A stretch of DNA of 64,000 bases from Yuukianura sp. NJ FZ-2021 (Eukaryota), in assembly GCA_046563655.1 (NCBI GenBank), contig CM102283.1, positions 4,154,001 to 4,218,000 on the forward strand. Direction: 5' to 3'. Of the stretch, positions 1 to 64,000 are shown in pieces. Both the position numbers and the translations under genes were made by a program. How positions within the stretch are numbered: position 1 is the first letter of the stretch; every line of letters starts with the position of its first letter. The notes beneath the pieces were generated by a model that saw nothing but the letters and a program-made list of their open reading frames with translations, searched no databases and was not told the DNA's origin.

Positions 1-825
1 ACTTGGGTTCCTGTAGTACTTTTCAGGAGGATTTCAGAAAAGTAACTCATTTTCACACGGCATTCCTCCGCGTGGAGGTTTTTCGAATAATTTGTTTTGA
101 AACAAATTTTCATAAATACAGGTAACAAGATGATGGACGACACAGCAAATGAAAGTGGGTTCTTGTAGCCCTTTTTATGAGGATTTCAAAAATATAGTTG
201 ACTCTTGCCTAGCATCGTTCCGGAATGCATTTCTTTTGAATTCTTTGTTTTGAAACTTGAATTTTCATAAAGAAAAGTAACGAGATGAGGGACGCCACGG
301 CAAGTGAAAGTGGGTTCCTGTAGCACTTTTTATGAGGGTTTCAAAAATGTAGTTGACTTTTACCTAGCATCGTTCCGGAATGCATTTCTTTTGAATTCTT
401 TGTTTTGAAACTTGAATTTTCATAAAGAAAAGTAACGAGATGAGGGACGCCACGGCAAGTGAAAGTGGGTTCCTGTAGCACTTTTTATGAGGGTTTCAAA
501 AATGTAGTTGACTTTTACCTAGCATCGTTCCGGAATGCATTTCTTTTGAATTTTTTGTTTTGAAACTTGAATCTTCATAAATAAAGGTAACAAGATGAGG
601 GACGACACGGCAAGTGAAAGTGGGATCCTGTAGCACCTTTTATGAGGATTTCAAAAATGTAGTTGACTTTTACCCAGCATCGTTCCGGAATGCATTTCTT
701 TTGAATTCTTTGTTTTGAAACTTGAATTTTCATAAAGAAAGGTAACAAGATGAGGCACGACACAGCAAGTGAAAGTGGGTTCCTGTAGCACTTTTTATGG
801 GGATTTCAAAAATGTAGTCGACTTT

Positions 826-1010
826 CTGTTCATTCTCACATTTGCGTGCTCAATCTCACAAATTTAAGTCGTTTTCGACAAAATGGTGCTCGGCATTGCC
901 CTGGGTGCCGTTTACCAACCCAAGATAAACTCCGAGGCAGAGCGGTTCATCCAGACTTTTAAGTACACTCTAACCAGATTTAATGGCGATCTATCCACGC
1001 CAATCAAACT
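826..1010 (+). mobile_element. Representative ~185-bp insert, allele A: degenerate LTR-retrotransposon (Ty3/Gypsy-like) integrase core fragment
   Basis: Non-satellite segment ctgttcattctcaca...ccaatcaaact. With two 1-bp frameshifts it translates as KFKSF-RQNGARHC-LGAVYQPKINSEAERFIQTFKYTL, resembling the rve motif F..F...NGI.H...APYHP..NG.AERF.QTFK..L. Further A copies start at ~1831, 2838, 3844, 4851, 5858, 6865, 7872, 9032, 9884, 10736, 11898, 12905, 13911, 14917, 16930, 21095, 35734, 36431, 37825 and 40847. Recognised by eye; no search was run. Confidence 0.8.
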
Positions 1011-1011
1011 T

Positions 1012-1162
1012 GGGTTCCTGTAGTACTTTTCAGGAGGATTTCAGAAAAGTAACTCATTTTCACACGGCATCGCTCCGCGTGGAGGTTTTTCGAATAATTT
1101 GTTTTGAAACAAATTTTCATAAAAAAAGTCAGAAGATGAGGGACGAAACAGCAAGTGAAAGC
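1012..1162. repeat. Representative divergent ~152-bp monomer that follows every insert
   Basis: gggttcctgtagtacttttcaggaggatttcagaaaagtaactcattttcacacggcatcgctccgcgtggaggtttttcgaataatttgttttgaaacaaattttcataaa... is colinear with the 155-mer but strongly diverged. The gggttcc-to-gggttcc distance is 151-152 bp. Confidence 0.88.
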
Positions 1163-4100
1163 GGGTTCCCGTAGCCCTTTTTATGAGGATTTCAAAAATA
1201 TAATTGACTTTTACCAAGCATCGTTCCGGAATGCATTTCTTTTGAATTCTTTGTTTTGAAACATGAATTTTCATAAATACAGGTAACAAGATGATGGACG
1301 ACACAGCAAATGAAAGTGGGTTCTTGTAGCCCTTTTTATGAGGATTTCAAAAATATAGTTGACTCTTACCTAGCATCGTTCCGGAATGCATTTCTTTTGA
1401 ATTCTTTGTTTTGAAACTTGAATTTTCATAAAGAAAAGTAACGAGATGAGGGACGCCACGGCAAGTGAAAGTGGGTTCCTTTAGCACTTTTTATGAGGGT
1501 TTCAAAAATGTAGTTGACTTTTACTTAGCATCGTTCCGGAATGCATTTCTTTTGAATTCTTTGTTTTGAAACTTGAATTTCATAAATAAAGGTAACAAGA
1601 TGAGGGACGACACGGCAAGTGAAAGTGGGATCCTGTAGCACCTTTTATGAGGATTTCAAAAATGTAGTTGACTTTTACCCAGCATCGTTCCGGAATGCAT
1701 TTCTTTTGAATTCTTTGTTTTGAAACTTGAATTTTCATAAAGAAAGGTAACAAGATGAGGCACGACACAGCAAGTGAAAGTGGGTTCCTGTAGCACTTTT
1801 TATGAGGATTTCAAAAATGTAGTCGACTTTCTGTTCATTCTCACATTTGCGTGCTCAATCTCACAAATTTAAGTCGTTTTCGACAAAATGGTGCTCGGCA
1901 TTGCCCTGGGTGCCGTTTACCAACCCAAGATAATCTCCGAGGCAGAGCGGTTCATCCAGACTTTTAAGTACACTCTAACCAGATTTAATGGCGATCTATC
2001 CACGCCAATCAAACTTGGGTTCCTGTAGTACTTTTCAGGAGGATTTCAGAAAAGTAACTCATTTTCACACGGCATTCCTCCGCGTGGAGGTTTTTCGAAT
2101 AATTTGTTTTGAAACAAATTTTCATAAATACAGGTAACAAGATGATGGACGACACAGCAAATGAAAGTGGGTTCTTGTAGCCCTTTTTATGAGGATTTCA
2201 AAAATATAGTTGACTCTTGCCTAGCATCGTTCCGGAATGCATTTCTTTTGAATTCTTTGTTTTGAAACTTGAATTTTCATAAAGAAAAGTAACGAGATGA
2301 GGGACGCCACGGCAAGTGAAAGTGGGTTCCTGTAGCACTTTTTATGAGGGTTTCAAAAATGTAGTTGACTTTTACCTAGCATCGTTCCGGAATGCATTTC
2401 TTTTGAATTCTTTGTTTTGAAACTTGAATTTTCATAAAGAAAAGTAACGAGATGAGGGACGCCACGGCAAGTGAAAGTGGGTTCCTGTAGCACTTTTTAT
2501 GAGGGTTTCAAAAATGTAGTTGACTTTTACCTAGCATCGTTCCGGAATGCATTTCTTTTGAATTTTTTGTTTTGAAACTTGAATCTTCATAAATAAAGGT
2601 AACAAGATGAGGGACGACACGGCAAGTGAAAGTGGGATCCTGTAGCACCTTTTATGAGGATTTCAAAAATGTAGTTGACTTTTACCCAGCATCGTTCCGG
2701 AATGCATTTCTTTTGAATTCTTTGTTTTGAAACTTGAATTTTCATAAAGAAAGGTAACAAGATGAGGCACGACACAGCAAGTGAAAGTGGGTTCCTGTAG
2801 CACTTTTTATGGGGATTTCAAAAATGTAGTCGACTTTCTGTTCATTCTCACATTTGCGTGCTCAATCTCACAAATTTAAGTCGTTTTCGACAAAATGGTG
2901 CTCGGCATTGCCCTGGGTGCCGTTTACCAACCCAAGATAAACTCCGAGGCAGAGCGGTTCATCCAGACTTTTAAGTACACTCTAACCAGATTTAATGGCG
3001 ATCTATCCACGCCAATCAAACTTGGGTTCCTGTAGTACTTTTCAGGAGGATTTCAGAAAAGTAACTCATTTTCACACGGCATCGCTCCGCGTGGAGGTTT
3101 TTCGAATAATTTGTTTTGAAACAAATTTTCATAAAAAAAAGTCAGAAGATGAGGGACGAAACAGCAAGTGAAAGCGGGTTCCCGTAGCCCTTTTTATGAG
3201 GATTTCAAAAATATAATTGACTTTTACCAAGCATCGTTCCGGAATGCATTTCTTTTGAATTCTTTGTTTTGAAACATGAATTTTCATAAATACAGGTAAC
3301 AAGATGATGGACGACACAGCAAATGAAAGTGGGTTCTTGTAGCCCTTTTTATGAGGATTTCAAAAATATAGTTGACTCTTACCTAGCATCGTTCCGGAAT
3401 GCATTTCTTTTGAATTCTTTGTTTTGAAACTTGAATTTTCATAAAGAAAAGTAACGAGATGAGGGACGCCACGGCAAGTGAAAGTGGGTTCCTTTAGCAC
3501 TTTTTATGAGGGTTTCAAAAATGTAGTTGACTTTTACCTAGCATCGTTCCGGAATGCATTTCTTTTGAATTCTTTGTTTTGAAACTTGAATTTCATAAAT
3601 AAAGGTAACAAGATGAGGGACGACACGGCAAGTGAAAGTGGGATCCTGTAGCACCTTTTATGAGGATTTCAAAAATGTAGTTGACTTTTACCCAGCATCG
3701 TTCCGGAATGCATTTCTTTTGAATTCTTTGTTTTGAAACTTGAATTTTCATAAAGAAAGGTAACAAGATGAGGCACGACACAGCAAGTGAAAGTGGGTTC
3801 CTGTAGCACTTTTTATGAGGATTTCAAAAATGTAGTCGACTTTCTGTTCATTCTCACATTTGCGTGCTCAATCTCACAAATTTAAGTCGTTTTCGACAAA
3901 ATGGTGCTCGGCATTGCCCTGGGTGCCGTTTACCAACCCAAGATAATCTCCGAGGCAGAGCGGTTCATCCAGACTTTTAAGTACACTCTAACCAGATTTA
4001 ATGGCGATCTATCCACGCCAATCAAACTTGGGTTCCTGTAGTACTTTTCAGGAGGATTTCAGAAAAGTAACTCATTTTCACACGGCATTCCTCCGCGTGG

Positions 4101-7100
4101 AGGTTTTTCGAATAATTTGTTTTGAAACAAATTTTCATAAATACAGGTAACAAGATGATGGACGACACAGCAAATGAAAGTGGGTTCTTGTAGCCCTTTT
4201 TATGAGGATTTCAAAAATATAGTTGACTCTTGCCTAGCATCGTTCCGGAATGCATTTCTTTTGAATTCTTTGTTTTGAAACTTGAATTTTCATAAAGAAA
4301 AGTAACGAGATGAGGGACGCCACGGCAAGTGAAAGTGGGTTCCTGTAGCACTTTTTATGAGGGTTTCAAAAATGTAGTTGACTTTTACCTAGCATCGTTC
4401 CGGAATGCATTTCTTTTGAATTCTTTGTTTTGAAACTTGAATTTTCATAAAGAAAAGTAACGAGATGAGGGACGCCACGGCAAGTGAAAGTGGGTTCCTG
4501 TAGCACTTTTTATGAGGGTTTCAAAAATGTAGTTGACTTTTACCTAGCATCGTTCCGGAATGCATTTCTTTTGAATTTTTTGTTTTGAAACTTGAATCTT
4601 CATAAATAAAGGTAACAAGATGAGGGACGACACGGCAAGTGAAAGTGGGATCCTGTAGCACCTTTTATGAGGATTTCAAAAATGTAGTTGACTTTTACCC
4701 AGCATCGTTCCGGAATGCATTTCTTTTGAATTCTTTGTTTTGAAACTTGAATTTTCATAAAGAAAGGTAACAAGATGAGGCACGACACAGCAAGTGAAAG
4801 TGGGTTCCTGTAGCACTTTTTATGGGGATTTCAAAAATGTAGTCGACTTTCTGTTCATTCTCACATTTGCGTGCTCAATCTCACAAATTTAAGTCGTTTT
4901 CGACAAAATGGTGCTCGGCATTGCCCTGGGTGCCGTTTACCAACCCAAGATAATCTCCGAGGCAGAGCGGTTCATCCAGACTTTTAAGTACACTCTAACC
5001 AGATTTAATGGCGATCTATCCACGCCAATCAAACTTGGGTTCCTGTAGTACTTTTCAGGAGGATTTCAGAAAAGTAACTCATTTTCACACGGCATTCCTC
5101 CGCGTGGAGGTTTTTCGAATAATTTGTTTTGAAACAAATTTTCATAAATACAGGTAACAAGATGATGGACGACACAGCAAATGAAAGTGGGTTCTTGTAG
5201 CCCTTTTTATGAGGATTTCAAAAATATAGTTGACTCTTGCCTAGCATCGTTCCGGAATGCATTTCTTTTGAATTCTTTGTTTTGAAACTTGAATTTTCAT
5301 AAAGAAAAGTAACGAGATGAGGGACGCCACGGCAAGTGAAAGTGGGTTCCTGTAGCACTTTTTATGAGGATTTCAAAAATGTAGTTGACTTTTACCTAGC
5401 ATCGTTCCGGAATGCATTTCTTTTGAATTCTTTGTTTTGAAACTTGAATTTTCATAAAGAAAAGTAACGAGATGAGGGACGCCACGGCAAGTGAAAGTGG
5501 GTTCCTGTAGCACTTTTTATGAGGGTTTCAAAAATGTAGTTGACTTTTACCTAGCATCGTTCCGGAATGCATTTCTTTTGAATTTTTTGTTTTGAAACTT
5601 GAATCTTCATAAATAAAGGTAACAAGATGAGGGACGACACGGCAAGTGAAAGTGGGATCCTGTAGCACCTTTTATGAGGATTTCAAAAATGTAGTTGACT
5701 TTTACCCAGCATCGTTCCGGAATGCATTTCTTTTGAATTCTTTGTTTTGAAACTTGAATTTTCATAAAGAAAGGTAACAAGATGAGGCACGACACAGCAA
5801 GTGAAAGTGGGTTCCTGTAGCACTTTTTATGGGGATTTCAAAAATGTAGTCGACTTTCTGTTCATTCTCACATTTGCGTGCTCAATCTCACAAATTTAAG
5901 TCGTTTTCGACAAAATGGTGCTCGGCATTGCCCTGGGTGCCGTTTACCAACCCAAGATAATCTCCGAGGCAGAGCGGTTCATCCAGACTTTTAAGTACAC
6001 TCTAACCAGATTTAATGGCGATCTATCCACGCCAATCAAACTTGGGTTCCTGTAGTACTTTTCAGGAGGATTTCAGAAAAGTAACTCATTTTCACACGGC
6101 ATTCCTCCGCGTGGAGGTTTTTCGAATAATTTGTTTTGAAACAAATTTTCATAAATACAGGTAACAAGATGATGGACGACACAGCAAATGAAAGTGGGTT
6201 CTTGTAGCCCTTTTTATGAGGATTTCAAAAATATAGTTGACTCTTGCCTAGCATCGTTCCGGAATGCATTTCTTTTGAATTCTTTGTTTTGAAACTTGAA
6301 TTTTCATAAAGAAAAGTAACGAGATGAGGGACGCCACGGCAAGTGAAAGTGGGTTCCTGTAGCACTTTTTATGAGGGTTTCAAAAATGTAGTTGACTTTT
6401 ACCTAGCATCGTTCCGGAATGCATTTCTTTTGAATTCTTTGTTTTGAAACTTGAATCTTCATAAATAAAGGTAACGAGATGAGGGACGCCACGGCAAGTG
6501 AAAGTGGGTTCCTGTAGCACTTTTTATGAGGGTTTCAAAAATGTAGTTGACTTTTACCTAGCATCGTTCCGGAATGCATTTCTTTTGAATTCTTTGTTTT
6601 GAAACTTGAATCTTCATAAATAAAGGTAACAAGATGAGCGACGACACGGCAAGTGAAAGTGGGATCCTGTAGCACCTTTTATGAGGATTTCAAAAATGCA
6701 GTTGACTTTTACCCAGCATCGTTCCGGAATGCATTTCTTTTGAATTCTTTGTTTTGAAACTTGAATTTTCATAAAGAAAGGTAACAAGATGAGGCACGAC
6801 ACAGCAAGTGAAAGTGGGTTCCTGTAGCACTTTTTATGAGGATTTCAAAAATGTAGTCGACTTTCTGTTCATTCTCACATTTGCGTGCTCAATCTCACAA
6901 ATTTAAGTCGTTTTCGACAAAATGGTGCTTGGCATTGCCCTGGGTGCCGTTTACCAACCCAAGATAATCTCCGAGGCAGAGCGGTTCATCCAGACTTTTA
7001 AGTACACTCTAACCAGATTTAATGGCGATCTATCCACGCCAATCAAACTTGGGTTCCTGTAGTACTTTTCAGGAGGATTTCAGAAAAGTAACTCATTTTC

Positions 7101-10100
7101 ACACGGCATTCCTCCGCGTGGAGGTTTTTCGAATAATTTGTTTTGAAACAAATTTTCATAAATACAGGTAACAAGATGATGGACGACACAGCAAATGAAA
7201 GTGGGTTCTTGTAGCCCTTTTTATGAGGATTTCAAAAATATAGTTGACTCTTGCCTAGCATCGTTCCGGAATGCATTTCTTTTGAATTCTTTGTTTTGAA
7301 ACTTGAATTTTCATAAAGAAAAGTAACGAGATGAGGGACGCCACGGCAAGTGAAAGTGGGTTCCTGTAGCACTTTTTATGAGGGTTTCAAAAATGTAGTT
7401 GACTTTTACCTAGCATCGTTCCGGAATGCATTTCTTTTGAATTCTTTGTTTTGAAACTTGAATTTTCATAAAGAAAAGTAACGAGATGAGGGACGCCACG
7501 GCAAGTGAAAGTGGGTTCCTGTAGCACTTTTTATGAGGGTTTCAAAAATGTAGTTGACTTTTACCTAGCATCGTTCCGGAATGCATTTCTTTTGAATTTT
7601 TTGTTTTGAAACTTGAATCTTCATAAATAAAGGTAACAAGATGAGGGACGACACGGCAAGTGAAAGTGGGATCCTGTAGCACCTTTTATGAGGATTTCAA
7701 AAATGTAGTTGACTTTTACCCAGCATCGTTCCGGAATGCATTTCTTTTGAATTCTTTGTTTTGAAACTTGAATTTTCATAAAGAAAGGTAACAAGATGAG
7801 GCACGACACAGCAAGTGAAAGTGGGTTCCTGTAGCACTTTTTATGGGGATTTCAAAAATGTAGTCGACTTTCTGTTCATTCTCACATTTGCGTGCTCAAT
7901 CTCACAAATTTAAGTCGTTTTCGACAAAATGGTGCTCGGCATTGCCCTGGGTGCCGTTTACCAACCCAAGATAAACTCCGAGGCAGAGCGGTTCATCCAG
8001 ACTTTTAAGTACACTCTAACCAGATTTAATGGCGATCTATCCACGCCAATCAAACTTGGGTTCCTGTAGTACTTTTCAGGAGGATTTCAGAAAAGTAACT
8101 CATTTTCACACGGCATCGCTCCGCGTGGAGGTTTTTCGAATAATTTGTTTTGAAACAAATTTTCATAAAAAAAGTCAGAAGATGAGGGACGAAACAGCAA
8201 GTGAAAGCGGGTTCCCGTAGCCCTTTTTATGAGGATTTCAAAAATATAATTGACTTTTACCAAGCATCGTTCCGGAATGCATTTCTTTTGAATTCTTTGT
8301 TTTGAAACATGAATTTTCATAAATACAGGTAACAAGATGATGGACGACACAGCAAATGAAAGTGGGTTCTTGTAGCCCTTTTTATGAGGATTTCAAAAAT
8401 ATAGTTGACTCTTACCTAGCATCGTTCCGGAATGCATTTCTTTTGAATTCTTTGTTTTGAAACTTGAATTTTCATAAAGAAAAGTAACGAGATGAGGGAC
8501 GCCACGGCAAGTGAAAGTGGGTTCCTGTAGCACTTTTTATGAGGGTTTCAAAAATGTAGTTGACTTTTACCTAGCATCGTTCCGGAATGCATTTCTTTTG
8601 AATTCTTTGTTTTGAAACTTGAATCTTCATAAATAAAGGTAACGAGATGAGGGACGCCACGGCAAGTGAAAGTGGGTTCCTGTAGCACTTTTTATGAGGG
8701 TTTCAAAAATGTAGTTGACTTTTACCTAGCATCGTTCCGGAATGCATTTCTTTTGAATTCTTTGTTTTGAAACTTGAATTTCATAAATAAAGGTAACAAG
8801 ATGAGCGACGACACGGCAAGTGAAAGTGGGATCCTGTAGCACCTTTTATGAGGATTTCAAAAATGCAGTTGACTTTTACCCAGCATCGTTCCGGAATGCA
8901 TTTCTTTTGAATTCTTTGTTTTGAAACTTGAATTTTCATAAAGAAAGGTAACAAGATGAGGCACGACACAGCAAGTGAAAGTGGGTTCCTGTAGCACTTT
9001 TTATGAGGATTTCAAAAATGTAGTCGACTTTCTGTTCATTCTCACATTTGCGTGCTCAATCTCACAAATTTAAGTCGTTTTCGACAAAATGGTGCTTGGC
9101 ATTGCCCTGGGTGCCGTTTACCAACCCAAGATAATCTCCGAGGCAGAGCGGTTCATCCAGACTTTTAAGTACACTCTAACCAGATTTAATGGCGATCTAT
9201 CCACGCCAATCAAACTTGGGTTCCTGTAGTACTTTTCAGGAGGATTTCAGAAAAGTAACTCATTTTCACACGGCATTCCTCCGCGTGGAGGTTTTTCGAA
9301 TAATTTGTTTTGAAACAAATTTTCATAAATACAGGTAACAAGATGATGGACGACACAGCAAGTGAAAGTGGGATCCTGTAGCACCTTTTATGAGGATTTC
9401 AAAAATATAGTTGACTCTTGCCTAGCATCGTTCCGGAATGCATTTCTTTTGAATTCTTTGTTTTGAAACTTGAATTTTCATAAAGAAAAGTAACGAGATG
9501 AGGGACGCCACGGCAAGTGAAAGTGGGTTCCTGTAGCACTTTTTATGAGGGTTTCAAAAATGTAGTTGACTTTTACCTAGCATCGTTCCGGAATGCATTT
9601 CTTTTGAATTCTTTGTTTTGAAACTTGAATCTTCATAAATAAAGGTAACAAGATGAGCGACGACACGGCAAGTGAAAGTGGGATCCTGTAGCACCTTTTA
9701 TGAGGATTTCAAAAATGCAGTTGACTTTTACCCAGCATCGTTCCGGAATGCATTTCTTTTGAATTCTTTGTTTTGAAACTTGAATTTTCATAAAGAAAGG
9801 TAACAAGATGAGGCACGACACAGCAAGTGAAAGTGGGTTCCTGTAGCACTTTTTATGAGGATTTCAAAAATGTAGTCGACTTTCTGTTCATTCTCACATT
9901 TGCGTGCTCAATCTCACAAATTTAAGTCGTTTTCGACAAAATGGTGCTTGGCATTGCCCTGGGTGCCGTTTACCAACCCAAGATAATCTCCGAGGCAGAG
10001 CGGTTCATCCAGACTTTTAAGTACACTCTAACCAGATTTAATGGCGATCTATCCACGCCAATCAAACTTGGGTTCCTGTAGTACTTTTCAGGAGGATTTC

Positions 10101-13100
10101 AGAAAAGTAACTCATTTTCACACGGCATTCCTCCGCGTGGAGGTTTTTCGAATAATTTGTTTTGAAACAAATTTTCATAAATACAGGTAACAAGATGATG
10201 GACGACACAGCAAATGAAAGTGGGTTCTTGTAGCCCTTTTTATGAGGATTTCAAAAATATAGTTGACTCTTGCCTAGCATCGTTCCGGAATGCATTTCTT
10301 TTGAATTCTTTGTTTTGAAACTTGAATTTTCATAAAGAAAAGTAACGAGATGAGGGACGCCACGGCAAGTGAAAGTGGGTTCCTGTAGCACTTTTTATGA
10401 GGGTTTCAAAAATGTAGTTGACTTTTACCTAGCATCGTTCCGGAATGCATTTCTTTTGAATTCTTTGTTTTGAAACTTGAATCTTCATAAATAAAGGTAA
10501 CAAGATGAGCGACGACACGGCAAGTGAAAGTGGGATCCTGTAGCACCTTTTATGAGGATTTCAAAAATGCAGTTGACTTTTACCCAGCATCGTTCCGGAA
10601 TGCATTTCTTTTGAATTCTTTGTTTTGAAACTTGAATTTTCATAAAGAAAGGTAACAAGATGAGGCACGACACAGCAAGTGAAAGTGGGTTCCTGTAGCA
10701 CTTTTTATGAGGATTTCAAAAATGTAGTCGACTTTCTGTTCATTCTCACATTTGCGTGCTCAATCTCACAAATTTAAGTCGTTTTCGACAAAATGGTGCT
10801 TGGCATTGCCCTGGGTGCCGTTTACCAACCCAAGATAATCTCCGAGGCAGAGCGGTTCATCCAGACTTTTAAGTACACTCTAACCAGATTTAATGGCGAT
10901 CTATCCACGCCAATCAAACTTGGGTTCCTGTAGTACTTTTCAGGAGGATTTCAGAAAAGTAACTCATTTTCACACGGCATTCCTCCGCGTGGAGGTTTTT
11001 CGAATAATTTGTTTTGAAACAAATTTTCATAAATACAGGTAACAAGATGATGGACGACACAGCAAATGAAAGTGGGTTCTTGTAGCCCTTTTTATGAGGA
11101 TTTCAAAAATATAGTTGACTCTTGCCTAGCATCGTTCCGGAATGCATTTCTTTTGAATTCTTTGTTTTGAAACTTGAATTTTCATAAAGAAAAGTAACGA
11201 GATGAGGGACGCCACGGCAAGTGAAAGTGGGTTCCTGTAGCACTTTTTATGAGGGTTTCAAAAATGTAGTTGACTTTTACCTAGCATCGTTCCGGAATGC
11301 ATTTCTTTTGAATTCTTTGTTTTGAAACTTGAATCTTCATAAATAAAGGTAACGAGATGAGGGACGCCACGGCAAGTGAAAGTGGGTTCCTGTAGCACTT
11401 TTTATGAGGGTTTCAAAAATGTAGTTGACTCTTACCTAGCATCGTTCCGGAATGCATTTCTTTTGAATTCTTTGTTTTGAAACTTGAATTTTCATAAAGA
11501 AAAGTAACGAGATGAGGGACGCCACGGCAAGTGAAAGTGGGTTCCTTTAGCACTTTTTATGAGGGTTTCAAAAATGTAGTTGACTTTTACCTAGCATCGT
11601 TCCGGAATGCATTTCTTTTGAATTCTTTGTTTTGAAACTTGAATTTTCATAAATAAAGGTAACAAGATGAGGGACGACACGGCAAGTGAAAGTGGGATCC
11701 TGTAGCACCTTTTATGAGGATTTCAAAAATGTAGTTGACTTTTACCCAGCATCGTTCCGGAATGCATTTCTTTTGAATTCTTTGTTTTGAAACTTGAATT
11801 TTCATAAAGAAAGGTAACAAGATGAGGCACGACACAGCAAGTGAAAGTGGGTTCCTGTAGCACTTTTTATGAGGATTTCAAAAATGTAGTCGACTTTCTG
11901 TTCATTCTCACATTTGCGTGCTCAATCTCACAAATTTAAGTCGTTTTCGACAAAATGGTGCTCGGCATTGCCCTGGGTGCCGTTTACCAACCCAAGATAA
12001 TCTCCGAGGCAGAGCGGTTCATCCAGACTTTTAAGTACACTCTAACCAGATTTAATGGCGATCTATCCACGCCAATCAAACTTGGGTTCCTGTAGTACTT
12101 TTCAGGAGGATTTCAGAAAAGTAACTCATTTTCACACGGCATTCCTCCGCGTGGAGGTTTTTCGAATAATTTGTTTTGAAACAAATTTTCATAAATACAG
12201 GTAACAAGATGATGGACGACACAGCAAATGAAAGTGGGTTCTTGTAGCCCTTTTTATGAGGATTTCAAAAATATAGTTGACTCTTGCCTAGCATCGTTCC
12301 GGAATGCATTTCTTTTGAATTCTTTGTTTTGAAACTTGAATTTTCATAAAGAAAAGTAACGAGATGAGGGACGCCACGGCAAGTGAAAGTGGGTTCCTGT
12401 AGCACTTTTTATGAGGATTTCAAAAATGTAGTTGACTTTTACCTAGCATCGTTCCGGAATGCATTTCTTTTGAATTCTTTGTTTTGAAACTTGAATCTTC
12501 ATAAATAAAGGTAACGAGATGAGGGACGCCACGGCAAGTGAAAGTGGGTTCCTGTAGCACTTTTTATGAGGGTTTCAAAAATGTAGTTGACTTTTACCTA
12601 GCATCGTTCCGGAATGCATTTCTTTTGAATTCTTTGTTTTGAAACTTGAATCTTCATAAATAAAGGTAACAAGATGAGCGACGACACGGCAAGTGAAAGT
12701 GGGATCCTGTAGCACCTTTTATGAGGATTTCAAAAATGCAGTTGACTTTTACCCAGCATCGTTCCGGAATGCATTTCTTTTGAATTCTTTGTTTTGAAAC
12801 TTGAATTTTCATAAAGAAAGGTAACAAGATGAGGCACGACACAGCAAGTGAAAGTGGGTTCCTGTAGCACTTTTTATGAGGATTTCAAAAATGTAGTCGA
12901 CTTTCTGTTCATTCTCACATTTGCGTGCTCAATCTCACAAATTTAAGTCGTTTTCGACAAAATGGTGCTTGGCATTGCCCTGGGTGCCGTTTACCAACCC
13001 AAGATAATCTCCGAGGCAGAGCGGTTCATCCAGACTTTTAAGTACACTCTAACCAGATTTAATGGCGATCTATCCACGCCAATCAAACTTGGGTTCCTGT

Positions 13101-15748
13101 AGTACTTTTCAGGAGGATTTCAGAAAAGTAACTCATTTTCACACGGCATTCCTCCGCGTGGAGGTTTTTCGAATAATTTGTTTTGAAACAAATTTTCATA
13201 AATACAGGTAACAAGATGATGGACGACACAGCAAATGAAAGTGGGTTCTTGTAGCCCTTTTTATGAGGATTTCAAAAATATAGTTGACTCTTGCCTAGCA
13301 TCGTTCCGGAATGCATTTCTTTTGAATTCTTTGTTTTGAAACTTGAATTTTCATAAAGAAAAGTAACGAGATGAGGGACGCCACGGCAAGTGAAAGTGGG
13401 TTCCTGTAGCACTTTTTATGAGGATTTCAAAAATGTAGTTGACTTTTACCTAGCATCGTTCCGGAATGCATTTCTTTTGAATTCTTTGTTTTGAAACTTG
13501 AATCTTCATAAATAAAGGTAACGAGATGAGGGACGCCACGGCAAGTGAAAGTGGGTTCCTGTAGCACTTTTTATGAGGGTTTCAAAAATGTAGTTGACTT
13601 TTACCTAGCATCGTTCCGGAATGCATTTCTTTTGAATTCTTTGTTTTGAAACTTGAATTTCATAAATAAAGGTAACAAGATGAGCGACGACACGGCAAGT
13701 GAAAGTGGGATCCTGTAGCACCTTTTATGAGGATTTCAAAAATGCAGTTGACTTTTACCCAGCATCGTTCCGGAATGCATTTCTTTTGAATTCTTTGTTT
13801 TGAAACTTGAATTTTCATAAAGAAAGGTAACAAGATGAGGCACGACACAGCAAGTGAAAGTGGGTTCCTGTAGCACTTTTTATGAGGATTTCAAAAATGT
13901 AGTCGACTTTCTGTTCATTCTCACATTTGCGTGCTCAATCTCACAAATTTAAGTCGTTTTCGACAAAATGGTGCTTGGCATTGCCCTGGGTGCCGTTTAC
14001 CAACCCAAGATAATCTCCGAGGCAGAGCGGTTCATCCAGACTTTTAAGTACACTCTAACCAGATTTAATGGCGATCTATCCACGCCAATCAAACTTGGGT
14101 TCCTGTAGTACTTTTCAGGAGGATTTCAGAAAAGTAACTCATTTTCACACGGCATTCCTCCGCGTGGAGGTTTTTCGAATAATTTGTTTTGAAACAAATT
14201 TTCATAAATACAGGTAACAAGATGATGGACGACACAGCAAATGAAAGTGGGTTCTTGTAGCCCTTTTTATGAGGATTTCAAAAATATAGTTGACTCTTGC
14301 CTAGCATCGTTCCGGAATGCATTTCTTTTGAATTCTTTGTTTTGAAACTTGAATTTTCATAAAGAAAAGTAACGAGATGAGGGACGCCACGGCAAGTGAA
14401 AGTGGGTTCCTGTAGCACTTTTTATGAGGATTTCAAAAATGTAGTTGACTTTTACCTAGCATCGTTCCGGAATGCATTTCTTTTGAATTCTTTGTTTTGA
14501 AACTTGAATCTTCATAAATAAAGGTAACGAGATGAGGGACGCCACGGCAAGTGAAAGTGGGTTCCTGTAGCACTTTTTATGAGGGTTTCAAAAATGTAGT
14601 TGACTTTTACCTAGCATCGTTCCGGAATGCATTTCTTTTGAATTCTTTGTTTTGAAACTTGAATTTCATAAATAAAGGTAACAAGATGAGGGACGACACG
14701 GCAAGTGGAAGTGGGATCCTGTAGCACCTTTTATGAGGATTTCAAAAATGTAGTTGACTTTTACCCAGCATCGTTCCGGAATGCATTTCTTTTGAATTCT
14801 TTGTTTTGAAACTTGAATTTTCATAAAGAAAGGTAACAAGATGAGGCACGACACAGCAAGTGAAAGTGGGTTCCTGTAGCACTTTTTATGAGGATTTCAA
14901 AAATGTAGTCGACTTTCTGTTCATTCTCGCATTTGCGTGCTCAATCTCACAAATTTAAGTCGTTTTCGACAAAATGGTGCTCGGCATTGCCCTGGGTGCC
15001 GTTTACCAACCCAAGATAATCTCCGAGGCAGAGCGGTTCATCCAGACTTTTAAGTACACTCTAACCAGATTTAATGGCGATCTATCCACGCCAATCAAAC
15101 TTGGGTTCCTGTAGTACTTTTCAGGAGGATTTCAGAAAAGTAACTCATTTTCACACGGCATTCCTCCGCGTGGAGGTTTTTCGAATAATTTGTTTTGAAA
15201 CAAATTTTCATAAATACAGGTAACAAGATGATGGACGACACAGCAAATGAAAGTGGGTTCTTGTAGCCCTTTTTATGAGGATTTCAAAAATATAGTTGAC
15301 TCTTGCCTAGCATCGTTCCGGAATGCATTTCTTTTGAATTCTTTGTTTTGAAACTTGAATTTTCATAAAGAAAAGTAACGAGATGAGGGACGCCACGGCA
15401 AGTGAAAGTGGGTTCCTGTAGCACTTTTTATGAGGATTTCAAAAATGTAGTTGACTTTTACCTAGCATCGTTCCGGAATGCATTTCTTTTGAATTCTTTG
15501 TTTTGAAACTTGAATTTTCATAAATAAAGGTAACAAGATGAGGGACGACACGGCAAGTGAAAGTGGGATCCTGTAGCACCTTTTATGAGGATTTCAAAAA
15601 TGTAGTTGACTTTTACCCAGCATCGTTCCGGAATGCATTTCTTTTGAATTCTTTGTTTTGAAACTTGAATTTTCATAAAGAAAGGTAACAAGATGAGGCA
15701 CGACACAGCAAGTGAAAGTGGGTTCCTGTAGCACTTTTTATGAGGATT

Positions 15749-17600
15749 GGTGCTCGGCATTGCCCTGGGTGCCGTTTACCAACCCAAGATAATCTCCGAG
15801 GCAGAGCGGTTCACCCAGACTTTTAAGTACACTCTAACCAGATTTAATGGCGATCTATCCACGCCAATCAAACTTGGGTTCCTGTAGTACTTTTCAGGAG
15901 GAGTTCAAAAAAGTAACTCATTTTCACACGGCATTCCTCCGCGTGGAGGTTTTTCGAATAATTTGTTTTGAAACAAATTTTCATAAAAAAAATTCAGAAG
16001 ATGAGGGACGAAACAGCAAGTGAAAGTGGGTTCCTGTAGCACTTTTTATGAGGATTTCAAAAATGTAATTTAGTTTCTGTTTATTCTCACATTTGCATGT
16101 TCATTCTCACAAATTTAAGTCGTTTTGTGTCAAAATGGTGCTCGACATTGCCCTGGGTGCCGTATTCCAACCCGAGATAAAATCCGAGGTTGAGCGGTTC
16201 ATTCATACTTTCAAGTACGCTCTAACCAGATTTAATTGCGATCTATCCACGCCAATTAAACTTGGGTTCCTGTAGTACTTTTCAGGAGGATTTCAGAAAA
16301 GTAACTCATTTTCACACGGCATCGCTCCGCGTGAAGGTTTTTCGAATAATTTGTTTTGAAACAAATTTTCATAAAAAAAATTCAGAAGATGAGGGACGAA
16401 ACAGCAAATGAAAGTGGGTTCTTGTAGCCCTTTTTATGAGGGTTTCAAAAATGTAGTTGACTTTTACCTAGCATCGTTCCGGAATGCATTTCTTTTAAAT
16501 TCTTTGTTTTGAAACTTGAATTTTTATAAATAAAGGTAACAAGATGAGGCACGACACAGCAAGTGAAAGTGGGCTCCTGTAGCACTTTTTATGAGGGTTT
16601 CAAAAACGTAGTTGACTTTTACGTAGCATCGTTCCGGAATGCATTTCTTTTGAATTCTTTGTTTTGAAACTTGAATTTTCATAAATAAAGGCGACAAGAT
16701 GAAAGACGACGCAGCCAGTGAAAGTGGGCTCCTGTAGCACTTTTTATGAGGGTTTCAAAAATGTAGTTGACTTTTACGTAGCATCGTTCCGGAATGCATT
16801 TCTTTTGAATTCTTTGTTTTGAAACTTGAATTTTCATAAATAAAGGCGACAAGATGAAAGACGACGCAGCCAGTGAAAGTGGGCTCCTGTAGCACTTTTT
16901 ATGAGTATTTCAAAAATGTAGTCGACTTTCTGTTCATTCTCACATTTGCATGTTCATTCTCACAAATTTAAGTCGTTTTCGACAAAATGGTGCTCGGCAT
17001 TGCCCTGGGTGCCGTTTACCAACCCAAGATAAACTCCGAGGCAGAGCAGTTCATCCAGACTTTTAAGTACACTCTAACCAGATTTAATGGCGATCTATCC
17101 ACGCCAATCAAACTTGGGTTATTGTAGTACTTTTCAGGAGGATTTCAGAAAAGTAACCCATTTTCACCCGGCATCGCTCCGAGGAGGTTTCTGAAACAAG
17201 TTTTCATAAAGAAAAGTAACGAGATGAGGGACGCCACGGCAAGTGAAAGTGGGTTCCTGTAGCACTTTTTATGAGGATTTCAAAAATGTAATTTAGTTTC
17301 TGTTTATTCTCACATTTGCATGTTCATTCTCACAAATTTAAGTCGTTTTGTGTCAAAATGGTGCTCGACATTGCCCTGGGTGCCGTATTCCAACCCGAGA
17401 TAAAATCCGAGGTTGAGCGGTTCATTCATACTTTCAAGTACGCTCTAACCAGATTTAATTGCGATCTATCCACGCCAATTAAACTTGGGTTCCTGTAGTA
17501 CTTTTCAGGGGGATTTCAGAAAAGTAACTCATTTTCACACGGCATCGCTCCGCGTGGAGGTTTTTCGAATAATTTGTTTTGAAACAAATTTTCATAAAAA
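15749..17600. repeat. Transition zone between array-1 domains, with private monomer variants, deletions and the first allele-B inserts
   Basis: 79-bp deletion at 15748/15749. Variants gggctcc, acgtagc and ggcgacaagatgaaagacgacgcagccag occur only at ~16570-16900. Shortened divergent monomer at ~17170-17210. B inserts at ~16077 and ~17300. Confidence 0.85.
16077..16261 (+). mobile_element. Representative insert, allele B, of the integrase-like fragment
   Basis: ORF track 16093-16275 reads SHKFKSFCVK...GAVFQPEIKSEVERFIHTFKYAL; other B copies read ERFIQTFKYAL. Further B copies start at ~17300, 21482, 28688, 36818, 38212, 39685, 41234, 42706 and 43714. Confidence 0.78.
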
Positions 17601-20600
17601 AAGTCAGAAGCTGAGGGACGAAACAGCAAGTGAAAGCGGGTTCCCGTAGCCCTTTTTATGAGGATTTCAAAAATATAGTTGACTTTTACCAAAGCATCGT
17701 TCCGGAATGCATTTCTTTTGAATTCTTTGTTTTGAAACATGAATTTTCATAAATAAAGGTAACAAGATGATGGACGACACAGCAAATGAAAGTGGGTTCT
17801 TGTAGTCCTTTTTATGAGGATTTCAAAAATATAGTTGACTCTTACCTAGCATCGTTCCGGAATGCATTTCTTTTAAATTCTTTGTTTTGAAACTTGAATT
17901 TTTATAAATAAAGGTAACAAGATGAGGCACGACACAGCAAGTGAAAGTGGGTTCCTGTAGCACTTTTTATGAGGATTTCAAAAATGTAGTTGACTTTTAC
18001 CTAGCATCGTTCCGGAATGCATTTCTTTTAAATTCTTTGTTTTGAAACATGAATTTTCATAAATAAAGGTAACAAGATGAGGGACGACACGGCAAGTGAA
18101 CGTGGGTTCCTGTAGCACATTTTATGAGGGTTTCAAAAATGTAGTTGACTTTTACCTAGCATCGTTCCGGAATGCATTTCTTTTAAATTCTTTGTTTTGA
18201 AACATGAATTTTCATAAATAAAGGTAACAAGATGAGGGACGACACGGCAAGTGAACGTGGGTTCCTGTAGCACATTTTATGAGGGTTTCAAAAATGTAGT
18301 TGACTTTTACCTAGCATCGTTCCGGAATGCATTTCTTTTAAATTCTTTGTTTTGAAACATGAATTTTCATAAATAAAGGTAACAAGATGAGTAACGACAC
18401 GGCAAGTGAACGTGGGTTCCTGTAGCACATTTTATGAGGGTTTCAAAAATGTAGTTGACTTTTACCTAGCATCGTTCCGGAATGCATTTCTTTTAAATTC
18501 TTTGTTTTGAAACTTGAATTTTTATAAATAAAGGTAACAAGATGAGGCACGACACAGCAAGTGAAAGTGGGTTCCTGTAGCACTTTTTATGAGGATTTCA
18601 AAAATGTAGTTGACTTTTACCTAGCATCGTTCCGGAATGCATTTCTTTTGAATACTTTGTTTTGAAACTTGAATTTTCATAAATAAAGGTAACAAGATGA
18701 GGCACGACACAGCAAGTGAAAGTGGGTTCCTGTAGCACTTTTTACGAGGATTTCAAAAATGTAGTTGACTCTTACCTAGCATCGTTCCGGAATGCATTTC
18801 TTTTAAATTCTTTGTTTTGAAACTTGAATTTTTATAAATAAAGGTAACAAGAAGAGGCACGACACACAAGTGAAAGTGGGTTCCTGTAGCACTTTGTATG
18901 AGGATTTCAAAAATGTAGTTGACTTTTACCTAGCATCGTTCCGGAATGCATTTCTTTTAAATTCTTTGTTTTGAAACATGAATTTTCATAAATAAAGGTA
19001 ACAAGATGAGGGACGACACGGCAAGTGAACGTGGGTTCCTGTAGCACATTTTATGAGGGTTTCAAAAATGTAGTTGACTTTTACCTAGCATCGTTCCGGA
19101 ATGCATTTCTTTTAAATTCTTTGTTTTGAAACATGAATTTTCATAAATAAAGGTAACAAGATGAGTAACGACACGGCAAGTGAACGTGGGTTCCTGTAGC
19201 ACATTTTATGAGGGTTTCAAAAATGTAGTTGACTTTTACCTAGCATCGTTCCGGAATGCATTTCTTTTAAATTCTTTGTTTTGAAACTTGAATTTTTATA
19301 AATAAAGGTAACAAGATGAGGCACGACACAGCAAGTGAAAGTGGGTTCCTGTAGCACTTTTTATGAGAATTTCAAAAATGTAGTTGACTTTTACCTAGCA
19401 TCGTTCCGGAATGCATTTCTTTTGAATACTTTGTTTTGAAACTTGAATTTTCATAAATAAAGGTAACAAGATGAGGCACGACACAGCAAGTGAAAGTGGG
19501 TTCCTGTAGCACTTTTTACGAGGATTTCAAAAATGTAGTTGACTCTTACCTAGCATCGTTCCGGAATGCATTTCTTTTAAATTCTTTGTTTTGAAACTTG
19601 AATTTTTATAAATAAAGGTAACAAGAAGAGGCACGACACACAAGTGAAAGTGGGTTCCTGTAGCACTTTGTATGAGGATTTCAAAAATGTAGTTGACTTT
19701 TACCTAGCATCGTTCCGGAATGCATTTCTTTTAAATTCTTTGTTTTGAAACATGAATTTTCATAAATAAAGGTAACAAGATGAGGGACGACACGGCAAGT
19801 GAAAGTGGGTTCCTGTAGCACATTTTATGAGGGTTTCAAAAATGTAGTTGACTTTTACCTAGCATCGTTCCGGAATGCATTTCTTTTAAACTCTTTGTTT
19901 TGAAACTTGAATTTTTATAAATAAAGGTAACAAGATGAGGCACGACACAGCAAGTAAAAGTGGGTTCCTGTAGCACTTTTTATGAGGATTTCAAAAATGT
20001 AGTTGACTTTTACCTAGCATCGTTCCGGAATGCATTTCTTTTAAATTCTTTGTTTTGAAACTTGAATTTTTATAAATAAAGGTAACAAGATGAGGCACGA
20101 CACAGCAAGTGAAAGTGGGTTCCTGTAGCACTTTTTATGAGAATTTCAAAAATGTAGTTGACTTTTACCTAGCATCGTTCCGGAATGCATTTCTTTTGAA
20201 TACTTTGTTTTGAAACTTGAATTTTCATAAATAAAGGTAACAAGATGAGGCACGACACAGCAAGTGAAAGTGGGTTCCTGTAGCACTTTTTACGAGGATT
20301 TCAAAAATGTAGTTGACTCTTACCTAGCATCGTTCCGGAATGCATTTCTTTTAAATTCTTTGTTTTGAAACTTGAATTTTTATAAATAAAGGTAACAAGA
20401 AGAGGCACGACACACAAGTGAAAGTGGGTTCCTGTAGCACTTTGTATGAGGATTTCAAAAATGTAGTTGACTTTTACCTAGCATCGTTCCGGAATGCATT
20501 TCTTTTAAATTCTTTGTTTTGAAACATGAATTTTCATAAATAAAGGTAACAAGATGAGGGACGACACGGCAAGTGAAAGTGGGTTCCTGTAGCACATTTT

Positions 20601-23600
20601 ATGAGGGTTTCAAAAATGTAGTTGACTTTTACCTAGCATCGTTCCGGAATGCATTTCTTTTAAACTCTTTGTTTTGAAACTTGAATTTTTATAAATAAAG
20701 GTAACAAGATGAGGCACGACACAGCAAGTAAAAGTGGGTTCCTGTAGCACTTTTTATGAGGATTTCAAAAATGTAGTTGACTTTTACCTAGCATCGTTCC
20801 GGAATGCATTTCTTTTGAATTCTTTGTTTTGAAACTTGAATTTTCATAAATAAAGGTAACAAGATGAGGCACGACACAGCAAGTGAAAGTGGGATCCTGT
20901 AGCACTTTTTATGAGGATTTCAAAAATGTAGTTGACTTTTACCCAGCATCGTTGCGGAATGCATTTCTTTTGAATTCTTTGTTTTGAAACTTGAATTTTC
21001 ATAAAGAAAGGTAACAAGATGAGGCACGACACAGCAAGTGAAAGTGGGTTCCTGTAGCACTTTTTATGAGGATTTCAAAAATGTAGTCGACTTTCTGCTC
21101 ATTCTCACATTTGCGTGCTCAATCTCACAAATTTAAGTCGTTTTCGACAAAATGGTGCTCGGCATTGCCCTGGGTGCCGTTTACCAACCCAAGATAAACT
21201 CCGAGGCAGAGCGGTTCATCCAGACTTTTAAGTACACTCTAACCAGATTTAATGGCGATCTATCCACGCCAATCAAACTTGGGTTCCTGTGGTACTTTTC
21301 AGGAGGATTTCAGAAAAGTAACTCATTTTCACACGGCATCGCTCCGCGTGGAGGTTTTTCGAATAATTTGTTTTGAAACAAATTTTCATAAAAAAAATTC
21401 AGAAGATGAGGGACGAAACAGCAAGTGAAAGTGGGTTCCTGTAGCACTTTTTATGAGGATTTCAAAAATGTAATTTAGTTTCTGTTTATTCTCACATTTG
21501 CATGTTCATTCTCACAAATTTAACTCGTTTTGTGTCAAAATGGTGCTCGACATTGCCCTGGGTGCCGTATTCCAACCCGAGATAAAATCCGAGGTTGAGC
21601 GGTTCATTCAGACTTTCAAGTACGCTCTAACCAGATTTAATTGCGATCTATCCACGCCAATTAAACTTGGGTTCCTGTAGTACTTTTCAGGAGGATTTCA
21701 GAAAAGTAACTCATTTTCACACGGCATCGCTCCGCGTGGAGGTTTTTCGAATAATTTGTTTTGAAACAAATTTTCATAAAAAAAAAAGTCAGAAGATGAG
21801 GGACGAAACAGCAAGTGAAAGCGGGTTCCCGTAGCCCTTTTTATGAGGATTTCAAAAATATAGTTGACTTTTACCAAAGCATCGTTCCGGAATGCATTTC
21901 TTTTGAATTCTTTGTTTTGAAACATGAATTTTCATAAATAAAGGTAACAAGATGATGGACGACACAGCAAATGAAAGTGGGTTCTTGTAGTCCTTTTTAT
22001 GAGGATTTCAAAAATATAGTTGACTCTTACCTAGCATCGTTCCGGAATGCATTTCTTTTAAATTCTTTGTTTTGAAACTTGAATTTTTATAAATAAAGGT
22101 AACAAGATGAGGCACGACACAGCAAGTGAAAGTGGGTTCCTGTAGCACTTTTTATGAGGATTTCAAAAATGTAGTTGACTTTTACCTAGCATCGTTCCGG
22201 AATGCATTTCTTTTAAATTCTTTGTTTTGAAACATGAATTTTCATAAATAAAGGTAACAAGATGAGGGACGACACGGCAAGTGAACGTGGGTTCCTGTAG
22301 CACATTTTATGAGGGTTTCAAAAATGTAGTTGACTTTTACCTAGCATCGTTCCGGAATGCATTTCTTTTAAATTCTTTGTTTTGAAACATGAATTTTCAT
22401 AAATAAAGGTAACAAGATGAGGGACGACACGGCAAGTGAACGTGGGTTCCTGTAGCACATTTTATGAGGGTTTCAAAAATGTAGTTGACTTTTACCTAGC
22501 ATCGTTCCGGAATGCATTTCTTTTAAATTCTTTGTTTTGAAACATGAATTTTCATAAATAAAGGTAACAAGATGAGTAACGACACGGCAAGTGAACGTGG
22601 GTTCCTGTAGCACATTTTATGAGGGTTTCAAAAATGTAGTTGACTTTTACCTAGCATCGTTCCGGAATGCATTTCTTTTAAATTCTTTGTTTTGAAACTT
22701 GAATTTTTACAAATAAAGGTAACAAGATGAGGCACGACACAGCAAGTGAAAGTGGGTTCCTGTAGCACTTTTTATGAGGATTTCAAAAATGTAGTTGACT
22801 TTTACCTAGCATCGTTCCGGAATGCATTTCTTTTGAATACTTTGTTTTGAAACTTGAATTTTCATAAATAAAGGTAACAAGATGAGGCACGACACAGCAA
22901 GTGAAAGTGGGTTCCTGTAGCACTTTTTACGAGGATTTCAAAAATGTAGTTGACTCTTACCTAGCATCGTTCCGGAATGCATTTCTTTTAAATTCTTTGT
23001 TTTGAAACTTGAATTTTTATAAATAAAGGTAACAAGAAGAGGCACGACACACAAGTGAAAGTGGGTTCCTGTAGCACTTTGTATGAGGATTTCAAAAATG
23101 TAGTTGACTTTTACCTAGCATCGTTCCGGAATGCATTTCTTTTAAATTCTTTGTTTTGAAACATGAATTTTCATAAATAAAGGTAACAAGATGAGGGACG
23201 ACACGGCAAGTGAAAGTGGGTTCCTGTAGCACATTTTATGAGGGTTTCAAAAATGTAGTTGACTTTTACCTAGCATCGTTCCGGAATGCATTTCTTTTAA
23301 ACTCTTTGTTTTGAAACTTGAATTTTTATAAATAAAGGTAACAAGATGAGGCACGACACAGCAAATGAAAGTGGGATCCTGTAGCACTTTTTATGAGGAT
23401 TTCAAAAATGTAGTTGACTTTTACCCAGCATCGTTGCGGAATGCATTTCTTTTGAATTCTTTGTTTTGAAACTTGAATTTTCATAAAGAAAGGTAACAAG
23501 ATGAGGCACGACACAGCAAGTGAAAGTGGGTTCCTGTAGCACTTTTTATGAGGATTTCAAAAATGTAGTCGACTTTCTGCTCATTCTCACATTTGCGTGC

Positions 23601-26600
23601 TCAATCTCACAAATTTAAGTCGTTTTCGACAAAATGGTGCTCGGCATTGCCCTGGGTGCCGTATTCCAACCCGAGATAAAATCCGAGGTTGAGCGGTTCA
23701 TTCAGACTTTCAAGTACGCTCTAACCAGATTTAATTGCGATCTATCCACGCCAATTAAACTTGGGTTCCTGTAGTACTTTTCAGGAGGATTTCAGAAAAG
23801 TAACTCATTTTCACACGGCATCGCTCCGCGTGGAGGTTTTTCGAATAATTTGTTTTGAAACAAATTTTCATAAAAAAGTCAGAAGATGAGGGACGAAACA
23901 GCAAGTGAAAGCGGGTTCCCGTAGCCCTTTTTATGAGGATTTCAAAAATATAGTTGAGTTTTACCAAAGCATCGTTCCGGAATGCATTTCTTTTGAATTC
24001 TTTGTTTTGAAACATGAATTTTCATAAATAAAGGTAACAAGATGATGGACGACACAGCAAATGAAAGTGGGTTCTTGTAGTCCTTTTTATGAGGATTTCA
24101 AAAATATAGTTGACTCTTACCTAGCATCGTTCCGGAATGCATTTCTTTTAAATTCTTTGTTTTGAAACTTGAATTTTTATAAATAAAGGTAACAAGATGA
24201 GGCACGACACAGCAAGTGAAAGTGGGTTCCTGTAGCACTTTGTATGAGGATTTCAAAAATGTAGTTGACTTTTACCTAGCATCGTTCCGGAATGCATTTC
24301 TTTTAAATTCTTTGTTTTGAAACATGAATTTTCATAAATAAAGGTAACAAGATGAGGGACGACACGGCAAGTGAACGTGGGTTCCTGTAGCACATTTTAT
24401 GAGGGTTTCAAAAATGTAGTTGACTTTTACCTAGCATCGTTCCGGAATGCATTTCTTTTAAATTCTTTGTTTTGAAACATGAATTTTCATAAATAAAGGT
24501 AACAAGATGAGTAACGACACGGCAAGTGAACGTGGGTTCCTGTAGCACATTTTATGAGGGTTTCAAAAATGTAGTTGACTTTTACCTAGCATCGTTCCGG
24601 AATGCATTTCTTTTAAATTCTTTGTTTTGAAACTTGAATTTTTACAAATAAAGGTAACAAGATGAGGCACGACACAGCAAGTGAAAGTGGGTTCCTGTAG
24701 CACTTTTTATGAGAATTTCAAAAATGTAGTTGACTTTTACCTAGCATCGTTCCGGAATGCATTTCTTTTGAATACTTTGTTTTGAAACTTGAATTTTCAT
24801 AAATAAAGGTAACAAGATGAGGCACGACACAGCAAGTGAAAGTGGGTTCCTGTAGCACTTTTTACGAGGATTTCAAAAATGTAGTTGACTCTTACCTAGC
24901 ATCGTTCCGGAATGCATTTCTTTTAAATTCTTTGTTTTGAAACTTGAATTTTTATAAATAAAGGTAACAAGAAGAGGCACGACACACAAGTGAAAGTGGG
25001 TTCCTGTAGCACTTTGTATGAGGATTTCAAAAATGTAGTTGACTTTTACCTAGCATCGTTCCGGAATGCATTTCTTTTAAATTCTTTGTTTTGAAACATG
25101 AATTTTCATAAATAAAGGTAACAAGATGAGGGACGACACGGCAAGTGAAAGTGGGTTCCTGTAGCACATTTTATGAGGGTTTCAAAAATGTAGTTGACTT
25201 TTACCTAGCATCGTTCCGGAATGCATTTCTTTTAAACTCTTTGTTTTGAAACTTGAATTTTTATAAATAAAGGTAACAAGATGAGGCACGACACAGCAAA
25301 TGAAAGTGGGATCCTGTAGCACTTTTTATGAGGATTTCAAAAATGTAGTTGACTTTTACCCAGCATCGTTGCGGAATGCATTTCTTTTGAATTCTTTGTT
25401 TTGAAACTTGAATTTTCATAAAGAAAGGTAACAAGATGAGGCACGACACAGCAAGTGAAAGTGGGTTCCTGTAGCACTTTTTATGAGGATTTCAAAAATG
25501 TAGTCGACTTTCTGCTCATTCTCACATTTGCGTGCTCAATCTCACAAATTTAAGTCGTTTTCGACAAAATGGTGCTCGGCATTGCCCTGGGTGCCGTATT
25601 CCAACCCGAGATAAAATCCGAGGTTGAGCGGTTCATTCAGACTTTCAAGTACGCTCTAACCAGATTTAATTGCGATCTATCCACGCCAATTAAACTTGGG
25701 TTCCTGTAGTACTTTTCAGGAGGATTTCAGAAAAGTAACTCATTTTCACACGGCATCGCTCCGCGTGGAGGTTTTTCGAATAATTTGTTTTGAAACAAAT
25801 TTTCATAAAAAAAGTCAGAAGATGAGGGACGAAACAGCAAGTGAAAGCGGGTTCCCGTAGCCCTTTTTATGAGGATTTCAAAAATATAGTTGAGTTTTAC
25901 CAAAGCATCGTTCCGGAATGCATTTCTTTTGAATTCTTTGTTTTGAAACATGAATTTTCATAAATAAAGGTAACAAGATGATGGACGACACAGCAAATGA
26001 AAGCGGGTTCTTGTAGTCCTTTTAATGAGGATTTCAAAAATATAGTTGACTCTTACCTAGCATCGTTCCGGAATGCATTTCTTTTAAATTCTTTGTTTTG
26101 AAACTTGAATTTTTATAAATAAAGGTAACAAGATGAGGCACGACACAGCAAGTGAAAGTGGGTTCCTGTAGCACTTTTTATGAGGATTTCAAAAATGTAG
26201 TTGACTTTTACCTAGCATCGTTCCGGAATGCATTTCTTTTAAATTCTTTGTTTTGAAACATGAATTTTCATGAATAAAGGTAACAAGATGAGGGACGACA
26301 CGGCAAGTGAACGTGGGTTCCTGTAGCACATTTTATGAGGGTTTCAAAAATGTAGTTGACTTTTACCTAGCATCGTTCCGGAATGCATTTCTTTTAAATT
26401 CTTTGTTTTGAAACATGAATTTTCATAAATAAAGGTAACAAGATGAGGGACGACACGGCAAGTGAAAGTGGGTTCCTGTAGCACATTTTATGAGGGTTTC
26501 AAAAATGTAGTTGACTTTTACCTAGCATCGTTCCGGAATGCATTTCTTTTAAACTCTTTGTTTTGAAACTTGAATTTTTATAAATAAAGGTAACAAGATG

Positions 26601-29600
26601 AGGCACGACACAGCAAATGAAAGTGGGATCCTGTAGCACTTTTTATGAGGATTTCAAAAATGTAGTTGACTTTTACCCAGCATCGTTGCGGAATGCATTT
26701 CTTTTGAATTCTTTGTTTTGAAACTTGAATTTTCATAAAGAAAGGTAACAAGATGAGGCACGACACAGCAAGTGAAAGTGGGTTCCTGTAGCACTTTTTA
26801 TGAGGATTTCAAAAATGTAGTCGACTTTCTGCTCATTCTCACATTTGCGTGCTCAATCTCACAAATTTAAGTCGTTTTCGACAAAATGGTGCTCGGCATT
26901 GCCCTGGGTGCCGTATTCCAACCCGAGATAAAATACGAGGTTGAGCGGTTCATTCAGACTTTCAAGTACGCTCTAACCAGATTTAATTGCGATCTATCCA
27001 CGCCAATTAAACTTGGGTTCCTGTAGTACTTTTCAGGAGGATTTCAGAAAAGTAACTCATTTTCACACGGCATCGCTCCGCGTGGAGGTTTTTCGAATAA
27101 TTTGTTTTGAAACAAATTTTCATAAAAAAAGTCAGAAGATGAGGGACGAAACAGCAAGTGAAAGCGGGTTCCCGTAGCCCTTTTTATGAGGATTTCAAAA
27201 ATATAGTTGAGTTTTACCAAAGCATCGTTCCGGAATGCATTTCTTTTGAATTCTTTGTTTTGAAACATGAATTTTCATAAATAAAGGTAACAAGATGATG
27301 GACGACACAGCAAATGAAAGCGGGTTCCTGTAGTCCTTTTAATGAGGATTTCAAAAATATAGTTGACTCTTACCTAGCATCGTTCCGGAATGCATTTCTT
27401 TTAAATTCTTTGTTTTGAAACTTGAATTTTTATAAATAAAGGTAACAAGATGAGGCACGACACAGCAAGTGAAAGTGGGTTCCTGTAGCACTTTTTATGA
27501 GGATTTCAAAAATGTAGTTGACTTTTACCTAGCATCGTTCCGGAATGCATTTCTTTTAAATTCTTTGTTTTGAAACATGAATTTTCATGAATAAAGGTAA
27601 CAAGATGAGGGACGACACGGCAAGTGAACGTGGGTTCCTGTAGCACATTTTACGAGGATTTCAAAAATGTAGTTGACTCTTACCTAGCATCGTTCCGGAA
27701 TGCATTTCTTTTAAATTCTTTGTTTTGAAACTTGAATTTTTATAAATAAAGGTAACAAGATGAGGCACGACACAGCAAGTGAAAGTGGGTTCCTGTAGCA
27801 CTTTTTATGAGGATTTCAAAAATGTAGTTGACTTTTACCTAGCATCGTTCCGGAATGCATTTCTTTTGAATTCTTTGTTTTGAAACTTGAATTTTCATAA
27901 ATAAAGGTAACAAGATGAGGCACGACACAGCAAGTGAAAGTGGGTTCCTGTAGCACTTTTTATGAGGATTTCAAAAATGTAGTTTCGACTTTTAGGCATT
28001 CTCACATTTGCATCGTTCCGGAATCTCACAAATTTAACTCGTTTTCGTCAAAATGGTGCTCGACATTGCCCTGGGTGCCGTATTCCAACCCGAGATAAAA
28101 TCCGAGGTTGAGCGGTTCATTCAGACTTTCAAGTACGCTCTAACCAGATTTAATTGCGATCCACGCCTATCCACGCCAATTAAACTTGGGTTCCTGTAGT
28201 ACTTTTCAGGAGGATTTCAGAAAAGTAGTTGTCCTCATTTTCACACGGCATCGCTCCGCGTGGAGGTTTTCGAATAATTTGTTTTGAAACAAATTTTCAT
28301 AAAAAAAGTCAGAAGATGAGGGACGAACACAGCAAGTGAAAGCGGGTTCCTGTAGCACTTTTTATGAGGATTTCAAAAATGAAAGTGGGACTTTTGTAGC
28401 ATCGTTTTCCGGACAAAATGGTGCATTTCTTGCCCTGGGTGCTTTTGACCAACCCAAGATAAACTCCGAGGAGTTCCAGACTCTGTTTATTCAACACAAA
28501 TCAAAGTGGGTTTGTGGTAGCTTTTCAGGAGGTTTTCACACGGCATCGTTACCTAGCATCAAATTCTTTGTTTTGAAACTTGAATTTTCATAAAAAATAA
28601 AGGTAACAGAAGATGAGGGACGACACAGCAAGTGAAAGTGGGTTCCTGTAGCACTTTTTATGAGGATTTCAAAAAGTAATTTAGTTTCTGTTTATTCTCA
28701 CATTTGCATGTTCATTCTCACAAATTTAACTCTCAAAATGGTGCTCGACATTGCCCTGGGTGCCGTATTCCAACCCGAGATAAAATCCGAGGTTGAGCGG
28801 TTCATTCAGACTTTCAAGTACGCTCTAACCAGATTTAATTGCGATCTATCCACGCCAATTAAACTTGGGTTCCTGTAGTACTTTTCAGGAGGATTTCAGA
28901 AAAGTAACTCATTTTCACACGGCATCGCTCCGCGTGGAGGTTTTTCGAATAATTTGTTTTGAAACAAATTTTCATAAAAAAAGTAACAGAAGATGAGGGA
29001 CGAAACAGCAAGTGAAAGCGGGTTCCCGTAGCCCTTTTTATGAGGATTTCAAAAATATAGTTGACTTTTACCAAAGCATCGTTCCGGAATGCATTTCTTT
29101 TGAATTCTTTGTTTTGAAACATGAATTTTCATAAATAAAGGTAACAAGATGATGGACGACACAGCAAATGAAAGCGGGTTCTTGTAGTCCTTTTTATGAG
29201 GATTTCAAAAATATAGTTGACTCTTACCTAGCATCGTTCCGGAATGCATTTCTTTTAAATTCTTTGTTTTGAAACTTGAATTTTTATAAATAAAGGTAAC
29301 AAGATGAGGCACGACACAGCAAGTGAAAGTGGGTTCCTGTAGCACTTTTTATGAGGATTTCAAAAATGTAGTTGACTTTTACCTAGCATCGTTCCGGAAT
29401 GCATTTCTTTTAAATTCTTTGTTTTGAAACATGAATTTTCATGAATAAAGGTAACAAGATGAGGGACGACACGGCAAGTGAACGTGGGTTCCTGTAGCAC
29501 ATTTTATGAGGGTTTCAAAAATGTAGTTGACTTTTACCTAGCATCGTTCCGGAATGCATTTCTTTTAAATTCTTTGTTTTGAAACATGAATTTTCATAAA

Positions 29601-32600
29601 TAAAGGTAACAAGATGAGGGACGACACGGCAAGTGAAAGTGGGTTCCTGTAGCACATTTTATGAGGGTTTCAAAAATGTAGTTGACTTTTACCTAGCATC
29701 GTTCCGGAATGCATTTCTTTTAAACTCTTTGTTTTGAAACTTGAATTTTTATAAATAAAGGTAACAAGATGAGGCACGACACAGCAAATGAAAGTGGGAT
29801 CCTGTAGCACTTTTTATGAGGATTTCAAAAATGTAGTTGACTTTTACCCAGCATCGTTGCGGAATGCATTTCTTTTGAATTCTTTGTTTTGAAACTTGAA
29901 TTTTCATAAAGAAAGGTAACAAGATGAGGCACGACACAGCAAGTGAAAGTGGGTTCCTGTAGCACTTTTTATGAGGATTTCAAAAATGTAGTCGACTTTC
30001 TGCTCATTCTCACATTTGCGTGCTCAATCTCACAAATTTAAGTCGTTTTCGACAAAATGGTGCTCGGCATTGCCCTGGGTGCCGTATTCCAACCCGAGAT
30101 AAAATCCGAGGTTGAGCGGTTCATTCAGACTTTCAAGTACGCTCTAACCAGATTTAATTGCGATCTATCCACGCCAATTAAACTTGGGTTCCTGTAGTAC
30201 TTTTCAGGAGGATTTCAGAAAAGTAACTCATTTTCACACGGCATCGCTCCGCGTGGAGGTTTTTCGAATAATTTGTTTTGAAACAAATTTTCATAAAAAA
30301 AAGTCAGAAGATGAGGGACGAAACAGCAAGTGAAAGCGGGTTCCCGTAGCCCTTTTTATGAGGATTTCAAAAATATAGTTGAGTTTTACCAAAGCATCGT
30401 TCCGGAATGCATTTCTTTTGAATTCTTTGTTTTGAAACATGAATTTTCATAAATAAAGGTAACAAGATGATGGACGACACAGCAAATGAAAGCGGGTTCT
30501 TGTAGTCCTTTTAATGAGGATTTCAAAAATATAGTTGACTCTTACCTAGCATCGTTCCGGAATGCATTTCTTTTAAATTCTTTGTTTTGAAACTTGAATT
30601 TTTATAAATAAAGGTAACAAGATGAGGCACGACACAGCAAGTGAAAGTGGGTTCCTGTAGCACTTTTTATGAGGATTTCAAAAATGTAGTTGACTTTTAC
30701 CTAGCATCGTTCCGGAATGCATTTCTTTTAAATTCTTTGTTTTGAAACATGAATTTTCATGAATAAAGGTAACAAGATGAGGGACGACACGGCAAGTGAA
30801 CGTGGGTTCCTGTAGCACATTTTATGAGGGTTTCAAAAATGTAGTTGACTTTTACCTAGCATCGTTCCGGAATGCATTTCTTTTAAATTCTTTGTTTTGA
30901 AACATGAATTTTCATAAATAAAGGTAACAAGATGAGGGACGACACGGCAAGTGAAAGTGGGTTCCTGTAGCACATTTTATGAGGGTTTCAAAAATGTAGT
31001 TGACTTTTACCTAGCATCGTTCCGGAATGCATTTCTTTTAAACTCTTTGTTTTGAAACTTGAATTTTTATAAATAAAGGTAACAAGATGAGGCACGACAC
31101 AGCAAATGAAAGTGGGATCCTGTAGCACTTTTTATGAGGATTTCAAAAATGTAGTTGACTTTTACCCAGCATCGTTGCGGAATGCATTTCTTTTGAATTC
31201 TTTGTTTTGAAACTTGAATTTTCATAAAGAAAGGTAACAAGATGAGGCACGACACAGCAAGTGAAAGTGGGTTCCTGTAGCACTTTTTATGAGGATTTCA
31301 AAAATGTAGTCGACTTTCTGCTCATTCTCACATTTGCGTGCTCAATCTCACAAATTTAAGTCGTTTTCGACAAAATGGTGCTCGGCATTGCCCTGGGTGC
31401 CGTATTCCAACCCGAGATAAAATCCGAGGTTGAGCGGTTCATTCAGACTTTCAAGTACGCTCTAACCAGATTTAATTGCGATCTATCCACGCCAATTAAA
31501 CTTGGGTTCCTGTAGTACTTTTCAGGAGGATTTCAGAAAAGTAACTCATTTTCACACGGCATCGCTCCGCGTGGAGGTTTTTCGAATAATTTGTTTTGAA
31601 ACAAATTTTCATAAAAAAAAGTCAGAAGATGAGGGACGAAACAGCAAGTGAAAGCGGGTTCCCGTAGCCCTTTTTATGAGGATTTCAAAAATATAGTTGA
31701 GTTTTACCAAAGCATCGTTCCGGAATGCATTTCTTTTGAATTCTTTGTTTTGAAACATGAATTTTCATAAATAAAGGTAACAAGATGATGGACGACACAG
31801 CAAATGAAAGCGGGTTCTTGTAGTCCTTTTAATGAGGATTTCAAAAATATAGTTGACTCTTACCTAGCATCGTTCCGGAATGCATTTCTTTTAAATTCTT
31901 TGTTTTGAAACTTGAATTTTTATAAATAAAGGTAACAAGATGAGGCACGACACAGCAAGTGAAAGTGGGTTCCTGTAGCACTTTTTATGAGGATTTCAAA
32001 AATGTAGTTGACTTTTACCTAGCATCGTTCCGGAATGCATTTCTTTTAAATTCTTTGTTTTGAAACATGAATTTTCATGAATAAAGGTAACAAGATGAGG
32101 GACGACACGGCAAGTGAACGTGGGTTCCTGTAGCACATTTTATGAGGGTTTCAAAAATGTAGTTGACTTTTACCTAGCATCGTTCCGGAATGCATTTCTT
32201 TTAAATTCTTTGTTTTGAAACTTGAATTTTTATAAATAAAGGTAACAAGATGAGGCACGACACAGCAAGTGAAAGTGGGTTCCTGTAGCACTTTTTATGA
32301 GGATTTCAAAAATGTAGTTGACTTTTACCTAGCATCGTTCCGGAATGCATTTCTTTTAAATTCTTTGTTTTGAAACATGAATTTTCATGAATAAAGGTAA
32401 CAAGATGAGGGACGACACGGCAAGTGAACGTGGGTTCCTGTAGCACATTTTATGAGGGTTTCAAAAATGTAGTTGACTTTTACCTAGCATCGTTCCGGAA
32501 TGCATTTCTTTTAAATTCTTTGTTTTGAAACATGAATTTTCATAAATAAAGGTAACAAGATGAGGGACGACACGGCAAGTGAAAGTGGGTTCCTGTAGCA

Positions 32601-35400
32601 CATTTTATGAGGGTTTCAAAAATGTAGTTGACTTTTACCTAGCATCGTTCCGGAATGCATTTCTTTTAAACTCTTTGTTTTGAAACTTGAATTTTTATAA
32701 ATAAAGGTAACAAGATGAGGCACGACACAGCAAATGAAAGTGGGATCCTGTAGCACTTTTTATGAGGATTTCAAAAATGTAGTTGACTTTTACCCAGCAT
32801 CGTTGCGGAATGCATTTCTTTTGAATTCTTTGTTTTGAAACTTGAATTTTCATAAAGAAAGGTAACAAGATGAGGCACGACACAGCAAGTGAAAGTGGGT
32901 TCCTGTAGCACTTTTTATGAGGATTTCAAAAATGTAGTCGACTTTCTGCTCATTCTCACATTTGCGTGCTCAATCTCACAAATTTAAGTCGTTTTCGACA
33001 AAATGGTGCTCGGCATTGCCCTGGGTGCCGTATTCCAACCCGAGATAAAATCCGAGGTTGAGCGGTTCATTCAGACTTTCAAGTACGCTCTAACCAGATT
33101 TAATTGCGATCTATCCACGCCAATTAAACTTGGGTTCCTGTAGTACTTTTCAGGAGGATTTCAGAAAAGTAACTCATTTTCACACGGCATCGCTCCGCGT
33201 GGAGGTTTTTCGAATAATTTGTTTTGAAACAAATTTTCATAAAAAAAGTCAGAAGATGAGGGACGAAACAGCAAGTGAAAGCGGGTTCCCGTAGCCCTTT
33301 TTATGAGGATTTCAAAAATATAGTTGAGTTTTACCAAAGCATCGTTCCGGAATGCATTTCTTTTGAATTCTTTGTTTTGAAACATGAATTTTCATAAATA
33401 AAGGTAACAAGATGATGGACGACACAGCAAATGAAAGCGGGTTCTTGTAGTCCTTTTAATGAGGATTTCAAAAATATAGTTGACTCTTACCTAGCATCGT
33501 TCCGGAATGCATTTCTTTTAAATTCTTTGTTTTGAAACTTGAATTTTTATAAATAAAGGTAACAAGATGAGGCACGACACAGCAAGTGAAAGTGGGTTCC
33601 TGTAGCACTTTTTATGAGGATTTCAAAAATGTAGTTGACTTTTACCTAGCATCGTTCCGGAATGCATTTCTTTTAAATTCTTTGTTTTGAAACATGAATT
33701 TTCATGAATAAAGGTAACAAGATGAGGGACGACACGGCAAGTGAACGTGGGTTCCTGTAGCACATTTTATGAGGGTTTCAAAAATGTAGTTGACTTTTAC
33801 CTAGCATCGTTCCGGAATGCATTTCTTTTAAATTCTTTGTTTTGAAACATGAATTTTCATAAATAAAGGTAACAAGATGAGTAACGACACGGCAAGTGAA
33901 CGTGGGTTCCTGTAGCACATTTTATGAGCGTTTCAAAAATGTAGTTGACTTTTACCTAGCATCGTTCCGGAATGCATTTCTTTTAAATTCTTTGTTTTGA
34001 AACTTGAATTTTCATAAATAAAGGTAACAAGATGAGGCACGACACAGCAAGTGAAAGTGGGTTCCTGTAGCACTTTTTACGAGGATTTCAAAAATGTAGT
34101 TGACTTTTACCTAGCATCGTTCCGGAATGCATTTCTTTTAAATTCTTTGTTTTGAAACATGAATTTTCATGAATAAAGGTAACAAGATGAGGGACGACAC
34201 GGCAAGTGAACGTGGGTTCCTGTAGCACATTTTATGAGGGTTTCAAAAATGTAGTTGACTTTTACCTAGCATCGTTCCGGAATGCATTTCTTTTAAATTC
34301 TTTGTTTTGAAACATGAATTTTCATAAATAAAGGTAACAAGATGAGTAACGACACGGCAAGTGAACGTGGGTTCCTGTAGCACATTTTATGAGCGTTTCA
34401 AAAATGTAGTTGACTTTTACCTAGCATCGTTCCGGAATGCATTTCTTTTAAATTCTTTGTTTTGAAACTTGAATTTTCATAAAGAAAGGTAACAAGATGA
34501 GGCACGACACAGCAAGTGAAAGTGGGTTCCTGTAGCACTTTTTATGAGGATTTCAAAAATGTAGTCGACTTTCTGCTCATTCTCACATTTGCGTGCTCAA
34601 TCTCACAAATTTAAGTCGTTTTCGACAAAATGGTGCTCGGCATTGCCCTGGGTGCCGTATTCCAACCCGAGATAAAATCCGAGGTTGAGCGGTTCATTCA
34701 GACTTTCAAGTACGCTCTAACCAGATTTAATTGCGATCTATCCACGCCAATTAAACTTGGGTTCCTGTAGTACTTTTCAGGAGGATTTCAGAAAAGTAAC
34801 TCATTTTCACACGGCATCGCTCCGCGTGGAGGTTTTTCGAATAATTTGTTTTGAAACAAATTTTCATAAAAAAGTCAGAAGATGAGGGACGAAACAGCAA
34901 GTGAAAGCGGGTTCCCGTAGCCCTTTTTATGAGGATTTCAAAAATATAGTTGAGTTTTACCAAAGCATCGTTCCGGAATGCATTTCTTTTGAATTCTTTG
35001 TTTTGAAACATGAATTTTCATAAATAAAGGTAACAAGATGATGGACGACACAGCAAATGAAAGCGGGTTCTTGTAGTCCTTTTAATGAGGATTTCAAAAA
35101 TGTAGTTGACTTTTACCTAGCATCGTTCCGGAATGCATTTCTTTTAAATTCTTTGTTTTGAAACATGAATTTTCATGAATAAAGGTAACAAGATGAGGGA
35201 CGACACGGCAAGTGAACGTGGGTTCCTGTAGCACATTTTATGAGGGTTTCAAAAATGTAGTTGACTTTTACCTAGCATCGTTCCGGAATGCATTTCTTTT
35301 AAATTCTTTGTTTTGAAACTTGAATTTTCATAAATAAAGGTAACAAGATGAGGCACGACACAGCAAGTGAAAGTGGGTTCCTGTAGCACTTTTTACGAGG
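17600..35400. repeat. Array 1 domain II: longer monomer runs, 774-bp 5-mer and ~1317-bp HORs, mainly A/B chimeric inserts
   Basis: Diagnostic variants ttttaaattc (EcoRI site lost), gtgaacgtggg, gcacatttt, ccaaagc and gttgcggaa. ORF-track spacings are 25261-26578 (1317), 29749-31067 (1318) and 31067-32695 (1628). Confidence 0.88.
23577..23761 (+). mobile_element. Representative A/B chimeric insert
   Basis: The 5' part is allele A (gcgtgctcaatc...ttttcgacaaaatggtgctcggc) and the 3' part is allele B (gtattccaacccgagataaaatccgaggttgag). Further copies start at ~25512, 26829, 30000, 31318, 32946 and 34573. Confidence 0.85.
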
Positions 35401-38400
35401 ATTTCAAAAATGTAGTTGACTTTTACCTAGCATCGTTCCGGAATGCATTTCTTTTGAATTCTTTGTTTTGAAACTTGAATTTTCATAAATAAAGGTAACA
35501 AGATGAGGGACGACACGGCAAGTGAAAGTGGGATCCTGTAGCACCTTTTATGAGGATTTCAAAAATGTAGTTGACTTTTACCCAGCATCGTTCCGGAATG
35601 CATTTCTTTTGAATTCTTTGTTTTGAAACTTGAATTTTCATAAAGAAAGGTAACAAGATGAGGCACGACACAGCAAGTGAAAGTGGGTTCCTGTAGCACT
35701 TTTTATGAGGATTTCAAAAATGTAGTCGACTTTCTGCTCATTCTCACATTTGCGTGCTCAATCTCACAAATTTAAGTCGTTTTCGACAAAATGGTGCTCG
35801 GCATTGCCCTGGGTGCCGTTTACCAACCCAAGATAAACTCCGAGGCAGAGCGGTTCATCCAGACTTTTAAGTACACTCTAACCAGATTTAATGGCGATCT
35901 ATCCACGCCAATCAAACTTGGGTTCCTGTAGTACTTTTCAGGAGGATTTCAGAAAAGTAACTCATTTTCACACGGCATTCCTCCGCGTGGAGGTTTTTCG
36001 AATAATTTGTTTTGAAACAAATTTTCATAAAAAAAATTCAGAAGATGAGGGACGAAACAGCAAGTGAAAGTGGGTTCCTGTAGCACTTTTTACGAGGATT
36101 TCAAAAATGTAGTTGACTTTTACCTAGCATCGTTCCGGAATGCATTTCTTTTGAATTCTTTGTTTTGAAACTTGAATTTTCATAAATAAAGGTAACAAGA
36201 TGAGGGACGACACGGCAAGTGAAAGTGGGATCCTGTAGCACCTTTTATGAGGATTTCAAAAATGTAGTTGACTTTTACCCAGCATCGTTCCGGAATGCAT
36301 TTCTTTTGAATTCTTTGTTTTGAAACTTGAATTTTCATAAAGAAAGGTAACAAGATGAGGCACGACACAGCAAGTGAAAGTGGGTTCCTGTAGCACTTTT
36401 TATGAGGATTTCAAAAATGTAGTCGACTTTCTGCTCATTCTCACATTTGCGTGCTCAATCTCACAAATTTAAGTCGTTTTCGACAAAATGGTGCTCGGCA
36501 TTGCCCTGGGTGCCGTTTACCAACCCAAGATAAACTCCGAGGCAGAGCGGTTCATCCAGACTTTTAAGTACACTCTAACCAGATTTAATGGCGATCTATC
36601 CACGCCAATCAAACTTGGGTTCCTGTAGTACTTTTCAGGAGGATTTCAGAAAAGTAACTCATTTTCACACGGCATTCCTCCGCGTGGAGGTTTTTCGAAT
36701 AATTTGTTTTGAAACAAATTTTCATAAAAAAAATTCAGAAGATGAGGGACGAAACAGCAAGTGAAAGTGGGTTCCTGTAGCACTTTTTATGAGCATTTCA
36801 AAAATGTAATTTAGTTTCTGTTTATTCTCACATTTGCATGTTCATTCTCACAAATTTAAGTCGTTTTGTGTCAAAATGGTGCTCGACATTGCCCTGGGTG
36901 CCGTATTCCAACCCGAGATAAAATCCGAGGTTGAGCGGTTCATTCAGACTTTCAAGTACGCTCTAACCAGATTTAATTGCGATCTATCCACGCCAATTAA
37001 ACTTGGGTTCCTGTAGTACTTTTCAGGAGGATTTCAGAAAAGTAACTCATTTTCACACGGCATCGCTCCGCGTGGAGGTTTTTCGAATAATTTGTTTTGA
37101 AACAAATTTTCATAAAAAAAGTCAGAAGATGAGGGACGAAACAGCAAGTGAAAGCGGGTTCCCGTAGCCCTTTTTATGAGGATTTCAAAAATATAGTTGA
37201 CTCTTACCTAGCATCGTTCCGGAATGCATTTCTTTTAAATTCTTTGTTTTGAAACTTGAATTTATATAAATAAAGGTAACAAGATGAGGCACGACACAGC
37301 AAGTGAAAGTGGGTTCCTGTAGCACTTTTTATGAGGATTTCAAAAATGTAGTTGACTTTTACCTAGCATCGTTCCGGAATGCATTTCTTTTAAATTCTTT
37401 GTTTTGAAACATGAATTTTCATAAATAAAGGTAACAAGATGAGGGACGACACGGCAAGTGAAAGTGGGATCCTGTAGCACATTTTATGAGGGTTTCAAAA
37501 ATGTAGTTGACTTTTACCTAGCATCGTTCCGGAATGCATTTCTTTTAAATTCTTTGTTTTGAAACTTGAATTTTTATAAATATAGGTAACAAGATGAGGC
37601 ACGACACAGCAAGTGAAAGTGGGATCCTGTAGCACCTTTTATGAGGATTTCAAAAATGTAGTTGACTTTTACCCAGCATCGTTCCGGAATGCATTTCTTT
37701 TGAATTCTTTGTTTTGAAACTTGAATTTTCATAAAGAAAGGTAACAAGATGAGGCACGACACAGCAAGTGAAAGTGGGTTCCTGTAGCACTTTTTATGAG
37801 GATTTCAAAAATGTAGTCGACTTTCTGTTCATTCTCACATTTGCGTGCTCAATCTCACAAATTTAAGTCGTTTTCGACAAAATGGTGCTCGGCATTGCCC
37901 TGGGTGCCGTTTACCAACCCAAGATAAACTCCGAGGCAGAGCGGTTCATCCAGACTTTTAAGTACACTCTAACCAGATTTAATGGCGATCTATCCACGCA
38001 AATCAAACTTGGGTTCCTGTAGTACTTTTCAGGAGGATTTCAGAAAAGTAACTCATTTTCACACGGCATTCCTCCGCGTGGAGGTTTTTCGAATAATTTG
38101 TTTTGAAACAAATTTTCATAAAAAAAATTCAGAAGATGAGGGACGAAACAGCAAGTGAAAGTGGGTTCCTGTAGCACTTTTTATGAGCATTTCAAAAATG
38201 TAATTTAGTTTCTGTTTATTCTCACATTTGCATGTTCATTCTCACAAATTTAAGTCGTTTTGTGTCAAAATGGTGCTCGACATTGCCCTGGGTGCCGTAT
38301 TCCAACCCGAGATAAAATCCGAGGTTGAGCGGTTCATTCAGACTTTCAAGTACGCTCTAACCAGATTTAATTGCGATCTATCCACGCCAATTAAACTTGG

Positions 38401-41400
38401 GTTCCTGTAGTACTTTTCAGGAGGATTTCAGAAAAGTAACTCATTTTCACACGGCATCGCTCCGCGTGGAGGTTTTTCGAATAATTTGTTTTGAAACAAA
38501 TTTTCATAAAAAAAAGTCAGAAGATGAGGGACGAAACAGCAAGTGAAAGCGGGTTCCCGTAGCCCTTTTTATGAGGATTTCAAAAATATAGTTGACTCTT
38601 ACCTAGCATCGTTCCGGAATGCATTTCTTTTAAATTCTTTGTTTTGAAACTTGAATTTATATAAATAAAGGTAACAAGATGAGGCACGACACAGCAAGTG
38701 AAAGTGGGTTCCTGTAGCACTTTTTATGAGGATTTCAAAAATGTAGTTGACTTTTACCTAGCATCGTTCCGGAATGCATTTCTTTTAAATTCTTTGTTTT
38801 GAAACATGAATTTTCATAAATAAAGGTAACAAGATGAGGGACGACACGGCAAGTGAAAGTGGGTTCCTGTAGCACATTTTATGAGGGTTTCAAAAATGTA
38901 GTTGACTTTTACCTAGCATCGTTCCGGAATGCATTTCTTTTAAATTCTTTGTTTTGAAACTTGAATTTTTATAAATATAGGTAACAAGATGAGGCACGAC
39001 ACAGCAAGTGAAAGTGGGTTCCTGTAGCACTTTTTATGAGGATTTCAAAAATGTAGTTGACTTTTACCTAGCATCGTTCCGGAATGCATTTCTTTTGAAT
39101 TGTTTGTTTTGAAACTTGAATTTTCATAAATAAAGGTAACAAGATGAGGCACGACACAGCAAGTGAAAGTGGGTTCCTGTAGCACATTTTATGAGGGTTT
39201 CAAAAATGTAGTTGACTTTTACCTAGCATCGTTCCGGAATGCATTTCTTTTAAACTCTTTGTTTTGAAACTTGAATTTTTATAAATAAAGGTAACAAGAT
39301 GAGGCACGACACAGCAAGTAAAAGTGGGTTCCTGTAGCACTTTTTATGAGGATTTCAAAAATGTAGTTGACTTTTACCTAGCATCGTTCCGGAATGCATT
39401 TCTTTTGAATTCTTTTTTTTGAAACTTGCATTTTCATAAATAAAGGTAACAAGATGAGGCACGACACAGCAAGTGAAAGTGGGTTCCTGTAGCACTTTTT
39501 ACGAGGATTTCAAAAATGTAGTTGACTTTTACCTAGCATCGTTCCGGAATGCATTTCTTTTGAATTCTTTGTTTTGAAACTTGAATTTTCATAAATAAAG
39601 GTAACAAGATGAGGCACGACACAGCAAGTGAAAGTGGGTTCGTGTAGCACTTTTTATGAGGATTTCAAAAATGTAATTTACTTTCTGTTCATTCTCACAT
39701 TTGCATGTTCACTCTCACAAATTTAAGTCGTTTTGTGTCAAAATGGTGCTCGACATTGCCCTGGGTGCCGTATTCCAACCCGAGATAAAATCCGAGGTTG
39801 AGCGGTTCATTCAGACTTTCAAGTACGCTCTAACCAGATTTAATTGCGATCTATCTACGCCAATTAAACTTGGGTTCCTGTAGTACTTTTCAGGAGGATT
39901 TCAGAAAAGTAACTCATTTTCACACGGCATCGCTCCGCGTGGAGGTTTTTCGAATAATTTGTTTTGAAACAAATTTTCATAAAAAAAGTCAGAAGATGAG
40001 GGACGACACAGCAAGTGAAAGCGGGTTCCCGTAGCCCTTTTTATGAGGATTTCAAAAATATAGTTGACTTTTACCAAGCATCGTTCCGGAATGCATTTCT
40101 TTTGAATTCTATGTTTTGAAACTTGAATTTTCATAAATAAAGGTAACAAGATGAGGCACGACACAGCAAGTGAAAGTGGGTTCCTGTAGCACATTTTATG
40201 AGGGTTTCAAAAATGTAGTTGACTTTTACCTAGCATCGTTCCGGAATGCATTTCTTTTAAACTCTTTGTTTTGAAACTTGAATTTTTATAAATAAAGGTA
40301 ACAAGATGAGGCACGACACAGCAAGTGAAAGTGGGTTCCTGTAGCACTTTTTATGAGGATTTCAAAAATGTAGTTGACTTTTACCTAGCATCGTTCCGGA
40401 ATGCATTTCTTTTAAATTCTTTGTTTTGAAACATGAATTTTCATAAATAAAGGTAACAAGATGAGGGACGACACGGCAAGTGAAAGTGGGATCCTGTAGC
40501 ACATTTTATGAGGGTTTCAAAAATGTAGTTGACTTTTACCTAGCATCGTTCCGGAATGCATTTCTTTTAAATTCTTTGTTTTGAAACTTGAATTTTTATA
40601 AATATAGGTAACAAGATGAGGCACGACACAGCAAGTGAAAGTGGGATCCTGTAGCACCTTTTATGAGGATTTCAAAAATGTAGTTGACTTTTACCCAGCA
40701 TCGTTCCGGAATGCATTTCTTTTGAATTCTTTGTTTTGAAACTTGAATTTTCATAAAGAAAGGTAACAAGATGAGGCACGACACAGCAAGTGAAAGTGGG
40801 TTCCTGTAGCACTTTTTATGAGGATTTCAAAAATGTAGTCGACTTTCTGTTCATTCTCACATTTGCGTGCTCAATCTCACAAATTTAAGTCGTTTTCGAC
40901 AAAATGGTGCTCGGCATTGCCCTGGGTGCCGTTTACCAACCCAAGATAAACTCCGAGGCAGAGCGGTTCATCCAGACTTTTAAGTACACTCTAACCAGAT
41001 TTAATGGCGATCTATCCACGCAAATCAAACTTGGGTTCCTGTAGTACTTTTCAGGAGGATTTCAGAAAAGTAACTCATTTTCACACGGCATTCCTCCGCG
41101 TGGAGGTTTTTCGAATAATTTGTTTTGAAACAAATTTTCATAAAAAAAATTCAGAAGATGAGGGACGAAACAGCAAGTGAAAGTGGGTTCCTGTAGCACT
41201 TTTTATGAGCATTTCAAAAATGTAATTTAGTTTCTGTTTATTCTCACATTTGCATGTTCATTCTCACAAATTTAAGTCGTTTTGTGTCAAAATGGTGCTC
41301 GACATTGCCCTGGGTGCCGTATTCCAACCCGAGATAAAATCCGAGGTTGAGCGGTTCATTCAGACTTTCAAGTACGCTCTAACCAGATTTAATTGCGATC

Positions 41401-44200
41401 TATCCACGCCAATTAAACTTGGGTTCCTGTAGTACTTTTCAGGAGGATTTCAGAAAAGTAACTCATTTTCACACGGCATCGCTCCGCGTGGAGGTTTTTC
41501 GAATAATTTGTTTTGAAACAAATTTTCATAAAAAAAGTCAGAAGATGAGGGACGAAACAGCAAGTGAAAGCGGGTTCCCGTAGCCCTTTTTATGAGGATT
41601 TCAAAAATATAGTTGACTCTTACCTAGCATCGTTCCGGAATGCATTTCTTTTAAATTCTTTGTTTTGAAACTTGAATTTATATAAATAAAGGTAACAAGA
41701 TGAGGCACGACACAGCAAGTGAAAGTGGGTTCCTGTAGCACTTTTTATGAGGATTTCAAAAATGTAGTTGACTTTTACCTAGCATCGTTCCGGAATGCAT
41801 TTCTTTTAAATTCTTTGTTTTGAAACATGAATTTTCATAAATAAAGGTAACAAGATGAGGGACGACACGGCAAGTGAAAGTGGGTTCCTGTAGCACATTT
41901 TATGAGGGTTTCAAAAATGTAGTTGACTTTTACCTAGCATCGTTCCGGAATGCATTTCTTTTAAATTCTTTGTTTTGAAACTTGAATTTTTATAAATATA
42001 GGTAACAAGATGAGGCACGACACAGCAAGTGAAAGTGGGTTCCTGTAGCACTTTTTATGAGGATTTCAAAAATGTAGTTGACTTTTACCTAGCATCGTTC
42101 CGGAATGCATTTCTTTTGAATTGTTTGTTTTGAAACTTGAATTTTCATAAATAAAGGTAACAAGATGAGGCACGACACAGCAAGTGAAAGTGGGTTCCTG
42201 TAGCACATTTTATGAGGGTTTCAAAAATGTAGTTGACTTTTACCTAGCATCGTTCCGGAATGCATTTCTTTTAAACTCTTTGTTTTGAAACTTGAATTTT
42301 TATAAATAAAGGTAACAAGATGAGGCACGACACAGCAAGTAAAAGTGGGTTCCTGTAGCACTTTTTATGAGGATTTCAAAAATGTAGTTGACTTTTACCT
42401 AGCATCGTTCCGGAATGCATTTCTTTTGAATTCTTTTTTTTTAAACTTGCATTTTCATAAATAAAGGTAACAAGATGAGGCACGACACAGCAAGTGAAAG
42501 TGGGTTCCTGTAGCACTTTTTACGAGGATTTCAAAAATGTAGTTGACTTTTACCTAGCATCGTTCCGGAATGCATTTCTTTTGAATTCTTTGTTTTGAAA
42601 CTTGAATTTTCATAAATAAAGGTAACAAGATGAGGCACGACACAGCAAGTGAAAGTGGGTTCGTGTAGCACTTTTTATGAGGATTTCAAAAATGTAATTT
42701 ACTTTCTGTTCATTCTCACATTTGCATGTTCACTCTCACAAATTTAAGTCGTTTTGTGTCAAAATGGTGCTCGACATTGCCCTGGGTGCCGTATTCCAAC
42801 CCGAGATAAAATCCGAGGTTGAGCGGTTCATTCAGACTTTCAAGTACGCTCTAACCAGATTTAATTGCGATCTATCTACGCCAATTAAACTTGGGTTCCT
42901 GTAGTACTTTTCAGGAGGATTTCAGAAAAGTAACTCATTTTCACACGGCATCGCTCCGCGTGGAGGTTTTTCGAATAATTTGTTTTGAAACAAATTTTCA
43001 TAAAAAAAAGTCAGAAGATGAGGGACGACACAGCAAGTGAAAGCGGGTTCCCGTAGCCCTTTTTATGAGGATTTCAAAAATATAGTTGACTTTTACCAAG
43101 CATCGTTCCGGAATGCATTTCTTTTGAATTCTATGTTTTGAAACTTGAATTTTCATAAATAAAGGTAACAAGATGAGGCACGACACAGCAAGTGAAAGTG
43201 GGTTCCTGTAGCACATTTTATGAGGGTTTCAAAAATGTAGTTGACTTTTACCTAGCATCGTTCCGGAATGCATTTCTTTTAAACTCTTTGTTTTGAAACT
43301 TGAATTTTTATAAATAAAGGTAACAAGATGAGGCACGACACAGCAAGTAAAAGTGGGTTCCTGTAGCACTTTTTATGAGGATTTCAAAAATGTAGTTGAC
43401 TTTTACCTAGCATCGTTCCGGAATGCATTTCTTTTGAATTCTTTTTTTTGAAACTTGCATTTTCATAAATAAAGGTAACAAGATGAGGCACGACACAGCA
43501 AGTGAAAGTGGGTTCCTGTAGCACTTTTTACGAGGATTTCAAAAATGTAGTTGACTTTTACCTAGCATCGTTCCGGAATGCATTTCTTTTGAATTCTTTG
43601 TTTTGAAACTTGAATTTTCATAAATAAAGGTAACAAGATGAGGCACGACACAGCAAGTGAAAGTGGGTTCGTGTAGCACTTTTTATGAGGATTTCAAAAA
43701 TGTAATTTACTTTCTGTTCATTCTCACATTTGCATGTTCACTCTCACAAATTTAAGTCGTTTTGTGTCAAAATGGTGCTCGACATTGCCCTGGGTGCCGT
43801 ATTCCAACCCGAGATAAAATCCGAGGTTGAGCGGTTCATTCAGACTTTCAAGTACGCTCTAACCAGATTTAATTGCGATCTATCTACGCCAATTAAACTT
43901 GGGTTCCTGTAGTACTTTTCAGGAGGATTTCAGAAAAGTAACTCATTTTCACACGGCATCGCTCCGCGTGGAGGTTTTTCGAATAATTTGTTTTGAAACA
44001 AATTTTCATAAAAAAAGTCAGAAGATGAGGGACGACACAGCAAGTGAAAGCGGGTTCCCGTAGCCCTTTTTATGAGGATTTCAAAAATATAGTTGACTTT
44101 TACCAAGCATCGTTCCGGAATGCATTTCTTTTGAATTCTATGTTTTGAAACATGAATTTTCATAAATAAAGGTAACAAGATGATGGACGACACAGCAAGT
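35400..44200. repeat. Array 1 domain III: A+B insert pairs, with 697-bp, ~1008-bp and ~3022-bp duplications
   Basis: ORF-track spacings are 35483-36180 (697), 37574-40596 and 38228-41250 (3022), 39701-42722 (3021) and 42722-43730 (1008). Private variants include gagcattt, aatatagg, ggttcgtg and ctatctacg. Confidence 0.88.
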
Positions 44201-44552
44201 GAAAGTGGGTTCCTGTAGCACTTTTTATGAGGATTTCAGAAAAGTAACTCATTTTCGCAAGGCATCGCTCCGCGTAGAGGTTTTTCGAATGATTTGTTTT
44301 GAAACAAATTTTCATAAAAAAGGGTCACGAGATGAGGGACGACACAGCAACTGAACGTGGGTTCCTGTAGCACTTTTTATGAGAATTTCAAAAATACAGT
44401 TGACTTTTACCCAGCATCGTTCTGGAATGCATTTCTTTTGAATTCTTTGTTTTGAAACATGGATTTTCATAAATAAATGTAACAAGATGATGGACGACAC
44501 AGCAAGTGAAAGTGGGTTCCTGTAGCCCTTTTTATGAGGATTTCAAAAATAC

Positions 44553-45217
44553 AGTTGAAAATTAAGGCTATACACTATCTAATTCCACTCTAACGCTGTT
44601 CTACAGTGGGGTTTGATGTGCCAACTTTTATTTTAGAAATAGTTTCGTTTGTTTTTTAAGTTGAAAATTAATGCTATACAGACACTATCTAATTCCACTC
44701 TAACGCTATTCTACAATGGTGTTTGATATGCCAAATTTTAGTTTAGGAATAGTCTCGCTTGTGTTTTAAGTTGAAATTAGGTATTCTTTGGAACAGCTAT
44801 TTTATTAAAACCCGCTTGCATTTGGACAAAAAGTAAAGTGGATTTTTCTTTAAAATTTCAATGTGCAACGTCTAGATTATAAGTCTATACCGACACTATC
44901 TAATTCCACTCTAACGCTATTCTACATTAGGGTTTGATGTGCCAACTTTTAGTTTAGGAATAGTTTCGCATGTGTTTTAAATTAAAATTTGATATGCTTT
45001 GGAACAGCTATTTTATTAAAACCCGCTTGCATTTGGACAAAAAGTAAAGTGGATTTTTCTTCAAAATTTCAATGTGCGACGTCTAGATTATAAGTCTATA
45101 CAGACACTATCTAATTCCACTCTAACGCCATTTTACAATGGTGTTTGATGTGCCAACTTTTAGTCGAGGAATAGATTCGCTTTTGTTTCAAGTTGAAATT
45201 AGATAGGAAATTAGATA
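44553..45217. repeat. Junction block: short diverged tandem repeat, ~211-bp unit (110 + 211 + 211 + truncated unit)
   Basis: cactatctaattccactctaacgc occurs at 44573, 44683, 44894 and 45105. The segment tttggaacagctattttattaaaacccgcttgcatttggacaaaaagtaaagtgg occurs twice. It is unrelated to either flanking satellite. Confidence 0.92.
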
Positions 45218-48200
45218 CTGTCGGCACGCCTAAAAAGAAGACTGCTGTCACGAGCCAAAAGCGAGGGGCAATTGACAACTACAGTGGGTCTCCTTGCGGT
45301 CAGATAATGATGTGGTTATTTAGAGACATTTTGTAACATTTTGTGACATTCGACGACAAAAAACGACAAATGTTGAACTTTAGTTAATTCGACAAACATG
45401 CTTCTGTGGGCTTATGTTTGACGAGATTTACTCGACACACGTCTCTTGAGGTAAGTGGTTCGATAAACCACCTTGAGATGAAGAATAGAAAGCGTTATGT
45501 TTATTTGACCGGGAGTAAACAGGGAATTCATCTCGTTGTTATTTGTTTTCCAATATTTACTTTATAGTGTCGGCACGCCTAAAAAGAAGACCGCTGTCAC
45601 GAGCCAAATGCTATGGGCAATTGACAACTACAGTAGGTCTCCATGCGGTCAGATAATGATGTGGTTATTTAGAGACATTTTGTAACATTTTGTGACATTC
45701 GACGACAAAAAATGACAAATGTTGAAGTTCAGTTAATTTGACAAACATGCTTCTGTTAGCTTATGTTTGACGAGATTTACTCGACACGCGTTTCGTGATG
45801 TAAGCCGTTCGAAAAACCACCTTGAGATGAAGAATAGGAAGCGTTCTGTTTATTTCACCGGGAGGTAAATATGGAATTCATCTCGTTGTTATTTGTTGGG
45901 CAATATTTACTTTACACTGTCGGCACGCCTAAAAAGAAGACCGCTGTCACGAGCCAAATGCAAGGTGCTATTGACAACTACAGTAGGTCTCCATGTGGTC
46001 AGATGATGATGTGGTTATTTAGAGACATTTTGTAACATTTTGTGACATTCGACGACAAAAAGCGACAAATGTTGAAGTTCAGTTAATTTGACAAACATGC
46101 TTCTGTGAGCTTATGTTTGACGAGATTTACTCGACACACGTCTCTTGAGGTAAGTGGTTCGATAAACCACCTTGAGATGAAGAATAAGAAGCGTTATGTT
46201 TATTTGACCGGGAGTAAACAGGGAATTCATCTCGTTGTTATTTGTTTTCCAATATTTACTTTATCTTGTCGGCACGCCTAAAAAGAAGACCGCTGTCACG
46301 AGCCAACTGCTATGGGCAATTGACAACTACAGTGGGTCTCCTTGCGGTCAGATAATGATGTGGTTATTTAGAGACATTTTGTAACATTTTGTGACATTCG
46401 ACGACAAAAAATGACAAATGTTGAAGTTCAGTTAATTTGACAAACATGCTTCTGTTAGCTTATGTTTGACGAGATTTACTCGACACGCGTTTCGTGATGT
46501 AAGCCGTTCGAAAAACCACCTTGAGATGAAGAATAGGAAGCGTTCTGTTTATTTCACCGGGAGGTAAATATGGAATTCATCTCGTTGTTATTTGTTGGGC
46601 AATATTTACTTTACACTGTCGGCACGCCTAAAAAGAAGACCGCTGTCACGAGCCAAATGCAAGGTGCTATTGACAACTACAGTAGGTCTCCATGTGGTCA
46701 GATGATGATGTGGTTATTTAGAGACATTTTGTAACATTTTGTGACATTCGACGACAAAAAGCGACAAATGTTGAAGTTCAGTTAATTTGACAAACATGCT
46801 TCTGTGAGCTTATGTTTGACGAGATTTACTCGACACACGTCTCTTGAGGTAAGTGGTTCGATAAACCACCTTGAGATGAAGAATAAGAAGCGTTATGTTT
46901 ATTTGACCGGGAGTAAACAGGGAATTCATCTCGTTGTTATTTGTTTTCCAATATTTACTTTATCTTGTCGGCACGCCTAAAAAGAAGACCGCTGTCACGA
47001 GCCAAATGCTATGGGCAATTGACAACTACAGTGGGTCTCCTTGCGGTCAGATAATGATGTGGTTATTTAGAGACATTTTGTAACATTTTGTGACATTCGA
47101 CGACAAAAAACGACAAATGTTGAACTTTAGTTAATTCGACAAACATGCTTCTGTGGGCTTATGTTTGACGAGATTTACTCGACACACGTCTCTTGAGGTA
47201 AGTGGTTCGATAAACCACCTTGAGATGAAGAATAGAAAGCGTTATGTTTATTTGACCGGGAGTAAACAGGGAATTCATCTCGTTGTTATTTGTTTTCCAA
47301 TATTTACTTTATAGTGTCGGCACGCCTAAAAAGAAGACCGCTGTCACGAGCCAAATGCTATGGGCAATTGACAACTACAGTAGGTCTCCATGCGGTCAGA
47401 TAATGATGTGGTTATTTAGAGACATTTTGTAACATTTTGTGACATTCGACGACAACAAATGACAAATGTTGAAGTTCAGTTAATTTGACAAACATGCTTC
47501 TGTTAGCTTATGTTTGACGAGATTTACTCGACACGCGTTTCGTGATGTAAGCCGTTCGAAAAACCACCTTGAGATGAAGAATAGGAAGCGTTCTGTTTAT
47601 TTCACCGGGAGGTAAATATGGAATTCATCTCGTTGTTATTTGTTGGGCAATATTTACTTTACACTGTCGGCACGCCTAAAAAGAAGACCGCTGTCACGAG
47701 CCAAATGCAAGGTGCTATTGACAACTACAGTAGGTCTCCATGTGGTCAGATGATGATGTGGTTATTTAGAGACATTTTGTAACATTTTGTGACATTCGAC
47801 GACAAAAAGCGACAAATGTTGAAGTTCAGTTAATTTGACAAACATGCTTCTGTGAGCTTATGTTTGACGAGATTTACTCGACACACGTCTCTTGAGGTAA
47901 GTGGTTCGATAAACCACCTTGAGATGAAGAATAAGAAGCGTTATGTTTATTTGACCGGGAGTAAACAGGGAATTCATCTCGTTGTTATTTGTTTTCCAAT
48001 ATTTACTTTATCTTGTCGGCACGCCTAAAAAGAAGACCGCTGTCACGAGCCAACTGCTATGGGCAATTGACAACTACAGTGGGTCTCCTTGCGGTCAGAT
48101 AATGATGTGGTTATTTAGAGACATTTTGTAACATTTTGTGACATTCGACGACAAAAAATGACAAATGTTGAAGTTCAGTTAATTTGACAAACATGCTTCT

Positions 48201-51200
48201 GTTAGCTTATGTTTGACGAGATTTACTCGACACGCGTTTCGTGATGTAAGCCGTTCGAAAAACCACCTTGAGATGAAGAATAGGAAGCGTTCTGTTTATT
48301 TCACCGGGAGGTAAATATGGAATTCATCTCGTTGTTATTTGTTGGGCAATATTTACTTTACACTGTCGGCACGCCTAAAAAGAAGACCGCTGTCACGAGC
48401 CAAATGCAAGGTGCTATTGACAACTACAGTAGGTCTCCATGTGGTCAGATGATGATGTGGTTATTTAGAGACATTTTGTAACATTTTGTGACATTCGACG
48501 ACAAAAAGCGACAAATGTTGAAGTTCAGTTAATTTGACAAACATGCTTCTGTGAGCTTATGTTTGACGAGATTTACTCGACACACGTCTCTTGAGGTAAG
48601 TGGTTCGATAAACCACCTTGAGATGAAGAATAAGAAGCGTTATGTTTATTTGACCGGGAGTAAACAGGGAATTCATCTCGTTGTTATTTGTTTTCCAATA
48701 TTTACTTTATCTTGTCGGCACGCCTAAAAAGAAGACCGCTGTCACGAGCCAAATGCTATGGGCAATTGACAACTACAGTGGGTCTCCTTGCGGTCAGATA
48801 ATGATGTGGTTATTTAGAGACATTTTGTAACATTTTGTGACATTCGACGACGAAAAACGACAGATGTTGAAGTTCAGTTAATTTGACAAACATGCTTCTG
48901 TGGGCTTATGTTTGACGAGATTTACTCGACACGCGTTTCGTGAGGTAAGCCGTTCGAAAAACCACCTTGAGATGAAGAATAGGAAGCGTTCTGTTTATTT
49001 CACCGGGAGGTAAATATGGAATTCATCTCGTTGTTATTTGTTGGGCAATATTTACTTTACACTGTCGGCAAGCCTTAAAAAAAGACCGCTGTAACGAGCC
49101 AAATGCAAGGGGCTATTGACAACTACGGTGGGTCTCCTTGCGGTCAGATAATGATGTGGTTATTTAGAGACATTTTGTAACATTTTGTGACATTCGACGA
49201 CAAAAAACGACAAATGTTGAAGTTCAGTTAATTTGACAAACATGCTTCTGTGAGCTTATGTTTGACGAGATTTACTCGACACACGTCTCTTGAGGTAAGT
49301 GGTTTGATAAACCACCTTGAGATGAAGAATAGGAAGCGTTATGTTTATTTGACCGGGAGTAAACAGGGAATTCATCTCGTTGTTATTTGTTTTCCAATAT
49401 TTACTTTATAGTGTCGGCACGCCTAAAAAGAAGACCGCTGTCACGAGCCAAATGCTATGGGCAATTGACAACTACAGTGGGTCTCCTTCCGGTCAGATAA
49501 TGATGTGGTTATTTAGAGACATTTTGTAACATTTTGTGACATTCGACGACGAAAAACGACAAATGTTGAAGTTCAGTTAATTTGACAAAGATGCTTCTGT
49601 GGGCTTATGTTTGACGAGATTTACTCGACACGCGTTTCGTGAGGTAAGCCGTTTGAAAAACCACCTTGAGATGAAGAATAGGAAGCGTTCTGTTTATTTC
49701 ACCGGGAGGTAAATATGGAATTCATCTCGTTGTTATTTGTTGGGCAATATTTACTTTACACTGTCGGCAAGCCTTAAAAAAAGACCGCTGTAACGAGCCA
49801 AATGCAAGGGGCTATTGACAACTACAGTAGGTCTCCATGTGGTCAGATAATGATGTGGTTATTTAGAGACATTTTGTAACATTTTGTGACATTCGACGAC
49901 GAAAAACGACAGATGTTGAAGTTCAGTTAATTTGACAAACATGCTTCTGTGAGCTTATGTTTGACGAGATTTACTCGACACACGTCTCTTGAGGTAAGTG
50001 GTTTGATAAACCACCTTGAGATGAAGAATAGGAAGCGTTATGTTTATTTGACCGGGAGTAAACAGGGAATTCATCTCGTTGTTATTTGTTTTCCAATATT
50101 TACTTTATAGTGTCGGCACGCCTAAAAAGAAGACCGCTGTCACGAGCCAAATGCTATGGGCAATTGACAACTACAGTGGGTCTCCTTCCGGTCAGATAAT
50201 GATGTGGTTATTTAGAGACATTTTGTAACATTTTGTGACATTCGACGACGAAAAACGACAAATGTTGAAGTTCAGTTAATTTGACAAAGATGCTTCTGTG
50301 GGCTTATGTTTGACGAGATTTACTCGACACGCGTTTCGTGAGGTAAGCCGTTTGAAAAACCACCTTGAGATGAAGAATAGGAAGCGTTCTGTTTATTTCA
50401 CCGGGAGGTAAATATGGAATTCATCTCGTTGTTATTTGTTGGGCAATATTTACTTTACACTGTCGGCACGCCTAAAAAGAAGACCGCTGTCACGAGCCAA
50501 ATGCTATGGGCAATTGACAACTTCAGTGGGTCTCCTTGCGGTCAGATAATGATGTGGTTATTTAGAGACATTTTGTAACATTTTGTGACATTCGACGACA
50601 AAAAACGACAAATGTTGAAATTCAGTTAATTTGACAAACATGCTTCTGTGGGCTTATGTTTGACGAGATTTACTCGACACGCGTTTCGTGAGGTAAGCCG
50701 TTCGAAAAACCACCTTGAGATGAAGAATAGGAAGCGTTCTGTTTATTTCACCGGGAGGTAAATATGGAATTCATCTCGTTGTTATTTGTTGGGCAATATT
50801 TACTTTACACTGTCGGCAAGCCTTAAAAAAAGACCGCTGTAACGAGCCAAATGCAAGGGGCTATTGACAACTACAGTAGGTCTCCATGTGGTCAGATGAT
50901 GATGTGGTTATTTAGAGACATTTTGTAACATTTTGTGACATTCGACGACAAAAAGCGACAAATGTTGAAGTTCAGTTAATTTGACAAACATGCTTCTGTG
51001 AGCTTATGTTTGACGAGATTTACTCGACACACGTCTCTTGAGGTAAGTGGTTTGATAAACCACCTTGAGATGAAGAATAGGAAGCGTTATGTTTATTTGA
51101 CCGGGAGTAAACAGGGAATTCATCTCGTTGTTATTTGATTTCCAATATTTACTTTATAGTGTCGGCACGCCTAGAAAGAATACCGCTGTCACGAGCCAAA

Positions 51201-54200
51201 TGCTAGGGGCAATTGACAACTACGGTGGGTCTCCTTGCGGTCAGATAATGATGTGGTTATTTAGAGACATTTTGTAACATTTTGTGACATTCGACGACGA
51301 AAAACGACAAATGTTGAAGTTCAGTTAATTTGACAAACATGCTTCTGTGGGCTTATGTTTGACGAGATTTACTCGACACGCGTTTCGTGAGGTAAGCCGT
51401 TCGAAAAACCACCTTGAGATGAAGATTAGGAAGCGTTCTGTTTATTTGACCGTGAGGTAAACAGGGAATTCATCTCGTTCTTATTTGTTGGGCAATATTT
51501 ACTTTACACTATCGGCAAGCCTTAAAAAAAGACCGCTGTAACGAGACAAATGCAAGGGGCTATTGACAACTACAGTAGGTCTCCATTTGGTCAGATAATG
51601 ATGTGGTTATTTAGACACATTTTGTAACATTTTGTGACATTCGACGACAAAAAAAACGACAAATATTGAAGTTCAGTTAATTTGACAAACATGCTTCTGT
51701 GAGCTTATGTTTGACCAGATTTACTCGACACACGTCTTTTGAAGTAAGTGGTTCGATAAACCACCTTGAGATGAAGAACAGGAAGCGTTATGTTTATTTG
51801 ACCGGGAGTAAACAGGGAATTCATCTCGTTGTTATTTGTTGGGCAATATTTACTTTACACTGTCGGCACGCCTAAAAAGAAGACCGCTGTCACGAGCCAA
51901 ATGCTATGGGCAATTGACAACTTCAGTGGGTCTCCTTGCGGTCAGATAATGATGTGGTTATTTAGAGACATTTTGTAACATTTTGTGACATTCGACGACA
52001 AAAAACGACAAATGTAGAAGTTCAGTTAATTTGACAAACATGCTTCTGTGAGCTTATGTTTGACGAGATTTACTCGACACACGTCTCTTGAGGTAAGTGG
52101 TTCGATAAACCACCTTGAGATGAAGAATAGGAAGCGTTATGTTTATTTGACCGGGAGTAAACAGGGAATTCATCTCGTTGTTATTTGTTTTCCAATATTT
52201 ACTTTATAGTGTCGGCACGCCTAAAAAGAAGACCGCTGTCACGAGCCAAATGCTATGGGCAATTGACAACTACAGTGGGTCTCCTTGCGGTCAGATAATG
52301 ATGTGGTTATTTAGAGACATTTTGTAACATTTTGTGACATTCGACGACGAAAAACGACAGATGTTGAAGTTCAGTTAATTTGACAAACATGCTTCTGTGG
52401 GCTTATGTTTGACGAGATTTACTCTACACGCGTTTCGTGAGGTAAGCCGTTCGAAAAACCACCTTGAGATGAAGAATAGGAAGCGTTCTGTTTATTTCAC
52501 CGGGAGGTAAATATGGAATTCATCTCGTTGTTATTTGTTGGGCAATATTTACTTTACACTGTCGGCAAGCCTTAAAAAAAGACCGCTGTAACGAGCCAAA
52601 TGCAAGGGGCTATTGACAACTACGGTGGGTCTCCTTGCGGTCAGATAATGATGTGGTTATTTAGAGACATTTTGTAACATTTTGTGACATTCGACGACAA
52701 AAAACGACAAATGTTGAAGTTCAGTTAATTTGACAAACATGCTTCTGTGAGCTTATGTTTGACGAGATTTACTCGACACACGTCTCTTGAGGTAAGTGGT
52801 TTGATAAACCACCTTGAGGTGAAGAATAGGAAGCGTTATGTTTATTTGACCGGGAGTAAACAGGGAATTCATCTCGTTGTTATTTGTTTTCCAATATTTA
52901 CTTTATAGTGTCGGCACGCCTAAAAAGAAGACCGCTGTCACGAGCCAAATGCTATGGGCAATTGACAACTACAGTGGGTCTCCTTCCGGTCAGATAATGA
53001 TGTGGTTATTTAGAGACATTTTGTAACATTTTGTGACATTCGACGACGAAAAACGACAAATGTTGAAGTTCAGTTAATTTGACAAAGATGCTTCTGTGGG
53101 CTTATGTTTGACGAGATTTACTCGACACGCGTTTCGTGAGGTAAGCCGTTTGAAAAACCACCTTGAGATGAAGAATAGGAAGCGTTCTGTTTATTTCACC
53201 GGGAGGTAAATATGGAATTCATCTCGTTGTTATTTGTTGGGCAATATTTACTTTACACTGTCGGCACGCCTAAAAAGAAGACCGCTGTCACGAGCCAAAT
53301 GCTATGGGCAATTGACAACTTCAGTGGGTCTCCTTGCGGTCAGATAATGATGTGGTTATTTAGAGACATTTTGTAACATTTTGTGACATTCGACGACAAA
53401 AAACGACAAATGTTGAAATTCAGTTAATTTGACAAACATGCTTCTGTGGGCTTATGTTTGACGAGATTTACTCGACACGCGTTTCGTGAGGTAAGCCGTT
53501 CGAAAAACCACCTTGAGATGAAGAATAGGAAGCGTTCTGTTTATTTCACCGGGAGGTAAATATGGAATTCATCTCGTTGTTATTTGTTGGGCAATATTTA
53601 CTTTACACTGTCGGCAAGCCTTAAAAAAAGACCGCTGTAACGAGCCAAATGCAAGGGGCTATTGACAACTACAGTAGGTCTCCATGTGGTCAGATGATGA
53701 TGTGGTTATTTAGAGACATTTTGTGACATTCGACGACAAAAAGCGACAAATGTTGAAGTTCAGTTAATTTGACAAACATGCTTCTGTGAGCTTATGTTTG
53801 ACGAGATTTACTCGACACACGTCTCTTGAGGTAAGTGGTTCGATAAACCACCTTGAGGTGAAGAATAGGAAGCGTTATGTTTATTTGACCGGGAGTAAAC
53901 AGGGAATTCATCTCGTTGTTATTTGTTTTCCAATATTTACTTTATAGTGTCGGCACGCCTAAAAAGAAGACCGCTGTCACGAGCCAAATGCTATGGGCAA
54001 TTGACAACTACAGTGGGTCTCCTTGCGGTCAGATAATGATGTGGTTATTTAGAGACATTTTGTAACATTTTGTGACATTCGACGACGAAAAACGACAGAT
54101 GTTGAAGTTCAGTTAATTTGACAAACATGCTTCTGTGGGCTTATGTTTGACGAGATTTACTCTACACGCGTTTCGTGAGGTAAGCCGTTCGAAAAACCAC

Positions 54201-57200
54201 CTTGAGATGAAGAATAGGAAGCGTTCTGTTTATTTCACCGGGAGGTAAATATGGAATTCATCTCGTTGTTATTTGTTGGGCAATATTTACGTTACACTGT
54301 CGGCAAGCCTTAAAAAAGACCGCTGTAACGAGCCAAATGCAAGGGGCTATTGACAACTACGGTGGGTCTCCTTGCGGTCAGATAATGATGTGGTTATTTA
54401 GAGACATTTTGTAACATTTTGTGACATTCGACGACAAAAAACGACAAATGTTGAAGTTCAGTTAATTTGACAAACATGCTTCTGTGAGCTTATGTTTGAC
54501 GAGATTTACTCGACACACGTCTCTTGAGGTAAGTGGTTTGATAAACCACCTTGAGGTGAAGAATAGGAAGCGTTATGTTTATTTGACCGGGAGTAAACAG
54601 GGAATTCATCTCGTTGTTATTTGTTTTCCAATATTTACTTTATAGTGTCGGCACGCCTAAAAAGAAGACCGCTGTCACGAGCCAAATGCTATGGGCAATT
54701 GACAACTACAGTGGGTCTCCTTCCGGTCAGATAATGATGTGGTTATTTAGAGACATTTTGTAACATTTTGTGACATTCGACGACGAAAAACGACAAATGT
54801 TGAAGTTCAGTTAATTTGACAAAGATGCTTCTGTGGGCTTATGTTTGACGAGATTTACTCGACACGCGTTTCGTGAGGTAAGCCGTTTGAAAAACCACCT
54901 TGAGATGAAGAATAGGAAGCGTTCTGTTTATTTCACCGGGAGGTAAATATGGAATTCATCTCGTTGTTATTTGTTGGGCAATATTTACTTTACACTGTCG
55001 GCACGCCTAAAAAGAAGACCGCTGTCACGAGCCAAATGCTATGGGCAATTGACAACTTCAGTGGGTCTCCTTGCGGTCAGATAATGATGTGGTTATTTAG
55101 AGACATTTTGTAACATTTTGTGACATTCGACGACAAAAAACGACAAATGTTGAAATTCAGTTAATTTGACAAACATGCTTCTGTGGGCTTATGTTTGACG
55201 AGATTTACTCGACACGCGTTTCGTGAGGTAAGCCGTTCGAAAAACCACCTTGAGATGAAGAATAGGAAGCGTTCTGTTTATTTCACCGGGAGGTAAATAT
55301 GGAATTCATCTCGTTGTTATTTGTTGGGCAATATTTACTTTACACTGTCGGCAAGCCTTAAAAAAAGACCGCTGTAACGAGCCAAATGCAAGGGGCTATT
55401 GACAACTACAGTAGGTCTCCATGTGGTCAGATGATGATGTGGTTATTTAGAGACATTTTGTGACATTCGACGACAAAAAGCGACAAATGTTGAAGTTCAG
55501 TTAATTTGACAAACATGCTTCTGTGAGCTTATGTTTGACGAGATTTACTCGACACACGTCTCTTGAGGTAAGTGGTTCGATAAACCACCTTGAGGTGAAG
55601 AATAGGAAGCGTTATGTTTATTTGACCGGGAGTAAACAGGGAATTCATCTCGTTGTTATTTGTTTTCCAATATTTACTTTATAGTGTCGGCACGCCTAAA
55701 AAGAAGACCGCTGTCACGAGCCAAATGCTATGGGCAATTGACAACTACGGTGGGTCTCCTTGCGGTCAGATAATGATGTGGTTATTTAGAGACATTTTGT
55801 AACATTTTGTGACATTCGACGACGAAAAACGACAAATGTTGAAGTTCAGTTAATTTGACAAACATGCTTCTGTGGGCTTATGTTTGACGAGATTTACTCG
55901 ACACGCGTTTCGTGAGGTAAGCCGTTCGAAAAACCACCTTGAGATGAAGATTAGGAAGCGTTCTGTTTATTTGACCGTGAGGTAAACAGGGAATTCATCT
56001 CGTTCTTATTTGTTGGGCAATATTTACTTTACACTATCGGCAAGCCTTAAAAAAGACCGCTGTAACGAGGCAAATGCAAGGGGCTATTGACAACTACAGT
56101 AGGTCTCCATTTGGTCAGATAATGATGTGGTTATTTAGACACATTTTGTAACATTTTGTGACATTCGACGACAAAAAAAACGACAAATGTTGAAGTTCAG
56201 TTAATTTGACAAACATGCTTCTGTGAGCTTATGTTTGACCAGATTTACTCGACACACGTCTTTTGAAGTAAGTGGTTCGATAAACCACCTTGAGATGAAG
56301 AATAGGAAGCGTTATGTTTATTTGACCGGGAGTAAACAGGGAATTCATCTCGTTGTTATTTGTTGGGCAATATTTACTTTACACTGTCGGCACGCCTAAA
56401 AAGAAGACCGCTGTCACGAGCCAAATGCTATGGGCAATTGACAACTTCAGTGGGTCTCCTTGCGGTCAGATAATGATGTGGTTATTTAGAGACATTTTGT
56501 AACATTTTGTGACATTCGACGACAAAAAACGACAAATGTTGAAGTTCAGTTAATTTGACAAACATGCTTCTGTGAGCTTATGTTTGACGAGATTTACTCG
56601 ACACACGTCTCTTGAGGTAAGTGGTTCGATAAACCACCTTGAGATGAAGAATAGGAAGCGTTATGTTTATTTGACCGGGAGTAAACAGGGAATTCATCTC
56701 GTTGTTATTTGTTTTCCAATATTTACTTTATAGTGTCGGCACGCCTAAAAAGAAGACCGCTGTCACGAGCCAAATGCTATGGGCAATTGACAACTACAGT
56801 GGGTCTCCTTGCGGTCAGATAATGATGTGGTTATTTAGAGACATTTTGTAACATTTTGTGACATTCGACGACGAAAAACGACAGATGTTGAAGTTCAGTT
56901 AATTTGACAAACATGCTTCTGTGGGCTTATGTTTGACGAGATTTACTCTACACGCGTTTCGTGAGGTAAGCCGTTCGAAAAACCACCTTGAGATGAAGAA
57001 TAGGAAGCGTTCTGTTTATTTCACCGGGAGGTAAATATGGAATTCATCTCGTTGTTATTTGTTGGGCAATATTTACTTTACACTGTCGGCAAGCCTTAAA
57101 AAAAGACCGCTGTAACGAGACAAATGCAAGGGGCTATTGACAACTACAGTAGGTCTCCATTTGGTCAGATAATGATGTGGTTATTTAGACACATTTTGTA

Positions 57201-60200
57201 ACATTTTGTGACATTCGACGACAAAAAAAACGACAAATGTTGAAGTTCAGTTAATTTGACAAACATGCTTCTGTGAGCTTATGTTTGACCAGATTTACTC
57301 GACACACGTCTTTTGAAGTAAGTGGTTCGATAAACCACCTTGAGATGAAGAATAGGAAGCGTTATGTTTATTTGACCGGGAGTAAACAGGGAATTCATCT
57401 CGTTGTTATTTGTTGGGCAATATTTACTTTACACTGTCGGCACGCCTAAAAAGAAGACCGCTGTCACGAGCCAAATGCTATGGGCAATTGACAACTTCAG
57501 TGGGTCTCCTTGCGGTCAGATAATGATGTGGTTATTTAGAGACATTTTGTAACATTTTGTGACATTCGACGACAAAAAACGACAAATGTTGAAGTTCAGT
57601 TAATTTGACAAACATGCTTCTGTGAGTTTATGTTTGACGAGATTTACTCGACACACGTCTCTTGAGGTAAGTGGTTTGATAAACCACCTTGAGGTGAAGA
57701 ATAGGAAGCGTTATGTTTATTTGACCGGGAGTAAACAGGGAATTCATCTCGTTGTTATTTGTTTTCCAATATTTACTTTATAGTGTCGGCACGCCTAAAA
57801 AGAAGACCGCTGTCACGAGCCAAATGCTATGGGCAATTGACAACTACAGTGGGTCTCCTTCCGGTCAGATAATGATGTGGTTATTTAGAGACATTTTGTA
57901 ACATTTTGTGACATTCGACGACGAAAAACGACAAATGTTGAAGTTCAGTTAATTTGACAAAGATGCTTCTGTGGGCTTATGTTTGACGAGATTTACTCGA
58001 CACGCGTTTCGTGAGGTAAGCCGTTTGAAAAACCACCTTGAGATGAAGAATAGGAAGCGTTCTGTTTATTTCACCGGGAGGTAAATATGGAATTCATCTC
58101 GTTGTTATTTGTTGGGCAATATTTACTTTACACTGTCGGCACGCCTAAAAAGAAGACCGCTGTCACGAGCCAAATGCTATGGGCAATTGACAACTTCAGT
58201 GGGTCTCCTTGCGGTCAGATAATGATGTGGTTATTTAGAGACATTTTGTAACATTTTGTGACATTCGACGACAAAAAACGACAAATGTTGAAGTTCAGTT
58301 AATTTGACAAACATGCTTCTGTGGGCTTATGTTTGACGAGATTTACTCGACACGCGTTTCGTGAGGTAAGCCGTTCGAAAAACCACCTTGAGATGAAGAA
58401 TAGGAAGCGTTCTGTTTATTTCACCGGGAGGTAAATATGGAATTCATCTCGTTGTTATTTGTTGGGCAATATTTACTTTACACTGTCGGCAAGCCTTAAA
58501 AAAAGACCGCTGTAACGAGCCAAATGCAAGGGGCTATTGACAACTACAGTAGGTCTCCATGTGGTCAGATGATGATGTGGTTATTTAGAGACATTTTGTA
58601 ACATTTTGTGACATTCGACGACAAAAAGCGACAAATGTTGAAGTTCAGTTAATTTGACAAACATGCTTCTGTGAGCTTATGTTTGACGAGATTTACTCGA
58701 CACACGTCTCTTGAGGTAAGTGGTTCGATAAACCACCTTGAGATGAAGAATAAGAAGCGTTATGTTTATTTGACCGGGAGTAAACAGGGAATTCATCTCG
58801 TTGTTATTTGTTTTCCAATATTTACTTTATCTTGCCGGCACGCCTAAAAGAAGACCGCTGTCACGAGCCAACTGCTATGGGCAATTGACAACTACAGTGG
58901 GTCTCCTTGCGGTCAGATAATGATGTGGTTATTTAGAGACATTTTGTAACATTTTGTGACATTCGACGACGAAAAACGACAGATGTTGAATTTCAGTTAA
59001 TTTGACAAACATGCTTCTGTGGGCTTATGTTTGACGAGATTTACTCGACACGCGTTTCGTGAGGTAAGCCGTTTGAAAAACCACCTTGAGATGAAGAATA
59101 GGAAGCGTTCTGTTTATTTCACCGGGAGGTAAATATGGAATTCATCTCGTTGTTATTTGTTGGGCAATATTTACTTTACACTGTCGGCACGCCTAAAAAG
59201 AAGACCGCTGTCACGAGCCAAATGCTATGGGCAATTGACAACTTCAGTGGGTCTCCTTGCGGTCAGATAATGATGTGGTTATTTAGAGACATTTTGTAAC
59301 ATTTTGTGACATTCGACGACAAAAAACGACAAATGTTGAAGTTCAGTTAATTTGACAAACATGCTTCTGTGGGCTTATGTTTGACGAGATTTACTCGACA
59401 CGCGTTTCGTGAGGTAAGCCGTTCGAAAAACCACCTTGAGATGAAGAATAGGAAGCGTTCTGTTTATTTCACCGGGAGGTAAATATGGAATTCATCTCGT
59501 TGTTATTTGTTGGGCAATATTTACTTTACACTGTCGGCAAGCCTTAAAAAAAGACCGCTGTAACGAGCCAAATGCAAGGGGCTATTGACAACTACAGTAG
59601 GTCTCCATGTGGTCAGATGATGATGTGGTTATTTAGAGACATTTTGTAACATTTTGTGACATTCGACGACAAAAAACGACAAATGTTGAAGTTCAGTTAA
59701 TTTGACAAACATGCTTCTGTGAGCTTATGTTTGACGAGATTTACTCGACACACGTCTCTTGAGGTAAGTGGTTCGATAAACCACCTTGAGATGAAGAATA
59801 AGAAGCGTTATGTTTATTTGACCGGGAGTAAACAGGGAATTCATCTCGTTGTTATTTGTTTTCCAATATTTACTTTATCTTGCCGGCACGCCTAAAAAGA
59901 AGACCGCTGTCACGAGCCAACTGCTATGGGCAATTGACAACTACAGTGGGTCTCCTTGCGGTCAGATAATGATGTGGTTATTTAGAGACATTTTGTAACA
60001 TTTTGTGACATTCGACGACGAAAAACGACAGATGTTGAATTTCAGTTAATTTGACAAACATGCTTCTGTGGGCTTATGTTTGACGAGATTTACTCGACAC
60101 GCGTTTCGTGAGGTAAGCCGTTCGAAAAACCACCTTGAGATGAAGAATAGGAAGCGTTCTGTTTATTTCACCGGGAGGTAAATATGGAATTCATCTCGTT

Positions 60201-63200
60201 GTTATTTGTTTTCCAATATTTACCTTATAGTGTCGGCACGCCTAAAAAGAAGACCGCTGTCACGAGCCAAATGCTATGGGCAATTGACAACTACAGTGGG
60301 TCTCCTTGCGGTCAGATAATGATGTGGTTATTTAGAGACATTTTGTAACATTTTGTGACATTCGACGACAAAAAATGACAAATGTTGAAGTTAGTTAAGT
60401 TGACAAACATGCTTCTGTGAGCTTATGTTTGACGAGATTTACTCGACACACGTCTCTTGAGGTAAGTGGTTCGATAAACCATCTTGAGATGAAGAATAGG
60501 AAGCGTTATGTTTATTTGACCGGGAGTAAACAGGAAATTCATCTCGTTGTTATTTCATTTCCAATATTTACTTTATAGTGTCGGCACGCCTAAAACGAAG
60601 ACCGCTGTCACGAGCCAAATGCTATGGGCAATTGACAACTACAGTGGGTCTCCTTGCGGTCAGATAATGATGTGGTTATTTAGAGACATTTTGTAACATT
60701 TTGTGACATTCGACGACGAAAAACGACAGATGTTGAAGTTCAGTTAATTTGACAAACATGCTTCTGTGGGCTTATGTTTGACGAGATTTACTCGACACGC
60801 GTTTCGTGAGGTAAGCCGTTCGAAAAACCACCTTGAGATGAAGAATAGGAAGCGTTCTGTTTATTTCACCGGGAGGTAAATATGGAATTCATCTCGTTGT
60901 TATTTGTTTTCCAATATTTACTTTATAGTGTCGGCACGCCTAAAAAGAAGACCGCTGTCACGAGCCAAATGCTATGGGCAATTGACAACTACAGTGGGTC
61001 TCCTTGCGGTCAGATAATGATGTGGTTATTTAGAGACATTTTGTAACATTTTGTGACATTCGACGACAAAAAATGACAAATGTTGAAGTTCAGTTAATTT
61101 GACAAACATGCTTCTGTGAGCTTATGTTTGACGAGATTTACTCGACACACGTCTCTTGAGGTAAGTGGTTTGATAAACCACCTTGAGATGAAGAATAGGA
61201 AGCGTTATGTTTATTTGACCGGGAGTAAACAGGGAATTCATCTCGTTGTTATTTGTTTTCCAATATTTACTTTATAGTGTCGGCACGCCTAAAAAGAAGA
61301 CCGCTGTCACGAGCCAAATGCTATGGGCAATTGACAACTACAGTGGGTCTCCTTCCGGTCAGATAATGATGTGGTTATTTAGAGACATTTTGTAACATTT
61401 TGTGACATTTCGACGACGAAAAACGACAAATGTTGAAGTTCAGTTAATTTGACAAAGATGCTTCTGTGGGCTCATGTTTGACGAGATTTACTCGACACGC
61501 GTTTCGTGAGGTAAGCCGTTTGAAAAACCACCTTGAGATGAAGAATAGGAAGCGTTCTGTTTATTTCACCGGGAGGTAAATATGGAATTCATCTCGTTGT
61601 TATTTGTTGGGCAATATTTACTTTACACTGTCGGCACGCCTAAAAAGAAGACCGCTGTCACGAGCCAAATGCTATGGGCAATTGACAACTTCAGTGGGTC
61701 TCCTTGCGGTCAGATAATGATGTGGTTATTTAGAGACATTTTGTAACATTTTGTGACATTCGACGACGAAAAACGACAGATGTTGAAGTTCAGTTAATTT
61801 GACAAACATGCTTCTGTGAGCTTATGTTTGACGAGATTTACTCGACACACGTCTCTTGAGGTAAGTGGTTTGATAAACCACCTTGAGATGAAGAATAGGA
61901 AGCGTTATGTTTATTTGACCGGGAGTAAACAGGGAATTCATCTCGTTGTTATTTGTTTTCCAATATTTACTTTATAGTGTCGGCACGCCTAAAAAGAAGA
62001 CCGCTGTCACGAGCCAAATGCTATGGGCAATTGACAACTACAGTGGGTCTCCTTCCGGTCAGATAATGATGTGGTTATTTAGAGACATTTTGTAACATTT
62101 TGTGACATTCGACGACGAAAAACGACAAATGTTGAAGTTCAGTTAATTTGACAAAGATGCTTCTGTGGGCTCATGTTTGACGAGATTTACTCGACACGCG
62201 TTTCGTGAGGTAAGCCGTTTGAAAAACCACCTTGAGATGAAGAATAGGAAGCGTTCTGTTTATTTCACCGGGAGGTAAATATGGAATTCATCTCGTTGTT
62301 ATTTGTTGGGCAATATTTACTTTACACTGTCGGCACGCCTAAAAAGAAGACCGCTGTCACGAGCCAAATGCTATGGGCAATTGACAACTTCAGTGGGTCT
62401 CCTTGCGGTCAGATAATGATGTGGTTATTTAGAGACATTTTGTAACATTTTGTGACATTCGACGACAAAAAACGACAAATGTTGAAGTTCAGTTAATTTG
62501 ACAAACATGCTTCTGTGGGCTTATGTTTGACGAGATTTACTCGACACGCGTTTCGTGAGGTAAGCCGTTCGAAAAACCACCTTGAGATGAAGAATAGGAA
62601 GCGTTCTGTTTATTTCACCGGGAGGTAAATATGGAATTCATCTCGTTGTTATTTGTTGGGCAATATTTACTTTACACTGTCGGCAAGCCTTAAAAAAAGA
62701 CCGCTGTAACGAGCCAAATGCAAGGGGCTATTGACAACTACAGTAGGTCTCCATGTGGTCAGATGATGATGTGGTTATTTAGAGACATTTTGTAACATTT
62801 TGTGACATTCGACGACAAAAAGCGACAAATGTTGAAGTTCAGTTAATTTGACAAACATGCTTCTGTGAGCTTATGTTTGACGAGATTTACTCGACACACG
62901 TCTCTTGAGGTAAGTGGTTCGATAAACCACCTTGAGATGAAGAATAAGAAGCGTTATGTTTATTTGACCGGGAGTAAACAGGGAATTCATCTCGTTGTTA
63001 TTTGTTTTCCAATATTTACTTTATCTTGCCGGCACGCCTAAAAAGAAGACCGCTGTCACGAGCCAACTGCTATGGGCAATTGACAACTACAGTGGGTCTC
63101 CTTGCGGTCAGATAATGATGTGGTTATTTAGAGACATTTTGTAACATTTTGTGACATTCGACGACGAAAAACGACAGATGTTGAAGTTCAGTTAATTTGA

Positions 63201-64000
63201 CAAACATGCTTCTGTGGGCTTATGTTTGACGAGATTTACTCGACACGCGTTTCGTGAGGTAAGCCGTTCGAAAAACCACCTTGAGATGAAGAATAGGAAG
63301 CGTTATGTTTATTTCACCGGGAGGTAAATATGGAATTCATCTCGTTGTTATTTGTTTTCCAATATTTACTTTATAGTGTCGGCACGCCTAAAAAGAAGAC
63401 CGCTGTCACGAGCCAAATGCTATGGGCAATTGACAACTACAGTGGGTCTCCTTGCGGTCAGATAATGATGTGGTTATTTAGAGACATTTTGTAACATTTT
63501 GTGACATTCGACGACAAAAAATGACAAATGTTGAAGTTCAGTTAATTTGACAAACATGCTTCTGTGAGCTTATGTTTGACGAGATTTACTCGACACACGT
63601 CTTTTGAGGTAAGTGGTTCGATAAACCATCTTGAGATGAAGAATAGGAAGCGTTATGTTTATTTGACCGGGAGTAAACAGGAAATTCATCTCGTTGTTAT
63701 TTCATTTCCAATATTTACTTTATAGTGTCGGCACGCCTAAAACGAAGACCGCTGTCACGAGCCAAATGCTATGGGCAATTGACAACTACAGTGGGTCTCC
63801 TTGCGGTCAGATAATGATGTGGTTATTTAGAGACATTTTGTAACATTTTGTGACATTCGACGACGAAAAACGACAGATGTTGAAGTTCAGTTAATTTGAC
63901 AAACATGCTTCTGTGGGCTTATGTTTGACGAGATTTACTCGACACGCGTTTCGTGAGGTAAGCCGTTCGAAAAACCACCTTGAGATGAAGAATAGGAAGC
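45218..64000. repeat. Satellite array 2: 349/350-bp monomer, about 54 copies, two subtypes, runs off the right edge
   Basis: tgtcggcacgcctaaaaagaagac starts at 45219, 45568, 45918, 46267, 46617, 46966, 47315 and onward. Subtype X (349 bp) has cacacgtctcttgagg...gaccgggagtaaacaggg...gttttccaat. Subtype Y (350 bp) has cacgcgtttcgtga...caccgggaggtaaatatgg...gttgggcaat. Confidence 0.98.

Follow-up and report, generated by a model that had tools for sequence, protein, structure and literature searches.

A constant position within an array of a 155-bp satellite is occupied by a 185/186-bp insert that is very probably the remnant of a Ty3/gypsy integrase, captured once and subsequently amplified by turnover of the array. 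The window, i.e. the whole stretch of 64,000 nucleotides that was analysed, contains 41 copies of this insert (blastn, 826-1010 against the window), all on the forward strand, from the first copy at 826-1010 to the last at 43714-43899. The insert is a broken remnant of 62 codons that encodes nothing usable, and it is a passenger of the array and a marker of its history. The coordinates of the relevant features are collected in Table 1.

Results

Position of the insert in the satellite monomer

Concerning the extent of the insert, 39 of the 41 copies span insert positions 1-185 or 6-185, the remaining two being partial. In an alignment of 39 copies with their flanks, the left junction is constant, following approximately 49 bp of monomer head, and so is the right junction, where the monomer starts with TGGGTTCC; only two rearranged copies, at 27992 and at 28688, depart from this pattern. 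Monomer anchors are 385-388 bp apart across the insert (35 intervals) as against 154-156 bp in the 184 other intervals, and this spacing, together with the 151-bp length of the following monomer, indicates that 185 bp stand in for approximately 104-108 bp of one monomer. The original prediction of a non-satellite segment of about 185 bp at a single monomer position is thereby confirmed, and the putative transposon fragment recurs as a fixed component of the repeat unit, as in a composite satellite.

The possibility that the insert is merely a diverged monomer was not borne out, since, aligned locally with a dimer of the monomer, it scores at best 16, no better than 300 shuffles (mean 17.2, sd 2.2), 237 of which reached or exceeded the observed score. 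A similar reading of the 3' end of the insert, where by eye about 14 of the final ~20 bases agree with the monomer, was rejected as unsupported because an alignment to an integrase locus described below (L002) reaches the junction.

Organisation of the array and its alleles

Within 826-15,101, ten units of 1005-1007 bp are 96.0-100% identical to one another (mean 98.3%), whereas the standard monomers inside one unit share 90-94% identity; units that are far more alike than their monomers represent a higher-order repeat (HOR). The 1005-1007-bp period is confined to this interval and no single regular period covers the whole array, the insert spacing elsewhere being 387-3795 bp, with 1 to 23 monomers between neighbours. 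The description of the insert as a permanent HOR component therefore holds for 826-15,101 and gives way to irregular spacing elsewhere, while the predicted figure of about 40 copies agrees with the count for the window alone, many more contigs being found in runs of the source organism.

The monomer consensus represents 22 monomers. A 29-mer diagnostic of the divergent monomer 3' of the insert matches 41 times in the window, 39 of these directly after an insert copy. One exception, at 44237, has no insert in front of it; the other lies at 35-63, and because the divergent post-insert monomer is present there, a 42nd insert copy is probably located just 5' of base 1. No Rfam match was obtained at gathering thresholds over the whole window, six ORFs of the 110/211-bp repeat and the 350-bp satellite had no Pfam match at E≤1, and a 20-base monomer string was not matched in the main texts of the papers searched.

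More than two alleles are present. Alleles A and B, as originally described, were both recovered, and they have recombined: besides 20 AAA and nine BBB copies there are seven AAB copies, one BAA mosaic and four rearranged or partial copies.

Table 1. Features of the insert-bearing satellite array (positions in the window; L001, L002 and L004 are metagenome integrase loci)
Feature	Position	Strand	Basis or remarks
Insert-bearing array of the 155-bp satellite	1..44552	+	TRF period 155 throughout; insert copies within ~1-44,550
Regular HOR zone	826..15101	+	15 allele-A inserts; usual spacing 1005-1007 bp, also 852, 1160 and 1162 bp
Divergent 151-bp monomer directly 3' of the insert, part of the composite unit	1011..1161	+	75-78% identity to other monomers
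Allele A, copy 1, 185 bp, dead putative integrase-core fragment	826..1010	+	Collinear in alignment with integrases L001, L002, L004
AAA copies (n=20), starts	826, 1831, 2838, 3844, 4851, 5858, 6865, 7872, 9032, 9884, 10736, 11898, 12905, 13911, 14917, 21095, 35734, 36431, 37825, 40847	+	
Allele B, 186 bp	21482..21667	+	89% identity to allele A (~11% apart)
BBB copies (n=9), starts	16077, 17300, 21482, 36818, 38212, 39685, 41234, 42706, 43714	+	
Recombinant allele AAB (A-like 5' part, B-like 3' part)	23577..23761	+	Copy alignment
AAB copies (n=7), starts	23577, 25512, 26829, 30000, 31318, 32946, 34573	+	
BAA copy (n=1)	16930-17114	+	
Insert copy with 5' truncation (insert positions 59-185)	15748..15874	+	blastn
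Internal piece of insert (positions 44-112)	28402..28471	+	blastn
Rearranged copy, monomer sequence inside 5' part and 6-bp duplication	27997..28186	+	blastn, copy alignment
B-like copy, 8 bp deleted	28688..28865	+	blastn, copy alignment
Frame piece 1, copy 1	854..877	+	Matches integrase S.EF..FC stretch; frame break ~878 (frameshift-aware alignment to L004)
Frame piece 2, copy 1	879..896	+	NGARH versus NGVRH in L001; frame break ~897
Frame piece 3, copy 1	898..1010	+	Matches integrase stretch at and after the catalytic Glu motif; rve_3 E=0.017
Glu-equivalent codon of DD35E, copy 1	940..942	+	Sequence reading and alignment to L001

Occurrence beyond the window

In public runs of the source organism, 2828 and 1549 contigs match the insert together with its flanks, and in a second organism a 256-bp contig spans both junctions with 34 differences. 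Among the contigs listed, ordinary monomer continues at those ends that fall at the insert borders, and no parent element was found at these borders; none of the RNA runs listed contained the insert.

Profile and database searches

The main-frame peptide of allele A matched Pfam rve_3 below threshold (E=0.017; 15.3 bits, cut-off 26.5 bits), the other Pfam match of the insert peptide being to the unrelated DUF761 at 0.14. The Pfam rve model did not match the insert, alleles B and C had no Pfam match at all, and the rve_3 match was lost in the allele-A variant at 1873-2025. IS481 was the sole NCBIfam match, likewise sub-threshold (allele A, E=0.16; allele B, E=0.047). The insert thus falls short of the curated cut-off for Pfam rve/rve_3 membership, and the best match in each of the two curated libraries is a DDE integrase or transposase at the Glu motif. 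Profile searching had been proposed as the check on the integrase assignment; taken by itself it comes close to returning no significant match, and the assignment is instead recovered through relatives of the insert. Fifteen further ORFs, from other insert frames and the satellites, gave no integrase match and one unrelated match (E=0.1).

A language-model look-alike search placed 'Integrase core domain-containing protein' at ranks 2 and 3 of the named clusters (0.91 and 0.90), at rank 4 (0.89) a cluster in which 29% of the members have rve, and at rank 13 one in which 13% have rve_3, in an Atlas search in which one third of shuffled proteins also draw ten best matches of the same family. When phmmer was run against 1.84 billion representatives, six matches were obtained at E≤0.001, the sole integrase-like one being a piece of a plant Ty3-type integrase (P0004), whose E of 2.2e-4 benefits from two matching stretches; the remaining five, long repetitive proteins scoring through many stretches, were set aside. 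A profile of 82 Asteraceae Ty3/gypsy integrase regions (selected from 120 listed ones for having the motif preceded by 140 residues) scored the insert at only 6.9 bits, so the insert is not close to that plant lineage. Searching the PDB by sequence returned no integrase for the insert; its six matches (E 0.46-1.4) were all lentiviral proteases, the best being HIV-2 protease at E=0.46, and were taken as chance. A word-index protein search with a 51-aa peptide against longer proteins produced ten candidates, none at E≤10, and with the four-allele alignment at near lengths six candidates, again without a match.

Relatives of the insert in metagenomes

Scanning metagenomes with the insert peptide gave at least 589 pattern matches, among which four loci were confirmed by tblastn. 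All four are retroelement integrases, with Pfam scores above or close to the cut-off, and the Glu motif reads ERFIQTFK in each of them; they were picked by motif from a very large collection, and their E-values apply to the candidates only. The same scan of prokaryote genomes returned 586 pattern matches, none confirmed, and four pattern matches to the L001 integrase in viral contigs were likewise not confirmed. L001 is a 1228-aa pol comprising protease, RT, RNase H, H2C2 and rve. Among solved structures it comes closest to Ty3 Gag-Pol (7q5b, E=1.5e-19) and next closest to PFV integrase, and it aligns in turn with the ...ER motif of both integrases. Read from ORF translations, the frames beside the integrase of L002 and L004 resemble the RNase H-to-integrase part of the L001 pol.

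In frameshift-aware alignments, allele A is identical to L001 at 19 of 27 residues and to L002 at 20 of 46 (insert bases 45-183), and allele B to L001 at 22 of 43. By tblastn, allele B aligns with L001 over 40 residues ungapped (17 identical), and the B-type copy at 39685 aligns ungapped with residues 152-214 of L002 (19/63 identical) so as to cover the whole insert. Conservation between the insert and three integrase genes is codon-like in the DNA alignment. Judged from these alignments, the insert is collinear with retroelement integrases across almost its entire length, and the similarity around the catalytic Glu is to proven integrases.

The upstream insert DNA, which lies in other reading frames and played no role in choosing the four loci, extends the integrase match in register. 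In the anchored test, with 3000 shuffles per allele, the score of this extension was reached 19 times for allele B and 186 times for allele A; in the unanchored one, with 1500 shuffles, it was reached 18 and 274 times, respectively, so that the test is moderate for allele B and weak for allele A. Comparison of three integrase-bearing ORFs, including the whole L001 pol, with the window yielded 133 HSPs (tblastn); every HSP with E<0.1 falls on an insert copy and none on plain monomers. At 39662 the L001 match seems to continue over 23 bp of monomer head, but only with a gap of 9 residues and through a stop codon, and this continuation was dismissed as chance.

Reading frames and catalytic position

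Frameshift-aware alignment to real integrases reproduced the two-frameshift reading of the insert, with one base too many at the second frame piece relative to three integrase genes in the DNA alignment. The third frame piece is identical to L001 at 15 of 19 residues and to L002 at 16 of 37 over 901-1011 (tblastn). There is no intact ORF, copy 1 having two frame breaks (~878 and ~897) and stop codons at or just beyond both ends. Neither is the D,D(35)E triad complete: the Glu-equivalent codon alone remains (940-942), the first Asp lies beyond the fragment, and the position of the second coincides with the 5' edge, where the residue is not Asp (ungapped alignment of the 39685 copy with L002).

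Discussion

With every curated-profile match below threshold, with very large protein searches giving nothing significant besides matches explained by repeats, and with a match of ~35 bits expected by chance, on our estimate, in a collection of metagenome size, it could be argued that some other captured or diverged sequence merely happens to resemble an integrase at the motif, the more so as a third of shuffled proteins obtain ten same-family best matches in the Atlas search. We regard such a coincidence as highly unlikely, since the four confirmed metagenome loci are without exception integrases at the same catalytic motif (as against 0/586 confirmed in prokaryotes), the match runs on, collinear and of equal length, through DNA and reading frames that were not used for the selection, and three methods (Pfam, NCBIfam and the language-model search) indicate one family. 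Supported by collinear relatives, the predicted core fragment that includes the Glu position of DD35E is upheld in degenerate form. Its nearest relatives are Ty3/gypsy-type pol genes, in agreement with the Ty3/gypsy origin first proposed, within which the Mag/K02A2.6-like clade is a candidate: the best of them, L001, has the order protease-RT-RNase H-integrase, with RT and RNase H in frame ahead of the integrase, and shares 19 of 27 residues around the motif, while the frames flanking the L002 and L004 integrases read like the RNase H-to-integrase part of L001. Ginger and Polinton elements and domesticated host genes also have gypsy-like integrases, and with just 62 codons left an integrase core alone is silent on element type; given the relatives named above, derivation from a Ginger- or Polinton-type DNA transposon or from a domesticated host integrase gene is nonetheless highly unlikely.

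The junctions common to the copies point to a single entry of the fragment into the satellite, and their identity among copies bears out the proposal of a single capture. No LTRs, primer-binding site, target-site duplication, gag or RT were found at the insert, satellite adjoining both ends, as had been noted for LTRs and target-site duplications. An internal pol fragment, for example in the form of cDNA or an ectopic copy, might, as first proposed, have been joined by templated repair or recombination into a break in the array with no element integrating there, which would suit both the lack of LTR, target-site duplication or other element sequence at either junction and the fact that the fragment substitutes for monomer sequence instead of adding to it. 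Normal insertion followed by two deletions gives the same end state, however, as is proposed for CRM-derived repeats of maize (PMC3648361); the content of the window fits both routes equally, and no clear microhomology was seen at the junctions by reading. Patching of a break is accordingly possible, but we consider it the less probable route.

We therefore favour a Ty3/gypsy integrase remnant that was captured once and amplified by array turnover. The remnant would begin near the second Asp position of the DDE triad and end some 25 codons beyond the catalytic Glu, and would have made one entry into the 155-bp satellite array, most likely through insertion of a retroelement followed by deletions which also took ~105 bp of monomer. 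Remnant, 49-bp monomer head and an old divergent monomer would then have come to form one composite block, which unequal exchange, segmental duplication and gene conversion may have multiplied with a variable count of standard monomers. This process would have given rise to a young 1007-bp HOR at 826-15,101, to older, irregular arrangements in the remainder of the array and to two recombined alleles ~11% apart. Since the amplified fragment has a single orientation and a very high copy number, one may also imagine the satellite as a single-strand source of small RNAs against the integrase region of the parent family, i.e. a transposon trap, possibly inside a functional centromere, though we hold this to be very improbable.

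The insert is a new example of a known route by which satellites pick up transposon fragments. LCA-ApaI of the Arctic lamprey is 702 bp long and 70.7% identical to Gypsy-26_PM-I, its named parent (PMC5381345); there the element-derived sequence is the repeat itself, whereas here only 185 bp survive, embedded in a pre-existing 155-bp satellite to give a composite unit. The maize tandem repeats CRM1TR and CRM4TR arose from centromeric retrotransposons and resemble the present case in their Ty3/gypsy start, in the deletions proposed to form the unit and in the shaping of variants by gene conversion, but differ in consisting wholly of LTR and UTR, with neither coding sequence nor host satellite (PMC3648361). 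In humans, HSat1B (AT-rich sequence and Alu), the beta-satellite/LSau composites and the 'composite satellites' likewise have an old transposon fragment fixed in the satellite unit; these use SINEs or other elements, and the phenomenon is described as rare in alpha-satellite HOR arrays (bioRxiv 10.1101/2021.07.12.452052). The insert, in contrast, belongs to a satellite that is nucleosome-sized and has a clear HOR. As regards Ty3 (7q5b) and PFV integrase, L001 aligns with them across the catalytic core, placing the Glu of the insert's ...ERF... on their ...ER...; unlike them the insert makes no protein, and it does not itself match any solved integrase.

The general understanding of satellites or integrases is unchanged by this insert. 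Its value is as a clean, datable marker within a satellite array, in that the same 44 kb record a single capture, two alleles that have diverged, the recombinants between them and a young HOR. The succession of amplification, gene conversion and HOR formation can thereby be reconstructed and compared with the second organism carrying the composite. Short decayed coding fragments in satellites can evade standard profile searches, but frame-tolerant comparison to real elements still recognises them.

Results

Insert copies and their junctions

A blastn comparison of copy 1 of the insert (826-1010), the 185/186-bp segment within the 155-bp satellite, with the window yielded 41 matches, all on the + strand and between 826 and 43,899, of which 39 comprise the whole segment or all except its first 5 bases. 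The spacing of a monomer anchor was 154-156 bp in 184 intervals and 385-388 bp in the 35 intervals that span an insert, and since the monomer directly 3' of the insert measures 151 bp it follows that the 185 bp replace approximately 104-108 bp of monomer. Both the left and the right junction are common to the aligned copies (39 copies with flanks), except those at 27992 and 28688, which upholds the original prediction of a non-satellite segment of ~185 bp, captured once and present in ~40 copies at a constant position. As also predicted, the insert is not a diverged monomer: this possibility was ruled out, as in local alignment to a monomer dimer the insert reaches a score of no more than 16 against a shuffle average of 17.2, and 237 of 300 shuffles score at least as high.

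One particular divergent monomer, 75-78% like other monomers, comes after every insert. Its 29-base signature occurs 41 times, 39 of these behind copies detected by blastn; the occurrence at 35-63 indicates another insert immediately upstream of base 1, while at 44237 the divergent monomer has no insert ahead of it.

Damaged copies (the rearranged copy, the 70-bp fragment and the copy with an 8-bp deletion) cluster at 27992-28900, which looks like a local rearrangement scar within the array. A short inverted repeat, TGGCG ... CGCCA, is present at 975-1000 and at the same place in other copies. Before position 987, twelve contigs from one public run read on as the reverse complement of the adjacent insert bases, which may represent a palindromic variant or a contig-graph artefact.

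Features of the window and domain content of the confirmed metagenome relatives of the insert peptide
Feature	Position	Strand	Detail
155-bp satellite array	1-44,552		tandem-repeat call
110/211-bp repeat, transition between both satellites	44,553-45,205		2-2.5 copies
350-bp satellite	45,217-64000		53.8 copies, 92% matches
Glu-equivalent codon, copy 1	940-942		integrase alignment
Partial insert copy	15748-15874	+	blastn
Rearranged insert copy	27992		monomer sequence inside 5' part, 6-bp duplication
Partial insert copy	28402-28471	+	blastn; 70-bp internal fragment
Insert copy with 8-bp deletion	28688
Metagenome locus L001			pol, 1228 residues: protease, RT, RNase H, H2C2 zinc domain, rve
Metagenome locus L002			H2C2, rve (E=1.9e-18), rve_3
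Metagenome locus L003			rve_3
Metagenome locus L004			rve, rve_3

Higher-order structure, alleles and satellite landscape

A true HOR was identified at 826-15,101, in which ten units of 1005-1007 bp are 96.0-100% alike (mean 98.3%), the standard monomers within one unit being 90-94% alike. Outside this region, consecutive inserts lie 387 to 3795 bp apart, with one monomer and 23 monomers, respectively, in between. The longest run without an insert, 17573-21094, contains 23 monomers between two insert-bearing zones, and its GC content (0.349 at 18001-20000) is below that of the rest of the array.

Alleles A (185 bp) and B (186 bp, e.g. 21482-21667) are 89% alike. Classified by A-like or B-like make-up along the insert, 20 copies are AAA, nine BBB, seven AAB and one BAA, with four rearranged or partial; the existence of mosaic copies demonstrates that exchange between A and B has happened. 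In public runs of the source organism, 2828 and 1549 contigs match the insert and its flanks, and B-like bases are in the majority in the run contigs at several 5' insert positions, so that the ~40 copies of the window represent only a small sample. From a second organism comes a 256-bp contig that corresponds to 797-1051 and spans both junctions with 34 differences; the composite is therefore widespread and predates the divergence of the two sources.

GC content is 35-40% along the whole window. The 155-bp array adjoins, via a short transition zone, the 350-bp satellite, which is unrelated to it and has ~40% GC and a strong G-over-C skew. No resemblance of the repeat at 44553-45205 to either flanking satellite was found, and none of six ORFs from the 350-bp satellite (four) and the neighbouring repeat had a Pfam match. 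A monomer-string search, too narrow to call the 155-bp satellite undescribed, found no published description of it.

Standard searches for integrase

The allele A main-frame peptide (868-1020) matched Pfam rve_3 with E=0.017 and 15.3 bits against a cut-off of 26.5 bits; Pfam gave nothing for alleles B and C, nor for one allele-A variant, and NCBIfam returned an IS481 transposase model only (E=0.16 for A, 0.047 for B), at the motif of the rve_3 match. Six matches were obtained by phmmer against 1.84 billion representatives, five being repetitive proteins; the sixth, P0004 (E=2.2e-4), represents part of a plant Ty3-type integrase in duplicated form. Match P0001, a 1113-residue public entry, is clearly the translation of a tandem repeat; it reached E=1.5e-20 with the 51-aa query via 13 weak stretches, and repetitive entries can thus top such searches. 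With the insert peptide, a PDB sequence search found no integrase and word-index protein searches found no relatives. In a language-model search, ranks 2-4 and 13 of the named clusters were taken by short 'integrase core domain' clusters (scores 0.85-0.91). None of 15 other ORFs used as natural controls (other insert frames, monomers, neighbouring satellites) matched integrase. A source close to the Asteraceae Ty3/gypsy lineage was ruled out, a profile of 82 integrase regions giving the insert 6.9 bits. By themselves these searches are no more than suggestive of the predicted identity, their weak matches coming close to the lack of a significant integrase hit that the original prediction named as refuting it; the identity draws its support from metagenome relatives.

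Metagenome relatives and collinearity

With the allele-A peptide as query, at least 589 short-pattern matches were obtained in metagenome contigs, and tblastn confirmed four of them. Each of the four is located in a retroelement integrase gene and reads ERFIQTFK at the catalytic Glu motif, the region around the last catalytic residue of DD35E. When prokaryote genomes (596 billion bases) were scanned identically, not one of 586 pattern matches was confirmed, indicating that chance pattern matches do not survive confirmation. The nearest solved structure to the L001 integrase is Ty3 Gag-Pol (7q5b, E=1.5e-19), followed by PFV integrase, and its ...AERF... aligns onto the ...ER... motif of both, the Glu of this motif being the last of the three D,D(35)E residues. 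Locus L001 (1-3687, contig Ga0194135_10018827), the nearest relative of the insert among those found, has an apparently intact Ty3/gypsy-type gag-pol frame that runs off the start of the locus and also has zinc knuckles.

Protein-to-DNA alignment allowing frame changes (BLOSUM62, gap -8, frameshift -12, parameters set once) gave identities of 19/27 for A and 22/43 for B against L001, and for A 20/46 against L002 (insert bases 45-183) and 21/45 against L004. It reproduced the two-frameshift reading originally proposed, copy 1 comprising three frame pieces with breaks at ~878 and ~897. In allele B the lengths of both breaks cancel, and 40 residues align ungapped to L001 with 17 identical (tblastn). 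The B-type copy at 39685 aligns ungapped over the entire insert to L002 residues 152-214 (19/63 identical); in this alignment the fragment extends from the second Asp position of the triad, where Asp has not been conserved, to ~25 codons beyond the Glu. DNA alignment with three integrase genes revealed codon-like conservation and one extra insert base at the second break. The collinear alignments with confirmed integrases (L001, L002 and L004) and the Glu-equivalent codon support the claim of an integrase fragment that includes the Glu motif.

As residues 12-48 of the main-frame peptide had served to select the loci, only upstream DNA was tested (826-900 for A; 21482-21557 for B), read in frames other than the main frame and with dinucleotide shuffles as controls. 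With the alignment forced to end at the anchor, the score was reached by 186/3000 shuffles for A and 19/3000 for B, and unanchored by 274/1500 and 18/1500, the tests of A and B not being independent of one another. This outcome lends moderate backing to an integrase origin, more so in the allele keeping more of the S.EF..FC stretch.

When three integrase-bearing ORFs, including the whole L001 pol, were compared with the window by tblastn, 116 of 133 HSPs fell inside insert copies with set margins. Seventeen lay outside; among the 15 listed, four overlap insert copies exceeding the margins and 11 have E of at least 0.35, from which it follows, for those listed, that the 155-bp monomer itself is not pol-derived.

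Discussion

The insert is very probably the decayed remnant of a Ty3/gypsy-type integrase gene, fixed in the array in a single event and afterwards copied, through ordinary turnover of the array, jointly with the preceding monomer head and the old divergent monomer behind it. It had a single origin, it was amplified within larger units and its alleles exchanged sequence. Around the motif, a count by eye from the copy alignment gives ~10 base changes between alleles A and B, including 3-4 silent ones, and these differences look neutral, as expected of a dead fragment.

Concerning the route of entry, an element may have inserted and subsequently been reduced by deletions, a course with precedent in the model for maize CRM-derived repeats as outlined in PMC3648361. 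Capture of the integrase fragment by patch repair, as originally proposed, is a tenable alternative; the two routes yield one end state, and insertion followed by deletions seems the simpler in our judgement.

Retroelement-derived repeats are already well documented, and the present composite adds another case. For the lamprey 702-bp repeat, an origin in the integrase part of a Ty3/Gypsy element is described (PMC5381345), maize CRM1TR and CRM4TR are traced to LTR and UTR (PMC3648361), and old transposon fragments are noted in the units of several human satellites, though reportedly seldom in alpha-satellite HORs (bioRxiv 10.1101/2021.07.12.452052). Compared with the lamprey, maize and human repeats as these sources portray them, the present case brings together a clear HOR, a fragment from a coding region and a satellite of nucleosome size that was there beforehand.
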